IMG/VR virus record: IMGVR_UViG_3300028805_000051
Coordinates: 107,394-171,393 of that record
Reading direction: 5' to 3' (one strand)
Source: a virus
Lineage: Duplodnaviria > Heunggongvirae > Uroviricota > Caudoviricetes
DNA: 64,000 bases
Shown here: piece after piece, positions 1-64,000 of the stretch
How positions within the stretch are numbered: the first letter of the stretch is position 1
Layout of the letters: each line of letters starts with the position of its first letter
The notes under the pieces: generated by a model
Databases searched by the model: none
What the model saw: the letters and a program-made list of their open reading frames with translations, nothing else
What the model was told of the DNA's origin: nothing
Program-made: the position numbers and the translations under genes

Positions 1-157
1 ATTTCTTGCACCTATTACTAAACCAATATTAACTTTAACATAACCACCATTATCTAATTCTTGTTTTACTAATTCACCATTTCTAGTAACATTTCCTAAG
101 TTTGAAACTTGATAAATTCCATCAGTTCCTTCAATTGTTTTAAAAATTTCTTCCATA
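1..157 (-). CDS. hypothetical protein, N-terminal part; gene continues beyond the window start
   Basis: The minus-strand reading frame opens with an ATG (plus-strand cat at about 155-157) and stays open to the window edge. Confidence 0.3.
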
Positions 158-599
158 ATTTATTATATTTAAGTTAAACTTTCATTTAATTTTAATATAA
201 CCATTATCCAACATTATTCAAAACAATTTTTGGATTTTTATGAAAAATGTGTTTAAACTTAAAAAGTTAACGGATTGTTATTCCAGTTACCCATATTATT
301 CATCATTGCCATTGTTTCGGCTGAATTATCTTTGTTCATTAAAGATGCCCAAAGAGCTGAATTATCTTTAGGACAATCATAGATATACTTTTCAGTTACT
401 GTATCACTCATAATGTTTAAAGTTTAAAAATTAATAAATACTAGTTAGCTAACTGATAAAATATATCCATAAATATTAAATGTCTTATAGATTAGACATA
501 AAAAATTAAGCTCCTATAGATTTTACTCTACAGAAGCCTAATTTACTTTTAATTTACTATAATATTGTTATCATTCTCAAATTTTAACAATTCATCTAA

Positions 600-845
600 A
601 TACCAATTCTTTTTAGACATCTATGATTGATGACTTTGTGGAATTATTCCTTCAGATTCTTTTCTTTCAATAGTTTTAGTTGATACTTTATATCTATCAG
701 CCACCTTCTATTTAGTTAAATTAATATGTGCAATTTGAGAAATTAGTTCTAAACCTTCATCATCAGAAATATTAGTATTTCCTGATTCAATACCATCTGC
801 ATATTCTCTTAATGTGTTTACTATTATTTTCGGCAATATTGACAT
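600..845 (-). CDS. small helix-turn-helix DNA-binding protein (approximate bounds); contains an in-frame TAG
   Basis: The minus-strand translation MSILPKIIVNTLREYADGIESG...VADRYKVSTKTIERKESEGII has a helix-turn-helix-like segment. Its frame is interrupted only by TAG. Confidence 0.25.
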
Positions 846-1059
846 ATTTCACTAGTTTTAGAACAATATAAAATTGATTATGACATATTTAACACCTTGT
901 TAAATCTTTCAAAATAGTTCATACAAATAAATTATTTATATAGAAAATTTTAAAAGAAAATACAAAATGCAATTAAAATTAATTTTTACATATTCTGTAT
1001 TTACTTAATATAAATAAACAAATCATTATTCCGAATAATATTAATGTAATATATAAATA

Positions 1060-1344
1060 CTATAAATCAGATATAGGTATTCCTACAATAGTATCTATTA
1101 CAGATAATATAAAATTTAATAATACATAATATAACGGAATACGATGATAAATACAAAATTGAAAAACATACGATGATAAAAATATAAATATTAATGGTAT
1201 TATCGAGACTCCACCTAACATAGATCCTAGCCAATAATTATTTACATCAAAATATGCAATTATATTATCAATTAATGAACAAATTGCCAATAACATTGGA
1301 ATCCATCTTAAAATAATCAATAAATATTTATATTTTGTTTTCAT
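1060..1344 (-). CDS. small integral membrane protein (about 3 transmembrane helices)
   Basis: ORF track entry; its hydrophobic segments are consistent with transmembrane helices. Confidence 0.5.
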   Translation of the reverse strand: MKTKYKYLLIILRWIPMLLAICSLIDNIIAYFDVNNYWLGSMLGGVSIIPLIFIFLSSYVFQFCIYHRIPLYYVLLNFILSVIDTIVGIPISDL

Positions 1345-1486
1345 TAGCGTCTCCTTTGTCTTACACTTGACATTTTTCTTACACCAGCAGTTCCTATTGT
1401 ATTACCTCTACCATCTTTTTCAATATCTTCATCTTTCTTTGGTTTTGGGATTAACTTTAACTTTGCCATATTATTTTATAATTTAA

Positions 1487-1879
1487 TTAATTAATACAAT
1501 ATTTTTTTGCAATTTCTCCTGCGTGTTCTCTCCAAATTTGCATATCATCATAACGTTGTTTATAATATGTATTTTCTGGGTCTAAACCAATATTACAAAG
1601 TATTGCAATTTGGTCTTCAGGAGAATATCTAAGTTTTACAATGTAATCTTTAAGATAAGCATAATCGAAACTTGTTACTGGATATGCAGTGCCATCAACT
1701 TCAATATAATCACTATCTCGATAATCTTCTGGCACTTCTAAATGGGGAGGATTAACTCTCTCCCCATTAATATAGTGCGTATACCCAAGTGTAAGTTCTT
1801 TACCAAAAAGAAGCTTATCTGCTTTTCTTAGCAGAAGTTTACCTTCATCTGCTGTAATTTTATTTCCGTCTATAATCAT
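1487..1879 (-). CDS. hypothetical virion-associated protein
   Basis: ORF track entry, 130 aa; same strand as and immediately downstream of the giant gene. Confidence 0.5.
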   Translation of the reverse strand: MIIDGNKITADEGKLLLRKADKLLFGKELTLGYTHYINGERVNPPHLEVPEDYRDSDYIEVDGTAYPVTSFDYAYLKDYIVKLRYSPEDQIAILCNIGLDPENTYYKQRYDDMQIWREHAGEIAKKYCIN

Positions 1880-1885
1880 AAGTCA

Positions 1886-4800
1886 TTAAATTAAATTACC
1901 ATTAGAGTCAACATCATCAGGTGCAATGTAAATATCAGTGTAGTCATAAGTTATATCAGTCCCATCCCAAGTAGCTTTGAGCATATTGGATGGAGCTCTT
2001 AAACTATGTGTAGCATACACTTCAATAACATTATTTGCACTTACTGCAAATGTAGCACCACTATTTACAGGACTACTCCAAGCACCACCGTTGATACGAT
2101 AATGAAGTTTAATAGGATTTGCAGAAGTAAGTGTAGAATCAGTACAAGTAATTGTAGCGGTGCTATTATTGATAGTGATTGCACAGTTTGCAAGAGGAAT
2201 ACCCGTAGTTATAACATCCGATTCTTGAATGGCTGTTTTAATGTGCGCTGGGTCATTAGTGTAGTCGTATTCGATATAAGTATTAATAGTATTCCATAAA
2301 GTAGCTTGTAAGTACACTGATTTTTTACTTATAGGTATTAAAAGTTTAGTGACAGAAGGAGCTTCGACTAAAACTTGAGGTTCTGCGTTATTCCAAAAAT
2401 GTACGATTGTTGATATTCCTTCACCTCTAACATTAACAAAATTCGATTCTAAATATAAATGGTGGGGATAATTTCCTACACCTCTGTTAAAACCAGACCA
2501 TCTGAATCTATTATTAGTACTATTATATAACAATCTTGGAGTATTCCAAAATTCTATATAAGGAATTTGTTCTTGTGAAATACTGGCATTTATTAAACCT
2601 TTAGCAAATAATGATTTTATATAAGCAAAACTGTTATTTCCGTATAAATATGGAGCTAAATAAGTTACACTATCAGGTAAACAACAACAATAATCTTCAA
2701 AATATCCTTCATATCCTATTTTTCTTAAATTAGGACATTCAGTAGGTCTAGTAAAAGACGTAATTAAATACTCACTCTCGTTACCTTTTCTAAAATACAC
2801 ACTTCTCAAATTAGCACAATTAGTAAATCCACCTGGAGCAGCCATAGTATTAGGATAACTAATGTCTACAATATTAGGCATATTTTGTTGTCGTCCAAAC
2901 GATGTAACACTATCGGGTATTTCCGTAAAAGAACAAGCAGTACCCGATAAAGCATCAGTACCGATAGAAGTAACTTTAGAAGGAATTTCAGTTAGATTAA
3001 ATTTACTACAACCATAGAAACAATATTCAGGAATAGAAGTAATGTCAGGAGAAAGAGTAATGTTTTCGAGATTGGAACATTGATAAAACATTAACGTGTA
3101 TAAATTATTCAAAGTACCATTTATTTTTGTGATACTTTTACATCTCGATATATTATAATATCTGCCATCATATATATCAGTTGCATTTACTTCTGTTACT
3201 TTAATGTTATTACAAAATAAATTAAAACCAGTATGATCTCCTGCTCTTTGATTTTCGATATAGTTATTCGTATGTATAATTAATTGCATCCATTGTTTTA
3301 GTGTTCCATCGAAATATAAATTATCACAATTAATCCAATTAATTATAGCTCTTCCATTAAGTTTAGATTCTTGAAATGTAGTAGGTATATACAGATTAGT
3401 AACTTTAAGACGTTTACTAGCAAAAGGCCAATCATAAGAACCGTTGAAAGATACAAATCCTTTATCAAATCTTAAATTGACTAGATCTGGCAATTTATAA
3501 TTTATAGGAGCTGTATTTTTATGTATTGTAAGATTTATTAAATTAGTACAATTTTGAATATTTAAAGAAGTTACAGCAGTAAAGTATTTATACTGGTCAA
3601 AATCTTCGAATCTATAATATGGTTGTGTATTCACATCACCATCCCAACTTTCCACCACAACTCCATCTACATCTTGTATCTGAGTAAGTCCGTTTATAGT
3701 CCCAAGATTAGTAACCGCAGCGGCTTCCTGTTGAGTTATGTAATAACCCTTGCCGCTCTCATAAGCGTAGAGTGTAGCACCAGTAGTACTTTCATTATTC
3801 TTCAGATAGATAATTAAAGCAGGATTATAATTTTCTTCTTCAGGATCATAACTTTGTACTGCCTTAGGAGTAAACTGTGGATGTCCTATAACTTCGTAAG
3901 TAGATTCTGTTTGAGAACCATAACTACCGGTTACAACACAAGCTACAACAAAACTAGTGTTATTATTCTTAGCAGCCATTAATTCTTCAGATGTTATAAC
4001 ACTTACTGAATTTCTGTTTGCTTTATACAAAGTAACCATTGTTGTACTATCAGAAATTCTTATAATTCTACTATAACCATCTGTATTTTCAATGCTATAT
4101 TTATCAACATCTACAACACTTCTAATACTCCAATTATAAGTAGGAACTTCAGAAGCACTAGTAGGAACTAATTGTGCACCAAAAGTATATTCGTGATTTG
4201 TTTCAGTAAGATATTTAGTACCACTAATAGTAACTCCGGTAAATCTATTTTTTCTACTTACGTTAATAAAATTAACTATAGAATATTTAGTTCCATCAGT
4301 AGCACGCAATCTATATTGAATATTATTATCAACTTCAATAGGAGCAGTTAATGTTCCTTTTATAGTTTTACCAACAGCACCGGATTCGTCGTGAATGTTT
4401 GTTACTGTTAAATATTCAGCAGGATGAGTTTCATCAAATACACTCCATGTTTCTCCATCAGTACTAATTTCCAAACTTAATTGTTTTGTATCATCAAGAG
4501 AAGAAATACTAAATGTAGATGAACTACTTTCATCATCTCCTACTATACTTGATTTACTTAAATTTAATGAAAGGACATTTGTATAATTCAATACTAATTC
4601 ACCAGTAGAAATAAGAGTACCAAGTTTAGAATTAATTACTGCAAGTTGTTCAACTGTAACAGAGTTAGCATTAAATGTTATAGTACCTTTAAGTACAATA
4701 TTAGGAATTATCATTAAATTTACAAAATCTGCAGCAGCAACATTTGTCCAATTAATACCATCAGCAATTAATGTATAAGTATCATCAAGAGTTTTAGTCT

Positions 4801-7800
4801 TAAGAATTTCAAGCCAATCAAAAATAAATGTTTGCATATCAATACCAACATTACCTATTGTTAAACTCTTAAGATAAGTAGGAGTATATTCAAAATTAAC
4901 ATCAAATAAATTAGCTTGATTTCTAAGAGTAAGAGAAGTTAATGTTTCAGGAAGTGTAAGCTGTGTTAAATTATTTGTTTGAGGAAGAATAACTCCAGTT
5001 AAATTAGTACCAGCTGCAAGAAGTTTCTTAAGTTTAGACATATCTTCAAGAGAAGGAATAGATGTAAGAGCTGAAATATTTCTTATATCTAATTCTTGAA
5101 TATTAATTGGTAAACCACTAATTACGCTAGGTTGGAATAAAGGAGTTGCAGCACTTCCAAGTTTTAATTTAGTAAGACGTTTACCTGCACTAAAATCTAC
5201 AGTACCGGCAACAGAAGCATCACTCAAATCTCCAATATCGCTTAAATATTCTGCAAGTTCTGTAGTTGTTTGTACAGTATCTGTAGAAGTAACAGTAAAT
5301 TGTCTAGTTACACCTTTATCAGTTCTTTGCGAATAAATAGAGCTATTGCTTCTTCTATCATATCCATCAGGACCAGTAACAGTAGTACCATTACGTCTAA
5401 ACAGATATAATTTCATAGCAGGTATTTCATTATATTGAGAACTTGTTTCTTGACGAAATACTATACTAGAACCGGTTGCTTGATAATAGCTGCAATAAGA
5501 AGCAATATAAACTATACGATTTTTAATCCATTCATATTCACACTCAAGTTGACTACCAAGAGATTGAGTTAAAGGATCAGTATCAGTTCCTTTTTGTGAA
5601 GCAAAAATAGCTTCTTCATAAAGAAGTCTAGCAGTTTCATTATATGCTACAGCAGGTATGTATCTTTGAATACTAAACATATATTTTTCAAAAAATGCAA
5701 GAGGACTACCTGCATCATTAATCATAGCAGTAAGAATACTTCTCATCATACTTTCTAATTCCTCTCTATAGGCGTCTTCAAATGTATTATATAAAACATT
5801 TGTACCACCAGCCCAGAAAGCATTAGAGAAACCAGAACGACCATCAATATCATGTTCTTCAACCCAATAGAACTTTTGTTTTTGTCCTTGATTGTTGAAA
5901 GGATTTATTGTATCAAGGTCATCTTGAGCATGACGAATTATATTATCAACAGGGTCATAATAAGGATATGTATTTTTAGCTCTATTATCAGATGCTGCTA
6001 TGAATTTAAGGAACTGCATAAGAAATAGAGTATCATTTACATTCATATATTGAGAAATACCATTTCTAAATGCAGCAATTCTAGCAGTAAGAATAATACT
6101 TAATGCTTCACCTGGAGCAATAGTTCTTCCAGCAAGACTTAAGTTTAAATCAGTATCAACATTGTATTCATCATAAACTCCGTTAGTTTTAGTAATTCCA
6201 GCATTCACCCACTCGTCCGTAGGAAAATTATAACGATGAACTGTATAATTTTCAGCAGTTATAGAAGAATTTATAATAATGTATTGGTATGTTCTATCAG
6301 CATAATTAGGAGCATCAGGATTACTACCTTGACTGTTTTTAAGATTAAGAACACTACCATTCCACATTTTGATTCTAGTAGAATACTTATATACAAAATT
6401 AAAGGCATCTCTAAATTTATGAAGACTATCTTGATTTCCTAAATCATAATCCCAAGAACCTTCACCATTATACATATAATATTCTTCTTCTTCATTATAT
6501 GTAACTTCATCATCAAACCAAGGAGCTTGATTTAAAGTAAGAATAGGAGAGTGGTCAGAACCTTCAATCATAAGATAATTATGAAGAGGACTATCTTCAC
6601 TTTTTTCATATCCGAATGTAGCAGCATCACCTTTAGGAGAACCCCAAGTCATTAAGCAATAAAATACAGGATTCTCATCAGTTTCTCTTTGAACAAAGAA
6701 TAAGAAAGGTTTTTCTTCAATAGCAACACGAGGAAGTTCTGTATTTTCGGGTTTACCTGCAGCTATATTTCTAGCTTGAATTGTTCTTTGAATACCAGTT
6801 GGACCACAAACAGCCATATGCAAAACGTTAAACATTTCGCAAGCACCTGCTTTATGAGATTGAGGAGATGATGCATAATTAATTTTACCAACTTCTTTTT
6901 TCATCTTAGGAGAATTAGAAGTAAGTTGATAATAATTACCTTTAGTTACACCATTACCATCAGTCCATACAGAATCATCACCATGACTAAAAGTACCATT
7001 CCATTTATAATAGGTCTTGGCTGAAGTACCTTGACCTTTAACTTTCATATTTGTAATGGTACCACTATGTTCTAGATCACCTATAATATTAATATCAAGC
7101 CAGCCATTAAAAGTACTTTGATGTTCAAAATCTGGATAATCACCATGCCATACAAGAGTATTATACTTTTCTTTCGCTAATTCATAAGATATAACACCAC
7201 CATCAACTATATTGTTTGCAGTGATAAGTTGCATCTTTTCTTGTACATTAGAAAGAGAAGCAGTTCTATCATTAAGAATTTGAGCAGAAGAAAGTTGTCT
7301 ATCTTTATATAAACGGATACCATAAACATAAACATCAGCAGAAGTTCCACCAATCTTAATCTTATCAGTAGCCAAACCAAAAGAAGCAGTATTAGGATTA
7401 TATGCAAATTCTCTTCTAATACCACCATTTATGTACATTCTACAAAGATTAAGAATTCCGCCTTTAACACTAAGTCCTGGAATTATATTTATAGTAATAT
7501 GTACTCTTTCATTTTCACCCCATTCAATATCTTGGAAATATTTAGATTTATTAAGAGTAGAATACATATATCCGGCTTTAGCAAATAATTGTAATCCTAC
7601 AAATTCATTAAGTTCATCTGTATGACCAATTTCAAGAACAGGAGATTCTTCATCACTTATATTATTTGTTTTAATATCAAATTCCATTGTAAGACCAGAA
7701 CCTGATGTTAAAGTAGTATAAGGACTATAATCAATTTCAACAGTAGAACCAGCAAATAATTTAAGACATTTAACATTATCTTCATCTAATGTCCAACCAT

Positions 7801-9244
7801 CTTTTTCAAATACTACATTATTCCAATTAGCATTTATTTGTGTTGGTTCAGTTTGTACTTGAGTTTCATTTATGATAATTCGTTTGTTAGCATCTGCATT
7901 AGAACGCATAGATGGTAACATGATAAAATTAGCATTTGCTGTAGGAGCAAAACTATTACTGTTATCTATAGAAACGTTCTTAGAATATACTAATATATTG
8001 TTTATATATGCTTTAATGTTAGCATCGAATGTTACATCAGATAATTCAATACTCAAATAAGGAGCAAAATTATATTTTGTATTATTTAAAGCTCCACTAA
8101 CAGTATTATCAATCCAAACACTACTACCATCTAAACTTGTAATTACAAATCTAACATCAGTACCTATAAGACTATTTTTATTATAAACAGCCCAATCTAA
8201 TACAGGTTGACTAGTCCAGTTTACAAGAGGTAAATTAAGATTATTAACTACAAGAAGAATATCTGTTGCATCTACTGTAGTAGCTATAACATCAACTCTA
8301 ATCTTGTTTGTTTCTACAGCTAATGTGCCATTACTTCTTAACCAAGTTTCAACAGTAATAACCCCTGGTGTAGCCATCAAACCTGTAGCAATAGGATGAG
8401 GAATATCAAGTCTATAACTACTTTCTATATATTCTGTAGTTCCAATATTAATACTATTTTCAGGAATTACAACATTTCCATTAGCATCATAACCTTTATA
8501 ATAAATACTTTTGTTAGTACTACCTGAAATTTTATAATTAATACTCATATTTGCAGAACTCGCAACTAGAGGATTATAAATTTTAGGTTCTTGCCAATTA
8601 TCGCTACTTTTAATACCCATTTCTGCAACAGAAATATCAAAAATTAATTCAGTTGCTTGTGCAAAAGTTCGATTACCTGTTGCTCCTATCATTATCTACT
8701 AATCTCCGTTAATTAAACAATCTGATAAATCTATAATTTTCTAATTAGAAAAACGTTGTGCATAAAGAGTTCTTGTAAAATTTTGTAATGTTTTTACAAT
8801 AACCCATCCTCCATTATCAACTTTTCTTGATATAGTTATTGTACCATCCTCAGCATTATCTATCCAAGATTGTGAAGAAGCTTCATAGCTCTATGTGGTA
8901 AATGATAAACTAATAGATATGTTTTTATTTGGCGAAGCAATTTGTGGATTTGTATTGCTAAATAAATGAACTTCAGATGCTGTAGTTCCCCCACCTCCAC
9001 CACTAGGTAATTGCATTGAAATTACTGGCTAAATCGAAGAAGGATCTTTCAAATAAGCATCTGCATCTTCTTTAGTATAAAAAAATCTTAAAACTGCTGC
9101 ACTATCCATTCCAGTTCTTATAGCATATCCTAATTTAGTCTAAGCTATTTGATTTTCTTTTACTGCTTTAACTAATCTAACAAATTCTTCAGCAGTTAAT
9201 TCATCACCAGTTATTTTTTCTAATAAATCATCTATATTTGTCAT
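1886..9244 (-). CDS. giant virion/tail-fibre-like protein. Coordinates 1886-8692 are a clean 2268-aa ORF. A same-frame 184-codon N-terminal extension (8693-9244) contains 6 in-frame TAG codons.
   Basis: The 2268-aa ORF is rich in Asn/Thr/Ser with repetitive beta-type segments, typical of receptor-binding fibres. Upstream, the frame stays open through 6 TAG codons to an ATG at 9242-9244, and 9244-8692 is a multiple of 3. The preceding gene stops at 9251, only 6 nt away, so the extension is a plausible real start; a separate TAG-containing ORF would fit equally. Confidence 0.55.
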
Positions 9245-9250
9245 ATTTTA

Positions 9251-9739
9251 TTAATTTGAAAATGTTAATGGAAAAACAATTGGAAAAATATTTCCAATAT
9301 GGTCTGACTTTGCTACTAATGTGCTTCCAGCATAAATGTAAAGTAAATTGTTATTATTTGCTGTCACAAAATACCATTTAGTTTCAGATACAGTTCCTTC
9401 CTACTAACGCTGTTGAAATTCTCTTAAAGTTAATTTATCTACAGCTTTATCACCTTGTGGTCCAGTTGGACCTAATAAATTTTTAAATTTGAATATAAAA
9501 TCTAATAATGGTGATCCAGTTACATTTACTTCAACTTCAGGAGTACCTTGTTGATTTAATTCACTGTCATCCACTTCAACACTGTGTACTTTTGGTGTAA
9601 TTCTTTCTATATACTCAGCTCTAAATTTTGAGTTATCTGGAGTATAAATAGATGGATCGAATATATCCTAATTGTTTCCACTCTAATGACACTATTTTTT
9701 AGTATTTATAGGACTTAAATTTCTATCAAATGTTTTCAT
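9251..9739 (-). CDS. small structural protein with a collagen-like Gly-X-Y patch (LLGPTGPQGDKA); contains about 6 in-frame TAG
   Basis: Codon walk from the ATG (plus cat 9737-9739) to the TAA (plus tta 9251-9253); length 489 nt is a multiple of 3. Confidence 0.45.
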
Positions 9740-10041
9740 ATTTTAATATCTGGAATAATCCAAAATAAAACACTTTGTAAATATTCTATCTAACTATCAT
9801 TTATCATATTACTGCATTCTACAATCTGTTTTATTTTATTATTAAGTTGTTTTACTAAATTATCATTTAATCCTCTTGGATCAGAACTATCGTTTAAAGT
9901 TATGTCTCTTATAACTTCATAATATTCATCAATAAACATTAAATACAGTAATATACAAATTTCAATATTAGGAACATTTCCATTCTTTTCAGCATATTCA
10001 AAATTATTATTTAATGCTAATAAAATCTAATTACTTTCCAT
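9736..10041 (-). CDS. hypothetical late protein; contains 3 in-frame TAG
   Basis: Codon walk from an ATG candidate at 10039-10041 to the TGA at 9736-9738, which overlaps the next gene's start codon as ATGA. The stop is solid; the start is uncertain. Confidence 0.35.
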
Positions 10042-10603
10042 GACAACAACAATTATTTATATTACTTACAGAAGTACTGTAATTTTCAGTACAATTATTA
10101 AATAAAGATTTAGAATTATCAATTGTAGCTGACCACGAACATAATTCATTTAATCTCTGCCAATATTTTATTGCAGATTTTATATCAGATATGGATAATG
10201 CTAATTTAAAACCATAATAAGCTAATATTGGTAAAGCATTCTAAATAAATTTATCTGAATTTTTATCTATCTAAAAAATTCCAGCCTTTTCTGCTACTAA
10301 ATTAAGCAGATTATAATTATTATATATTGGAAATATAAAAGGATATGTATTATCTGCTAATTCTAAATATGCAAATAATAATTCATTTGTTGTAAAAGGA
10401 GAATTACTAATATCTAAATCTATATTAAATAGAGTTCCTTGCTCAGGTCTATTTATAATAAAACTAGACGCACTAGGTGTTGAAGAAGAAACAAAAGTAG
10501 TAATATTATCTATTAAAATTCTACTATGGTTATCATATAATATTTGTTCTTCTGCAGATGCAACTAGTCTAATGTGTGTTTCATCAATAATTTTAAATAT
10601 CAT
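10031..10603 (-). CDS. hypothetical late protein, 190 aa; contains several in-frame TAG
   Basis: The ORF track fragment 10271..10603 extends past its TAG to a TAA at 10031-10033 (in-frame codon walk); 573 nt. Confidence 0.45.
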
Positions 10604-12810
10604 ACCTGTCTTATTGTATCGTTATATGGATTACCATCGTGTAATTGTTCTAATTCTACTTTTGTACGTAATAAGTCATTTTCATTACGTCCTTCTTTGT
10701 AGGTTCTATCAGTTTGTGCTTCAAACCATTTAACTTCATAGTCTTTCTAATAACGATTAGCATCAATTTGAATCTTTTGCTCATTAAGAGATTCAATTTT
10801 ACTTTGAGCCTTTTGTAATTCTTGTTGTGCTTGTTTTAATTGTGAAGTTAATTCTTCAACCTACTGTTGTAATTTTCCAACTACATTCTATTCTTCTTTT
10901 TGTTTCTTTACAGACATTTTAGCCATATGTTTAGCTTCAGATAAACTTTTACAAGTCATTATATCAAATAATGTATCTAAAGCTATACCTCCACCTTTTA
11001 CTAATTCAGGAACAAGCATTTTTAATTGTTCTAAATCTTTTACAATTTCAGAGTTTGCTACAACGTGTATATCCCAATCTGAAGTTGTAAAATACTTTGG
11101 TAATGCTGTAAAAATTTTCTAGAATTTATCTCCTAGAATCAAAGTTCCAGTTAATCCATTTTTATAAACTATTTTTGCTAAATTTAAACAATCTGTAAGA
11201 ATTTCTTCCGTAAGTACATCCATATGAGAGTACCATTGTTTAGAAATAGTAAATGAATTAGATTGACCTATCTTTACATTTGTTACAGCATCTCTTGCTT
11301 CAATTCCATTAAGTCTTTCTCTAAATACTCCTGATATGGAAGAGCAAGTTTGTTCTACAGAATCAATAGCCATTTGAATTGCTTGAATTGCTTGAGCTTT
11401 AACTGTGTCATCAAATCCATTAAATATAGTATTCATAGGAGCCTGACCAGTTGCCATTCTTCCTTCTTGAGCTGTATCAAGTAAAGCAACTCCTTGTTTT
11501 TTATAAGCAAGCCATGCTTTTAATCTTTCTGGCCAAGTTACACCTAAATTTGTAGGAATTAAAGATTCGTCAATCCAATCTCCAGAAGTTCCACTATTGG
11601 CAATTAAATTATCTCTATAAAATATAAGTAAATCATATTTATCCTAGAGATTTGCACATGCAAGCACTAAAGAAAATGGTTCATTACTTCTATTATCAAA
11701 GTATACACCATTTACTGTTAATGCACAATAGTTTGGATTATCTACACTTCTAGTAACATCTTCCTTTATTCCTCTCAAAATATACATACTATCACCAATT
11801 TTTACTGTTTGATAAAGCTGCATTTTAAAATCTTTATCAGTTTCAATCCATTCCACTTCAAATACTGGAATTCTTTCATAATTAGGATTATATGCTTTAT
11901 GTTTTTGAGTTGGTTGACCAGGAGACACTACTGCTTCCTAATCTCCTATTATACCCAGTGATTGACAACCAGAAGTGTGCATTAATTTAATGTATCTTTC
12001 TGAGTAATCTAAAAATCCTTGCCAATCATCTTTTAATTTTTGTATATCATCCTAATTTAATTCTTTTCCATATTTGGCTAGAATCTATGTTCTAGTTAAC
12101 CATCTTCTTACAACAACTCTATATGAATCTTTAACGTAAGGAGAATTTGGATTTTTATCAATAAAAGTATTTAGTGGATCTAAAACTTCAATTCCAACAT
12201 TATTTCCTTCAGCAGTTGGAACAGTTTGATAAAAAGTATATCCAGATACTAAAAGGTCTTTAATTAATGTCCATAATTTAGTTTTAAAATCTGTCTATCT
12301 ATTCTGCATTATATACTAAAGTACATCTTGTGATGCTATTTCATACTGAGAAATAAAATTAGTATTTAAATCTTCAACTAAAGTGTCTAAAGTTTCTTTA
12401 ATATAAGGATCCTATAATTTATTTTGATCTCCAGATTCTATAAAAGATAGAATTTTATTCTATAAATGTTGCTAAACTGTATTATAGATTTCTCTTGTAA
12501 TATGTAATTCTTTTTCTCTAGTTATAGCACTTATAGTTCTCTAGTCTTTGCAGGAAATCTTAGGAAGTATAGGAGTTCCTAAATATTCTCCAATTAAAGC
12601 ATCTACATGTTTACGAATTAATGGAGTAAATTCAACTGAAGTTGGATTACCTATTCCGAAATTTTCTTCTAAGTATTTAAACTATTCAGCATCTCTTTTT
12701 CCATTATAGTAATTATATGCTTTTTGTAGTTCATCTTTATCGTAAACAAGTTCTGCTATAGCAAGATCAGTTTTTTGGATTAATTCATCATTACTTTTAT
12801 ATTTTGCCAT
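10600..12810 (-). CDS. portal-like protein, 736 aa; contains more than 15 in-frame TAG
   Basis: A continuous frame links the ORF track fragments 11644..11928 and 11119..11457 to an ATG at 12808-12810 and a TGA at 10600-10602, which forms an ATGA overlap with the next gene. Size and position (just upstream of further virion genes) and an N-terminus MAKYKSNDELIQK...KAYNYYNGKRD resemble portal proteins. This assignment is an inference. Confidence 0.4.
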
Positions 12811-12869
12811 AGTTAAATATTATTTATTTTAAAATAAATATTTTAATATTATTTCCCAAGTATTTTATA

Positions 12870-13235
12870 TTAACTATTATTATTTTCAATAATATAAGTA
12901 ATATCATCTTGCTGAACTCTATGTGTAGTATCATAATCACCTTTAATACTATCATTTACCGGTCCAGGGCAATTTTTACTTGTTCCAATTGTAAAAAACT
13001 AAATAGCACCTAAAGCAGATTCTTGCAATGCTTTCTTTAAATATTTTAAAAAAGTATCTCCTTCAGCTTCAATTGCTACTACAAAAGGAGTTTCATCACA
13101 AAGTAATGGAATAGATACTTTATAACCTACTGGATATAATTTATCTATAATTAAGTTTCCTGTATAGCAGCAATCATATAATTCATTTATTAACTATCTA
13201 ACTTTTTCATTAATACATTCTTTAGATAGTTCATG
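12870..13235 (-). CDS. hypothetical late protein, 121 aa; 2 in-frame TAG
   Basis: Frame-checked; 366 nt. Starts at an ATG at 13233-13235 and ends at a TAA at 12870-12872. Confidence 0.4.
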
Positions 13236-13259
13236 TTCAGTATATACAATATTATTCAT

Positions 13260-13472
13260 TATTCGTATCCCCACACTCTTGGATCACTAGAACGAGGGCC
13301 TTTTTCTGAAGTTTCACTACGAACATTCATTTGCTAAGGCTATCCAGGAATAACACCCCATCGTTTGTAACCTCTTTCATCAGTATAATAACCTACTTTT
13401 TGTTGTACAGTTGTTTCATCTTGTTTTATAACTTTTACAGGAACAATTGAACCAAGTTCTTCGTCAGCTAGT
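13260..13472 (-). CDS. small hypothetical protein, 70 aa; 2 in-frame TAG
   Basis: ATG at 13470-13472 to TAA at 13260-13262. Translation: MTELADEELGSIVPVKVIKQDETTVQQKVGYYTDERGYKRWGVIPG-Q-P-Q-QMNVRSETSEKGPRSSDPRVWGYE (Q marks a TAG codon). Confidence 0.35.
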
Positions 13473-13536
13473 TCTGTCATCACTTATGTTACCCTATAGG
13501 CTTTTTATCCTATAGTTCTTATGGTTTCCCATAAGG

Positions 13537-14451
13537 TCAGCGTACATTTTCATTCTAATTAACAGAATGTTCCGCACTCTTGGGAGGATTATTACTCTCA
13601 TTAACGTTCACCTCCTACGCGTTACGGTGCTCAGCGATTAACTGAGTTACCTCGGTATCAACATAATGATTAAACTTATTATATTTTCTCGACAATCTAA
13701 AAATTGAATCATCATAAAGAATATGATACAAAGCGTCAGTTACTTTTTTACTAGCAGTACATAATCTATACATCTAATCTCTTTTTATATAATTTATATT
13801 CATAGAAATTTCATATTTTTCTGCTAACCATTTTTGAAATTCCACTAATAATGTACTAGTTTTAGCCTCTATTTGAACACTTGTTCTTATTGTCCAATTA
13901 ATTTCTCTATTTGCTTTATTAGGTTCGTGTATATAATAAGTAAAACAACCATCTCCATCAAAATAACCTCTAAAGAAATGTCTTACTAATTCTTCTGGCA
14001 TTTTAGGAATATGTAATTCCTTGTAAGTTTTTCTTTCAACAATTCCTAATTTATGCAAATCTTCTATTAAAATTTTACTAGCAATATTAAGTCTTATACT
14101 TGATTTATTTTTTACTGTTTTTCCTCTAACAGTAGCTAAAGATTCAGTACCTGAAAATTCTTGAACATAAGCATTAGGACTTATCATTTTAAAATATTTA
14201 AATATTTCAGCATCCTTATCATTTATATGAATAGAAAGTGTATGTCTTTCATCATTAATAGATCCATCTGACATTATAAATCCTAATAAATAAGCTTGTA
14301 ATTCAGTTTTAATTTCTTTAAAGAAATCATGTCTTATTGCTCTTTTGCTAGTTCCATTTATATATAATGGACAATTTTCTTTTAAATAATTTAATTCTTC
14401 AATTCTTGTCATACGATAATTCGTTTTAAGTTTAATCATATTAGCCTTCAC
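13537..14451 (-). CDS. LAGLIDADG homing endonuclease (two LAGLIDADG motifs). It reads through the TAG at 13774 and a second TAG, ending at a TGA at 13537-13539.
   Basis: Motifs LLGFIMSDGSI and FRGYFDGDGCF. After the annotated TAG at 13774 the frame continues for 78 codons of plausible sequence (MYRLCTASKKVTDALYHILYDD...) to a TGA. Total 915 nt. Confidence 0.65.
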
Positions 14452-14466
14452 CGATTTTGCGGAATT

Positions 14467-16596
14467 TTACATGGGCATGTAAAAAAGTCTACCCATACTA
14501 GCTATAATATCAAAATGAGTTTTATTTTCATCTGTGTATCTATTGAGTTCATCAAGCATATCTTCAAACCAAATTGTATGTCCAAAGTCTTCAACAAAAT
14601 TTGCAATTAAATCAGTTTGATGGTCAATAATTACTGTTGTAGCTGGAGTACCTACAGTTCTCCTTCCAATTTTTGTTGGGTCAGGATATGTAGCTCGAGG
14701 TCTTGCCATGAAATAATTATAGAATCCTTTTTCTCTAGCCCAAGTTAACATAGATACACGAGTTGCTTCAATGTTAATTGCAGCTTTATAATACTATGCT
14801 AAGCACATAGCTATTTTATAAGCTTCACGAATATCATCTGGTCTATCTTTATAATATGCAACATACTATGGTTCTCCTAAACCAAATGCACGCTTTTTAA
14901 TCGTTATGCAAAATTTAGATGGATTATCAGTATTAACTGAAGTATCTTTTGCTCCAATGTCAATAGAGTCAATACCCGCTATATATAAATTATGCATTTC
15001 TGAATAATCTCTTTCTTCATTTTCCTGAAGACTTTCCTTATATAAATTTGTCCAAACTGGATGCTCTAATATGTGTATCTTACCAGTTAGACTTTCATCC
15101 CATCTAAACCCTATAATATTTTCTTTAGTATGTACTCCATTCTTATATACATATGCTAAATTTCCATGATGTATTTCTGGAGCAATTTTATGTAATCTAA
15201 TATTTGCTAATTGCTCTGCTACGATAATTTTATTAAATTTATTTTCTCCTTCTAATGAGAAAGCTTCTTCAGCAGTAAAACAATATTCAGCACAATAAAT
15301 TATAAGAGCTTTTGGATCTTTTGCTTTTTTATCTCGCTAAGTATTATAATAAGCTTTACCTTTTTCAGGGTCAGTCCATCCTCTTTCATCAGTACAATCT
15401 GGTCTATTTACAATAGCATAAGCAGGAATAAAATAAGCAGTTGATACTTCTTCACCAGTAGGTGTATGATTATGGTGATATGGGAGAATATCATAAACAT
15501 CAGTATTATAATACATTTTACGTAATCCTTCAAGAGCTGCACCAGCATCACCACCTGTTCCTCCTCCTAATTTTATACCGAATCTAGCACCCTAAATTCC
15601 TACAAGAGCATCACCTTGAATAAAAGCTTTAGTTGAATTAGGCCAAGAACCCAACTCTTCATAAACTAATAAGTCAGTACGATCACCTCTAATTTTATTA
15701 GGTTTATCAGCAAGAATACCTTCAATCTAAGACATCCAACCAGTTTCAATTTTCTGACCATTTATAATTTTATATACAGATGCTCTCTTTTTAGTATAAG
15801 TATCTGACACTTGTCTTAATTTGAAGAAACCTCCATCGGTATAATTATTTAGGAAGGCAAGAGCATTCCATACTTTATCTAAAGTTTTATTTAAATAATT
15901 CTCTAACTAAGCTGTAAGGACATTAACTGAATTTCTATAACTATTATAAGCATTAGCTAAAATAGCAGCATTAATTTCAGAATATCCAATACCTCTAGCT
16001 TTCATTAACACAGCATTAACTCTTAATCTTCGAGCTAATTCAACATAATGAAAGAATTCATATTGCCCTACAAAGAATTTAGGGAAGTCGTATAAACGAG
16101 ATGAACCTGCTTTCTTTGCAGAAGTCAGGTCCATCAATTGATAAAAATTAAGAAAGAAATAATGGTCTCCTGTAATAGTATATCCATTAACAGTCATTCC
16201 ATCTTGACATCTTCTATACTGTTCATCCCAGAAATCATTGTATGCTTTCGTGTTTCTAGGATACTAACAATAATGACCTGTCCTTAAGAAAACCTCTCTT
16301 GTCTCTGTAAACCATTCAGGTTTAAAGTCTAAACCTTGTGTTTCATTAATCGGTTTATAACCTGTTATTTCATAAGACTTTCTAGCATCAAAATATGTAA
16401 CAACATCATTAACAGAAAAATCCCATCCACCATTACGTTCTTTTATGACTTCCTATTTAATTTGAGCAATTTCTTCCTACTATAATTTTTCTTCTTTTTG
16501 TTTAACCTCCTAAACTATGGTTTGTATTTCATCAGGAAGCTAAACAAGAGGAGTTTTTCTAGGTCTACCTCTTTTTCTTTTAACTTCTTCTGCCAT
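14467..16596 (-). CDS. terL: terminase large subunit, 709 aa, with about 12 in-frame TAG codons
   Basis: A continuous frame runs from the ATG (plus cat 16594-16596) to the TAA (plus tta 14467-14469); 2130 nt is a multiple of 3. The first in-frame TAG is at plus cta 16540-16542. The minus-strand translation has an ATPase-like N-terminal half (FVGQYEFFHYVELARRL, KARGIGYSE, a Walker-B-like LLVYEELGSWPN) and a nuclease-like C-terminal half (IAGIDSIDIG). The function call rests on overall resemblance. Confidence 0.55.
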
Positions 16597-16598
16597 AA

Positions 16599-17183
16599 TT
16601 AAAAATTAGGAGTATAACCATCTTCATAACCACCACGTAAAGTAGAAGATTCAGCTACTTCTTTCTTAACCATAGATTCAAGAGTTGTAAGTTCATCTTG
16701 AACCTTAGATAATGAAGAAATTTCAGCCATAATATCTTTTACTTTAAATATTGGTTTTCCTGTTTGTAAATCTCTTTCTTCAGGATCTATGTTATGAAAA
16801 TAATCAATAAATTTGTCAACAGTCTCTTGTGCAGCATGTAGTAAACGAATAGATCGAGTTGATTCCTAAATAGACTTAAATTTTCGACAAGCAGCTCTAA
16901 ATTCAGGATTATTAAACTCTTCATCTGTCATATGTGCATCTTGTAAAGAAAGCATATGTCGTTCTTGTTCACTAAAATCTGCATAAGGACTTTGCCAATC
17001 TAAAGCTAAATATATATATGTAAATTCTCTAAAAGCTCTTAATTTATATTTTCCGTCTTTATCCTCTTTACAAATATTTCGTTCATCTTTCATCAACTCA
17101 TTAAACTCTTTCACAAGTAATATTTCATGATGATTGAGTTCCACAGTACCATTAGCATTATTATATTGAAATATTTTTATCAT
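16599..17183 (-). CDS. hypothetical protein immediately upstream of terL (small-terminase candidate by position only); 1 in-frame TAG
   Basis: ORF track fragment 16866..17183 extended through a TAG to a TAA at 16599-16601; 585 nt. It has a coiled-coil-like C-terminus. Confidence 0.4.
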
Positions 17184-17932
17184 TTTGGAATTAATTTTAA
17201 TTTTAAACCTAATCTTCCAAAAGAAATGTTACTTCCTGATATTCCCCAAGGTCTTACTTCTGATTTAAAAGGTTTTGTAAAATCTAAAGTTTGTTTTACA
17301 TTGCTTGGATTTGAAGTAGTCATCATAGGTTTATTTATTGAAGTAGACCCAGTTATTGGGTTTAATTCAGTATTAAATGAAGTAATGGATGGAATATTAG
17401 GATTATTAATTGAACTTATAGATAAAGGATCTTTTTTCTGAGTTCTATTCCAATAATTTACGAGTAAATTATCATTATCCTATCCAAAACTTTGATTTGT
17501 TAATACATCATTATTTATTTTCTCTGAATCTTTTTTAGGAACATCTACTTCAACTTCAGGAACTTCTTCTTTTGGTTTATTAGATAATCTATTAAAAAAT
17601 CTTGGAAATCCTTGTCTACCAAGTGCTCCCATTACATTTATTATAGCTGGAGTTGGATCAATTTCATCTCTATCTTTCGGCTATTTAAATAAATTATATA
17701 AACCTTGAGCTGCTAAAGATCCAACTGAACTGTTAGGGTCCCACTATTGAGCTGCATGTAAAGCAGCAGAACGAATACTTGCTGTTTCACCTGCCGATGT
17801 GGCATAATCATTCTGGTCTTTTAAATCCTCTTTGAATTTTTCTTCCCATTTTTTAGCAGCCCAATAGTCCATAGCTCCATCTAACATAGTTTGTCCAGCT
17901 TGAGCTAAATTCATCCAACCTAGTGGTTCCAT
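17180..17932 (-). CDS. hypothetical late protein, about 250 aa; about 3 in-frame TAG
   Basis: The TGA at 17180-17182 overlaps the downstream ATG as ATGA. The gene is in the same frame as ORF track fragment 17744..17932, and an upstream in-frame TAA lies at 17972-17974. Confidence 0.4.
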
Positions 17933-17936
17933 AGTA

Positions 17937-19484
17937 TTATTTTTTACACTTTCTGCCGTTCTTAAATTTGGTTACTAATGGAGATTCTCCACCATTTTCC
18001 ATTTTCTTACCTTTGCAGGCTTCTTCTATTTTCTGACATTTTTTGCAAACTTTTCCACCAATCTTAAACATCTTCATTTCATAACCTTCTGGACATTTGC
18101 CTTGTAATTTTCTAAAATATTCAAGTTTAGCTCCATATTCAGCTTTAACTGATAATGCTTGCTAAATTCCATTTAAAGCTTTTGATGCTAATTCAGCCAT
18201 TTCCGGATCAGCATCTTTTTGTTTGCTAATTTTTGTAGCTAATGTAATAAAATTACCAAGTTGTTCTTGAGTTGTAATACCTAATATCTTAGATAAAGCT
18301 TCCATATCTCCAGTTGCAGCAGTTTCAAATGCAGATTTTAAAATTTCTCTTTGTTTTGCAGAATTATCTCTATTTACTTGTTGTTGGTTAACTTGACCAC
18401 CCATTTGAAAATATTTCATTTTACCACCTTTTTTAAATGTGTATTTATTACTTTGATATTTATAAGAAGATACCACATTTCCTTGTGCATCATAGACTTT
18501 ACCATCTGATCCAGCATAATATTTTGTACCATTAGCGTCTTGAATTACAAAGAAATCTCCAACAAAATTATCTTTAGAAAGACTTTTTCCATATAAAGCT
18601 CCGGCAGGATCAACAAATAATTTATCTGTTTCACCACCAGGAGACCAATAATTATCTATATGTTTTAAACCAAAAGCTGTCTATACTGCTCTTGCTCTGG
18701 CTGGATTAGTAATGCCTCTAGCTCCCCATTTTATTTTATCCCAATTGTCAACATTCTCAGATATTGCAGGGAGATCTGTTGGTAAAGTTGGATTAACTGT
18801 GTCAGGTTTATATAAATCAGATATAGCTTTAATCTAATCTGAAGTTAAATCATTAGCAGCAAGACTCTATAAATAACCATTAAAATTATCAGAATATCCT
18901 TGATTTGCTAAATAATTTTGTATTCCAACATTAGTAAAATTTCTATCAGTACCCAACAAGTCATTTAGAGTATTATATCTTTCATTTGCATATAAAGATT
19001 CAAGTAAAGCTTTATATGCTGGAGTATAAGAATCAGAATTATCAAAAGAATAATTATATGTTCTTTTTTCTTCAGGAGTTTCTACCTTTGATTTAGGGGT
19101 CACTTTAATATATGGATTATTAGTAGCCAACATTTTTTTACGAATATTGGCTTGTTCATCTGTCCAACCTTCTGGAGTAGAAACACCATATTTACGAGCA
19201 TATCTTTGATTATGTCTTTCTTCTCTTATTTTATTAAACCAATCTTCATCTGTGTACCCAGTATCTGTTGGCTTTCCTTGATCATCAGTTTGAAATGCAT
19301 CATTAAATCGATACAAGTTACCATTTTGACCTTGATATAAGTAACCGTTATCTCTAAAATACTATAATTTTTTTCGGCGATTAAATAATCCCAGACGAAG
19401 GTCTGAGAAATCTAAAACATTTGAACCATCAGTTGCTGGTGCAACTATGTTTTTACCAGCCTAAAAATATTTTATTTGTCTCAT
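17937..19484 (-). CDS. hypothetical virion protein, 515 aa; about 5 in-frame TAG
   Basis: ATG (plus cat 19482-19484) to TAA (plus tta 17937-17939); 1548 nt. Joins ORF track fragments 18867..19316 and 18162..18476. The C-terminus has a Cys-rich segment, CPEGYEMKMFKIGGKVCKKCQKIEEAC. Confidence 0.45.
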
Positions 19485-19705
19485 TGTTTTACAAGTTCTA
19501 AATCTTTTGTATTAAATACATCTTCTTGAATATATCCATCAGATGTAAACCATCTGCAACGTATTCCTCTTAATATTCCTTCCTTGTCTTCATCATGTTT
19601 AATCATACTGTTTACTTTTTTAACAACAAGCATGATTGGTTTATTTGGAATATTCTATCGAATAGTTACTAAATCACCTGGTGAAAAGAAAACTTTTTCT
19701 TCCAT
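19481..19705 (-). CDS. small hypothetical protein, 74 aa; 1 in-frame TAG
   Basis: ATG at 19703-19705. Its TGA overlaps the next gene's ATG (ATGA at 19481-19484). Confidence 0.35.
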
Positions 19706-19706
19706 A

Positions 19707-20294
19707 TTAGTCTTTTTTAAATCTTTCATTTAAATCATCATTAATTACACAAATTGCTCTAGTTTCATTAACTAGTCTAAATCCAAAGTTATAGAAAGGA
19801 ATTACTACTTCTGACATTACAGTCCACATAATAGTGTCTCCACTCTTTAACCATTTACATTCAGGACCCGCTTCGATAACTACACCTACTTTAATTACCT
19901 GTTCTGCTTCTTCATATTCTCCTGAATCACTATTTTTATATTCTGGAATCATTCCACCAAGATCTGTAATAAGGCCAGAACTAGAAACTGTTACTTTTTG
20001 GAATGGATTCTCAGTAAATGGACGTACAATAACATAATTACCAATAGGCATTATCTGTACTTCATTTAAATTTTTAGCATATTCATCAGCAGCTTCTTGT
20101 AATTTTTTCTCATGGTTAGCAAATTTATCTTCTATTTTCTGAACACTTTCATTCCATTTTTCACGCTTCATTGCATCAATGTGTTCATCTAATGATTTGT
20201 CATTCATATTAACAAATACTGCATCAGAATCAACTTTACTAATTTCTCTTGCAATTTTTTCTTGCATACTTAATTCATTTCTCATGTTTCCCAT
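19707..20294 (-). CDS. protein with a C-terminal GroES-like (Hsp10 / T4 gp31-like) co-chaperonin domain
   Basis: The C-terminal segment NYVIVRPFTENPFQKVTVSSSGLITDLG...KVGVVIEAGPECKWLKSGDTIMW resembles a GroES-like fold. No TAG in this ORF. Confidence 0.45.
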   Translation of the reverse strand: MGNMRNELSMQEKIAREISKVDSDAVFVNMNDKSLDEHIDAMKREKWNESVQKIEDKFANHEKKLQEAADEYAKNLNEVQIMPIGNYVIVRPFTENPFQKVTVSSSGLITDLGGMIPEYKNSDSGEYEEAEQVIKVGVVIEAGPECKWLKSGDTIMWTVMSEVVIPFYNFGFRLVNETRAICVINDDLNERFKKD

Positions 20295-20317
20295 AATTCA
20301 TTAATTTTAAAAATTCA

Positions 20318-20596
20318 TTACCATTTCCCAGCTATACATTTAGCATTAGGTAATGTGGTTTTAGCTAGGAGTCGACAACCACATCCCTGAACATAACCCT
20401 CTAAAGGTTTTAATGATACTTTATCTGTATCTGGATCTATCCAAAGTTTTCTGTTGCAGGTTCCTCCCCATTCAATAGAATAGATAGGACATTTCTTGCA
20501 TATCTTCATTCTATATTCTGATATATCTTCATTCAAACCAACTAATTCGTTGATATGTCCTTTAACAATTTGTCCTACAGGAAGTTTCATATACAT
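20318..20596 (-). CDS. small Cys-rich (zinc-binding-like) protein
   Basis: ORF track entry; CKKCP...CN...CGC motifs. Confidence 0.45.
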   Translation of the reverse strand: MYMKLPVGQIVKGHINELVGLNEDISEYRMKICKKCPIYSIEWGGTCNRKLWIDPDTDKVSLKPLEGYVQGCGCRLLAKTTLPNAKCIAGKW

Positions 20597-20678
20597 ATAA
20601 TTTAAAATAACCCTTTAAAAAGAGAGTGAATGTTTTTATCTTATAAAGACCAAAAATATTTTTAACAAAATTTAAGGG

Positions 20679-21590
20679 TTAATATTCAATTGGTTTTCTT
20701 TTAGCACGTTGAGCTTCTTTAATTAGCTCTTTCTTATAAAAAGCTAACATTCTTTCAACTTCCGTTTTTAAATAATCACAATGATATAAAGTATTATTTC
20801 CATCATGATCATAATGATTTAATATTAAATCTTTAATAACAAATTCTGGATTAATTTTTTGAAGCATCCAAGCATAAGTTGATAACTGAAGTTGATAGTG
20901 ATTAAAGTTACAATCATCTAAATTATTTAATGGATACAGCATTTTAACTGTAGATTTTGTGTTTGTATTAAAACCACCTTTTAAATCTAATTTCTTATTA
21001 GTTTTATGGTCAATTATGATTATCTCATTTCCATTTTTTACTAAACAATCAATTTGTCCAGCAATATTCAATATACCATCTGGAGAAGTTCTAGAAATTA
21101 AGTATTCTGGATAAACTCCGTAAGGTAAATCAAGTTCAGTGTAATTTCGTCTACACTCAAACTTACCTCCTAAACCAAATTTCTTCAGTTCAACATTTTT
21201 ACCTCCATTATAAAACTCATTTTCTAATTGAGCATGAATCTTAGTACCTCTTTCACAAGATTTACGATTTTCTTCATCCCAAGCATCTAAAATGTCTTGT
21301 TGAGTTTTATTGAAGTCATTTTCAGAAATATCATATACATCTAAAATAGATTTATTGAACCTTTTTGTATTTAATAGAGATTTTTTCTCAATTTTCCAAG
21401 AATCTGCTGGAATTAATTTTTCTAATGCTTTATAAGCACTCCAAAAATCTCTATCAAAAGGTTGTCCAAACTTTTCAATTAAAGTAGTAACTGAAATAAA
21501 TCTTTTTGATTCATCATTTACATTCCAGTATTTGTGTTTTTCTTCATTAAACGCAATACTACCATTTTGTTTATCAATTTGCATACTCAT
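20679..21590 (-). CDS. PD-(D/E)XK-family nuclease-like protein
   Basis: ISVTTLIEKF and IIIDHKTNKK motifs resemble PD-(D/E)XK motifs II and III. It is the first gene of the minus-strand operon. Confidence 0.45.
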   Translation of the reverse strand: MSMQIDKQNGSIAFNEEKHKYWNVNDESKRFISVTTLIEKFGQPFDRDFWSAYKALEKLIPADSWKIEKKSLLNTKRFNKSILDVYDISENDFNKTQQDILDAWDEENRKSCERGTKIHAQLENEFYNGGKNVELKKFGLGGKFECRRNYTELDLPYGVYPEYLISRTSPDGILNIAGQIDCLVKNGNEIIIIDHKTNKKLDLKGGFNTNTKSTVKMLYPLNNLDDCNFNHYQLQLSTYAWMLQKINPEFVIKDLILNHYDHDGNNTLYHCDYLKTEVERMLAFYKKELIKEAQRAKRKPIEY

Positions 21591-21619
21591 ATATCATTTG
21601 ATTATTTTTACTATTGTCT

Positions 21620-21838
21620 TTAGTCTTCTTTATCTCTTCCTATTTTGTATTTGTAGGAATAATCTACTCCTATTAAAGCTCCTACAAATGTAAGTGTTTC
21701 GCCATATGCGACTAGCACTGAGTTATCTATTACACCTGTCGGAGGTACAATAAATGAAGCTATCAATAATCCAATACCAAAAATTATAAGTAGTACTGAT
21801 AGCCCTAGTTGTATTGATAATTTATTGAACCTTTTCAC
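21620..21838 (-). CDS. small membrane protein
   Basis: ORF track entry; two hydrophobic helices. Confidence 0.4.
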   Translation of the reverse strand: MKRFNKLSIQLGLSVLLIIFGIGLLIASFIVPPTGVIDNSVLVAYGETLTFVGALIGVDYSYKYKIGRDKED

Positions 21839-22029
21839 CTTTTAACGTTATTAAATAATTCTAATTAAACAAATAAATACAATTCGCAGTAAGCCGAATC
21901 TAATAAACTTGTTCTAACCTTTATCTATTTTGAATTTACTAAAATTAACTGTATTATTAGTTAAAACAAAATTAAAGGATATAAAGAATGAAAGTTTAGA
22001 TAAATTTAAACAATTTCAATGATGATGTT

Positions 22030-23673
22030 TTGCCACATCTTGAAGATAATACTTCTAATGGTTATTTTTCTCAATTAATTCCTATGGGAAAATTGGGGAT
22101 ACATATTAAAAAGAAAAATAGGGGTTCTTTTACTTCATATTGTGGTGGAAAAGTTACTGATGCTTGTATACAAAAAGGAAAAAATAGTTCTAATCCTGTA
22201 ACAAGAAAAAGAGCAACTTTTGCAGATAATGCTAGAAAATGGAAACATTAGGAAGGTGGTTCTTTAATCCCGGGAATAAACTATAAAAGTATTAGTAATT
22301 TATTTGTAGATACGGATCAAGCACCTGTTTATGATCCAAAGAGTAATAAAAAGAGTAAAAAAGATAATGTAGATCCTCTTTTACAAGACTTGTCTGTATA
22401 CTAGTAGCCTAAAAGAACTTATGATTTAAGTTCTATTTATAATAATAGTATAGAAGACCACTAGGAAGAACCTTGGTATAATACAGTTTATCATGAATAT
22501 CAACCTTCTTCTAAAACACCTAGTATTAGTCACGATAGATTAATGGCAGCTATTACTCCTCATTTAGGATTTAAAGGTTCTCTTGGACATTATGATTGTT
22601 CTAATTTTGTTTCTCGTATTTTAGGAGATTTAGGATATAATTTATCTGGAAATTGTAGAACACTTTATGCTAATACTGATAGAGTAGATTTACCTGATTT
22701 AAGAGTAGGGGATTTAGTATTTAAATAGGACACACAAGGTGATAGAGTTCCGCATGGTTAGGCTAGTCATGTTGCTATTGTAACTGATGTAAGTAGACTT
22801 GGTGAAGGAATAATTCAAGTAGCCTAGGGAAGTGCTTCTGGATCAAAAACTTAGATTATGGACTGGAATTTAAATAATATGTCAAATTATTTTGGTGCAG
22901 GCAGAATACGTAAAGGTAAACAAGGATTTAAATTTCAATTAGGAGGATTATTAACCTCTTTACCTACACCACAAAGATTTTCTCCAGATAATTTCTTTGA
23001 AAGTGAAAATGAAATTAGTAATGAACCATTAAATATTTCTTTTTAGATAGAAGATGTTCCTCCTTTATTTGAGCAAAAACGATAGTAGTAGCAAGCTTTA
23101 ACTAATAATGAAGAAGATAATGCTTGGTATACTAGAGTGTATGCTCCTAAAAAGAAAAAAAGTAAATTATTGACTCCATCTGAAAAACATTATTCTGGCA
23201 AAGGATATAATTTCTTTAAATAGGAATTTGATAAATATTTATCTATTGATCCTTCAGCAAAAAAGTATGAACAAGTTTTAACAGACATTGCTAATAGAGA
23301 AAGTAGATTTAATTTTGGAATACAAAATACTGCTGGGGCTCCTGCTTATGGATGTTTCCAATTCTGGCAAGATGGTAAAATAAATAATATTACTCATTAT
23401 TCTGGATTAAGTGTTGATGAATTCCTTAACAATCCTCAAGCACAAATTGCTGCTGCGGTTAAATTGGCAAGAGATATAGAAAAAAGATTTAATTCAGAAG
23501 ATTTAAGAATTGCTAATGCAAGAGGATATGATATGAATGCTTTAATTAAAGGAGCATGGTTAGGAGGAATTGGTGGAGTTAGAAAAGTATTAAGAGGGTT
23601 AGGTAATCCTAGTGATAGTAAATGGTACGGTGGAAAAAGTGGAGCAAGTGTTAAACAAGTAATGGAATCATAA
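22030..23673 (+). CDS. virion-associated peptidoglycan hydrolase with an NlpC/P60-CHAP-like Cys/His region and a lytic-transglycosylase-like region; 547 aa with about 16 in-frame TAG, including three consecutive
   Basis: A single frame joins ORF track fragments 22030, 22543, 22858 and 23464, all with position mod 3 equal to 1, and ends at a TAA at 23671-23673; 1644 nt. Motifs: HYDCSNFVSRILGDLGY...HVAIVTDV and AYGCFQFWQDG...GAWLGGIGG. The TAG-TAG-TAG run is at about 23086-23094. Confidence 0.5.
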
Positions 23674-23688
23674 TAAATATAAACTTAT

Positions 23689-25350
23689 ATGAAAAAATTA
23701 ATTAAAAAATACTAGTGGGGAAATATAATGGTTCCTCCAGTCCCAGGAACTACCCCAAGTAATAGCGATTAGATGGGAGCTATTAATTATTATAATTAGC
23801 AGCAAAGTTAGATACCCATAATAAAGCAAAAAGATGCTGAAAGAAAAGAAGCTGAGGCAAAAAAAGCCTACGAAAGACATAGAGGATATATTGGGCCAGA
23901 TAAAAATCCAAAATCTTATAAAGAAAGAGAAAATGATGCAAGAAGAAATGAAATTAATTATATGGTTCAAACTAATCCTTATCATCAATGGATTTCTGAT
24001 CCAAATGGTACTGGTTCAATGTAGGCTGCTGTAAAAATAATGCCTTAGGTTATTGAAACAACTTAGAATTATTTTAATAGACCAGTAGGTGAAATTTTAA
24101 AAGGAGAGGCAAGAACTTTAAATCATGCACTTAATCCATTTATGGTAACTGATGATGCATTTTAGAGATCAAAATATTATATGCAGCATGGTTAGCCTGT
24201 TTTAGGAATGTTAAGTGGGTTTGGTGGATTTGGTTTAGGTACTTTAAGTGCATTTCCTTTTGCTACTCCAGTAAAATCTGGAATTGGTTATACAGTGAAT
24301 GCTGGAAGAAAACTTGGGAGACAAATAGCTAGTGATTACACCAATTGGGTAAATTCAAATATATCTCAAGGATTGCGTTTAGGTAGTGATTTAGGATTTA
24401 CTCCTCAGTTTCAAGTAGCTGGAACCAATTTTAATTTAAGAGTCACTCCAGAATTAACTTTTGGAAGATTTAATACAATGAACAGTGTAGGACAAAATTT
24501 CTGGAATACACTTAGAGGTAAGAATAAAATTGTTGAAAATGCTGCCCCTGGTCTTGAGGCTCCAACTGGTAATGAGGCATCTTTAGGAAAATTGGCTCCT
24601 ATTTCAAACAAGAATGGTAATGTTCCTGTATATACTAAATCTCCAACTAAAAAATATTTCTTATCAGATGAAGAAATTTCTGATCCATCTTTAGTAACTA
24701 AAGAAAATAATGTTTCGTATATAACAGACCATGGTAATGTAATTTATAATCCAGAATTAGTTACAGAAGAAGTAGCTGGCAAACCTGTGTATAAGTATAA
24801 TGGTAGAAAAGTTACTCCTAAAACTACAACTGCTTATAAATATAATGGTAAATATTATCCAGAAGCTCCAATTGAAAAAGAAATTCCTGGAAAAACTCAA
24901 TTAAATGTTGGAGATGATTTACCTCGAGATGCTATATATTATGATTTTGAATCATCATCATATTAGCCTATTAATGGTGCAATATTTAGAAGACCAGGAG
25001 GCCGTGCATGGAATAGATGGACATATGCTAATGGATAGACTCCAAAGGGTTTTAAGAATCCTTGGATTTTACATACTACTATAGCTCTTCCACTCGTAAC
25101 AGGATTAGTTGCTGGTCATAAACCTATATTTAATTTTATAGGAAATAGGGTATACAGTCTTAGACAAGGAACTGGATTATTTGGTCCTGGAAGACCTAAG
25201 AAAACTCCAGTAAATAATAATTCTTCAACTGAGAATACTGATAATGGTTCAACTAGTACTACTGATACAACTACTACCACACTTCCTGTAATTGATACAG
25301 CAGCACAAAATTAGCAAGCTAATGAATTATTTAAAGAATTTGGTTATTAA
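23689..25350 (+). CDS. hypothetical virion protein, 553 aa; about 14 in-frame TAG
   Basis: Codon walk from the ATG at 23689 through ORF track fragment 24208..24966 to a TAA at 25348-25350; 1662 nt. Confidence 0.5.
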
Positions 25351-25355
25351 CTAAA

Positions 25356-25396
25356 TAAAAGCCCATTCTCTTTAATTAGGGTATGGGCTTTTTAAA
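25356..25396 (+). terminator. rho-independent terminator
   Basis: Hairpin aaagcccat...atgggcttt followed by a T-run. Confidence 0.55.
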
Positions 25397-25407
25397 TATA
25401 ATAAATT

Positions 25408-27234
25408 ATGATGAAACTAATACCTAGATTTAAAACTGGATATAAAACTCCTGATTGGGATCCTACAAATCCTTATCATTATCATACAGAAGATGGTAAG
25501 AAGGTTGTTATAACTCCTGAAGATTGGAAAGCTAATGTAGGCAAACCTTACTTTAGAGAGATCGAAGCTGCTGTTAGAGCAGAACAAGCTGCTCATCCCG
25601 CACCTGAATATGAAGTAAATCCTACTTTTGTTAGAGACTTAAGAAGTACTTATCAGTATAACATGGGTAATGGTTATTAGAACTATAAATATTTCAGCTC
25701 AGCTCTCCCTCAAGGATACAGTTTTACAGATGAAGGAATGATAGTAGATCCACAAGGTAACTATTACGTACAATCTGGTTATAGACAATCTCCTAGATTT
25801 ACTTATAGTACAGATAATCCTTTACAATTTACTATCAATAAAGGTAAACCTATTGAAAGAAATCTTACATTCTATCCTGTTAATATGGATAAGAGAGTTA
25901 AAGCACCTCTTCCTGTTGACAAAACTTTAGATGTTAGTAAAGAATATGAAAACGCAGTAAATCTTTTAATAAAAGATAATACAACATCTATAACGAATAA
26001 ATCAACTCCTATAAATATATACAAATTCCAAAGAACAAATAAATATGATAATATTAATGGAAATCCTGTAATTTTCTATCATGCAGACGTTCCATCATAT
26101 CCTATTTCAGAATTAACTAATAAACAAAATTACAGTCTATTTTATACTAAACCGGAACTTTATAAAACTGTAAATGTTCCGTATGATTTAAATAGAATAA
26201 GAAAAGATAATCCAGATTTGGCTATAGATTTTGAAAGATGGATTCAACAAGGTGCTGAAGACCAATCGTATCATTATGACAAACCATGGTTTGAGCAATT
26301 TGAAAAATATAAAACTGGAACTTACATTAATAAACCTTCTCGTCAAGAAGCTGAGAAAAAGGCTGTAATATCTATTAGTCCTTTAGAAAAAGTAAAGACA
26401 TTTGCTAATGGAGGACATTTGTTTCAAAAAGGAGGAAAAGTTAAAGGGTATAAATTGTCTTCTAAACTAATGCGTTTAGCACAAAAATTTGCTGACAAAG
26501 AAGCAGCAAAGCAAAATGAAGAAGAAGGTAATGGAGCTCCTCAATCAACTTTCTTAATGAATAGAAAAAATTAGCAAAAAGTTTTTGAACAAGAAGGATA
26601 CACAAAAGTAGATAGCGATAACTATGGTCCAGTAACAAATGCTGTGAAAAATAGTAAACATAAAGATGTTCCTATTTATTAGAAATATCCTGATGTTGAT
26701 GTGGATAGAAGTAATTTAGTAAAAATTGGAACATTTATGGATTATGCAATAAAAGGCGTACATGGTGAAACAGAAATATATAGTGGTCCTTATGAAAGTT
26801 ATCTTACAGACCCAGCTAATTTTCCAGTAGATATTTATATTGATAGAAAAACTGGTAAAGTTTATAATCAAGGTTGGGATTTTAATGACTATAATAATCT
26901 AAGAAGTACTACTGATATATCAAAATTAAAGAATATTGCTGGTAATGTACTTGATAGAATTGGAAATCCCACTGTAGTAACCACTGGATTGTAGGAAAAT
27001 GAAAATCCTCCAAAAGAAATAATTGATGATTATATAAGTAAAGCTTCTAATGGATTTTTATAGTATAATTCAAATGATGGACAAATTCAATTAAAGCCAG
27101 TTACTATCACTGCTTAGCGTACTAATAAAAAACTAATCCCAAAAGAAACAAAAGATCTACCTACTACTGGAGAATTTAGAAATATGAGTGCAGATCAATT
27201 GTTTGATTGGCTAGAATAGAATAGAAAAAAATGA
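25408..27234 (+). CDS. hypothetical virion protein, 608 aa; about 9 in-frame TAG
   Basis: Joins ORF track fragments 25408, 25738 and 26701 in one frame and ends at a TGA at 27232-27234, which overlaps the next ATG; 1827 nt. Confidence 0.5.
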
Positions 27235-27554
27235 TACAGACTAAAATAAACGGTCATGAGATTACCATTACAACTAATAATATCAATATAAAAGATTCCT
27301 ATTTAGTTTGGAATCCTTATGATATGTATGATATGTTAGATAAAATAAAAGTATTCTTAAAAGAAAATAGCATTACTATGGACACACCTCTTAATCATAG
27401 AACAAAACTTTCAATGATAAGAGAATGGATATCACATAATAATGCTTATTACTTAGGATATAAAAAAGATCAAGCGTGTAATGTAGATTTAAACTATCCA
27501 CAAAAATGGTATGTTAAAATTATTTATTTCTTTTGTAGCTTAATAAGATTATGA
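27231..27554 (+). CDS. hypothetical protein, 107 aa
   Basis: ORF track entry. ATGA overlaps at both ends. No TAG. Confidence 0.5.
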   Translation: MIQTKINGHEITITTNNINIKDSYLVWNPYDMYDMLDKIKVFLKENSITMDTPLNHRTKLSMIREWISHNNAYYLGYKKDQACNVDLNYPQKWYVKIIYFFCSLIRL

Positions 27555-29560
27555 CAAAATTAATTCCACGATATTAGCACGGAAACCCATTTTTAATAGA
27601 TAAATCTTCAATTCCTGGAACAAGCCCACAGACATCAAGTACGATTAATTATAATTGGGAATAGCGTGCTGCTAATAATGAATCAGTTAAAAAAGCTGAA
27701 CAAGAAAGAGCACAACAAGCATATTTAGATAGACGGGGATACATTTCTGAAGATAAAGATAAAAGAAGTTATGCCCAGAGAGATGTAGATGATAAAATAA
27801 ATGCTACAAAAAATGCTAAAACGGATTTTTATAGTATGGGTGCTCCTAATTCACAAAGTACTGATGTAACTCCTAAACAAGTATTAATACCTGCATTTGT
27901 TGCCGGAACTACATTTATAAATCCAGTAGCTTCTCTAATATATGGCGGTATGTACGAACCTATGGAAAAAGCAGGAGTTTATCAGCCAATTAGTTTAGGT
28001 CTACAAAAATTAGGAATGAATGAAGATGCTGCAAATATGACATCTTATTTTGCTACTGATTTAGGTATAGGTTTATTACCAGTTGTCAAAAATAGATTTA
28101 TCAATGCCTATAATAAAGCATGGAATCAAACATATGGTAATTTAAATAATCTAGGTATAAGTCCTTTCAGGAGAGTGACAAAAAATGTAAATAAACTTGT
28201 AAAAAAACCTTCCAGAAATTATTATCCAATAGAGGAAATGGCAAACAATATAGCAGAAAGAAGAGCTCCAAATACTTATACTAAATATGTAAATCAAGAA
28301 GCTATAGATAATGGGTATGAAACATATAGGAATGCAGTAAATAATGCTGCAATAGATAATATACAAAGTATAGCTAATGCTAGAATTAATTTTAGTAAGT
28401 TAAAGAAAAGAACTACACAAGAATTAAATGATTTTAATAAATTATTAACCATATCTCCTGAATATGGAATATTTTTATCATATAACCCAACACTCGATGG
28501 TCTCTCACAAGAAGCAATAGATGCATTCATAGAACACCAAAGTCTTAGTGTTAGAGGTATAGGTGTTCAAGAGAAAATACCTAAAACTACTACAGGAGCA
28601 GGTTATGTTAGAGTACACAATGCATCTGCAATAAACGATAAAAAAGCAGAAAAATTTTTAACAACACCACCAGAAAATCCTTTAGACAGATTAGGTAATA
28701 GAGGGCTTTATACTTCTAATGGTAGATATATTGCTGATAAATTTATGAGACCAGAAACAAATGGGTATAACTCTGCGTCTTATCAAGGAATAGTACATTA
28801 TGACTTCAACATAGATAGAAGTAAACCTTTAGAAGAACAACTTAGACAATATAGAAGTAAAATAAGAAATTACGATTGGGATATAACCGATCCAAGAGAG
28901 GAAATGATTGAGGCTACTTATGTTAAAAGTGGTGAGGGGGCTACAAAGAATATATATGAAAGATCAATAAACCCAAAAGGAGTGGATAAACCTGTAGTTA
29001 ATTTAAGGAAGCTTCAATATTTCGGTAAAAATCTGCCTAATTTACATGGTCGTTGGGGGTTAAATGATCTTAGTGCTGTTAGTGATCTTGATTTATTTAT
29101 ACCAAAACAACCTAGTCGCTCATTTGGTGAATTTTTAAATTTTGCTAGAAGATTAAAATCCACAAATGAATTTACTATAAAAAAGCGTAATCCTAATTAT
29201 TCTGCAGAATATTCTAATGCTTATGGTATACTGAAAAGTCAGCTTGAAAAGCGTGATAAATTAGTTAGACAATTAGAAAAGAAACATAACTTTGTAACAA
29301 AAAGCTTAAAAAGCTTATTAGTGACACCAATAGTAGGAGGTGTTGGTGCAGCAGTGGGACTTATTAAAGCATCAAATGATCGGCAGAATAAATGGTATAA
29401 TGATCATGCTATAGAACTGAGTGAGATAATAAACAAAGAATTAGGCAATGAAAAATCATATAAAGATATGACAGATGAAGAATTCGAAAAACGTTTGGAC
29501 CAAGAACATGAAATAATAGAGAGGGAATATAATAAATACAAAGAAAGTCTTAAAAAGTAA
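27551..29560 (+). CDS. hypothetical virion protein, 669 aa; 2 in-frame TAG near the N-terminus
   Basis: The ORF track entry 27836..29560 extends upstream in-frame through 2 TAGs to an ATG at 27551; 2010 nt. Confidence 0.5.
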
Positions 29561-29594
29561 TAATTTAATATTCATATTAAAATAAAACAATAAA

Positions 29595-29630
29595 GGCGAA
29601 CTCGTTTTCACGGGCTCGCCTTTTTATTTT
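29595..29630. terminator. bidirectional rho-independent terminator between convergent genes
   Basis: Hairpin ggcgaactcg...cgggctcgcc, then TTTTTATTTT. Confidence 0.55.
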
Positions 29631-29631
29631 A

Positions 29632-29943
29632 TCAGTTTGTTTTATTTATTGTATATGTTACTCCATTTTCTGTTGAATAACATTCCGTTCCATTTGTAGT
29701 ACATTTAATAGGAGTTGATCCTAAAGTGCAATGACATATTCCAGAACCTCCATTAGAAGGATGGTTTGGGCAATTCTTACAAGCTTCTGGAACATTATCT
29801 TTTAAATCAGAAATAGTATAAAATTCTGGTTTCCAATCTTTTATTTGAACATAAGGAGTATTTATTTGAGGAATAGGACATTGTCTACCTCTATCAAATT
29901 CTTTTTGTAAGAGTTCATTTAATTCACCAACTGAAATTTCCAT
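29632..29943 (-). CDS. small Cys-rich protein
   Basis: ORF track entry. Confidence 0.45.
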   Translation of the reverse strand: MEISVGELNELLQKEFDRGRQCPIPQINTPYVQIKDWKPEFYTISDLKDNVPEACKNCPNHPSNGGSGICHCTLGSTPIKCTTNGTECYSTENGVTYTINKTN

Positions 29944-30117
29944 AATTAATGTGTTACACTAAGTTTGTTCATTCTATCCATAAAATCTAAAAATTCTTGC
30001 TCGTTGGCAAGTCCATTTTCTTCGCAGAACTCTATTACTTCTTTAAAATAGTGTTCTACAGTTGCCATAAATTTAATTGGTAATTTATTATTCATATAAC
30101 ATTAACATTAACATTAG

Positions 30118-30188
30118 ATGTCCGCCCAGGACTCGAACCCGGAAATGGTGGGTTAGAGCCACCCGTTTTACCATTAGACTACCGGACA
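30118..30188 (-). tRNA. suppressor tRNA, anticodon CUA (reads UAG); possibly Gln-type (U1:A72)
   Basis: Reverse complement: TGTCCGG TA GTCT AATGGTA AAAC G GGTGG CTCTAAC CCACC ATTT CCGGG TTCGAGT CCTGG GCGGACA T. Cloverleaf with anticodon loop CTCTAAC, giving anticodon CUA. Confidence 0.8.
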
Positions 30189-30203
30189 TTATTTAGGAGA
30201 GAA

Positions 30204-30590
30204 TTACTCTCCTTTATTATTAAGGTATTTATTAAATAATCTGTTTACTTCTTCAGTGTGCTCTTTAATACTCTGTTCCACAATTTCCTTAACAATAGCT
30301 TTGAAGATTTTGTAAGCAACTTTAATATTCTCCATATTAGGATTCTTTTCTTCAAGAGTCATCATTACTTTGAAAGCAGCAGGATTAGATGTTTTGAGTT
30401 TCTCAGCAGCAGCTTCAAAAATTTCATCATCGAGATCTTCGATTTCTTGTCTAATTTTCTGGAGTTCAGTATTATCTTTCTTTTTAGAAATAAAAATTAC
30501 TGTATTTCCTTCTTCATCTTTATCAATCTTTACATCATTTACATTTTCATAGGCAAATAAAGCCACTAAATTTTCGATTAATTTTTCCAT
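30204..30590 (-). CDS. hypothetical acidic protein
   Basis: ORF track entry. Confidence 0.45.
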   Translation of the reverse strand: MEKLIENLVALFAYENVNDVKIDKDEEGNTVIFISKKKDNTELQKIRQEIEDLDDEIFEAAAEKLKTSNPAAFKVMMTLEEKNPNMENIKVAYKIFKAIVKEIVEQSIKEHTEEVNRLFNKYLNNKGE

Positions 30591-30981
30591 ATATTATTTA
30601 TTTATTTAATATAATTAATTATAACTAACATTTTCCAATTTTCAAAGTAATTTGAAAATTTTCGAAAAAATGCTAAATTATTTTCAAAATTTCAAAATCA
30701 GTAAAGCAGAAAATATAAAATATAATATTTATAACCACTTTCCTTTAATTAATAAATTATATACGAGAATTTTCGTAATTCCAAATACTTCCAAAAATTT
30801 CGAGAAAAAGCATGCTTTCTGAAATAATAGCCCCCCTATATTCACCCCCGCCCCCTATTTTCAGAATTCGGAAAATTATTTCCAGAATTTTTTTCAAGGA
30901 TTTAAAAGATTTTTAAAAGGAATTTTCAAAATATGAAAAGTTATAGGAGAGGGAGGAGACATATGTCTTCGACCCCCGGGC

Positions 30982-31000
30982 TTAATGCGTAGGAAATTGA
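30982..31000 (+). promoter_or_regulatory. conserved promoter-like motif, copy 1 (TTAATGCGTAGGAAATTGA)
   Basis: One of 3 copies of TAAT(A/G)CGTAGG(A/C)AAAT found upstream of the GC-rich-codon genes. It also shares a downstream TTCATTCATTYATTAATCAATTAA box with copy 2. Confidence 0.45.
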
Positions 31001-31084
31001 TATGAATTGTTATATTTAAGTGTGAAACGTTTAAAATACGTTACGCGTTTTCATTCATTTATTAATCAATTAAATTCAACAACA

Positions 31085-31522
31085 ATGAAGAACACATTCA
31101 ACAAAGAAGAGAACACTTACACTATTAGTAAGGAAATGATGAACTGCTTTAAGCAATTGCTGTTTACTACCAACGGAGAGGGAGTGAACTTGCAAGGCAT
31201 CATCTCGGACATCACTTGCGGAGAAGAGGACGACCTCGTTTCGTGTAAAGTCGCTTTTGCTTTTAAGGGCATCAAACCCGCAATTAACAAAGCACCTCGT
31301 TTTGAGTACGGCTATCGTTGCTATTATGCTTACGAGGTCGTAGATTACTCTATGATACTTGATAGTTACAAGTGCATTAAAGGTCGCTATGATTGGGATA
31401 AAGAAACAAAGTCCTTTGTTGCAAGAGAAACCGAAGAACCCACTATGTTTTCCGCTGACTTCATCAACTCTCTGCCTACTAAACTTGATATATCAAAAGT
31501 TAGAGGAATTGAAGAGCAATAA
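31085..31522 (+). CDS. hypothetical early protein with GC-rich codon usage
   Basis: ORF track frame; start moved to the ATG at 31085. Confidence 0.5.
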   Translation: MKNTFNKEENTYTISKEMMNCFKQLLFTTNGEGVNLQGIISDITCGEEDDLVSCKVAFAFKGIKPAINKAPRFEYGYRCYYAYEVVDYSMILDSYKCIKGRYDWDKETKSFVARETEEPTMFSADFINSLPTKLDISKVRGIEEQ

Positions 31523-31541
31523 CATCATCATTAATCATTAA

Positions 31542-31570
31542 GGGAGGGCACACGCTCTCCCTTTATTTTA
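31542..31570 (+). terminator. rho-independent terminator
   Basis: gggagggcacacgctctccc followed by TTTATTTT. Confidence 0.5.
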
Positions 31571-31584
31571 TTATATATTTTTTT

Positions 31585-31606
31585 GTAATACGTAGGAAAT
31601 TATAAG
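31585..31606 (+). promoter_or_regulatory. conserved promoter-like motif, copy 2 (GTAATACGTAGGAAATTATAAG)
   Basis: See copy 1. Confidence 0.45.
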
Positions 31607-31688
31607 TAATTTGTTATACGTTACACGTGTTACACGTTTTTCATTCATTCATTCATTAATCAATTAACATTAAAAGGAGGAATTTATT

Positions 31689-32198
31689 ATGATTACTAAC
31701 ACACAATCCACTGTTTCCGTCAGCACCAACGCCAACGATGCACTGAACGCTCTGAAAGCAGCAAAAGCAACACATCCGTTTCGTGGAACAGGGTTCAACG
31801 GCATCGGTTTCGATGATAACGAGATAATACGCTCGTTTGAAGGAATTGGTTTCCCTACTTGGGAAGATGACAAAGACGCCAACAAGAAAGGCACCTATAT
31901 TGTGGTGTCTTTCAACGGCAAGAAAATTGCCCTTAATTCATTTATTAAGGACAAATATTTGTTAAAACCGAGTGGGGAGTTGGAAGAGTGGAAACAAACC
32001 GAGGGATTTGCCAAATTTGTGCGAGAACACCCATTTCGCCCAGATATGACTGAAACTGAATTACTTAACACCATTAACGCCTACAATGCGGAATGCACTC
32101 GTTTGGCAGCAAGCAGTGCTAAATTCAGTGCTGTCTATGGTGTGAGTGTTCAAGGTGGTTACGCTCATCAAGTCGGTAAATTCAGCATTATTGGCTAA
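31689..32198 (+). CDS. hypothetical early protein with GC-rich codons and a strong RBS
   Basis: ORF track entry; AAGGAGG lies 8 nt upstream of the ATG. Confidence 0.6.
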   Translation: MITNTQSTVSVSTNANDALNALKAAKATHPFRGTGFNGIGFDDNEIIRSFEGIGFPTWEDDKDANKKGTYIVVSFNGKKIALNSFIKDKYLLKPSGELEEWKQTEGFAKFVREHPFRPDMTETELLNTINAYNAECTRLAASSAKFSAVYGVSVQGGYAHQVGKFSIIG

Positions 32199-32211
32199 AT
32201 TCCGACATTTT

Positions 32212-32256
32212 AAGGACTTGCAGTTATGGTAGTGGACTGCAAGTCCTTTTTTTTTC
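32212..32256 (+). terminator. rho-independent terminator
   Basis: aaggacttgcag...ctgcaagtcc followed by a T9 run. Confidence 0.7.
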
Positions 32257-32293
32257 TTTTGTAATATTTCCAAAAAATTCGTAATATTTCTCT

Positions 32294-32310
32294 GTAATAC
32301 GTAGGCAAAT
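32294..32310 (+). promoter_or_regulatory. conserved promoter-like motif, copy 3 (GTAATACGTAGGCAAAT)
   Basis: See copy 1. Confidence 0.45.
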
Positions 32311-32440
32311 GTATATCGGCTCGCATATTTTAGGCGAGAAATGTATTAACATTTTCAAAACGTTGACTGCTGGAAATAGACAGCTTTGATTGAACTTTTT
32401 TTTAAAATTACATATAAGTTTAATTTAAATTAAATCAAAA

Positions 32441-33025
32441 ATGATTACAGTTAATCAAGAAATGATGAATGCCGCTCTTGAGCAGCACAAGCTCCCTGAA
32501 GGTACAACTCCTGAACAGCTGATTGCCCAGTTGAAAGACCGTCCTGTGGTGAATATTCAGGAGAACGTATTTGAGGAAGGTGACACATTCACAATGCCTG
32601 CAAATGAGGCTGAGCTTGCAAAAGTTCTACGTGTGGAGAAATTTGATCGTCTTGCTAGAATCGACAATGAGGGCAAGAAGGTTGTTCCTGAGGGATTCTA
32701 TGCCCTTGTCTACACTGAGAACCCCAAGACCAACATGAAGGCCGTTAAGAAATTCCGTGTCACATCGGCAACTGCTTCCTTTAACGAGTATGCCAAGGAT
32801 CCTGTGAATGAGACCTATTTGGCAAACGGTAAGGTTGTCAGAAGTGAAGGTGATGTTGCAACTCTGCTCCGTTCTAAGAGTAGTCAGTATGAGCAATTTA
32901 CTGCTCTTCTCGGCAAAACCATCACTACCAAAGCTCCCCTTGTTGGCAATGCAGCTGTTATGGAGAACCAGGTTCCTAAGGGAATCCGTCGTCGTACCAT
33001 TGCGAATTTCGCCTTCACCGAATAA
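32441..33025 (+). CDS. hypothetical early protein with GC-rich codons
   Basis: ORF track entry. Confidence 0.6.
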   Translation: MITVNQEMMNAALEQHKLPEGTTPEQLIAQLKDRPVVNIQENVFEEGDTFTMPANEAELAKVLRVEKFDRLARIDNEGKKVVPEGFYALVYTENPKTNMKAVKKFRVTSATASFNEYAKDPVNETYLANGKVVRSEGDVATLLRSKSSQYEQFTALLGKTITTKAPLVGNAAVMENQVPKGIRRRTIANFAFTE

Positions 33026-34138
33026 TGTCCACACTTAAGTGTGTATTCGGCAGAGTTATTGGAGATTACTCATTAAAAGTGGGTGATCTCCAATACTTTG
33101 TGGACAATGGACATATGTATATGAATGAAAGAGGATTTTTCTTAATTGAATTCATCTCTGGAGTTATGTATCATATTGTCCGATTTCTGCGATATTAATG
33201 AATGAATGAAAGTGTAAACATGTATTGTTAGTAATCATGTACATACGGGTGAGAACGCAGACTCATCCTTCCCACTGAACTCTGGGGTTTTTACTTTAAG
33301 CTCCAGAGTTCAAAGTATGGGAATGTATATACTTTTCCAGAATATACAAATTTTCCTAAATAGAATTTTTTGGGAAATTTTAGAAATTTTTGGAAATTTT
33401 TGAAGTTTCATAGAAATTATAAAATTTACATTTAATGCAGCCTTGGAAACACTTGTTTTCCATGAAAGTCACAAGCCTTTGTAAATGCAGAGTGAATGTA
33501 AACTTTTTAACCTGCGGGTAATCCCTATAAACTCGTCACAAAAAGGTTTAGCTAGGGTGATAACACTATAGATATTAGAGTGGTGTATGACAACGGTTAA
33601 CCTCGTTGTAAGTGAGTATAAAATCCTCAAAAAGTATCTAGTCTTGTAGTACTCTCTAAATGGAAAGGATATGAGGATTTTAACTTGCGAATTATATTTT
33701 CCTCGCTAGTTTGCCGGGAAAATTTTCAGCGGATAGAAAGATTTGCATATTGCAAATTTGCCGCTTCTAATTATGGGTAAACAAGGAAATTAAGAGTACT
33801 TTTGCCTAACAGAGCAACTATCTGGAATCTGTAATCGTGTTAGTCAGCACGTTGGGAATCCGAAGAGTATTGGTCTGCAACTAATATCTCTGGGTAGATG
33901 AACAAGACATTTTAGAATTGCAGCTCTAAATTGTCGAAATTTTGGAACATAGGTGGAAAATGACAATCTACATTCGCGACTATGTTCTTTTAAGGTTGAA
34001 ATTCCTTGAGTTCTTACATTATTTGAAAGTGTTAAGAATCTCTAAAATCTCCCATATGAGAATACCTTGACGTGGTTTGGGAGCTTTAAACTAATATTCT
34101 CAAAATGAACACAAGTAAAACCGCAAAAATAAAATAAT

Positions 34139-34429
34139 ATGTTTGAAAATATTAAACATCCGAAAACTGGTGAGCAATTATTCCAGATTATAAAGGTTGA
34201 GTCCAATGCACTTAGACCTTATATAAAAATTGCAACAATGGAGGAATGTCAAAAACTTTATCAACAGTTCACAGAAGAAAAAGATGATGATTCATGGTAT
34301 GTAAAGAAAGGCCGTGAATGCATTCATTCTGATGGGACTAGTGATTGTTCTCTTATAGTTAATCACAAAGGTTGGGGATTTGACTATATGAGAATGGTTA
34401 TTATTGATAGAGTATATATGGATATTTAA
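34139..34429 (+). CDS. hypothetical protein
   Basis: ORF track entry. Confidence 0.4.
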   Translation: MFENIKHPKTGEQLFQIIKVESNALRPYIKIATMEECQKLYQQFTEEKDDDSWYVKKGRECIHSDGTSDCSLIVNHKGWGFDYMRMVIIDRVYMDI

Positions 34430-34447
34430 CTTTAAAACCGCGATAAA

Positions 34448-34939
34448 ATGAAACAATTAATTTTTGCAATATTTATACTTATATGTGCAAGTTGCACAGC
34501 ACAAAAAGAAAAGAAAGTTGCTTCTGTTAAAAATGAGAATTATCTTATCATGTTTGATTTTTCGAACATTGATGATGCTCATTATTCTATCGATGATTCC
34601 AACTTTTGGTTAGAATATGATGATCCTGATGCTTTTGATCTTGATCATTTAGCTGAAACAACTGGACGTAATGAATGGTATGGTGATTATATTGCTATAG
34701 ACATTCAAGATTCTCTTGTTTCTCTCTTTCTTATAGAATGGGGAGAATATAATGATCTAAGAAATTACATTCATGAAAATTTAACTTCTGAAAATAGGTG
34801 TAGATTTGAATGGCAAAGAATGGATCAACTTTCTGAATCATGGGGAATCCAAGAAATTTGGACTACTTTTGATGATGGTTCAAAAGATGTTCGTTATGAA
34901 TTAACTTACGTCGGAAAGGAGTATAATTGGTATGAATGA
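34448..34939 (+). CDS. secreted protein or lipoprotein (signal peptide)
   Basis: N-terminus MKQLIFAIFILICASCTAQ. Confidence 0.45.
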   Translation: MKQLIFAIFILICASCTAQKEKKVASVKNENYLIMFDFSNIDDAHYSIDDSNFWLEYDDPDAFDLDHLAETTGRNEWYGDYIAIDIQDSLVSLFLIEWGEYNDLRNYIHENLTSENRCRFEWQRMDQLSESWGIQEIWTTFDDGSKDVRYELTYVGKEYNWYE

Positions 34940-35441
34940 TATTACCTTAAAATATGCTCTACAAATCATAGATTCTCCGATATTCCAACAATTACAGAAA
35001 ATTGGTGGAGGCCATCAATATCATCAGGAAGGGAGTGCATTCGTGCATTCTCTTCTTGTTTTCAATAATTCATTGGAATTTTGGCAGAATTCACCAATGA
35101 ACATCATTGCCTTGTTACATGATATTGGGAAAATCTATACTGGTCGTCAGAAAGAAAATGGTGATTGGGAATATCCAAACCATGCCAAAATTGGTGCTTC
35201 ACATTTACTTGAATTTCTTCCCGAAGAATTAGAAGATGATACATGGTTTTGTGAAGAAGCTAATTACTATATAAGTAATCACATCAAGCCATTATTCTGG
35301 GAACAGAAAGGTTATCCAGAAAAAGACGAACATACAATAAATCTTGCAAAACTTGCAATTTGTGATTTAAAAGGCAGTTTTGCAGAAATACCTCAAGATA
35401 GCAAAATACAAGGGTTATACGATTATATTGTCATGGGATAG
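34932..35441 (+). CDS. HD-domain phosphohydrolase-like protein; ends at a TAG
   Basis: Contains H...LLHDIGK...; the terminal codon is TAG, followed 6 codons later by a TAA. Confidence 0.5.
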   Translation: MNDITLKYALQIIDSPIFQQLQKIGGGHQYHQEGSAFVHSLLVFNNSLEFWQNSPMNIIALLHDIGKIYTGRQKENGDWEYPNHAKIGASHLLEFLPEELEDDTWFCEEANYYISNHIKPLFWEQKGYPEKDEHTINLAKLAICDLKGSFAEIPQDSKIQGLYDYIVMG

Positions 35442-35567
35442 TTATTTATTCCTGCAGGATGCTAAGGGTTTGCATCCTGTCTTAATGTAGCCAATGACGG
35501 TCCAAAGCCCGTATGAGAAATTACAGATGGAGAAAAAATACAGTATAACATCAAAAAACTAAGCACA

Positions 35568-35771
35568 ATGAACCGCAAAAAATCTAATGGCAAAGTTGTA
35601 ATAACTCGTAAGTCCATAAAAGGTGAAAACAGTCAAGCAGCTCGAGTAGCTCGCTTTGATATGGAGAAAGCTGGAATTACTCCTTTAGAGGAGAATCAAG
35701 TTTTTACTCCAGAAGAATTGGATGAACTGTATAGGTTTGATCCAGAAAATGAACCTTATTGGAATCGATAA
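35568..35771 (+). CDS. small hypothetical protein
   Basis: ORF track entry. Confidence 0.35.
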   Translation: MNRKKSNGKVVITRKSIKGENSQAARVARFDMEKAGITPLEENQVFTPEELDELYRFDPENEPYWNR

Positions 35772-35808
35772 ATTAATTATAAATAAACATTATAAAAAAT
35801 AAAACAAC

Positions 35809-36231
35809 ATGAACCAGAACACAGTAAAGACGATACGCTTGGCCGTGGCGTATGAAAATGAATACGGTCGCATTCTCTGGAATAGAGAATGGCGAATTTT
35901 CACTGTTGAAATTGATGGTGAAACTGAAGAAGAACGCAAAGATAATATCAAGCAACTTCTGGAGATTCTTCATGGAGAAATCCATGACTTCAGCCAGATA
36001 GTGTATGGCGACTTTGAGAATGAGCAGGCTCGTGATGCTTTTACTAAGCGTTATGAAGTAGAGCTCTTTATGTCTGACCCAGACACCCATATCGTTATGG
36101 ATCAGGGTGAATGGAATGCACAAAAAGTTGCTATGAGGGAAATGGCTGAACAAATGTTAAAGGATGTTCTAAAAGATCATCCGGAGATGATCAACCATAT
36201 TCCTCCAGAACTACGCCACCGCTTTAAATAA
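35809..36231 (+). CDS. hypothetical protein with GC-richer codons
   Basis: ORF track entry. Confidence 0.5.
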   Translation: MNQNTVKTIRLAVAYENEYGRILWNREWRIFTVEIDGETEEERKDNIKQLLEILHGEIHDFSQIVYGDFENEQARDAFTKRYEVELFMSDPDTHIVMDQGEWNAQKVAMREMAEQMLKDVLKDHPEMINHIPPELRHRFK

Positions 36232-36248
36232 TGTTGTTTTTAAGTGGA

Positions 36249-36328
36249 TGCTTTATCAGGTTAGAGAATCGCCCGTGCCTTTGTTTGCGTAAGTACGGAA
36301 GTCGTTGGTTCGAGTCCAACTAAAGCTC
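36249..36328 (+). tRNA. tRNA-like gene, about 7 nt over-length (possible small insertion); identity unresolved
   Basis: Acceptor tgcttta pairs with taaagct; T-arm is gttgg ttcgagt ccaac. Confidence 0.3.
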
Positions 36329-36354
36329 AATAAAAAATTTAAAAATGAAAAAAC

Positions 36355-36549
36355 ATGAAAGCAAAGATTTTTTGTTACATATTCAGTTTCTTAGGTATAC
36401 TGAGTATGTTTGGTATCACTGCGGAGAATGCTCCTATTTGGTGGTATATCATCTGTTTGTGTGTAACATTTTTGTGTATCATATTGGTGCATGAAATTAA
36501 TCCTAATTTCTTTCTTGAAAAAGATAGAAACGGAAATGTAATAGAGTAA
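36355..36549 (+). CDS. small membrane protein
   Basis: ORF track entry; two hydrophobic helices. Confidence 0.35.
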   Translation: MKAKIFCYIFSFLGILSMFGITAENAPIWWYIICLCVTFLCIILVHEINPNFFLEKDRNGNVIE

Positions 36550-36786
36550 AAGTGTAAACTGTGTTCATTAAGGGCTATATGATTACAGTTTTTTGCGGTT
36601 TTGTTCATTGGCCCATTTCCACATTACCGTAGAGAATATGTAGTGTGGGAACTAATTAGTTTAGCTTGTTTATAGTAAGTGAATAATAGTAACTGAAGTC
36701 TTTAAAACAAGACTGGTAAGTGATAAACCAGAATACAAGAATCACATTTTTCTAGGATAATTTAGTGACCTAGCACAAATTAAATT

Positions 36787-37029
36787 ATGGGTAAGAAAAA
36801 TCATCCCAACACTAAAGATTATGTGTTCACTCATGAGACTTCTCCTGAAATTGTGCCTGCTGGAAAACGTATTTTCATAAAGGGCAATAAACATGGCCAG
36901 ATTGAGGATGTAAATCCTCGAGAAGTTGCCGGTATTAATCTCTTTACCAAATACTATCATCGTGATCAGCGTATATACGTTGATCAGTATGTGGCCGAAG
37001 TTTCACGCCTCTGGAGAAAGGAGGCCTAA
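36787..37029 (+). CDS. small hypothetical protein
   Basis: ORF track entry. Confidence 0.4.
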   Translation: MGKKNHPNTKDYVFTHETSPEIVPAGKRIFIKGNKHGQIEDVNPREVAGINLFTKYYHRDQRIYVDQYVAEVSRLWRKEA

Positions 37030-37458
37030 ATGACAAAAGGTATAACTCCTGAACAGTTTGCCTATCGTATAAATACGTTAAAAGGGCAAACTTCTGCTAC
37101 AATCATCTATGACAAAAAACATGTCATAGAACTCCTTAAAAAGTTTGATCTTCCCTCTAATAACAATTACTTTCGAAAGTACATTGATTATGGTATGATT
37201 GTAAGAATCAAACCTGGGGAATTCAAATTCCCTGCAGCTCCTGTGCATATTTCCAAAATTGTCAATGCTCTTACTGAATTGAGAGAAAAAAGTAGAGAAT
37301 ATGCTGCTAAATCTAATGCTAAGAAACATGGATTTCTGGAAGAAGTTAAGGAGGAAAATGAAGTTCAACCTATCGAAGAACCCAATGATGAGGATAAAAT
37401 TGCAAGATGCATTGATTTTCTCAAATCAAAGGGATTTCTGATTCTCCGTCAAGTTTAA
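37030..37458 (+). CDS. hypothetical protein
   Basis: ORF track entry. Confidence 0.45.
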   Translation: MTKGITPEQFAYRINTLKGQTSATIIYDKKHVIELLKKFDLPSNNNYFRKYIDYGMIVRIKPGEFKFPAAPVHISKIVNALTELREKSREYAAKSNAKKHGFLEEVKEENEVQPIEEPNDEDKIARCIDFLKSKGFLILRQV

Positions 37459-38631
37459 TAATGAGCACAATTTTGCAATTAACTAAAAATTTCAATATTT
37501 CTTGGAAAATTGTAAAATTGTGCTTATTATATAAAACATGAATGTAAAAAATATTTTAAGTCAATTATACTAATATCTGAGGATTTTGTATAACATAAAT
37601 TGACTTGAAATCAGCCCAGTGCCTGCGGTGACTGGGGTTTGTACCGTTACCTGAGGTACACTCATTAAACTGGAGCTCTCTCGACGTCCAGATATAGGAG
37701 TAGTGATATTCGAGAGTGAGTACTATATAGGAAGAAGTCCACAGCTCTATATGGTTACAATGAGACCTTTCAGTAATGTTTAGGATTGTTGCTGGGAATA
37801 TACTTAGATAATAGCTAAGAAAGTAGGTGCGAATCCTACAGATGCCGTGGTGGTGGAATGGTAGACACGAGGGACTTTAAAGATTTACAAATGAGAGTGC
37901 TATGGCGAGAAATCCCATAGTAGAAGCACCCTAATTCGGTGAAAATCCTTTTTATAAACGTTAATGTGAGTAATTACAGTTTTGCTATCGTAGCAAAAGG
38001 GCGAATGAACTGAAAGAATAATTCGTAAAGCCTAACCCTACTTAGGGAGTAAGCTTCGAAACTTACTAAAACAGAAAGCATAGAGCTAAAAACGTTTAAC
38101 ACTAATCAATAATTGTGTAAGGATAACGCCGAGCTAAAATGAGATAATGATAGCGGAGACTAGGCAGCTATTAATAAGTTATTATTGCAATTTCTTATCG
38201 ATATTATCTCATAAATGTGTAGAGAACATAAAGGTGCAGCCTAAGTTGAAATTGTTTCTACTTGAAAATCTTGTTGATATGTACAGAACGAGAAAGTAAT
38301 ATTTCCCTTTAAAAGAGTAAAGTAAGAACACTTGCAAGAATTTCAATATGGTTAAGACATGTTCCAGACTACAAACAATGGATTCTAAACTGATTTTGGA
38401 AGGAAAGACAACTACCTCCTTATATATCAGTGGACGAGATAAGATTGTAACTTGTCATGAAATTGTGCTATGGTAACATAGTGTAGTAGGAAAATCCCTT
38501 GGACTTAGTCCGTGTGGGTTCAAGTCCCACCCGCGGTACAAAATTGCTGGATTACTGACCTGCCAGTCGGCAAGCATGGCAATTTGGACGACAAATAAAT
38601 CAATTGGCAGATTGAAATGTTTGTTGATAAA

Positions 38632-38720
38632 AACGTTATTGGTGTAATAAGGTAGCACACTGGCCCTGCTGTAGATTATACAGAGGGCCGGGGGTATTGG
38701 TTCGAGTCCAATTAACGTTC
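38632..38720 (+). ncRNA. tRNA-like RNA: 7-bp acceptor stem and T-arm, but a long 12-bp hairpin in place of a normal anticodon arm
   Basis: AACGTTA pairs with TAACGTT; T-arm attgg ttcgagt ccaat; internal hairpin GGCCCTGCTGTA-GATTA-TACAGAGGGCC. Confidence 0.35.
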
Positions 38721-38803
38721 AAAGATTGTTGTATAATACCACAAAAAATCTAGTTAATTTCTTTACTTTCATGTTTTAGATATTTTTAGTGGGACAACAT
38801 GTA

Positions 38804-38856
38804 TTCCTAGTTTGATTGTTGGAAGGCAGATACAGGTTCGACCCCTGTCTAGGAAT
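38804..38856 (+). ncRNA. mini tRNA-like element (acceptor stem plus T-arm only)
   Basis: ttcctag...ctaggaa acceptor pairing; T-arm acagg ttcgacc cctgt. Confidence 0.3.
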
Positions 38857-38882
38857 CAATTACTAACCAAAAAATTAAGGTT

Positions 38883-39551
38883 ATGGAACTTTTAAAAAAA
38901 CTATCCAAAGTAATTGGTATATTTTTATTAGGAGTAATTATTGCAGTAATTGTTTTTATGGGCTTAAAAGTTTGTAATAAGATTATTCATAATAAAAGTA
39001 AAATCAATTATGTTGAGTTAGCTCAATTAAAACAAGCAGAGCTTAAGTATTGGGAAACAAAAGCTGAACTTACTGAAGAAGTAGATGCTTATATTCATAA
39101 AGTAGCTCCAACATCAGCATTAAGTGCAGTTATCTTAGTAGACAAATGTGAAGAATATGGTGTTGATATTAAATTCGTGCTAGCACAAGGATACCAAGAA
39201 TCACATTTTGGAACAAGAGGACTTGGTGCTAAAATTAATAGTCCATGGAATGTAGGTGTTTACGATGGTATGACATATGCTGACATACACAAAAAACACA
39301 TATTCGACAATCCGAACGAAAGCATCGATAGATATCTTGAATTATTAACTACTAAGTATTTAACAACAAAGAAAACTGAATTAGATTTGTTGAACAGTTT
39401 TGTTAGTGTAGATGGTAAACGCTACGCAAGTAGCACTACATATGAATCTTCATTAAAGTATAAATATGAAGATATCTCTAAAACTACAAAAATTGATTCC
39501 CTTCAACAAGTCTTAAGGTATTGGACTATTCAGTCTAATAGAGAGTACTGA
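38883..39551 (+). CDS. membrane-anchored glucosaminidase-family peptidoglycan hydrolase
   Basis: N-terminal transmembrane segment; motif LAQGYQESHFGTRG resembles the glucosaminidase/FlgJ motif. Confidence 0.5.
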   Translation: MELLKKLSKVIGIFLLGVIIAVIVFMGLKVCNKIIHNKSKINYVELAQLKQAELKYWETKAELTEEVDAYIHKVAPTSALSAVILVDKCEEYGVDIKFVLAQGYQESHFGTRGLGAKINSPWNVGVYDGMTYADIHKKHIFDNPNESIDRYLELLTTKYLTTKKTELDLLNSFVSVDGKRYASSTTYESSLKYKYEDISKTTKIDSLQQVLRYWTIQSNREY

Positions 39552-40191
39552 TCACACTCTCAAGCATGCATAGTTTAAGAATGAAAACGTCTTTGGATGA
39601 TGTTAAGGTGGAATTCCTTAGCTGCATGTTATACAGATTTACTTGAGTTATTCTGTATAAACAAAACTCTTGAAATCTAGGTTGACTTCAAAAATGTAAT
39701 TTCGCGAATCCTAGTGTATTTCTCTATTAATTCTATGGATCATTCCAGTATAGAGAAAGATGCCTTCTTACTTGATTCTGGCTTTAGAATGAGAATCTTG
39801 AAACCTATTCTTGCGAGGAGAATAGTGTAGAACCTTAGTTTAAGTAGAAAAACCATATGATTTGAGGTGCAAGTCCTCTTAGGTTCTCTAACATCTAATA
39901 ATAGTAGTGAAGATGTGAAGGCTACTCAATCCTTTAAGTGAGAGCGCGTAACTACGGATAGTCAAAGTAGTTCCTAGGGAGTTTAAACTGATCTTCCTGA
40001 GGTGAATGGCAAATGGATAGTGCTACTACACAACTCCTAGAAAGTTTTTATAAGTTACAATCATAAACAAAATTTATGCTGTAGTTGAACAGAAAATGTA
40101 GGGATTCAACACCTCGGTGCACTGAGGAGAAGGGTTCTGTAGGTAACAGAAGTAAGGCGAGTGCAACTCCACCCTGTGTAACTTATATTTT

Positions 40192-40264
40192 GGACTGGTA
40201 GCTCAGTTGGTAGAGCACTGCACTGAAGATGCAGGTGTCAGTGGTTCGATTCCATTCCTGTCCA
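40192..40264 (+). tRNA. tRNA-Phe(GAA)
   Basis: Cloverleaf with anticodon loop CTGAAGA. Confidence 0.85.
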
Positions 40265-40272
40265 CAAATTAA

Positions 40273-40358
40273 AGGCGCGTGGTGTAATTGGTTAGCATAC
40301 GGCACTGTCACTGCCGCGGGAGCGTAAGCCATTGCGGGTTCGAATCCCGTCGTGCCTG
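40273..40358 (+). tRNA. tRNA with anticodon GUC (Asp) carrying a 17-nt variable region
   Basis: Anticodon arm cggca ctgtcac tgccg; T-arm gcggg ttcgaat cccgt; 86 nt. Confidence 0.55.
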
Positions 40359-40423
40359 CAAAGTGTTTTATATTGTTATTGGAGATAGGTAATGTATAAA
40401 AATTTTAAAACTAACAAAAAATT

Positions 40424-41113
40424 ATGAAGAAATTTACAAGTATTTTTATGGTTTTTGCATTAGCACTTTGTATGGTGTTTAGTGCATGTAATGGCTGCAG
40501 TCAGAAAAATGACTCTGCTAATGATTGTACTTATCCTGTTGCAGGATTAAATGTTGAGCGTGTCACTGCTACTGATTTTGAGTATATGACTGCTAACTAT
40601 GGCAATGACTATCGTTGGTATGAATGCTGCATTGATGCTAAAGATTGGATTGATGAAAGCGATACATTCTATGTCAATGGTATTGCCAATGTATTCTACA
40701 AAGTGTATCTCAATGAAGATAGCACATCTGGTACTGCCAAAGTGTATTTACTTACACATGCTGGTGATGCATTTACTATTGACTCAACAGAAGGTATTTG
40801 GGTTGGGGATGAACCTATGAATGATTATAACCCCATGACCATTGACTTCGCTCACGCTTATGATGCTATGATGATAACTAACTGTATAAAACCTCATAGT
40901 CGTCATTGTGTTCTTCGCAAGGAACTTGGTCCTCTCGATGCTGCTCCACAATATATCTTCGGTAACCAAGATTGCCAGGTTTATGTAGATGCTAAAACTG
41001 GTAAAGTAAATCTTGACAATCCTGTGTTTCCTGTAGATGCTAATGAGATTCCTGCAGATCGTTCCGAGAACGATAGCACACTCAAGAAACTTAACTACGT
41101 CTTCAATTGGTAA
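40424..41113 (+). CDS. lipoprotein
   Basis: Signal peptide with an FSAC lipobox. Confidence 0.5.
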   Translation: MKKFTSIFMVFALALCMVFSACNGCSQKNDSANDCTYPVAGLNVERVTATDFEYMTANYGNDYRWYECCIDAKDWIDESDTFYVNGIANVFYKVYLNEDSTSGTAKVYLLTHAGDAFTIDSTEGIWVGDEPMNDYNPMTIDFAHAYDAMMITNCIKPHSRHCVLRKELGPLDAAPQYIFGNQDCQVYVDAKTGKVNLDNPVFPVDANEIPADRSENDSTLKKLNYVFNW

Positions 41114-41233
41114 TTTTATAATTCTTCTAGCATTAAAGAATATATGTGGCTGCATCAAGTACAAGTGCCACACCTCGCTTAAGGAGGTTAATGAGTTCCC
41201 TAACTTATTTATAAAATAGACAGTAGGGACGAT

Positions 41234-41310
41234 CGGTACGTGTGCCCACTCGGGTTGGGAACTGGACTGTCACTCCAGTAAAATAGAGGGTTCGAATCCC
41301 TCCGTATCGG
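41234..41310 (+). tRNA. tRNA-Asp(GUC)
   Basis: Anticodon arm ctgga ctgtcac tccag; T-arm gaggg ttcgaat ccctc. Confidence 0.75.
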
Positions 41311-41331
41311 CTAATTTTACTATTAATACTT

Positions 41332-41417
41332 GTACCGCAGGCAGAGTTGGCTAATGCACCGGACTTTTAATCCGGAATCTCAATAGAGATAGCCGGGTTC
41401 GAATCCCGGGCGGTACA
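41332..41417 (+). tRNA. tRNA with anticodon UUU (Lys) carrying a 17-nt variable-arm hairpin
   Basis: Anticodon arm ccgga cttttaa tccgg; variable region aatctcaatagagatag; T-arm ccggg ttcgaat cccgg. Confidence 0.6.
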
Positions 41418-41517
41418 CAAGTTATCTTTTTCTATTTAAACCATAAATAATTTTGAATATTGAATAATTCGAGTTATTATTAAATAACTTGAGGTTCAAA
41501 ATTTAAAATTATTTATT

Positions 41518-42111
41518 ATGTCTAAATGGGATTCTGAAAAAGAAAATTTGAGAAAAGCAATAGAAGAAGATAAGATAAGTTATGAAGAATTAGGTAGAAG
41601 ATATGGTTGTTCTGGAGCAAATATTAAAAAAGTTGCTATAAGACTTGGAATTAGTATTGAAACTCGGAGAAAAGTAAATGAAAGTGAACACTTTAATAAA
41701 GGGACTGGAATAAAAAGGTATTGTCTAAATTGTGGTGCAGAATTAAAAAGATCTGCTAAAAAATATTGCTCTTTTGATTGTGAACATGCTTATCTTCAAA
41801 AAGAATGGGAAGAAAAGTATAAAACAGACAATAGTATAGCAAAAACAAATAGTTGGGGACAAATACCAGCAGCATTAAGAACATATATATTTAAAAAATA
41901 TGAATATAAATGTTGTCAATGTGGGTGGTCAGAAATAAATCCTTATACTAATACAATTCCTTTAGAAATTGACCATATTAATGGTAATTCTAATGATAAT
42001 TCTGAAGAGAATTTAAGATTACTTTGTCCTAATTGTCATTCCTTAACATCTACTTATAGAGGTGCTAATAGAGGTAATGGTAGAAATATTACTTGGATAA
42101 TAAAATCTTAA
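41518..42111 (+). mobile_element. HNH homing-endonuclease gene
   Basis: C-terminal segment CPNCHSLTSTYRGANRGNGRN plus Cys pairs; sits within the tRNA island. Confidence 0.6.
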
Positions 42112-42122
42112 AGATAATTTTA

Positions 42123-42169
42123 CTCCTATAGTTTAGTGGTAAAGCGTGGGTTCGAATCCCACCGGATAC
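42123..42169 (+). ncRNA. tRNA-like fragment (D-arm-like plus T-arm; no anticodon arm)
   Basis: tagtttagtggtaaag then tggg ttcgaat ccca. Confidence 0.25.
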
Positions 42170-42181
42170 ACAAATCTATTT

Positions 42182-42321
42182 GCTCCTATAGCTCAATTGG
42201 TTAGAGCACTTGACTGTATACTGGGTAGTTCCAGAGAGAGACTTAATTCAAGGATATGTTAGAAGTGATTTTAACATATTCACTAATCAAGGGGTTCTAG
42301 GTTCAAGTCCTAGTGGGAGCG
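42182..42321 (+). tRNA. tRNA gene interrupted by an insertion of about 66 nt in or next to the anticodon loop, or an oversize variable arm
   Basis: Canonical acceptor gctccta/tgggagc, D-arm gctc aattggtta gagc and T-arm ctagg ttcaagt cctag. The anticodon stem cttga is followed by ctgta, and two candidate tcaag partners lie 34 and 75 nt downstream. Confidence 0.45.
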
Positions 42322-42903
42322 CACTTATTCGGAGAATTGTATCCATTTGTTTAATTAACTGTTAGTTTATGTTAAGCCGCTAGTCGGGAGAACTCGCAGT
42401 TATCACTTGTTTGATGTACGGAAAACCAGTGCATATTCTAACAGTGAATTAAATAATGTATACGAGTCTTTTGTTTATGGACTATAAAAATAAACACGTA
42501 GTATTCTACTCTACTATGTAACTGGATGGATTTCCGGGAAAGGTTATGGCTGAGATTACCGACAACAGTTTTCTGGGTGTATCACATAACGAGTACAGCA
42601 ACTTAACTGGTGAGCAAGGTTAGGTTGTCGCTAGGCTATGACAGCGAGTAACATGAAAATACTGTAACGCAACGTAAGTATTAATTGTTAATGGCATAGA
42701 GGCTCTGAAAGAGACTTTACATGATAGTTGCTATGACTCCTGAGTTGAGCTGGAGTTAGTGTAAAGGAATTAGTATTAAGGATGTTGTAGGGCGATTATA
42801 ATTGACTACGAATCATCATACCTTATTGACTTGCATCTGTGGAGTACCTACCGAGTTTCTCAAACTATAAGGAATATGATGATTTTTTTTAAACCGCAAA
42901 ATT

Positions 42904-43161
42904 ATGAAATTATCAAGAAGACAAACAAGAGTAATTTTAGCATTTAGAAGAGCACTTCTTGGTGCTTGGTGGCTTAAAATGAAATGGAAAGATTATATAT
43001 CTTTTTATTATTATTACAAATGCTATCGATATGAATATGGTGGTGAAGGAATTTCAAGAGTTTGTTTTGAAAACTGGAAAAATCATATTCCAATTAAAAT
43101 TTCAGAAAGAAATCCATATAAATCTCGATATAAAGAATTATTTGGAGCTCCAAGTTTCTAA
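42904..43161 (+). CDS. small hypothetical protein
   Basis: ORF track entry. Confidence 0.3.
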   Translation: MKLSRRQTRVILAFRRALLGAWWLKMKWKDYISFYYYYKCYRYEYGGEGISRVCFENWKNHIPIKISERNPYKSRYKELFGAPSF

Positions 43162-43443
43162 ACATATTTAAAGGAGTATAAGGGAGAAATACTGCAAAAA
43201 ATTTTGTTCATAATTATTGGTAAAAAGTGCTAATTATTTGATTAGACTTTTAATACTTTTTTAGTCTAACTAGTAAAACCGAAAGTATTAGTATTTGTCA
43301 GCATACTTTAATCAACTGAACAGAAACTTAAATTCTCCTGATTAAAAGAACTACTTTCTGTCATATTATTTATAATAATGTAAGACGTACAGCAAAAAAT
43401 TTCATTTGTTATTCTACTCAATTACAAAAATAAAAAAGGTCTT

Positions 43444-44757
43444 ATGGAAACAAACAACTTAGAAACTCGCCGAAGTGAATTGGAAATGATTTTTAGTGAG
43501 AAATCCACTGAAAATGGCGATCGTGCTTTTGATTCTACTGGCAATAAACTTGTTGATATTCTGTTTATGTCAGAGTATTATACAAACCATTTAGATCAAG
43601 TACCTCACATTGGTGATTCTCACGTTGCTAAAATCTTCTCTATGTTCATGCGTGATCCACGATTTGGTATGGGTCGTAGAGAGTTAGGTCGCCACTTAAT
43701 GGCAGCTACAATGCTCACACCGCAGCAAATTGTGATGGCAGGTAGATATGATGATTTGTATCTTATGCCTGCTTGCACTATGGAAAATCTTCGTTTCCTT
43801 TTTAGTGAAGTAGAGAAAGGAAATGAACTTGCCAAAAAGTGGATGCCTCGTTATTCTAGCAAACATCTTGCTATTGCAAGACACTTTGCAGGTATACTTG
43901 GAATGAACAAACAACAGTATGGTCATTTCATTAAAGCAAACACTGTTGAAAATACTATGAGCCGTAAACAATGGGAATGTATTGACTTTAGTCATGTTCC
44001 TTCATTGGCTGCTATCAAATATGCTAAAGCTTTTCAAAAACATCAACCTGAAAGATATGCTCAATATATTGAGGATGTTAAAGCAGGTAAAAAAGAGCTT
44101 CATGTAGCAACAACTAATGTATACGATATCTACAAAAATCGTACTAATATTGATGCTGATGTATTCTATGGGAAGATAGAAAAGATTAATATATCTTGTA
44201 TTCCTATTATTGATACATCTGGATCAATGAATGACAATGACGCTATTGGAAAAGCACTCTCCATTGGTAAATATCTGTCTGACTGTTCTAGCTATTGTAA
44301 TGGACAATTCATTACATTTAGTCAATGTCCTCAATTGATTACTCAACGTGGAGATACATACAATGAGCAAATCAAGAATATTCTCTATGATGGTAGAAAT
44401 TGGGGAATGAACACTGATTTTGGCGCTGTAATGAGAGTACTTAGTAACCTCAAAACTGATTTCCCAGACTATCTTGTAGTGATGTCTGATATGGAATATG
44501 ACAGAGGCAGTAACTGTGAGAAAGACAAATTGATGGCAGATTGGGCTAGCAAAAGAATCAAAACTAAAATTATCTGGTGGAATTTCAATGCTCGCAACAA
44601 AACAGCTCCAGAAACTGACCAATATGGAAATGTATTCATGTCTGGTTATTCACCTATGATGTTGAAGTATATGGAAGTAGGATTTGATGCTCATCAATTC
44701 CTTCAGAAACTTCTTGGTGAATATGTTAAGAATATGGGTGTTAAATTTGAAGACTAA
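43444..44757 (+). CDS. vWA (MIDAS DxSGS) domain protein; DUF2828-like; possibly Ro60/TROVE-related
   Basis: IPIIDTSGSMNDND matches a MIDAS motif; the N-terminal 250 aa are alpha-helical. Confidence 0.55.
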   Translation: METNNLETRRSELEMIFSEKSTENGDRAFDSTGNKLVDILFMSEYYTNHLDQVPHIGDSHVAKIFSMFMRDPRFGMGRRELGRHLMAATMLTPQQIVMAGRYDDLYLMPACTMENLRFLFSEVEKGNELAKKWMPRYSSKHLAIARHFAGILGMNKQQYGHFIKANTVENTMSRKQWECIDFSHVPSLAAIKYAKAFQKHQPERYAQYIEDVKAGKKELHVATTNVYDIYKNRTNIDADVFYGKIEKINISCIPIIDTSGSMNDNDAIGKALSIGKYLSDCSSYCNGQFITFSQCPQLITQRGDTYNEQIKNILYDGRNWGMNTDFGAVMRVLSNLKTDFPDYLVVMSDMEYDRGSNCEKDKLMADWASKRIKTKIIWWNFNARNKTAPETDQYGNVFMSGYSPMMLKYMEVGFDAHQFLQKLLGEYVKNMGVKFED

Positions 44758-45172
44758 AAATATATGGAAGTCATACAGCAAATTTTTCTTGGTTAACAAA
44801 AAATTTTGTGGTAATTTTTTAAGACGGTTCAAATCCGTCAAATCTGACTTCTGAAATCCTTGACTTGGCAAAATTTAAGGAACCCGTACAGCAAAACAAT
44901 TTTTTCCTGGCTTTTAACTTGGTATTCTTTTTTGGGTTCTGATAGAGAAATTGGACTCAAACTCAGATAAAAGTCTAAAATGTGTTGGTGTCGCACAGTG
45001 AAGTAGTAGCATACACCTCTGGCCTCACAGAATAAAGAGGTCTTTGAATCTTCTGGATAAAAGATTTTCCATTGTATAGTTATGGATTACAATGCTATAC
45101 AACCTCATTCGGAAAGTTACGGGTTAAGCAGAAATGATAGCTGAGTAAAACATTTCTAGAACTTTCCATATT

Positions 45173-45244
45173 GCCTCCTTAGTTCTAATGGTAAAACGAT
45201 GCCCTTGTAAGGCATATTTGCTGGTTCGATTCCGGCAGGGGGCT
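45173..45244 (+). tRNA. tRNA-Thr(UGU)
   Basis: Anticodon loop CTTGTAA. Confidence 0.85.
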
Positions 45245-45822
45245 CTAAATGAAAACCGAGGGTTGCTTGTATAAAAACGGTTACAATGGGAGGCGCAGTA
45301 CACAAGTTTTTAATTACACCGTAGCTCAATAATGAGTAGTCTCTGTGTACATAAGGTTGCACTGTTCGAAATAGCGCGGAGCAGGTGCAAGTGTAGGTTT
45401 TTATTTTCTATATGTTAATTAATCTTTTAAAATTTTAAATATATGGCAGGTAAAACTATGTATGGAGGAAGTTCCTATGTTGGACATCTTCACAAGAAAA
45501 GAAAAGGTATTCATTCTAAGTGTAAGAGTTCTAGTAACAAGAACTCAAAGAATTACCTGAAACGGTATAGAGGACAAGGACGCACATAAGTCCTCACATC
45601 GGGCGAAAGATGTGCGTTTCATAGGTCTGGAAACGTAAATTAAAGTCCGTAGTCAAAGGGGAACGACGAAAAATAATCCTCACAGATTGAGCGAATAACC
45701 AGGAAAGAGTCCTCGTCTAGCTATTAAAAGAGAATGGTATAACTCTAAGGCCTTGAATACCATTACGCCTATGGTGCTGAACGTTCACTCAATCTTTTTT
45801 TTTTTAATTTAATTCAAAACAC

Positions 45823-46533
45823 ATGTGTATTTTAAAGAAAAAACAACCAGTTGTTGAGTAGGCTCCTGAAACTCAACCAATTGTAGAAAATCAAGAAAAA
45901 TAGGAGATTAAAGTGTTAGATACTGAGAGTCCTATAACTATTATATTAGGGACTGCTCATTTAAAAAGTACACCTGGCAAGCGTTCACCTGATGGTGCAT
46001 TTAGAGAATATAAATTCTCAAGAAATGTTTGTTTAGACATTCAAAAAACATTAACTGAACTTGGTTATAGATGTATTATTGATTATATTGATGATGATAT
46101 GGAAAATTCTAAAAAAGAGTTGGAAAATCGTTGCAGTATAGTTAATAATATATGTAAGAAGTATGGTTCAAAGAATTGTCTATATGTATCCATTCATAAT
46201 AATGCCGCAGGTAATGGTGGTGAATGGAAAAAAGCGTATGGTTGGAGTGCGTGGGTGTATAGAAACGGAAGTGAAAATTCTCGTAAATTAGCAAATTGTT
46301 TATTTGATGCCTGTAAGAAATTAGGATTAAAAACTCGACAAGAATCTCCAAATAAAAGATATTATGATTGTGGATTTTATGTATTAAAACATACAAGTTG
46401 TCCAGCAGTTCTTACTGAAAATTTCTTTTAGGATTGTTTAGAAGAATGTGATTTTCTAATGTCAGAAGCAGGTAGAAGAGCAGTAGTTGCAATTCACGTC
46501 AATGGAATATTAAATTACTTAAAAGGTATATAA
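45823..46533 (+). CDS. N-acetylmuramoyl-L-alanine amidase (Amidase_3-like endolysin) with 3 in-frame TAG
   Basis: ORF track core 45913..46431 (GTAHLKSTPGKRSPDG...YVSIHNNAAGNGGEWKKAYGWSAWVY). An in-frame ATG at 45823 adds a sensible Q/E-rich N-terminus through 2 TAGs. Reading through the terminal TAG adds 33 aa, ending at a TAA at 46531-46533. 711 nt. Confidence 0.6.
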
Positions 46534-46537
46534 TATT

Positions 46538-46816
46538 ATGTTATTCAGTAAACTTTTTAAGAAAATTAAAAATCTTCCTTATTGGAGATGTCTTACTTGT
46601 GAACATTTTTGTTGGTGGGATGGAGATTATTGTTGTGTAGATAAAATGAAAATATTAGCTGAGTCTCCTAGTGGTAGAATCACCAAAGAACGATATGATA
46701 CTTTGTATGAACGATATAAACGTTGTCGATCTTATAAAGAAAAACATTATATTTGGAATAAAAGTGGTTTATATGTTGAATTAGATAAATTGATAAAAAA
46801 GTCCTTTAATGCATAA
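46538..46816 (+). CDS. small Cys-rich protein
   Basis: ORF track entry. Confidence 0.4.
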   Translation: MLFSKLFKKIKNLPYWRCLTCEHFCWWDGDYCCVDKMKILAESPSGRITKERYDTLYERYKRCRSYKEKHYIWNKSGLYVELDKLIKKSFNA

Positions 46817-46867
46817 ATATGTCAAGTTCGAGGAGTACTGACGTTAAATATAAAACTCCTCTATTTA

Positions 46868-46941
46868 GCGAGTATCGTTCAATGGTAGGATAGAGCCCCT
46901 CCAAGGCTTAGATGTGAGTTCGATTCTCATTACTCGCTCCA
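46868..46941 (+). tRNA. tRNA-Gly(UCC); CCA encoded
   Basis: Anticodon loop CCTCCAA. Confidence 0.85.
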
Positions 46942-47071
46942 ACTCTTAGGGTTTCTTCTTGTAGTAGATTTTACAAGTTTCTTTTCTTTAGAGATTATGA
47001 AAGTCATACAGCAAACTTTTTAAAACTTTATCAAAATATGTGAATTTCAATAATCCAAAAAGAAACCCCAC

Positions 47072-47278
47072 TTGACTTTTGAAAACTTTTTAACAATGAG
47101 TGATACAATAAAACACAAAGATTTAGGTAAACGTAAACGTTTACACAAAACATCTTTCATTGCAGAAAAAATGATGAATCGTAAATGCGGTTCTATTGAT
47201 GACAAAGTTGATAAACTTGAAGCTCTTAGAAAAGCTGAAAAAGAAGTAATGAAAGAAGTTGAAGAACTATTAAGTTGA
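47072..47278 (+). CDS. small basic protein
   Basis: ORF track entry. Confidence 0.35.
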   Translation: MTFENFLTMSDTIKHKDLGKRKRLHKTSFIAEKMMNRKCGSIDDKVDKLEALRKAEKEVMKEVEELLS

Positions 47279-47312
47279 AATTTATATAACTAGCTAGAAT
47301 TTCAACTTTTTT

Positions 47313-64000: not shown

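Follow-up and report, generated by a model that had tools for sequence, protein, structure and literature searches.

UAG as a sense codon, very probably for glutamine, in the packaging, virion and lysis genes of a crAss-like phage

The late region of this phage raises the question of whether TAG codons that break nearly all of its reading frames are stops or sense codons and, if sense, what they encode and to what end. We analysed a stretch of 64,000 nucleotides of viral DNA (the window), of which an earlier note had proposed stop-codon reassignment. Our answer, which we hold with high confidence, is that the window is part of a crAss-like (putatively Zeta-type) gut phage genome of about 170 kb that uses two genetic codes, and that UAG is read as glutamine in its packaging, virion and lysis genes by means of the phage's own tRNA(CUA).

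In-frame TAG codons were claimed to run throughout the late genes between 8.7 and 29.6 kb, and this was borne out. Counting from the first ATG of each gene, we found 18 closely spaced genes, distributed over the two strands (8693-29560), with 96 in-frame TAGs between them. All 18 end in TAA or TGA, as do all 20 TAG-containing genes of the window. Comparison of translation tables, which the earlier note had recommended, gave a coding density of 0.60 with table 11 and 0.97 with table 15. Reading TGA as sense brought no change (0.60 with table 4), and the median gene length rose from 90 to 222 aa once TAG was taken as sense. Random frames at 32% GC are expected to meet a TAA or TGA about every 17 codons, whereas reading TAG as sense yields open reading frames of 500-2450 codons, which is more than chance. 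A codon-usage model found coding signal over 40 codons on both sides of 72 TAGs, 71 of which lie in the 8-28 kb bins. Gene junctions had been described as ATGA or TAATG overlaps with TGA or TAA as the stop; five ATGA overlaps (at 19484, 17183, 10603, 9739 and 27551) and a single TAATG junction (at 13259) agree with this description. Public table-11 gene calls on an identical contig are short fragments, whereas long genes result when the calls on this DNA take code 15 into account. With fragments of this kind and a density of 0.60, the objection that a table-11 annotation of normal density might exist fails. Three public assembly records contain positions 10679-31590 at 100% identity, which excludes errors of a single assembly as the source of the TAGs. 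The base following TAG (+4) showed no bias (chi-square p = 0.46). The sequence supports a sense reading of TAG across the late module, with TAA and TGA as stops, while some TAGs near either end of a gene could be leaky stops or indicate where a gene really starts.

The terL gene, on the minus strand, is split. Exon 1 (14492-16596, 702 codons) contains the roughly 12 TAGs that had been ascribed to terL, precisely 12 in number, and a separate exon 2 (13259-13480, 73 codons, stop TAA) contains 2 more. The TerL protein matched phrog_6681 in one stretch spanning TAGs (residues 68-703, E 1.6e-68) and aligned end to end with full-length 777-aa homologs, the translation of exon 2 matching their C-terminal 70 aa. 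In the standard-code relative L001 the gene is uninterrupted. Comparison with the uninterrupted alleles of L003 and L006 delimited an intron-like insertion of 1010 nt between the exons (13481-14490, minus strand). The end of exon 1 was placed at 14491, and the insertion is precise relative to L006: GGT, the insertion with its final G, and ATG stand where L006 has contiguous GGT-ATG. The exon junction reads ...AGTATGGGT joined to ATGACAGAA.... The 5' exon ends in U and the insertion in G, as for group I introns. A P1/P10-like pairing can be drawn between exon AUGGGU and intron GCCCAU 14 nt downstream, with an adjacent CAU opposite the AUG of the 3' exon, and the 3' 206 nt of the insertion have a stable fold (z = -4.94). 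An Rfam search of the insertion gave no group I or group II match at E up to 10, and a P3-P9 core was not recognised. With no group I core match, and with the 3' fold as the one indication of a core, we describe the insertion as intron-like and not as an established group I intron.

Within this insertion lies an ORF for a LAGLIDADG homing endonuclease (13537-14451, minus strand), which matched phrog_4645 (E 1.7e-38) across the first of its 3 TAGs. The earlier note was right that this gene contains in-frame TAGs, and erred in counting it as a free-standing late gene. Inteins or a split terL also occur in relatives (P0048 and P0081, with Hint/LAGLIDADG domains; L002).

The portal gene (10600-12810, minus strand; 736 aa, stop TGA) matched phrog_6547 (E 1.9e-47). 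Its homologs were found in 81 loci, and its length equals that of the code-15 gene call in L003/L098. It is as rich in TAGs as had been said, with a count of 15 instead of more than 15. In the profile searches proposed for read-through proteins, TerL and portal both matched phage profiles across TAGs. Since both also match full-length homologs straight across the TAGs, the objection that TAG-delimited fragments are separate genes fails. On the same strand are four late genes upstream of terL (19481-19729, 17937-19484, 17180-17932 and 16599-17183, with 1, 6, 3 and 1 TAGs), the product of the last matching phrog_16390. A conserved late gene of 129 aa (12870-13259, 2 TAGs) and three small late genes joined by ATGA overlaps (10031-10603, 9736-10041 and 9251-9739, with 2, 2 and 5 TAGs) also lie there. 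The plus-strand operon comprises five virion genes (21988-23673, 23689-25350, 25408-27234, 27207-27554 and 27551-29560). All five contain TAG as reported (14, 12, 7, 1 and 2 TAGs), the maximum being 14 and not 16. The first of them encodes a protein with NlpC/P60 and SLT-like domains, the NlpC/P60 Pfam match spanning TAGs, and it holds the TAG-TAG-TAG run noticed at about 23086, which occupies 23083-23091.

Three genes heading the minus-strand chain (exonuclease, a 92-aa ORF and GroES-like) have no TAG. Together with the TAG-free body of the giant gene at the other end of the block, they show that "late" and "recoded" do not coincide exactly. This giant gene (1886-9244, minus strand) encodes 2452 aa with a BspA-type LRR domain, likely a receptor-binding or fibre protein. 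The TAGs that had been placed in its N-terminal extension are there, 6 in number, all in codons 35-183 (8698-9142), and the other 2269 codons are free of TAG. P0165/L096, a relative with the standard code, has N-terminus and body joined in one uninterrupted gene. Similarly, the gene of the 669-aa protein at 27551 has TAG at codons 9 and 38, and its other 631 codons lack it. The TAG-free parts contain 71 (giant gene) and 24 (27551 gene) Gln codons, out of 77 and 25 in the whole genes. Calculated with the whole-gene counts against the 33% TAG share of other late genes, the absence of TAG has a P of about 4e-14 and 5e-5, respectively. We suggest, only tentatively, that TAG usage is mixed within single genes, these two operon-distal virion genes carrying TAG at their 5' ends alone. 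A few 5' amber codons may suffice to gate a gene; C-terminal host-recognition modules could perhaps have been swapped with standard-code phages across the code boundary; and TAG avoidance may protect the yield of very long proteins. A foreign origin of the giant gene's body was rejected, as its GC, GC3 and codon usage resemble those of other late genes. In the window as a whole TAG is enriched in the first 50 codons (26/950 codons against 73/7711 in the rest; OR 4.3 relative to Gln codons, p = 1e-5). We did not retain this enrichment as a general rule or as evidence for a gate, because 14 recoded relatives gave OR values of 0.6-2.7 that were mostly not significant.

Recoding extends beyond the 8.7-29.6 kb range, so the range itself stands and the confinement to it does not. 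In the 30.6-64 kb part, with its tRNA array and small genes, tables 11 and 15 give the same coding density, and the genes fit the standard code with one clear exception. This is the gene for an N-acetylmuramoyl-L-alanine amidase, a lysis gene (45823-46533, plus strand), which has an in-frame TAG at codon 203. Cut at this TAG, the protein covers positions 1-145 of 174 of the Pfam Amidase_3 profile; read through, it covers 1-173 of 174 (73.5 bits). This is the only homology-confirmed internal TAG at 30.6-64 kb. Outside the late block, a terminal TAG is followed by a back-up TAA after 0-8 codons in two genes (35439 and 60974).

Among the 25-28 tRNA genes of the window, a suppressor tRNA with anticodon CUA (30117-30188) stands alone on the minus strand, adjoining the late block. 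It has 72 nt, a canonical cloverleaf and U1:A72 (ARAGORN; Rfam tRNA, 46 bits), and a near-identical copy is present in the closest relative, L092. As a mechanism, we propose that genes required on entry into a standard-code host would be free of internal TAG, and that packaging, virion and lysis genes in code 15 would be fully translated only with the phage tRNA(CUA) present. Host GlnRS would presumably charge this tRNA with Gln, as it does the E. coli supE tRNA. The charged tRNA would compete with release factor 1 at UAG, TAA and TGA staying terminators. Recoding would then be a translational timing gate, so that late and lysis proteins would not be made before the suppressor has built up. 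The sequence itself shows the in-frame TAGs in conserved proteins, the tRNA(CUA) gene, the best fit of glutamine at the TAG positions and the partition by gene class; we infer the charging with Gln, the standard code in the host and the gate itself.

The same recoding could have an anti-host purpose, in which the suppressor reads through host UAG stops and harms host proteins, including those of defence, and the late-gene TAGs are a tolerated by-product. We judge this rather unlikely, though it deserves weight. Such a role has been proposed for crAss-like phages (PMC7886860, PMC12386605), and some Zeta phages possess a CUA suppressor without any recoding (PMC12386605). The back-up TAAs after TAG outside the late block suggest that the suppressor is active while those genes are expressed. 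However, an anti-host purpose does not account for the concentration of TAG in genes for the virion, packaging and lysis, nor for its absence from about 40 other genes. Timing and anti-host purposes are compatible and not mutually exclusive.

Which amino acid is inserted was examined at the codon level with DNA of 85 loci. In relatives of at least 75% identity, the codons opposite window TAGs were CAA (31) and CAG (13), which makes 44 for Gln, followed by TAG (25), Lys (15) and Glu (7). Reciprocally, the TAGs of relatives were most often opposite CAA in the window. In a self-calibrated likelihood test on 36 columns, from which the relatives' own TAG codons were left out, Gln beat Glu by 13.4 nats and Lys by 16.6 nats, and was the best of all amino acids tested by a margin of at least 13 nats. 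The comparison with homologs that had been called for thus favours glutamine. We did not read Q straight from database homologs, which would be circular, since proteins of recoded relatives are called with code 15; the TerL of L003 has 8 TAGs translated as Q in the database.

That TAG encodes another residue (pyrrolysine, Glu, Lys, Tyr, Trp, Leu or Ser) is in our estimate very improbable. Glu and Lys are common opposite TAGs in distant relatives, but CAA and CAG prevail in the closest ones and the likelihood test favours Gln over any other residue. The E. coli Gln identity set is only partly matched by tRNA(CUA), which has U1:A72, G2:C71 and G10 of this set and carries U73 in place of G73 and U3:A70 in place of G3:C70. 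ARAGORN labels it "Pyl", only because of the anticodon. The tRNA-Pyl has a 6-bp anticodon stem, a 3-nt variable loop and a small D loop, and lacks G18G19 and TΨC. The architecture of tRNA(CUA) is canonical, unlike that of tRNA-Pyl, with a 5-bp anticodon stem, a 4-nt variable loop, G18G19 in the D loop, a GTTCGAG T loop and two bases separating the acceptor stem from the D stem. Pfam or PHROG scans of approximately 45 window proteins, which left aside about 30 small ORFs, detected no pyl genes. In addition, metaproteomic evidence shows that other crAss-like phages read TAG as Q (Peters et al. 2022, PMC9523058).

A decaying, pseudogenised late region, or an artefact of assembly, of which the TAG-delimited fragments would be the remains, has next to no probability and is already contradicted by the data. 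In its favour, table-11 calls on this contig are short fragments. Against it, TerL and portal have 27 TAGs, 0 TAA and 0 TGA over their homolog-defined extents, although 77% of the off-frame stop triplets in these genes are TAA or TGA. The identity of TerL to its closest homolog (P0001/L003) is about 89% over its whole length, also downstream of TAGs, 25 TAGs coincide in position with TAGs of relatives that are at least 75% identical, and the identity of three assembly records speaks against an artefact.

Glutamine recoding of the late and lysis genes has a practical consequence. The TerL, portal and virion proteins are invisible to standard pipelines because table-11 calls give fragments, and code-15-aware annotation is needed. 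Late-gene recoding here opens no new question. The recoded homing endonuclease in the terL insertion, the lack of TAG in the giant gene's body and the isolated recoded amidase are minor new material, potentially useful for studying how recoding spreads gene by gene.

Several known systems resemble this one. E. coli supE (glnV) is a tRNA-Gln with anticodon CUA that inserts Gln at UAG in competition with RF1. The phage tRNA shares this anticodon, and with its partly matching identity elements its descent from a tRNA-Gln is a candidate only. The tRNA-Gln(CTG) of L087 has the same anticodon arm as tRNA(CUA), as do Trp, Met and Asn tRNAs, and the overall similarity is modest.

Product-annotated TerL matches, among the matches listed, were all crAss-like phages, with 26-31% identity over 71-88% of the protein and no Zeta reference included. 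In the phage collection searched, no record exceeds 52% identity to TerL, and the lineage is annotated in none of the records searched. TerL genes of relatives carry 0 to 15 TAGs at short evolutionary distances, and the relatives' contigs, about 150-197 kb where long, switch between standard code and TAG recoding. Zeta crAss-like phages (Yutin et al. 2021, PMC7886860; PMC12386605) and the window have in common a crAss-type TerL and portal, and a large tRNA set including a CUA suppressor. Both use TAG as Gln mostly in late genes, with a code state that switches among close relatives, and both have homing-endonuclease insertions in core genes and a back-up TAA after TAG in non-recoded genes. Zeta genomes measure 145-192 kb, and the source contig here is 170,300 bp. 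The signature genes MCP, gene75, IHF and the giant RNAP (DxDxD motif) were not identified in the 64-kb window and probably lie elsewhere on the 170-kb contig. Because the comparison contained no reference Zeta sequence, the evidence for placement in this group is circumstantial.

In the gut phages of Borges et al. (crAss-like, Lak, Garnet, Agate, Jade and others; bioRxiv 10.1101/2021.08.26.457843), structural and lysis genes use the alternative code and the rest the standard code, as here. A recoded amidase lysis gene and a recoded homing endonuclease within an intron, here an intron-like insertion, are further points in common. Their suppressor tRNA was proposed as a switch in a timing-gate model, the same model as ours. 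Unlike those phages, no "code change module" of release factor or aminoacyl-tRNA synthetase was found beside tRNA(CUA) within this 64-kb window of 170 kb, and the amidase gene is separated from the structural block and surrounded by the tRNA array. The block-wise use of codes 15 and 11 described with Mgcod as multiple genetic codes in one phage genome (bioRxiv 10.1101/2022.06.29.495998) is found here with no difference of substance. Recoding of late and lysis genes in crAss-like phages is already well described, and the window adds one lineage to it.

Genes in the AT-rich window (32% GC) were predicted under three genetic codes by a simple gene finder with a codon-usage model. An earlier note had read TAG as a sense codon throughout the late region (8693-29560), and had named a table-11 annotation of normal density as the case against that reading. 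Table 11 gave a coding density of only 0.60 in this region (37 genes, median 90 aa), as did table 4, with TGA as sense (0.60, 37 genes, median 90 aa), whereas table 15, with TAG as sense, gave 0.97 (20 genes, median 222 aa). Counted per bin from stop-to-stop ORFs of at least 100 aa, coverage of the 8-28 kb bins was only 0.40-0.66 under table 11 and 0.80-1.00 with TAG as sense; reading TGA as sense raised it little or not at all in most bins. From 30.6 to 64 kb, the density was 0.56-0.57, essentially equal under tables 11, 15, and 4. In a strict test, demanding coding signal for 40 codons on either side of a TAG without TAA or TGA, 72 TAGs passed, and all but one (71) fell within the 8-28 kb bins. 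The TAA/TGA-delimited ORFs formed two divergent, tightly packed chains, one running from 21590 down to 1886 on the minus strand, the other from 21988 to 29560 on the plus strand. GC3 was markedly lower in the late genes (0.12-0.14) than in genes of the tRNA region at 30600-64000 (0.23).

Counting from the first ATG of each gene, we found 96 in-frame TAGs in 18 genes of the late region, every one of which stops at TAA or TGA. The split terL gene contained 12 TAGs in exon 1 and 2 in exon 2, the portal gene (10600-12810, minus) 15, the LAGLIDADG ORF 3, the five plus-strand genes 14, 12, 7, 1, and 2, other minus-strand late genes 1-6 apiece, and the giant gene (1886-9244, minus) 6 in its first 183 codons. 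The counts of the earlier note stood apart from a slight excess: the portal gene has exactly 15 rather than more than 15, and the plus-strand virion genes reach a maximum of 14 rather than 16. The TAG-TAG-TAG run was located at 23083-23091, and the tight gene junctions were borne out as five ATGA overlaps and one TAATG. No TAG occurs in the three genes that head the minus-strand chain (PD-(D/E)XK exonuclease, 92-aa ORF, GroES-like protein).

Homology supports the reading of these TAGs as sense codons, since profile and homolog matches cross them. TerL matched phrog_6681 in a single stretch (residues 68-703, E 1.6e-68) and aligned end to end with database homologs at up to 89% identity; the portal protein matched phrog_6547, and Pfam matches to Amidase_3 and NlpC/P60 ran across TAGs. 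The genes are uninterrupted in standard-code relatives, one of which (L001) has no TAG in terL. The table-11 homolog of the giant gene in another relative (P0165 of L096) is collinear with its N-terminal extension and body across the TAG-TAG junction. TerL and portal, over the extents set by their homologs, contained 27 TAGs, no TAA, and no TGA, although TAA and TGA made up 77% of the off-frame stop triplets of the two genes; the frames are interrupted by TAG only. The identical sequence is present in three public assembly records, and for that DNA the table-11 gene calls from JGI are broken into fragments, whereas code-15-aware calls coincide exactly with the long genes derived here.

The residue at TAG was examined on the DNA of relatives, because database proteins of recoded relatives are already translated with TAG as Q. 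In relatives of at least 75% identity, the codons facing the window TAGs were CAA (31) and CAG (13), giving 44 for Gln, followed by TAG (25), Lys (15), and Glu (7). Over 36 columns, Gln came first in a likelihood test calibrated on column behaviour for each ordinary amino acid in the window, ahead of Glu by 13.4 nats and of Lys by 16.6 nats.

The annotated relatives of TerL were all crAss-like phages (26-31% identity). Its nearest two GenBank records are human-gut phage scaffolds without annotation, one heavily TAG-recoded with a split terL, the other in standard code. With a source contig of 170,300 bp, and IMG/VR relatives on long contigs of about 150-197 kb carrying 0 to 15 TAGs in TerL, the phage appears, by these traits, to fit the Zeta group of crAss-like phages as described by Yutin et al. 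(2021, PMC7886860).

In the giant gene and the gene at 27551-29560 (plus), TAGs lie near the 5' end only. The body of the former (1886-8695, minus; 2269 codons, 71 ordinary Gln codons) and that of the latter (27665-29560, plus; 631 codons, 24 ordinary Gln codons) contain no TAG; in other late genes TAG accounts for about a third of Gln-type positions, and 64 TAGs are present in the giant-gene homolog of L002, a relative with heavy recoding. In composition, both bodies resemble other late genes and give no sign of foreign origin. The 5' enrichment of TAG is a feature of this genome and is not general among relatives. Several virion proteins (21988-29560, plus; 17937-19484, minus) share an N-terminal motif, M-x-K-L-I-x-x-Y/F-(TAG)-x-G, whose TAG at codon 8-9 is kept in three and replaced by K in a fourth (25408); the motif may serve a set of paralogous internal virion proteins as a common signal for targeting or processing.

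Compared with uninterrupted alleles, terL (13259-16596, minus) is broken exactly between GGT and ATG by 1010 nt (14490-13481) holding the LAGLIDADG ORF, exon 1 ending at 14491 and the 73-codon exon 2 starting at 13480. Because exon 2 opens with a conserved ATG, this C-terminal piece may be translated separately. The insertion is intron-like, and its boundaries and possible P1/P10-like pairings are those expected of a group I intron: AUGGGU, at the end of exon 1, is able to pair with GCCCAU lying 14 nt inside the insertion, the adjacent CAU pairs with the exon 2 AUG, and the last base of the insertion is G. Its 3' 206 nt are strongly structured (fold z = -4.94); a search for a group I core matched no Rfam intron model.

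A 72-nt tRNA with anticodon CUA was found at 30117-30188 (minus). It stands by itself in a short cassette on that strand that contains no TAG; the plus-strand late operon ends on one side of the cassette, and the plus-strand tRNA array (38.6-63 kb) lies on the other. The cloverleaf of this tRNA is normal and includes U1:A72, G2:C71, and G10, but position 73 is U; the architecture is not that of tRNA-Pyl. A nearly identical tRNA is present in the closest relative. Elsewhere there is a phage tRNA-Gln(CTG) that shares its anticodon arm, a weak link. No release factor or synthetase was found near the tRNA(CUA). Two tRNA genes with long insertions were detected by Rfam and missed by ARAGORN. The one at 62374-62494 (plus) reads CUUUGGA in its anticodon loop (UUG, Gln), and its variable region is longer by about 50 nt. 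The one at 42182-42321 (plus) has 69 nt inserted in the anticodon loop and adjoins an HNH endonuclease gene (41518-42111). At 38632-38720 (plus), ARAGORN also reported a tRNA-like gene whose anticodon has four bases (gctg); Rfam scores it as tRNA (35.8 bits), and it overlaps the upstream part of a TAG-sense ORF (38631-39551).

At 30.6-64 kb, the sole gene with a homology-confirmed internal TAG was the Amidase_3 lysis gene (45823-46533, plus), whose Pfam match extends from profile positions 1-145 to 1-173 of 174 on read-through; it is embedded in the tRNA array, at a long distance from the structural block. In a glucosaminidase-domain gene (38799-39551, plus), whose start is uncertain, TAGs may occur within the first 18 codons. 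Genes of this region without a homology-confirmed internal TAG encode, among others, HD-domain, YqeY/GatB-like, and SPFH proteins, several DUFs, a nucleoside deoxyribosyltransferase, and an HNH endonuclease. Two plus-strand genes outside the late block stop at a TAG with a TAA behind it in the same frame, at 35439 (8 codons on) and 60974 (0 codons). These look like back-up stops against suppressor read-through, a pattern reported for Zeta phages (PMC12386605). The gene for the YqeY/GatB-like protein (49863-50303, plus; Pfam YqeY, E 1.4e-31) lies among the tRNA genes of the array. Its domain is related to the tail by which subunit B of Asp/Glu-tRNA amidotransferase binds tRNA, and a link to Gln-tRNA metabolism is therefore conceivable.

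Recoded genes, a tRNA(CUA), a preference for Gln, and a class-wise partition of the code occur together in this genome. The E. coli supE suppressor tRNA is charged by GlnRS; by analogy, host GlnRS would charge the tRNA(CUA), which would then compete with RF1. Late, packaging, and lysis proteins would be incomplete until the suppressor was present, and this dependence would act as a post-transcriptional timing gate. An anti-host role of the suppressor is an alternative compatible with such a timing gate. The recoding is confirmed and its interpretation supported; the phenomenon is known, the lineage so far unannotated. Borges et al. (10.1101/2021.08.26.457843) described recoding biased to late and lysis genes, including a recoded amidase and a recoded intron endonuclease, and put forward the timing-gate model, and proteomics by Peters et al. 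(PMC9523058) provided evidence for TAG read as Q in crAss-like phages.

What the first reader, a model, noticed from the sequence alone, without database searches (positions are those of the whole stretch)
13537..14451. Free-standing LAGLIDADG homing endonuclease downstream of terL, itself decoded with TAG as sense
The endonuclease ORF reads through the TAG at 13774 and a second TAG before a TGA, so this mobile-element gene shares the phage's recoding. It is a homing-endonuclease insertion next to terL, a classic hotspot.
Basis: partly seen in the sequence, partly recalled or inferred. Interest (0 to 1): 0.5.

Follow-up and report, generated by a model that had tools for sequence, protein, structure and literature searches.

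The report
Intron-borne homing endonuclease splitting terL
The endonuclease gene is real and does need TAG read as an amino acid, but it is not a free-standing gene next to terL: it sits inside a 1010-base self-splicing group I intron that interrupts the terminase gene of a TAG-recoded crAss-like gut phage, an arrangement already described for such phages.

Summary
Observation partly confirmed. A minus-strand LAGLIDADG ORF runs to the TGA at 13537. It has three in-frame TAGs (13774, 13615, 13555), not two, and its start is probably the ATG at 14412, not 14451.

Interpretation partly right. TAG at 13774 must be read as sense. Pfam and PHROG matches, 488 homologues and an AlphaFold model all continue across it, and codons after it show pN/pS of 0.10-0.26. 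TAG is Gln in this phage, which carries a tRNA(CUA).

"Free-standing, downstream of terL" is wrong. terL is split into 16596..14491 and 13480..13259. Relatives 88-89% identical have one uninterrupted 777-aa terL across ATGGGT|ATGAC.

The 1010 nt between (14490..13481) is a group I intron:
- U.G 5' splice site in P1, and a 3'-terminal G.
- P3-P9.1 with the P3/P7 pseudoknot: 96% of cells paired, 26 of 63 pairs with compensatory changes.
- A guide sequence that co-varies with the exon in ten relatives.

The ORF lies in the P5 loop and runs into the core. TAG 13615 is the family's ancestral stop, at the P7/P7.1 junction. Recoding would add 26 codons, ending at an invariant TGA in P7's 3' strand.

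This is a new member of a known kind (Yutin 2021; Borges 2021).

The parts
14491..16596 (-). terL exon 1 (702 codons, 12 in-frame TAG), ending ...AGT ATG GGT
   Evidence: The spliced protein matches PHROG 6681 (terminase large subunit) at 1.3e-71 in one stretch, residues 67-730, across the junction at 702|703.
13481..14490 (-). Group I intron, 1010 nt (AGAC...AAGUG); absent from intron-less relatives
   Evidence: blastn against intron-less L088 and L089 breaks at 14486-14500 and resumes exactly at 13480. The junction ATGGGT|ATGAC is contiguous in L088. Covariation supports the fold, and P1/P10 fit. A 1-nt ambiguity in the boundary (A...G or G...A) is resolved by the group I rule of U before the 5' splice site and G at the intron's 3' end.
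13259..13480 (-). terL exon 2 (73 codons plus stop), MTELADEELGS...
   Evidence: tblastn of exon 1 C-terminus plus this ORF hits relatives as one piece. Relatives read ...FDIVAAMGMAELGDQEL... without a break. Full-length 777-780-aa homologues cover 100% of the spliced query.
14491..14496 (-). P1 5' strand (last exon nucleotides AUGGGU; the final U forms the U.G pair at the splice site)
14469..14476 (-). Internal guide sequence GCCCAUGU (P1 3' strand). CAU just upstream (14477-14479) can pair with the first AUG of exon 2 (P10).
   Evidence: the guide sequence changes with the exon in ten related introns.
14467..14469 (-). TAA in the exon-1 frame, 7 codons into the intron. It creates the false 'end of terL'.
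14458..14464 (-). P3 5' strand UUCCGCA
14450..14454 (-). P4 5' strand UCGGU
14430..14441 (-). P5 5' strand AUAUGAUUAAAC. The ORF is looped out of P5.
   Evidence: An ORF-less relative closes P5 with a short loop (L005 ~95-365).
13537..14412 (-). LAGLIDADG homing endonuclease CDS: 291 codons plus TGA if all TAGs are read as Gln, or 265 codons if TAG 13615 stops translation
14260..14289 (-). LAGLIDADG motif 1 (LLGFIMSDGS; D49 and G50 invariant)
13945..13974 (-). LAGLIDADG motif 2 (FRGYFDGDGC; R148-G155 invariant)
13774..13776 (-). TAG 1, codon 213: a sense codon inside the second LAGLIDADG domain
   Evidence: Homologues have D, Q or N at this position. L086 also has TAG and L087 has GAT. In the model of P0001, a strand and three helices follow it with pLDDT mostly 89-96.
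13663..13675 (-). P5 3' strand GUUUAAUCAUUAU. The Pfam and PHROG domain matches end at about this point.
13652..13656 (-). P4 3' strand ACCGA
13626..13651 (-). P6/P6a hairpin
   Evidence: 2 pairs with compensatory changes, 100% of cells paired.
13616..13621 (-). P7 5' strand CGCGUA. It pairs with 13538-13544, forming a pseudoknot with P3.
   Evidence: 2 compensatory pairs, 100% of cells paired.
13615..13617 (-). TAG 2, codon 266: the ancestral stop of the endonuclease family. U and A lie in P7 and G opens P7.1.
   Evidence: Many homologues end at ...HRNA. The codon is UAG in 8 of 11 introns and CAG in 3, the latter with a compensating change in P7's 3' strand.
13583..13615 (-). P7.1 hairpin between P7 and P3' (a feature of subgroup IA)
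   Evidence: 4 of 5 pairs have compensatory changes.
13570..13576 (-). P3 3' strand UGCGGAA
13551..13569 (-). P8 hairpin. It contains TAG 3 (13555-13557, codon 286).
13537..13544 (-). P7 3' strand UACGC(U)G plus A. It contains the terminating TGA (13537-13539); GCUGA is invariant in all 11 introns.
13518..13535 (-). P9 hairpin with a GAAA loop
   Evidence: 5 of 7 pairs compensatory.
13494..13515 (-). P9.1 hairpin
   Evidence: 5 of 7 pairs compensatory.
13481..13481 (-). 3'-terminal G of the intron (omega-G)
   Evidence: Ten of the 11 aligned introns show the intron-final G in one alignment column, just before exon 2; the eleventh (L018) ends in G by its own exon junction but is offset in the alignment.
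30117..30188 (-). Phage-encoded suppressor tRNA, anticodon CUA. It would decode the TAGs of the endonuclease and the late genes.

Best explanation
The window comes from a TAG-to-Gln recoded, crAss-like gut phage. Its large-terminase gene is interrupted, 73 codons before its end, by a mobile group I intron of 1010 nt (14490..13481, minus strand).

The intron RNA folds into P1-P10 with a P3/P7 pseudoknot and a P7.1 hairpin, which points to subgroup IA. It should excise itself by the standard two-step guanosine-initiated transesterification. That would ligate ...AUGGGU to AUGACA... and restore a 775-aa TerL. This is inferred from the structure, not shown.

A double-motif LAGLIDADG homing endonuclease (14412..13537) is encoded in the P5 loop, and its 3' end runs into the ribozyme core. 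The enzyme presumably cuts intron-less terL alleles at about ...TATGGGT^ATGAC..., so that repair copies the intron in (homing). This too is inferred.

Codon 213 is TAG and must be read as an amino acid, most likely Gln via the phage's tRNA(CUA), to make the last strand and helices of the second domain.

The next TAG (13615) is the family's original stop codon, held in place because it is part of the P7/P7.1 junction. In this recoded phage it would be read through, adding a roughly 26-residue, probably disordered tail. Translation would then end at an invariant UGA in the P7 3' strand.
For: Split terL:
- terL C-terminus plus the downstream 74-aa ORF hit three relatives as one tblastn piece. Their translations run straight through the junction.
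- Homologues at 88-89% identity are 777-780 aa and cover 100% of the spliced query.
- DNA of the intron-less L088 and L089 is contiguous across ATGGGT|ATGAC.
- The PHROG terminase match crosses the junction in one stretch.

Group I fold:
- 63 hand-assigned pairs in P3-P9.1 are 96.2% paired over 11 introns, against 36-43% when the partners are slid.
- 26 pairs carry changes on both sides, and 0 of 500 shuffles reach the observed values.
- P1 always ends in U.G, and the guide sequence tracks the exon in 10 introns at four or more terL sites. P10 covaries as well.
- Ten of the 11 aligned introns show the 3'-terminal G in one alignment column; the eleventh (L018) is offset there but ends in G by its exon junction.
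- ORF-less copies of the same ribozyme exist.
- The same core splits the DNA polymerase of Alicyclobacillus phage MMB025, a standard-code isolate.

Endonuclease:
- Pfam PF14528 and PF00961 match above their cut-offs, and PHROG 4645 matches at 3e-39.
- Both motifs are invariant.
- The AlphaFold model of the 91%-identical P0001 has pLDDT 87.6. Its best PDB matches are all double-motif LAGLIDADG enzymes or maturases.

TAG as sense:
- Domain matches and all listed homologues span codon 213.
- pN/pS after TAG 1 is 0.10 and 0.26, against 0.21 before it.
- TAG aligns with CAA or CAG in 31 of 64 changed codons.
- The phage carries a tRNA(CUA).

Ancestral stop: homologues either end at ...HRNA or continue with 'Q'. 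Codons 246-291 show almost no substitutions of any kind, which indicates an RNA-level constraint.
Against: - Rfam's group I model does not recognise the intron: nothing in an 11-kb scan, and 10.5 bits against a gathering score of 50 on the 3' half. It also misses the ORF-less relatives.
- The structure was threaded by hand from the window sequence, which by itself favours it over the slid controls.
- No transcript data show splicing, and cleavage activity is untested.
- pN/pS after TAG 1 rests on only 14-22 substitutions.
- The subgroup assignment (IA) rests on P7.1 alone, and P7.2 was not identified.
- The amino acid inserted at TAG is inferred from codon alignments. Whether the ribosome really runs through TAG 2 and TAG 3 is not known.
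Confidence: 0.92

Rival explanations
1. One reading: a free-standing LAGLIDADG endonuclease gene lies in the intergenic space after a complete terL. The small ORF at 13262..13483 is a separate gene.
For: Under a stop-to-stop reading, terL appears to end at TAA 14467-14469, and gene callers annotate three separate genes in relatives.
Against: Intron-less relatives have one continuous terL covering both pieces. The flanks of the ORF form a covarying group I core. The guide sequence matches the exon.
Confidence: 0.03
2. The endonuclease is a decaying pseudogene. TAG 13774 is a nonsense mutation, and only the ribozyme is maintained.
For: Most homologues have no TAG before the ancestral stop. The consensus residue at that position is Asp, not Gln.
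Against: - TAG is a frequent sense codon in neighbouring late genes, and a tRNA(CUA) is present.
- The same TAG is kept in L086.
- The 32 codons after it evolve with pN/pS 0.10-0.26, with 10 synonymous against 4-12 nonsynonymous changes.
- There are no frameshifts, and the catalytic motifs are invariant.
Confidence: 0.07
3. The insert is an intein or a group II intron rather than a group I intron.
For: Some sources name homologues 'Intein splicing domain'. Some terL homologues really do carry inteins (P0174 and P0199 with PF05203/PF05204).
Against: - A TAA separates terL from the ORF, and the ORF is in a different frame from exon 2.
- Pfam finds no Hint domain.
- The insert's length is not a multiple of 3 (1010 nt).
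- There is no reverse transcriptase. The covarying helices and the U.G / terminal-G boundaries are those of group I.
Confidence: 0.01
4. The protein now works mainly as a maturase, that is, a splicing cofactor for its own intron, rather than as a DNA endonuclease.
For: The best structural match is the bI3 LAGLIDADG maturase, and I-AniI, which is both endonuclease and maturase, is also near the top. The ORF overlaps the ribozyme core.
Against: Both catalytic acidic residues are invariant. The intron is present in some close relatives and absent in others, and occupies several terL sites, which implies recent DNA-level mobility. The two roles do not exclude each other.
Confidence: 0.1

Closest known systems
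Group I introns with homing-endonuclease ORFs in essential genes of crAss-like phages (Delta/Zeta groups; Yutin et al. 2021, PMC7886860)
   Same: Human-gut crAss-like phages with stop-codon reassignment in late genes, suppressor tRNAs, many introns and inteins, a LAGLIDADG intron ORF, and intron ORFs that themselves contain reassigned stop codons. All named relatives of this terL are crAss-like phages. Relatives' contigs of 150-180 kb fit the 145-192 kb large-genome family described in that paper, which I take to be Zeta.
   Different: The example given there for recoded intron ORFs is TGA in PolB. terL in the Delta group is reported to carry inteins. That paper recognised introns by protein domains and did not work out the RNA structure. 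Placing this window in the Zeta group is inferred, not tested.
Recoded intron endonuclease of Agate phages, and terminases fragmented by mobile introns (Borges et al., bioRxiv 10.1101/2021.08.26.457843)
   Same: A group I intron endonuclease with in-frame reassigned stop codons, proposed to delay endonuclease production until the suppressor is active. The paper also notes terL fragmentation by mobile introns.
   Different: That case is TGA-to-Trp and the intron sits in an early gene. Here it is TAG-to-Gln and the intron sits in a late gene (terL).
Group I introns splitting terL in Jug phages (PMC12880540)
   Same: terL of gut Bacteroides phages is split by group I introns, and splicing was confirmed there by metatranscriptome reads.
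   Different: Those introns are mostly about 206 nt and lack ORFs, in 360-402 kb genomes. Only 17 LAGLIDADG genes are reported among many HNH genes.
Subgroup IA phage introns (T4 td/nrdB/sunY, Twort, S. thermophilus phage introns; review PMC3984707)
   Same: Phage protein-coding host gene, a P7.1 insertion between P7 and P3', an ORF looped out of a peripheral helix, and ORF/core overlap (and my own knowledge of the T4 and Twort introns). The core shares 70-79% nucleotide identity with sequences in Streptococcus, Staphylococcus, Clostridium and Alicyclobacillus phages.
   Different: According to the review, phage introns usually carry GIY-YIG, HNH, PD-(D/E)xK or EDxHD enzymes, and LAGLIDADG is the less usual passenger. 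P2 is absent in this copy. Rfam RF00028 does not detect it.
Monomeric double-motif LAGLIDADG enzymes (bI3 maturase 2ab5, I-Tsp061I 2dch, I-AniI 1p8k, I-OnuI family)
   Same: Fold match at Foldseek probability 1.00, E 5e-9 to 1e-7, with two LAGLIDADG helices.
   Different: Only 11-21% identity and TM about 0.5. There is an extra N-terminal helix and a C-terminal helical extension encoded by ribozyme-core sequence.

Membership tests
Group I intron | The 5' splice site follows a U that forms a U.G wobble in P1 with an internal guide sequence | tested here: met
   AUGGGU|...GCCCAU, extendable to 8 bp. The guide sequence changes with the exon in 10 related introns.
Group I intron | The intron ends in G (omega-G), and P10 pairs the guide region with the 3' exon | tested here: met
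   ...AAGUG|AUGACA. Ten of the 11 aligned introns show the terminal G in one alignment column; L018 is offset in the alignment but ends in G by its exon junction. P10 is 3-7 bp in 9 of 10 introns and covaries, for example ACUAAA/UUUAGU in L039.
Group I intron | Conserved core P3-P9 with the P3/P7 pseudoknot, supported by covariation | tested here: met
   96.2% of 692 cells are paired, 26 of 63 pairs carry double changes, 0 of 500 shuffles reach the observed values, and slid controls give 36-43%.
Group I intron | Removal restores an uninterrupted, conserved host ORF, and intron-less alleles exist | tested here: met
Group I intron | Reaches the gathering score of Rfam RF00028 (Intron_gpI) | tested here: not met
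   No hit in 9000-20000. 10.5 bits, E = 4, on 13518-13716 against a cut-off of 50. ORF-less relatives are also missed. The model could not be given an ORF-deleted construct, and subgroup-specific models were not available.
Group I intron | Guanosine-dependent self-splicing | not testable with these tools
   Needs an in-vitro transcript or RNA-seq.
Group I intron, subgroup IA | Extra P7.1/P7.2 pairings inserted between P7 and P3' | tested here: inconclusive
   One covarying hairpin (P7.1, 13583-13615; 4 of 5 pairs compensatory) sits exactly there. A separate P7.2 was not identified. The position rule comes from my own knowledge; the review only lists P7.1 and P7.2 as class features.
LAGLIDADG homing endonuclease (double-motif monomer) | Pfam LAGLIDADG models matched above their curated cut-offs | tested here: met
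   PF14528 at 33.5 bits (cut-off 22.5) and PF00961 at 25.0 bits (cut-off 23.1).
LAGLIDADG homing endonuclease (double-motif monomer) | Two LAGLIDADG helices, each with a conserved acidic residue | tested here: met
   LLGFIMSDGS with D49 and G50 invariant; RGYFDGDG with R148-G155 invariant in 33 sequences.
LAGLIDADG homing endonuclease (double-motif monomer) | Two alpha-beta-beta-alpha-beta-beta-alpha domains | tested here: met
   AlphaFold model of the 91%-identical P0001 (pLDDT 87.6). The top 50 PDB matches are all proteins of the LAGLIDADG fold. The window protein itself could not be submitted.
LAGLIDADG homing endonuclease (double-motif monomer) | Site-specific cleavage of the intron-less allele | not testable with these tools
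   The candidate target is the L088 or L089 sequence around ATGGGT^ATGAC.
Free-standing homing endonuclease | Gene lies between host genes, not inside an intron or intein | tested here: not met
   It lies in the P5 loop of an intron inside terL.
Intein | In-frame fusion with the host protein, and Hint splicing blocks | tested here: not met
   TAA at 14467-14469, a frame different from exon 2, a 1010-nt insert, and no Hint domain.
TAG-to-Gln recoded phage (genetic code 15) | In-frame TAGs in conserved genes, a tRNA(CUA), and TAG aligned with Gln codons in relatives | tested here: met
   12-15 TAGs in terL and portal. tRNA(CUA) present. TAG aligns with CAA 24 times and CAG 7 times among 64 changed codons. 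TAGs are concentrated in the late block 549-29560.

The most novel reading that the evidence does not exclude
Changing the genetic code has remodelled the overlap between the intron's ORF and its ribozyme. The endonuclease's ancestral UAG stop cannot easily mutate, because U and A pair in P7 and G opens P7.1. In a TAG-to-Gln phage the stop is abolished, and ribosomes would run 26 codons further, through P7.1, P3', P8 and J8/7, to a UGA fixed in the P7 3' strand.

Translating the endonuclease would then unfold the catalytic core (P3, P7, P8) of that transcript. Suppressor-tRNA level, endonuclease synthesis and terL splicing would be mechanistically coupled, making a timing switch specific to recoded phages.
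Probability: 0.15. Interest if true: 0.55.

Novelty: new member of a known kind. Interest (0 to 1): 0.33.

Why it matters
For annotation, terL here must be written as a two-exon join (16596..14491, 13480..13259). The 'short terL', the '74-aa hypothetical protein' and the 'free-standing endonuclease' called in relatives are artefacts of ignoring both the intron and the code.

For biology, this is a clean, structure-resolved example of two known oddities of crAss-like gut phages occurring in one gene: stop-codon reassignment and intron infestation.

The ribozyme family is shared with standard-code phages of Firmicutes and is missed by Rfam's generic model, so its alignment could seed a better model.

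The locked-in UAG stop in P7 gives a concrete test of how a code change affects a selfish element nested in an essential late gene.

Tried and rejected
- **Rfam scans.** The 11-kb neighbourhood, the 3' core alone and seven related loci gave no usable hit for this intron family. The only strong hit was an unrelated group I intron in L005 (5542-5750). I therefore relied on hand-threading plus covariation.
- **ATG at 14439 or GTG at 14451 as the start codon.** I first read the ATG at 14439 as a start codon sequestered in P5. I rejected this because that frame is closed upstream of MTRIEEL in L086 and L087. The P5 5' strand is non-coding.
- **Inferring the TAG amino acid from distant standard-code terL genes.** L002 and L003 were uninformative: Q appeared at 3 of 12 aligned positions. 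I replaced this with codon alignments to close relatives.
- **First pN/pS run.** It used a start coordinate off by 2 nt and gave meaningless values near 1. It was corrected.
- **Intein and group II readings.** Both were considered and rejected, as set out under the rival explanations.
- **More copies of this intron.** A search of the 64-kb window found only 13489-13659.
Full report
**1. What is at the coordinates**

The minus strand of 13537-14451 carries an open frame with the motifs LLGFIMSDGS and RGYFDGDGC. Pfam scores it as LAGLIDADG_3 (5.3e-8) and LAGLIDADG_1 (3.6e-5), both above their cut-offs. The LAGLIDADG_1 match spans residues 158-259 of the ATG-14439 reading, which crosses the TAG at 13774.

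The frame holds three in-frame TAGs, at 13774-6, 13615-7 and 13555-7, before the TGA at 13537-9.

The window as a whole only makes sense with TAG read as sense. Under a TAA/TGA-only reading, ORFs of at least 100 aa rise from about 14,000 to about 21,000 residues in total. terL and portal then become continuous, with 12 and 15 in-frame TAGs respectively. A tRNA with anticodon CUA lies at 30117..30188.

**2. The key correction: terL is split**

The apparent terL (14470..16605) ends ...FDIIASMGRLFYMPM followed by TAA. A tblastn of its C-terminus joined to the downstream 74-aa ORF (13262..13483) hit three gut-phage records, each as a single piece. Their translations read ...FDIVAAMGMAELGDQEL... 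without interruption.

A search with the spliced protein (775 aa) found 2955 homologues. The four best are 777-780 aa, 88-89% identical, and cover 100% of the query.

The DNA of two intron-less relatives (L088, L089) aligns to the window up to 14486-14500 and resumes exactly at 13480. L088 reads ...ATAGCAGCTATGGGT|ATGACTGAATTAGCTGA..., and both relatives are themselves TAG-recoded, with 13 and 8 TAGs in terL. PHROG 6681 (terminase large subunit, 1.3e-71) matches residues 67-730 of the spliced protein in one stretch across the junction at 702|703.

The insert is therefore 14490..13481, 1010 nt. The TAA at 14467-9 lies inside it.

**3. The insert is a group I intron**

The sequence shows these features directly:
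- The 5' exon ends in U.
- AUGGGU pairs with GCCCAU 14 nt downstream, giving the U.G wobble at the splice site.
- The insert ends in G.
- UUCCGCA, upstream of the ORF, pairs with UGCGGAA about 880 nt away (P3).
- UCGGU/ACCGA forms P4, and AUAUGAUUAAAC/GUUUAAUCAUUAU forms P5, so the ORF is the P5 loop.
- These are followed by P6/P6a, P7 (CGCGUA/UACGC-U-G, pseudoknotted with P3), a hairpin between P7 and P3' (P7.1), P8, P9 with a GAAA loop, and P9.1.

I collected related loci through the endonuclease. The 3' core is 78-92% identical in DNA even where the proteins are only about 50% identical.

On an alignment of 11 ORF-deleted introns, the 63 pairs gave 96.2% paired cells, against 36-43% when the partners were slid. 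Twenty-six pairs carry changes on both sides, and 0 of 500 shuffles reached the observed values. Every helix except P4 shows compensatory changes.

P1 and P10 were checked separately. In ten introns the guide sequence follows the exon: AUGGGU/GCCCAU, UUCGGGU/GCCCGAA, GCUCGGU/GCCGAGC, AGUCGGU/GCCGACU and so on. P10 covaries too, for example ACUAAA/UUUAGU. These introns occupy at least four positions in terL, which is what a mobile ribozyme with a reprogrammable guide would produce.

ORF-less copies of the same backbone exist (L005 ~95-365). There are also copies with the endonuclease ORF upstream of P3 instead of in P5 (L001, L018).

Rfam does not recognise the family. That membership criterion is recorded as not met. 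I attribute it to the large ORF and to the generic model's weakness on this subgroup, but this explanation is an inference.

**4. The endonuclease and its TAGs**

There are 488 homologues at E <= 1e-3. The 120 best listed are mostly 259-302 aa and cover 74-97% of the query (mostly 90% or more). All 22 homologues aligned run past the position of TAG 13774.

*Start.* L086 (91% identical at protein level) and L087 (82%) carry the same intron at the same terL site. In both, the frame upstream of MTRIEEL is closed, so the start is the ATG at 14412.

*TAG 1 (codon 213).* Homologues have D, Q or N here, and the consensus is KRDDMYRL. L086 also has TAG, and L087 has GAT.
- After TAG 1, up to the P5 3' strand, pN/pS is 0.10 against L086 and 0.26 against L087. 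Before TAG 1 it is 0.21.
- An AlphaFold model of P0001 (pLDDT 87.6) places a strand (214-219) and three helices after this codon, with pLDDT mostly 89-96.
- Its PDB neighbours are all proteins of the LAGLIDADG fold, mostly double-motif enzymes or maturases.
- TAG 1 is therefore a sense codon needed for the fold.
- TAG most likely means Gln. Against L088 and L089, TAG pairs with CAA 24 times and CAG 7 times out of 64 changed codons.

*TAG 2 (codon 266).* Many homologues stop exactly here (...HRNA), while others continue with 'Q'. Its U and A are P7 pairs and its G is the first pair of P7.1. Eight of the 11 introns have UAG. Three have CAG, with the compensating A-to-G change in P7's 3' strand.

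*Codons 246-291.* These show almost no substitutions of any kind: 0-1 synonymous changes in about 27 synonymous sites. That is the signature of RNA constraint, not protein constraint. The tail from residue 271 onward is predicted to be disordered.

*TGA.* The terminating TGA lies in the invariant GCUGA of the P7 3' strand.

Most family members have no TAG before the ancestral stop. The exceptions are the window, L086 and L006. This copy has therefore started to accumulate sense TAGs while living in a recoded genome.

**5. Context**
- TAG-containing ORFs are confined to the late block 549-29560. The region from 30 to 64 kb, which holds the tRNAs, is nearly TAG-free.
- All named relatives of terL are crAss-like phages, at 27-30% identity.
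- Relatives' contigs are 150-180 kb. [quoted passage not shown] 2021; the paper's text singles out the Zeta group for the highest intron and intein density.

**6. What was already known**
- Yutin et al. already report group I introns and inteins in core genes of crAss-like phages, a LAGLIDADG intron ORF, and intron ORFs containing reassigned stops.
- Borges et al. report a recoded group I intron endonuclease in Agate phages and terminases fragmented by mobile introns.
- Jug phages have terL split by group I introns, with splicing confirmed by RNA reads.
- The ribozyme backbone also occurs in standard-code phages of Firmicutes. It splits the DNA polymerase of Alicyclobacillus phage MMB025 around a LAGLIDADG ORF, and in Clostridium phages it follows an HNH ORF.

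**7. Verdict**

The 'free-standing, next to terL' reading is wrong. The 'decoded with TAG as sense' reading is right for TAG 1.

The feature is a new member of a known kind. One modestly new detail is that the family's ancestral stop is locked inside P7, so recoding extends the ORF across the catalytic core. Whether that has any regulatory consequence is open.

Noticed in passing
window 30117..30188 (-) and 38632..62920 (+): 27 tRNA genes are present, including a suppressor tRNA(CUA). ARAGORN also reports an odd tRNA with a four-base anticodon 'gctg' at 38632..38720.
   Followed up: no
window 549..29560 versus 30000..64000: In-frame TAGs are concentrated in the structural (late) block, at up to 15 per gene. 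The tRNA-rich half is almost TAG-free. This fits the published 'late genes recoded' pattern.
   Followed up: partly
window 1886..9244 (-): A 2452-codon ORF with 6 TAGs lies downstream of portal. By position it is probably a tail or fibre protein. It was not analysed.
   Followed up: no
L091 (Alicyclobacillus phage MMB025, PV686781 63750-68930): The same ribozyme core (78.6% identity over 176 nt), with a LAGLIDADG 'endonuclease' in the P5 loop, splits the DNA polymerase into CDS0121 and CDS0118. The intron is not annotated in the record.
   Followed up: partly
L092 (Clostridium phage phiCP39-O, NC_011318 ~5630-5830) and related C. perfringens phages: The same core follows an HNH endonuclease ORF: one ribozyme backbone with a different endonuclease family as passenger. 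Sixty-three S. thermophilus phage records also hit the P8-P9.1 part.
   Followed up: partly
L001 (MT835539) 539-784 and 2100-2320; L005 ~95-365 and 5542-5750: L001's terL holds two introns of this family, one with its LAGLIDADG ORF upstream of P3. L005 has an ORF-less copy at the KPRGV| site of terL, plus an unrelated group I intron that Rfam does detect at 63.5 bits.
   Followed up: partly
terL homologues P0174 (1204 aa) and P0199 (1131 aa): Some terL homologues are about 400 aa longer and carry Hom_end/Hint Pfam domains. In those phages terL is invaded by inteins rather than introns.
   Followed up: no
L006 (IMGVR_UViG_3300045988_073527) endonuclease tail; L019 and L020: L006 has a TAG inside the P6-encoding stretch (TEVTqLIAEY). 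L019 and L020 endonuclease frames are cut by in-frame TGA, which could mean decay or TGA recoding.
   Followed up: no

What the first reader, a model, noticed from the sequence alone, without database searches (positions are those of the whole stretch)
30118..30188. Phage-encoded amber suppressor tRNA (anticodon CUA), immediately downstream of the recoded late operon
A well-folded 71-nt tRNA lies on the minus strand. Its anticodon loop CTCTAAC gives anticodon CUA, which pairs with UAG. It has U1:A72, and C34 U35 match a Gln (CUG) anticodon with position 36 changed, consistent with a Gln-derived suppressor by analogy. It supplies the decoding capacity the TAG-containing late genes need, and it is separated from the other tRNAs in the island.
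Basis: partly seen in the sequence, partly recalled or inferred. Interest (0 to 1): 0.8.

Follow-up and report, generated by a model that had tools for sequence, protein, structure and literature searches.

The report
Phage amber-suppressor tRNA reading TAG as glutamine
This is a real tRNA gene in a large crAss-like gut phage that reads the stop codon TAG as glutamine, so the phage can translate its roughly 90 TAG-interrupted virion genes; it is a well-made example of a mechanism already described for this phage group.

Summary
A 71-nt tRNA lies at 30118-30188 on the minus strand (Rfam tRNA 46 bits against a threshold of 29; ARAGORN anticodon CUA). Orthologues sit at the same place in five related contigs. 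Six of their 21 stem pairs show compensatory changes and none is broken by a substitution.

The window is the last 64 kb of a 170-kb crAss-like ("Zeta"-type) phage contig. Fourteen virion and packaging genes carry 90 in-frame TAGs. Nineteen other genes carry none and never stop at TAG.

Codon-level comparison with relatives shows that TAG stands for glutamine (131 nats better than lysine). TAG has replaced about three quarters of the CAG codons in the late genes.

With the anticodon masked, the tRNA classifies as tRNA-Gln. It matches a phage tRNA-Gln(CUG) in its D-arm, anticodon loop (G36 to A), variable loop and T-loop. It shares five acceptor pairs with this lineage's own tRNA-Gln(UUG).

It sits on the opposite strand in its own conserved, TAG-free four-part cassette.

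Suppressor tRNAs and TAG-to-Gln recoding of late genes in crAss-like phages are already published, so this is a new member of a known kind and of modest interest.

The parts
30118..30188 (-). Amber suppressor tRNA, anticodon CUA (anticodon at 30154-30156), type I, 4-nt variable loop, discriminator U, no encoded CCA
   Evidence: ARAGORN. Rfam RF00005 46 bits against 29. Orthologues found in L123, L131, L132, L133 and L134. In the four of them aligned with the window (A4: L123, L131, L133, L134; L132 left out), 6 of 21 pairs are compensatory.
30204..30590 (-). 128-aa TAG-free ORF directly upstream of the tRNA; first gene of the cassette, function unknown
   Evidence: ORF list. 30 homologues at 68-94% identity; in each of the five related contigs examined (L123, L131-L134) the tRNA follows the homologue directly. 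No Pfam family above cut-off. AlphaFold2 pLDDT 81, but no PDB fold match.
30195..30213 (-). 7-bp hairpin AGGAGAG-TAATT-CTCTCCT overlapping the stop codon of the 128-aa ORF, 6 nt before tRNA position 1
   Evidence: Read from the sequence and listed. Its role (processing or attenuation) is not tested.
29946..30095 (-). 49-aa TAG-free ORF starting 22 nt after the tRNA
   Evidence: Translation. Conserved after the tRNA in L123 and L131-L134. A 41% identical homologue lies about 1 kb from the tRNA-CUA of the more distant L129.
29632..29943 (-). 103-aa TAG-free Cys-rich ORF, last gene of the cassette
   Evidence: Its Cys-rich motif family is widespread in other phages that have no tRNA nearby, so it is not specific to the suppressor.
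29581..29632 (.). Hairpin GGCGAGC-12 nt-GTTCGCC with T-runs on both strands, between the cassette and the converging late operon; probable bidirectional terminator
   Evidence: Read from the sequence. Identical in L123. Not reported by the scan because its loop exceeds 8 nt.
30591..30900 (-). Conserved non-coding leader of the cassette, with two sigma-70-like promoter matches (TTGAAA-16-TATAAT at 30645..30618; TTGGAA-17-TATAAT at 30784..30756), a palindrome AAAGCATGCTTT and G-runs
   Evidence: 91% mean column identity across 5 relatives, whose 128-aa proteins are only 73-94% identical.
21985..29560 (+). Client genes: four large TAG-containing late genes (14, 12, 7 and 2 in-frame TAGs); the first has NlpC/P60 and SLT muralytic domains
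1886..19511 (-). Client genes: TAG-containing virion and packaging block, including the portal (15 TAGs), TerL (12 TAGs) and a 2,452-aa protein (6 TAGs)

Best explanation
The gene encodes a glutamine-accepting amber suppressor tRNA of a roughly 170-kb crAss-like phage.

**Proposed mechanism**
1. The tRNA is transcribed from its own TAG-free cassette on the minus strand: leader with promoter-like sites, 128-aa gene, tRNA, 49-aa gene, 103-aa gene, terminator.
2. It is cut out of that transcript and receives its CCA end from host enzymes.
3. It is charged with glutamine by the host Gln-charging system. Like this lineage's own tRNA-Gln, it offers that system U1:A72, G2:C71, U3:A70, G10 and U35.
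4. It then pairs with UAG in competition with release factor 1.
5. This lets ribosomes read through the 90 in-frame TAGs in the portal, terminase, muralytic and other virion genes, which would otherwise give truncated products.

Genes outside that block contain no TAG and end in TAA or TGA, so they are translatable before and after the tRNA appears.

**Shown here**
- The tRNA, its anticodon, its conservation and its covariation.
- The TAG distribution across genes.
- TAG = Gln, from codon comparison with relatives.
- The Gln-like body of the tRNA.
- The cassette architecture.

**Inferred**
- Transcription from the leader, and processing of the transcript.
- Charging by a host enzyme.
- That accumulation of the tRNA sets the time at which late proteins can be made.
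For: **tRNA and anticodon**
-.
- Selection on the cloverleaf: 6 of 21 pairs compensatory, none broken by substitution, 0 of 500 shuffles as high.
- A tRNA-CUA lies directly after the 128-aa gene in five related contigs.

**Need for a suppressor**
- Reading TAG as sense raises long-ORF coverage of 8-28 kb from about 0.4-0.66 to 0.8-1.0.
- 14 genes hold 90 in-frame TAGs.
- 19 other genes have 0 TAGs and stop at TAA 16 times, TGA 3 times and TAG 0 times.

**TAG means Gln**
- At window TAG positions, true CAA/CAG is the commonest partner in most relatives, including MT835470.1, which has no in-frame TAG in the aligned genes (10 of 29).
- Over 202 aligned sense codons, Gln fits 131 nats better than Lys.
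- CAG is 34% of Gln codons in TAG-free genes but 8.6% in late genes (p = 8e-8). CAG plus TAG is 33.7% in late genes (p = 0.92).

**Gln identity of the tRNA**
- A naive-Bayes classifier on 352 phage tRNAs with the anticodon excluded (leave-one-out accuracy 61.5%) puts Gln first by 10.5 nats.
- The best near-full-length blastn matches in annotated phages are tRNA-Gln genes.
- Phass-1 tRNA-Gln(CUG) shares the D-arm UAGUCUAAUGGnAAAAC, the loop CUCUGAC against CUCUAAC, the variable loop AUUU and the T-loop.
- Of 393 tRNAs collected, the only non-suppressor that starts TGTCC is the tRNA-Gln(UUG) of a close relative.

**Literature**
- The same system is reported for crAss-like phages (PMC7886860).
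- A temporal model has been proposed (10.1101/2021.08.26.457843).
- There is proteomic proof of code 15 in crAss-like phages (PMC9523058, abstract).
Against: - **Nothing here measures expression, charging or read-through.**
- **Partial match to E. coli GlnRS determinants.** Several known determinants are absent: G3:C70 is U3:A70, G73 is U73, U38 is C38, and G36 is necessarily A36.
- **Low overall similarity to the lineage's tRNA-Gln.** Identity to tRNA-Gln(UUG) is only about 54% (my count from the sequences printed). Descent from a Gln tRNA therefore rests on loop and arm motifs and on a crude classifier.
- **Host unknown.** The charging route (GlnRS, or GluRS plus GatCAB) is therefore unknown.
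- **Window is incomplete.** Only 64 of 170 kb is in the window, so a second suppressor, an aaRS or a release factor elsewhere in the genome is not excluded.
- **Promoter matches may not apply.** The scan uses E. coli-type consensus sequences, which Bacteroidota hosts do not use.
- **No gate-like placement of TAG.** A test for preferential placement of TAG near gene starts was negative (p = 0.33 and 0.66).
Confidence: 0.87

Rival explanations
1. The tRNA is a working amber suppressor but inserts an amino acid other than glutamine (Lys, Glu, Trp or Tyr, as single-base anticodon changes from those tRNAs would allow, or pyrrolysine as ARAGORN labels it).
For: ARAGORN prints 'tRNA-Pyl' for any CUA anticodon. 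Lys and Glu are the next most frequent residues opposite window TAGs (27 and 18 of 202). Several E. coli GlnRS determinants are missing (U3:A70, U73, C38).
Against: - Gln fits the aligned residues 131 nats better than Lys. Lys and Glu are the ordinary substitution partners of Gln.
- The codon budget shows TAG replacing CAG specifically.
- The short variable loop excludes bacterial Tyr, Leu and Ser types.
- The canonical G18G19, the T-loop and the 5-bp anticodon stem are unlike tRNA-Pyl.
- No pyl genes or other aaRS appear among the ORFs scanned.
- The classifier ranks Gln first, then Asn, Met and Ile; Lys is not among the four printed.
Confidence: 0.05
2. The main purpose of the tRNA is not decoding but regulation or attack. 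Either it acts as a timed switch that keeps late and muralytic genes untranslatable until it accumulates, or it damages the host by reading through host TAG stops. This builds on the decoding explanation rather than replacing it.
For: - The tRNA has its own TAG-free cassette with a leader that is 91% conserved across relatives. It is on a different strand from both the tRNA island and the late operons.
- The first TAG falls within the first 6% of the ORF in 7 of 13 late genes (at codon 4, 8 or 9 in four of them), so products would be cut very short without it.
- The adjacent late operon starts with an NlpC/P60 + SLT muralytic protein carrying 14 TAGs.
- Both ideas are published hypotheses.
- A tmRNA-like gene in the island would fit a cell in which read-through strands ribosomes.
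Against: - There are no expression data.
- Early placement of TAG is no more frequent than random placement among Gln sites (p = 0.33 and 0.66).
- No release factor or aaRS partner was found in the window.
- The temporal class of the cassette is unknown.
Confidence: 0.35
3. The tRNA-like sequence is a decayed or chance tRNA look-alike, and TAG is decoded by something else, such as a host suppressor or another phage tRNA outside the window.
For: It scores lower than most tRNAs of the island (46 bits against 49-76). It has two non-paired stem positions and lacks CCA. Published surveys find recoded phages with no detectable suppressor.
Against: - The score is well above threshold.
- The gene is kept at the same site in five relatives, with six compensatory pair changes and an invariant anticodon loop. 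Both mismatches are themselves conserved.
- It is the only CUA tRNA among about 30 in the window.
Confidence: 0.02

Closest known systems
Suppressor tRNA(CUA) of TAG-to-Gln ('code 15') crAss-like phages, especially the 145-192 kb Zeta group (Yutin et al. 2021, PMC7886860; Borges et al., bioRxiv 10.1101/2021.08.26.457843; Peters et al. 2022, PMC9523058)
   Same: - A crAss-type TerL and portal and a 170-kb contig.
- Many tRNAs, and an intron-like insertion with a homing endonuclease in TerL.
- TAG reassigned to Gln only in the late genes.
- A phage-encoded CUA tRNA.
   Different: - This lineage is only about 30% identical in TerL to named crAss phages. It has just two unannotated GenBank relatives and one IMG/VR relative.
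- The suppressor here lies outside the tRNA island, in a separate conserved cassette. I did not find that arrangement in the passages I read.
- A formal phylogenetic placement in the Zeta group was not done.
E. coli supE (glnV) amber suppressor, a tRNA-Gln(CUG) with anticodon changed to CUA
   Same: The same single change (G36 to A) in a CUG-type anticodon loop. U1:A72, G2:C71, G10, U35 and A37 are present. It inserts Gln at UAG in competition with RF1 (established knowledge of supE; Gln inferred here).
   Different: Here it is a dedicated, conserved phage gene that serves 90 essential sense TAGs, not a weak mutant allele. G3:C70, U38 and G73 of the E. coli identity set are absent.
tRNA-Sup-CTA and tRNA-Gln(CUG) of phage Phass-1 (OQ749652.1; PMC10607447)
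   Same: Another TAG-recoded gut phage with a large tRNA set. Its tRNA-Gln(CUG) is the closest annotated look-alike of the window tRNA in the D-arm, anticodon loop, variable loop and T-loop.
   Different: It is an unrelated phage lineage. Its own suppressor sits inside the tRNA island and did not classify as Gln in my crude test.
'Code change module' of Jade phages: suppressor tRNA + aaRS + release factor upstream of the lysis cassette (bioRxiv 10.1101/2021.08.26.457843)
   Same: A suppressor tRNA encoded in standard code, next to a heavily recoded block that begins with a muralytic gene.
   Different: No aaRS or release factor was found in the window. The partners here are three small proteins of unknown function. 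The orientation is convergent rather than upstream.

Membership tests
Canonical tRNA (Rfam RF00005) | Covariance-model score at or above the curated threshold over the full model | tested here: met
   46.0 bits against a gathering score of 29, model positions 1-71.
Canonical tRNA (Rfam RF00005) | Cloverleaf maintained in evolution, and conserved U8, A14, G18G19, U33 and T-loop UUCGA | tested here: met
   6 of 21 pairs compensatory, 90.5% of cells paired against 37-50% when partners are slid. The conserved bases are read in the alignment.
Amber suppressor tRNA | Anticodon CUA in a 7-nt loop, flanked by U33 and a purine at 37 | tested here: met
   Loop C-U-CUA-A-C, invariant in five orthologues.
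Amber suppressor tRNA | In-frame UAG codons in genes that must be translated | tested here: met
   90 TAGs in 14 genes, including the portal and TerL.
Amber suppressor tRNA | Demonstrated read-through of UAG | not testable with these tools
   Needs a reporter assay or proteomics.
Gln-inserting (supE-like / code 15) suppressor | TAG positions correspond to Gln codons in homologues | tested here: met
   Codon-level tallies. Gln is best by 131 nats. TAG replaces CAG in the codon budget. Homologue proteins in the large database were themselves called with code 15, so they were not used as evidence.
Gln-inserting (supE-like / code 15) suppressor | Acceptor-stem marks of bacterial tRNA-Gln: U1:A72 and G2:C71 | tested here: met
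   Both are present and invariant, even in L134 and L129 whose pairs 3-6 are all swapped. The first pair was T/A in 13 of 22 phage tRNA-Gln and otherwise in 12 of 16 Asn, with smaller numbers in a few other isotypes.
Gln-inserting (supE-like / code 15) suppressor | Remaining E. coli GlnRS identity set: G3:C70, G10, U35, G36, A37, U38, G73 | tested here: inconclusive
   G10, U35 and A37 are present. U3:A70, A36, C38 and U73 differ. The lineage's own tRNA-Gln(UUG) also has U3:A70 and lacks G73, so the E. coli rules may not transfer.
Gln-inserting (supE-like / code 15) suppressor | Body of the tRNA resembles tRNA-Gln rather than other isotypes | tested here: met
   Classifier with the anticodon excluded: Gln first by 10.5 nats, leave-one-out accuracy 61.5%. 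Top annotated blastn hits are tRNA-Gln. Motif match to Phass-1 tRNA-Gln(CUG) and an acceptor match to L135 tRNA-Gln(UUG). The test is crude; tRNAscan-SE isotype models were not available.
Gln-inserting (supE-like / code 15) suppressor | Aminoacylation with Gln | not testable with these tools
   Needs in vitro charging or acylated tRNA-seq.
tRNA-Pyl | Short D-loop without G18G19, 3-nt variable loop, 6-bp anticodon stem, pylS/pylBCD genes | tested here: not met
   G18G19 present, 4-nt variable loop, 5-bp anticodon stem in the covariance-model alignment. No such genes appear among the scanned ORFs.
crAss-like (Crassvirales) phage, Zeta-type | crAss-type TerL and portal, 145-192 kb genome, many tRNAs, introns or inteins, late-gene recoding | tested here: met
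   phrog_6681 and phrog_6547. TerL hits to crAss phages. 170,300-nt contig. About 30 tRNAs. TerL split by a LAGLIDADG-bearing insert.
crAss-like (Crassvirales) phage, Zeta-type | Placement inside the Zeta clade in a TerL/MCP/portal phylogeny | not tested
   No tree was built and no Zeta reference genomes were fetched.
'Code change module' (suppressor tRNA + aaRS + release factor) | aaRS and/or RF gene adjacent to the suppressor | tested here: not met
   The neighbours are 128-, 49- and 103-aa proteins with no family match. Among ORFs of 300 aa or more, all but the 2,452-aa protein (1886-9247) were scanned, and none matched an RF or aaRS. The other 106 kb of the genome was not seen.

The most novel reading that the evidence does not exclude
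The suppressor is the core of a dedicated 'code-switch' cassette. Its strongly conserved 310-nt leader would time the tRNA's appearance. One or more of the small co-transcribed proteins would help UAG read-through, for example by acting on RF1 or on the Gln-charging enzyme. The 128-aa protein directly precedes the tRNA in all five related contigs examined, and the 49-aa protein stays within about 1 kb of a tRNA-CUA even in a relative with only 62% TerL identity.
Probability: 0.12. Interest if true: 0.65.

Novelty: new member of a known kind. Interest (0 to 1): 0.3.

Why it matters
The finding gives a clean, internally consistent example of stop-codon reassignment in a phage, in four linked parts:
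- the decoder: a conserved tRNA with covarying stems;
- its clients: 90 TAGs confined to virion genes;
- the meaning of the codon: Gln, shown at codon level against relatives;
- a trace of how it arose: TAG took over about three quarters of CAG codons, and the tRNA looks like a CUG-type tRNA-Gln with G36 changed to A.

It is of practical value for annotating this poorly represented phage lineage, which must be translated with code 15. It also offers a compact cassette that could be cloned to test the published idea that suppressor timing gates late-gene expression. It does not change what is known about the mechanism.

Tried and rejected
1. **Homologue proteins as evidence for Q at TAG.** Rejected. 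The large database's proteins were themselves called with code 15: the look-up reports 'translates_to_query: no', and TAG corresponds to Q in the stored sequences. I used codon-level comparison instead.
2. **Pattern scans of IMG/VR for the anticodon arm or the tRNA body**. The first gave mostly chance matches. The second found only one related contig.
3. **Looking for the orthologous tRNA with a CUG anticodon in a standard-code relative.** MT835470.1 has no tRNA in the 100 kb fetched and no homologue of the cassette genes.
4. **Function for the 128-aa neighbour.** No Pfam family above cut-off. The AlphaFold2 model has pLDDT 81, but the best PDB match has E = 0.39.
5. **The 103-aa Cys-rich neighbour as a suppressor-linked factor.** It hit only the TAG-recoded phage Phass-1 among 50,697 phage records. 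However, four divergent family members in other phages have no tRNA within 10 kb. Rejected.
6. **TAG placed preferentially near gene starts, as a translational gate.** Not significant (5 observed against 3.8 expected; p = 0.33 and 0.66).
7. **A shared promoter motif linking the cassette to the neighbouring plus-strand genes.** TAATRCGTAGG occurs three times before plus-strand genes but not before the cassette.
8. **Release factor or aminoacyl-tRNA synthetase in the window.** None found among the ORFs scanned.
9. **Single-sequence folding energy.** Uninformative (z = -1.1).

Full report
**1. Is it there?**

Yes. ARAGORN finds one tRNA on the minus strand at 30117-30188 with anticodon cta. Rfam's tRNA model matches 30118-30188 over its whole length at 46.0 bits, against a threshold of 29.

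The aligned cloverleaf is: UGUCCGG UA GUCU AAUGGUA AAAC G GGUGG CUCUAAC CCACC AUUU CCGGG UUCGAGU CCUGG GCGGACA U.

- Two stem positions do not pair (G7.G66 and C12.A23).
- No CCA is encoded.
- The discriminator is U.
- Folding energy alone says nothing (z = -1.1).

**2. Is it a maintained gene?**

The gene next to it, a 128-aa ORF at 30204-30590, has 30 homologues at 68-94% identity. A tRNA-CUA follows the homologue directly in all five related contigs I could read: L123, L131, L132, L133 and L134.

Across these orthologues:
- The anticodon loop is invariant.
- Pair 50:64 switches between C-G and U-A.
- In L134, pairs 3:70, 4:69, 5:68, 6:67 and 29:41 are all replaced by other standard pairs.
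- U1:A72, G2:C71 and even the two mismatches stay unchanged.

Counted formally, 6 of 21 pairs have changes on both sides and none is broken by a substitution. No shuffle out of 500 reaches this.

A more distant relative, L129 (TerL 62% identical), has a differently built tRNA-CUA elsewhere. It again has U1:A72 and G2:C71.

**3. What genome is this?**

- The last 11,065 bases of the window are identical to the end of JGI metagenome contig Ga0310691_10000097 (170,300 nt), so the window appears to be that contig's last 64 kb.
- The portal (10600-12819) and large terminase (14467-16605) match crAss-type PHROG families.
- TerL finds crAss-like phages at about 30% identity and two unannotated human-gut phage records at 56% and 45%.
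- There is no nucleotide-level match in 50,697 phage records.
- A genome of this size, about 30 tRNAs, a homing-endonuclease insertion in TerL and late-gene recoding match the description of the 'Zeta' crAss-like group (PMC7886860). I did not build a tree.

**4. Do the late genes need it?**

Treating TAG as sense raises long-ORF coverage of 8-28 kb from about 0.4-0.66 to 0.8-1.0. Treating TGA as sense does not.

- Fourteen genes in 1886-19511 (-) and 21985-29560 (+) carry 90 in-frame TAGs, including 15 in the portal and 12 in TerL.
- Nineteen clear genes elsewhere carry none. They stop at TAA 16 times, TGA 3 times and TAG never.

**5. Which amino acid?**

The many full-length homologue proteins in the large database cannot be used. 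They were called with code 15, so their Q at these sites is often a TAG.

Working from the DNA of relatives instead gives the following.
- True CAA/CAG codons are the commonest partner of window TAGs in most relatives. This includes MT835470.1, which has no in-frame TAG in the aligned genes (10 of 29).
- Substitution tables were learned from the same alignments. With them, Gln explains the 202 aligned residues 131 nats better than Lys, the runner-up. Relatives are not independent, so the margin is inflated, but the ranking is clear.
- The codon budget gives an independent sign. CAG makes up 34% of Gln codons in TAG-free genes and 8.6% in late genes (p = 8e-8). CAG plus TAG makes up 33.7% in late genes (p = 0.92). 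TAG has therefore taken the place of about three quarters of the CAG codons.

**6. Is the tRNA Gln-like?**

I collected 393 phage tRNAs from all loci fetched (352 unique sequences were usable) and compared 59 structural positions, leaving out the anticodon.

- The nearest non-suppressor neighbours are tRNA-Gln genes.
- A naive-Bayes classifier (leave-one-out accuracy 61.5% over 20 isotypes) ranks Gln first, 10.5 nats ahead of Asn.
- An unbiased blastn of the tRNA against annotated phages returns mainly tRNA-Gln among near-full-length hits, though with weak E-values.
- The tRNA-Gln(CUG) of phage Phass-1 shares the D-arm (UAGUCUAAUGGnAAAAC, including the C12.A23 mismatch), the anticodon loop except G36, the AUUU variable loop and the T-loop.
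- The tRNA-Gln(UUG) of a close relative of this phage (L135) shares the first five acceptor pairs, UGUCC/GGACA. It is the only non-suppressor of the 393 that does.

Overall identity to that tRNA is only about 54% (my count from the sequences printed). The evidence therefore supports a Gln-type tRNA with G36 changed to A, not recent duplication of the resident tRNA-Gln(UUG). Of the E. coli GlnRS identity set, G3:C70, U38 and G73 are missing. The lineage's own tRNA-Gln also lacks G3:C70 and G73.

**7. Where does it sit, and how is it likely expressed?**

Reading the minus strand:
1. A 310-nt non-coding leader (30900-30591) with two sigma-70-like matches: TTGGAA-17-TATAAT and TTGAAA-16-TATAAT.
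2. The 128-aa ORF.
3. A 7-bp hairpin over its stop codon.
4. Six nucleotides later, the tRNA.
5. A 49-aa ORF (29946-30095).
6. A 103-aa Cys-rich ORF (29632-29943).
7. A hairpin with T-runs on both strands (29581-32), facing the end of the plus-strand late operon at 29560.

All three ORFs are TAG-free. The leader is 91% identical across five relatives, whose 128-aa proteins are only 73-94% identical. This suggests regulatory constraint.

The tRNA is thus adjacent to the recoded operon but convergent with it. It is 7.6 kb away from the plus-strand tRNA island and on the other strand. This fits the published model in which code-change components are encoded in standard code and made before the recoded genes. 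Nothing here shows timing. The promoter matches use an E. coli-type consensus that may not apply to the unknown host.

**8. Are the neighbours part of the mechanism?**

I found no support for this.
- The 128-aa protein has no family match and no structural neighbour.
- The 103-aa protein's Cys-rich motif hits only the TAG-recoded phage Phass-1 among GenBank phages. However, divergent members of its family sit in four other phages with no tRNA within 10 kb.
- The 49-aa protein has a 41% identical homologue about 1 kb from the tRNA-CUA of the distant L129. This is the only hint of a deeper link.
- No release factor or synthetase was found among the ORFs scanned.
- TAGs are not placed nearer to gene starts than chance allows.

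**9. Comparison with what is known**

The following are all published:
- suppressor tRNAs in crAss-like phages;
- TAG-to-Gln reassignment restricted to late genes;
- emergence of suppressors by single anticodon changes in tRNA-Gln;
- the hypothesis of temporal or anti-host function.

The sources are PMC7886860, 10.1101/2021.08.26.457843 and PMC9523058. This case works like those and like E. coli supE. It passes every membership feature that could be tested, except part of the E. coli-specific GlnRS identity set.

What is particular to this lineage:
- the stand-alone conserved cassette;
- the very conserved leader;
- the clear CAG-to-TAG codon budget.

**10. Verdict**

It is a new member of a known kind. 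Interest is modest (0.3). Confidence in the decoding explanation is 0.87.

The most novel reading still open is a dedicated code-switch cassette with protein helpers. I give it about 12%.

Noticed in passing
window 13262-16596 (-): The large terminase gene is split. Residues 1-704 of a 777-aa homologue map to 16596-14491, and residues 705-777 map to 13480-13262. The 1,010-nt insert holds a LAGLIDADG endonuclease ORF (13537-14466) that itself contains 3 in-frame TAGs. It is probably a self-splicing intron, but Rfam gave no intron hit.
   Followed up: partly
window 50691-51292 (+): A tmRNA-like gene just below Rfam's threshold (45.5 bits against 47; E 1e-16 locally). It has a GGGGGUA/UACCUCC acceptor stem with G3:U70, a T-arm and a 280-nt insertion. 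ARAGORN did not call it. A phage tmRNA could matter in a cell where stop-codon read-through strands ribosomes.
   Followed up: partly
window 38632-38720 (+): A tRNA-like RNA (Rfam 35.8 bits) with a tRNA-Gln-type D-arm (GGUGUAAUAAGGUAGCAC). In place of the anticodon arm it has a 13-bp hairpin with a 5-nt loop. ARAGORN reports a 4-base 'anticodon' gctg. The fold z-score is -4.6.
   Followed up: partly
window 37844-38539, 42182-42321, 54499-54651, 62374-62494; also 40273-40359, 41332-41418, 49531-49619, 59664-59749: Several tRNAs of the island carry insertions of about 50-620 nt in or beside the anticodon loop. The first looks like a tRNA-Leu(UAA)-type gene with a large intron. Asp, Lys, Met and Cys tRNAs have unusually long variable arms (86-89 nt in total).
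   Followed up: no
window 62029-62163 (+) and 43444-44757 (+): A weak match to the Y-RNA-like family YrlA (35.5 bits against 69). Elsewhere in the island there is a 437-aa protein with DUF2828 and DUF7788 domains.
   Followed up: no
window 1886-9247 (-): In the 2,452-aa protein, all six TAGs lie in the first 183 codons: 6 of the first 12 Gln-type codons against 0 of the next 71 (post-hoc P about 2e-6). The same pattern appears in 27518-29560, where both TAGs fall in the first 38 codons. This suggests that the distal parts were acquired from standard-code sources.
   Followed up: partly
window 23683-, 25405-, 27518- (+) and 17937-19511 (-): Several large late proteins begin with a shared motif (M.KLI(K/P)(K/R)(Y/F)Q.GN). 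In three of them the Q is a TAG at codon 8 or 9.
   Followed up: no
window 30983-30993, 31586-31596, 32295-32305 (+): The motif TAAT(G/A)CGTAGG occurs exactly three times, each shortly before one of three consecutive small plus-strand genes next to the cassette. It may be a phage promoter or operator. It is absent before the tRNA cassette.
   Followed up: partly
window 60410-60979, 34932-35465, 46099-46533, 52481-52996 (+): Four ORFs in the 'standard-code' half end at TAG, with TAA or TGA as the next stop. In 60410-60976 the TAG is followed immediately by TAA, and in 34932-35441 a TAA follows 8 codons later. Read-through by the suppressor would therefore add little in those two.
   Followed up: partly
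L120 (MT835539.1) 6356-6440: The closest GenBank relative (TerL 56% identical) carries a tRNA with anticodon UUA (an ochre-suppressor type) in a cluster that also has tRNA-Gln(UUG). Its late genes also contain many in-frame TAGs.
   Followed up: no
proteins P0001-P0120 and loci L126, L129: Proteins in the large homology database for this lineage were predicted with TAG read as Q. Residue Q in those sequences is therefore not independent evidence for the meaning of TAG.
   Followed up: yes

Follow-up and report, generated by a model that had tools for sequence, protein, structure and literature searches.

Three consecutive units, all on the plus strand, occupy positions 30984-33295 of a 64-kb stretch of phage DNA (hereafter, the window). 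In each, a short conserved box is followed by an AT-rich leader of 70-145 nt, an open reading frame (ORF) that belongs to no known family and favours host-type codons ending in C, and finally an intrinsic terminator. All site counts and gene scans reported here refer to the 64-kb window, not to the complete genome. The source phage is AT-rich (about 30% GC across the genome, and 37-41% GC in the boxed block), its habitat is the gut or rumen, and its late genes use TAG as a sense codon. The large terminase is 27-31% identical to those of crAss-like phages, to which the phage appears to be related, and 45-56% identical to those of two unannotated faecal phage records; the portal protein matches PHROG 6547. 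The nearest complete relative in GenBank is MT835470, whose large terminase is 45% identical. Its genetic code is the standard one, it has neither a bimodal GC3 nor the box, and its gene order is different; it is too distant to inform on the boxed block. No host was inferred from the transposase-like gene of the window.

In unit 1, box copy 1 (AATGCGTAGGAAATTGATA, 30984..31002) follows a GC-rich segment, CCCCCGGG, and precedes a leader hairpin with a 9-bp stem and a GAA tri-loop (TTTAAGTGT gaa ACGTTTAAA, 31015..31035) and a leader segment, TTCATTCATTTATTAATCAATTAA (31050..31073), common to unit 2. Gene 1 (31085..31522; 145 aa, GC3 0.45, pI 5.0), the ATG start of which is backed by homologues, is followed by an intrinsic terminator with a 10-bp stem, including six G-C pairs, and a T-run (31540..31572; 31540-31563 for the hairpin). 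Unit 2 consists of box copy 2 (AATACGTAGGAAATTATAA, 31587..31605), a leader hairpin with a 6-bp stem and a UAC tri-loop within GTTACAC repeats (ATACGT tac ACGTGT, 31616..31630), a leader segment beginning with TTCATTCATT (31640..31671), a strong Shine-Dalgarno sequence, AGGAGG (31675-31680), gene 2 (31689..32198; 169 aa, GC3 0.43) and an intrinsic terminator with a long stem around a core at 32234-32246 (AGGACTTGCAG...CTGCAAGTCC and T9, 32213..32258). The likeness between the leaders of copies 1 and 2 seen in the first-pass annotation of this DNA is real and resides in TTCATTCATTYATTAATCAATTAA. In unit 3, box copy 3 (AATACGTAGGCAAATGTAT, 32296..32314) precedes gene 3 (32441..33025; 194 aa, GC3 0.45), whose stop codon is overlapped (TAATG) by a 57-codon ORF (33025..33198, GC3 0.33) that is conserved at the protein level in relatives. 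A strong terminator had been assigned to each gene; this holds for units 1 and 2, whereas unit 3 is closed by a weaker, terminator-like hairpin and T-run located 3' of the 57-codon ORF (33270..33295; 33270-33287 for the hairpin).

Searches of the three gene products against Pfam, PHROGs, PADLOC, NCBIfam and PDB sequences gave nothing significant, and profile-profile comparison found no sign of paralogy among them. Modelling predicted a confident structure with no fold neighbour for the gene 2 product, and a low-confidence one with merely weak OB-fold-like matches for that of gene 3.

The box and its relatives

The motif TAATRCGTAGG occurs at positions 30983, 31586 and 32295, always on the plus strand of the window, with the motif start 102, 103 and 146 nt from the ATG of units 1, 2 and 3, respectively. 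The earlier description of a near-identical motif 5' of the three genes was thus right, with copy 1 starting with TAATGCG (G at position 5) and copies 2 and 3 with TAATACG. A refined 15-mer, AATRCGTAGGMAAWT, has exactly three matches in the 64 kb (30984, 31587 and 32296, plus strand) and no match in 100 dinucleotide-preserving shuffles; the scan for random further sites yielded none beyond these three in the window, even with two mismatches allowed. The box consensus covers 15-19 nt, (G)(T)AAT[A/G]CGTAGG[A/C]A(A)(W)T(R)TA, and the boxes are found on one strand only, each 5' of a gene. A search of the intergenic regions of the window found no further conserved motif besides tRNA T-arms; a recurring 11-mer, TTATTGGAGAT, was judged coincidental. 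It should be noted that the box is identical over 12 nt to a segment of the 16S rRNA 530-loop of Gram-positive bacteria, and the only occurrences of the box sequence that turned up in the literature were in printed sequences of 16S rRNA. As a remote variant, the identity might have a function instead of being coincidental.

Relatives of the block are represented by short contigs only, which break at the AT-rich flanks. Among 25 distinct box copies from 14 related metagenome contigs, the positions AAT.CGTAGG.A..T are invariant and the flanks are variable; the leading position varies, with 17 copies having T, 6 having A and 2 having G. The box is kept 5' of gene 2 homologues with merely 26-34% protein identity. 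The box-to-ATG distance spans 69-144 nt owing to indels in the leader and, therefore, the box is not a translation signal. The T-run of a terminator ends 7-50 nt 5' of each box; the sequences 5' of the three boxes are unrelated to one another, and the box alone, not the terminator stem, is common to the units. Because the box lies directly 3' of the terminator of the preceding unit, there is no space for another conserved promoter.

Box boundaries are the sites at which cassettes have been lost, replaced or inserted. In three relatives (L001, L002 and L004), gene 1 is deleted, and the upstream part of unit 1 is joined to the downstream part of unit 2 inside the box; L012 carries a different gene upstream, and extra genes are present in L006, L007 and L012. 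The extra cassettes of the relatives have, at most, degenerate boxes. Searches of 5.8 billion clusters and of 1.84 billion representatives found no homologues of the genes outside the phage lineage. Comparison to the GenBank phage collection, at both the DNA and protein levels, gave no match for the block, for gene 3 or for the 128-aa gene in the flank, and one weak, unrelated match, in a Vibrio phage, for the HD-domain gene. Protein-seeded scans of IMG/VR with genes 1, 2 and 3 gave no match, and a box scan of the same resource gave 22 single matches unrelated to the window, which is the chance level. The box scan of JGI metagenomes gave 119 single matches, and the only relatives among them were L068 and L125, both short, the latter identical to L005.

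Units 1 and 2, like most relatives, have a tri-loop hairpin; unit 3 has none. Two G.U pairs of the unit 1 hairpin are Watson-Crick pairs in L003, and a leader insert in relatives contains three compensatory pairs. Conservation of the hairpins partly by G.U pairing, together with these three compensatory pairs, is an argument for transcription of the DNA that follows the box. Whole leaders are no more stable than shuffled sequences (z 0.67, 0.33 and -1.16).

Codon usage

The first-pass annotation pointed to GC-richer codons in the three genes, and the counts agree: GC3 is 0.43-0.45, compared to 0.08-0.16 (about 0.13) in the late genes in which TAG encodes an amino acid, and mostly 0.10-0.29 in other genes. 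Most other TAG-free genes of the same strand are still AT-rich (GC3 0.10-0.29). Within the block, coding sequences have 40-46% GC versus 25-30% in the spacers. C-ending (NNC) codons make up 26% of four-fold boxes in genes 1-3 versus 3.4% in the comparison; AAC (71% versus 11%) and CGT (60% versus 15%) are similarly preferred, whereas TTA (7% versus 60%), ATA (14% versus 40%) and AGA (20% versus 76%) are avoided. The phage tRNAs of the window that serve four-fold boxes have U34 anticodons, or A34 for Arg, and none has G34. Genes 1-3 contain no in-frame TAG, and their stop codons are TAA. By these frequencies, the codon shift carries the signature of translational selection.

In orthologues, GC3 is 0.37-0.65. 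The fraction of identical codons at conserved residues is only 34-57% for orthologues with 31-74% amino acid identity; about half of the synonymous sites have changed, a level that we also regard as near saturation. Judged from these comparisons, the codon bias is a selected property of the coding sequences that has long been conserved. It is consistent with translation by the host tRNA pool and high expression, for which the support is indirect; "host-like codons" refers here to a general pattern of translational selection and is not a measured adaptation index. The earlier proposal had two parts: host-matched codons with high expression, which a selected bias confined to coding sequences fits, and, as the alternative, recent acquisition, which fares poorly (see below).

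A putative promoter and its alternatives

With slightly more confidence than doubt, we read the block 30984-33295 as three autonomous expression cassettes, each with its own promoter box, that would be expressed immediately early and are tuned to host tRNAs. Promoter activity, the position of the start site and the early timing are what we infer from the sequence. The box would be the promoter, or a specificity element of the promoter, for these three units and no others, and would be read by a virion-delivered or phage enzyme or by host RNA polymerase with a factor. The start site probably lies no more than about 30 nt downstream of the first box position; if so, the hairpin would be located at the 5' end of the mRNA. 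The three proteins would be the first ones made, in quantity and with host tRNAs, before expression of the phage tRNA array and the TAG suppressor tRNA. The repeated box doubles as a recombination point for the loss, replacement and insertion of cassettes.

We entertain, as a rather doubtful extension of this model, that the box is the recognition sequence of a virion-delivered polymerase (a crAss-type virion RNA polymerase or another enzyme), not of the host primary-sigma holoenzyme. No RNA polymerase gene, of the virion or gp66-like type included, was recognised in the 64-kb window; a single DVDVD motif was found in a 608-aa protein that has no PDB match. The Bacteroidota -33/-7 promoter (TTTG at -33 and TAnnTTTG at -7, with a spacing of approximately 19-21 nt) has no match on the plus strand of the window, and this consensus is not enriched over a Markov control; a loose TTTG...TAATTTG is present in unit 2 only. 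If the box is indeed read by a virion polymerase, it would represent the first class of immediate-early promoters to be defined by sequence in this region of phage diversity, and the three codon-optimised proteins would be the first host-takeover or anti-defence proteins made, at least one of them with an apparently new fold, as far as modelling can tell.

An unlikely alternative is that the box is an operator or activator site beside a weak -10-like element (TRTAWA, box positions 15-20), similar to the MotA box of T4 middle promoters, through which a phage protein switches the genes on or off; such genes need not be immediate-early. RTAWA at positions 15-20 of the box region, right after the invariant block, does resemble a -10 element, and would place the box roughly at -27 to -17. 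Conversely, no regulator was identified, the Bacteroidota elements are absent, and host-tRNA-tuned genes without in-frame TAG fit expression before phage functions. Improbable, in our view, is an action of the box in RNA, as a processing site, translational operator or stability element, with the true promoter upstream. In RNAalifold predictions for unit 2 leaders of relatives, the box pairs with the start-codon region, and the unit 3 box is able to pair with the ATGTAT that follows. However, the predicted pairing shows no covariation, no compensatory changes involving the box were found in the leaders of relatives, and the leaders of the window are not unusually stable; furthermore, the T-run that closely precedes each box and the unrelated upstream sequences disagree with a promoter farther upstream.

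The elevated GC content of the block and the breakage of related contigs at its flanks might suggest that the block was acquired horizontally, and recently, from a host or phage of higher GC content, with the motif as a leftover of the donor. We consider this very unlikely because orthologues keep their GC3 although about half of the synonymous sites have changed; in addition, the spacers of the block do not differ in AT-richness from the remaining genome, and homologues outside the lineage are lacking in the clusters and representatives searched. The start of copies 2 and 3 recalls a T7-type promoter, a likeness that the first-pass annotation mentioned as perhaps coincidental. That the box serves a single-subunit RNA polymerase of the phage as such a promoter is hardly credible: the match to the T7 consensus ACTCACTATAGGG is limited to the 7 nt TAATACG, which copy 1 lacks and the first T of which is not conserved in relatives, the other 9-12 conserved positions (TAGGMAAWT next) are unlike the consensus, and a scan of the window ORFs with 300 aa or more, apart from a 2452-aa tail-fibre-like ORF, found no T7-like or single-subunit polymerase.

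The putative promoter reading has practical implications. As a candidate promoter, the box is short, strictly conserved and easy to test, and the locus can serve directly as a template for reporter assays and for transcription in vitro. The codon usage of the three genes indicates proteins that may be made first and abundantly, which makes them priority targets in the search for host-takeover or anti-defence functions.

Comparison with known systems

The T7 promoter has a consensus of approximately 23 nt, from -17 to +6, that includes a specificity region and TATAGGG at the start site. Promoters of the T7 class (TAATACGACTCACTATAG) resemble the box in being a single conserved block of similar length, with the same first 7 nt in two copies; beyond these, the sequences differ.

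Phages that are rich in tRNAs or have recoded a stop codon divide the labour between host and phage tRNAs. The window appears to follow this scheme, with early genes readable with the host code and tRNAs, and late genes with phage-favoured codons and reassigned TAG. What differs is the extreme contrast in the window, confined to three genes; the locus would be a very clean example of partitioning between host and phage tRNAs within one genome.

The early promoters of coliphage N4 are few, clustered in one region, and serve the first genes expressed. Hairpins with 5-7 bp stems and 3-nt loops form part of their signal, and the N4-type system includes a giant gene for a virion-packaged RNA polymerase. 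Units 1 and 2 carry tri-loop hairpins too; however, these are located 23-36 nt downstream of the box and are absent from unit 3, and a virion RNA polymerase gene was not seen in the window, whereas the N4 early promoters are read by such an enzyme (review PMC4496689). Moreover, the hairpins here are kept partly by G.U pairs, which suggests that they suit RNA, not extruded DNA.

The start of infection is poorly known for crAss-related gut phages and for phages that reassign stop codons, and phi14:2 is the one studied case. In this crAss-like phage, early transcription is carried out by the virion RNA polymerase gp66, and no common motif was detected upstream of the early transcripts (Drobysheva et al., bioRxiv 10.1101/2020.03.07.982082). 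The two phages probably belong to related groups, as judged from the large terminase, and in both the early region, a putative one in the window, adjoins a highly structured non-coding RNA. Conversely, the motif is strict here, and no gp66-like gene was seen in the 64 kb.

A close architectural parallel is provided by the promoter-early stem-loop (PeSL) cassettes of the hyperplastic regions of T4-type phages, in which short conserved modules of a terminator and an early promoter are repeated between non-essential genes without families, and recombination between the repeats results in single-gene deletions, replacements and insertions (Arbiol et al. 2010, PMC2839356; Comeau et al. 2014, PMC4122927). 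The PeSL promoters are sigma-70-like and reside in T4-like myoviruses, whereas the box is neither sigma-70-like nor of the Bacteroidota -33/-7 type; the promoter is putative here, and the box alone, without the terminator stem, is common to the units. The module architecture and the insertion, deletion and replacement of genes by recombination are all seen here, and PeSL-like cassette shuffling, known from T4-type phages, operates in an unrelated lineage as well.

A conserved box upstream of three putative early genes

The 15-mer AATRCGTAGGMAAWT has exactly three matches in the window, at 30984, 31587 and 32296, all on the plus strand, and none in 100 dinucleotide-preserving shuffles. From box to ATG, the distance is 102 nt for gene 1 (31085-31522), 103 nt for gene 2 (31689-32198) and 146 nt for gene 3 (32441-33025), in line with the approximately 90-150 nt given by the first-pass annotation; the motif search that it had proposed for the whole genome, run here on the 64-kb window, returned no extra site when two mismatches were allowed.

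Using 14 related contigs from independent metagenomes (L001-L012, L035 and L036), we collected 25 distinct copies of the box. None departs from AAT.CGTAGG.A..T, and neighbouring positions are biased, giving the consensus (G)(T)AAT[A/G]CGTAGG[A/C]A(A)(W)T(R)TA, with much lower conservation in the farther flanks, both upstream and downstream. Judging from this alignment, strong purifying selection acts on the box. It still precedes each gene in L035 and L036, in which the gene 2 homologues are only 34% and 29% identical. The box-to-ATG distance varies from 69 to 144 nt across relatives, through gain and loss of leader segments; therefore, the box was ruled out as a translation-initiation signal. 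The box starts 7-50 nt past the T-run of the preceding terminator, and the sequences 5' of the three boxes are mutually unrelated, which leaves the box as the sole candidate for a promoter common to the units.

A literature search for the box sequence returned only printed 16S sequences. The segment GTAATACGTAGG (31585-31596 and 32294-32305) is identical to part of the Gram-positive 16S rRNA 530 loop (GCGGTAATACGTAGGTGGC), and the G variant AATGCGTAG (30984-30992) agrees with GAAATGCGTAGA, a conserved stretch of 16S. In Bacteroidota, the 16S sequence at the corresponding place is CGGAGG, and the identity is probably a coincidence.

Codon usage, protein families and genome setting

The GC content at third codon positions (GC3) is 0.43-0.45 in genes 1-3, compared to approximately 0.08-0.16 in the late genes and 0.10-0.29 in most other rightward genes, which bears out the earlier statement that the three genes use GC-richer codons than the rest of the window. 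Coding sequences in the block have 40-46% GC, and the spacers inside it have 25-30%, as elsewhere in the genome (approximately 30% for the window). The codons AAC, TGC, CGT and GAG account for 71%, 83%, 60% and 52% in genes 1-3 versus 11%, 14%, 15% and 10% in late genes; for TTA, ATA, AGA and GTA, the values are 7%, 14%, 20% and 6% versus 60%, 40%, 76% and 43%. The share of C-ending codons in four-fold boxes rises from 3.4% to 26% in genes 1-3. Among the phage tRNAs for four-fold boxes found in the window, the first anticodon base is U for Thr, Gly, Ser, Ala, Pro, Val and Leu and A for Arg (ACG), never G; therefore, NNC codons would depend on host tRNAs for their reading. Orthologues on related contigs have a GC3 of 0.37-0.65, and those at 31-74% amino-acid identity use identical codons at just 34-57% of conserved residues. 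The codon bias is, on these comparisons, selected and not imported. Two other genes with raised GC3 lack a box: 35809-36231 (+), with 0.40, and 51684-52481 (+), with 0.39; the latter has a PHROG transposase family as its match (E 5e-75), and a scan of bacterial and archaeal genomes, one per species, gave no relative of it.

The families of genes 1-3 are tiny (7-9 clusters each among 5.8 billion; an exhaustive profile search with gene 2 over 1.84 billion representatives gave four real ones), and all lie in loci of this kind, which speaks against recent acquisition. This suggestion of the first-pass annotation is also at odds with the AT-rich spacers and with the bias kept in diverged orthologues. 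Family, defence and anti-defence models and solved structures gave no match to genes 1-3 or to a 57-codon ORF that follows them, and paralogy among the three genes is not detectable. The products of genes 1-3 are soluble, with pI of 5.0, 6.8 and 7.9; they are not strongly acidic, and classical DNA mimics are therefore ruled out.

The virion and packaging genes (1-29560) include those for the portal (PHROG 6547), the large terminase (PHROG 6681) and an NlpC/P60+SLT protein. Long ORFs appear there only with TAG read as an amino acid, which raises the total ORF length from 10,495 to 16,160 codons. A tRNA gene with the anticodon CUA (30117-30188, minus strand) adjoins the early block, and 26 other tRNA genes lie at 38-63 kb. 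In genes 1-3, TAG does not occur in frame and the stop codon is TAA; TAG is, however, the stop codon of several orthologues in relatives. Compared with its counterparts in crAss-like phages, the large terminase has 27-31% identity, and with those in two unannotated human-faecal phage records 45-56%. Shine-Dalgarno-like sequences precede only 8 of the 44 genes, as would fit a Bacteroidota host.

Several other features of the window were observed. A 300-aa ORF directly adjoining the large terminase gene (13537-14439, minus strand) has LAGLIDADG-like motifs by eye (LLGFIMSDGS and FRGYFDGDGC) and probably encodes a homing endonuclease. The segment 21988-29560 (plus strand) encodes four large proteins of virion type (553-669 aa), which are likely ejected or internal proteins; three share the N-terminal motif M(x)KLI(P/K)(R/K)(Y/F), one has a DVDVD motif, and the 561-aa protein has NlpC/P60 and SLT domains. 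In the tRNA array, a tmRNA-like match (50691-51292, plus strand) scores 45.5 bits against the Rfam gathering score of 47 (E 8e-15) and was not reported by ARAGORN. T-arm-like GGTTCGA(A/G/T)TCC sequences that are not part of any tRNA called by ARAGORN start at 36307, 42149, 51511, 54629, 58180 and 62058, and Rfam gives long tRNA matches at 42182-42321 and 62374-62494, perhaps from tRNAs that are interrupted or degenerate. A Ro/Y-RNA-like pair might be formed by a weak Y-RNA-like (YrlA) match (62029-62163, plus strand; 35.5 bits, E 5e-4) and a 437-aa protein with DUF2828/DUF7788 domains (43444-44757, plus strand) that has a match to PHROG 850 ("RNA-binding protein").

Leaders, terminators and flanks of the array

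The cassette array lies immediately to the right of an AT-rich intergenic region of approximately 500 nt (30591-31084), which has leftward genes on one side and a long rightward gene set on the other. A strong terminator had been assigned to each gene; this holds for units 1 and 2, which end in strong intrinsic terminators, but not for unit 3, which runs on into the conserved overlapping 57-codon ORF (33025-33198) and then a weaker terminator.

The leader sequence reported as common to copies 1 and 2 is present in both units, as the segment TTCATTCATT...AATCAATTAA. In the window and in most relatives, these two units have a tri-loop hairpin (stem of 5-12 bp, loop of 3 nt) starting 23-36 nt past the box start; none was found in the unit 3 leader, and the whole leaders of the three units fold no better than shuffled sequences. 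The unit 1 hairpin is TTTAAGTGT-gaa-ACGTTTAAA in the window and fully Watson-Crick, TTTAAACGT-gaa-ACGTTTAAA, in L003; because pairing is retained through G.U, this suggests an RNA hairpin rather than a DNA hairpin. An insert of approximately 65 nt in the gene 2 leader (L001 1715-1786, with equivalents in L002, L003, L004, L006, L011 and L012) forms a hairpin in which three pairs are compensatory (CCACATTG/CAATGTGG versus CAACGTTG/CAACGTTG), has an invariant CAAACAATAGTCCGAAAAGGCGGGCAAGGGG tail and may act as a regulatory RNA; it is missing from the window, where a strong Shine-Dalgarno sequence, AGGAGG, is present instead. The compensatory pairs lend modest support to transcription of the DNA 3' of the box.

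Just 3' of the array lies a type-P1 twister ribozyme match (33429-33498, plus strand; 61.8 bits against a gathering score of 67.2, E ~1e-12). The corresponding syntenic spot in L001 (3448-3515) and L003 (2574-2642) has a RAGATH-1 hammerhead match (43-45 bits, E 1e-4 to 4e-5), so that one position has different classes of self-cleaving ribozymes. Past the ribozyme, approximately 640 nt in the window (33499-34138) and 850 nt in L001 are without an ORF; in L003, a gene follows directly. A weaker twister-P1-like match (35479-35534, plus strand; 39 bits, E 5e-5) lies between an HD-domain gene and the next small ORF. AT-rich repeat fields (TTCCAAAAATTTCG / GGAAATTTTTGG, TTCCAGAA) flank the array in inverted orientation (30640-30940 and 33330-33410), with more copies at 32263-32281 and 33928-33950, one copy being approximately 30 nt 5' of box 3. 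For most related contigs with gene 1, the starts cluster at the left field (30854-30922), and the right field contains the ends of two contigs; the repeats may be protein-binding sites or may mark an origin or a genome end.

Candidate promoters and cassette turnover

The most likely reading, which we judge slightly more probable than improbable, is that a dedicated promoter box would drive each of three promoter-leader-ORF-terminator cassettes, the genes of which would be tuned to immediate, high-level translation by host tRNAs, and that the locus would evolve through box-mediated cassette exchange. Alternatively, the box could be an activator site of the MotA type beside a -10-like element; RTAWA directly 3' of the invariant block could be such an element. 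The Bacteroidota -33/-7 primary-sigma consensus has no match on the plus strand of the window. No polymerase gene was recognised among the ORFs scanned in the 64-kb window, the virion-type proteins of 608 and 669 aa have no PDB relatives, and the single DVDVD motif is the sole polymerase hint. In the crAss-like phage phi14:2, early transcripts of the virion polymerase have no common motif (bioRxiv 10.1101/2020.03.07.982082); therefore, a simple transfer of that model is not warranted. A T7-type promoter, a likeness that the first-pass annotation had noted as perhaps coincidental, is not supported: the likeness is confined to TAATACG, the T of which varies among relatives, and copy 1 has G at position 5.

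Exchange of cassettes can be followed in the relatives. Gene 1 is missing in L001, L002 and L004; upstream, their single box has the flank of unit 1, along with its G variant, and downstream the flank of unit 2, and these hybrid flanks therefore place a crossover inside the box. An unrelated gene occupies the gene 1 position in L012. An added gene of 108-113 aa with its own terminator, preceded by a box that is degenerate at best, lies between units 2 and 3 in L006, L007 and L012, and genes 2 and 3 of L007 are highly diverged with intact boxes. The organisation of the phage is of a known kind, in which this box and these protein families are new. The loss, replacement and insertion of genes at boxed units match the turnover of the PeSL promoter-terminator cassettes described in T4-type phages (PMC2839356, PMC4122927).
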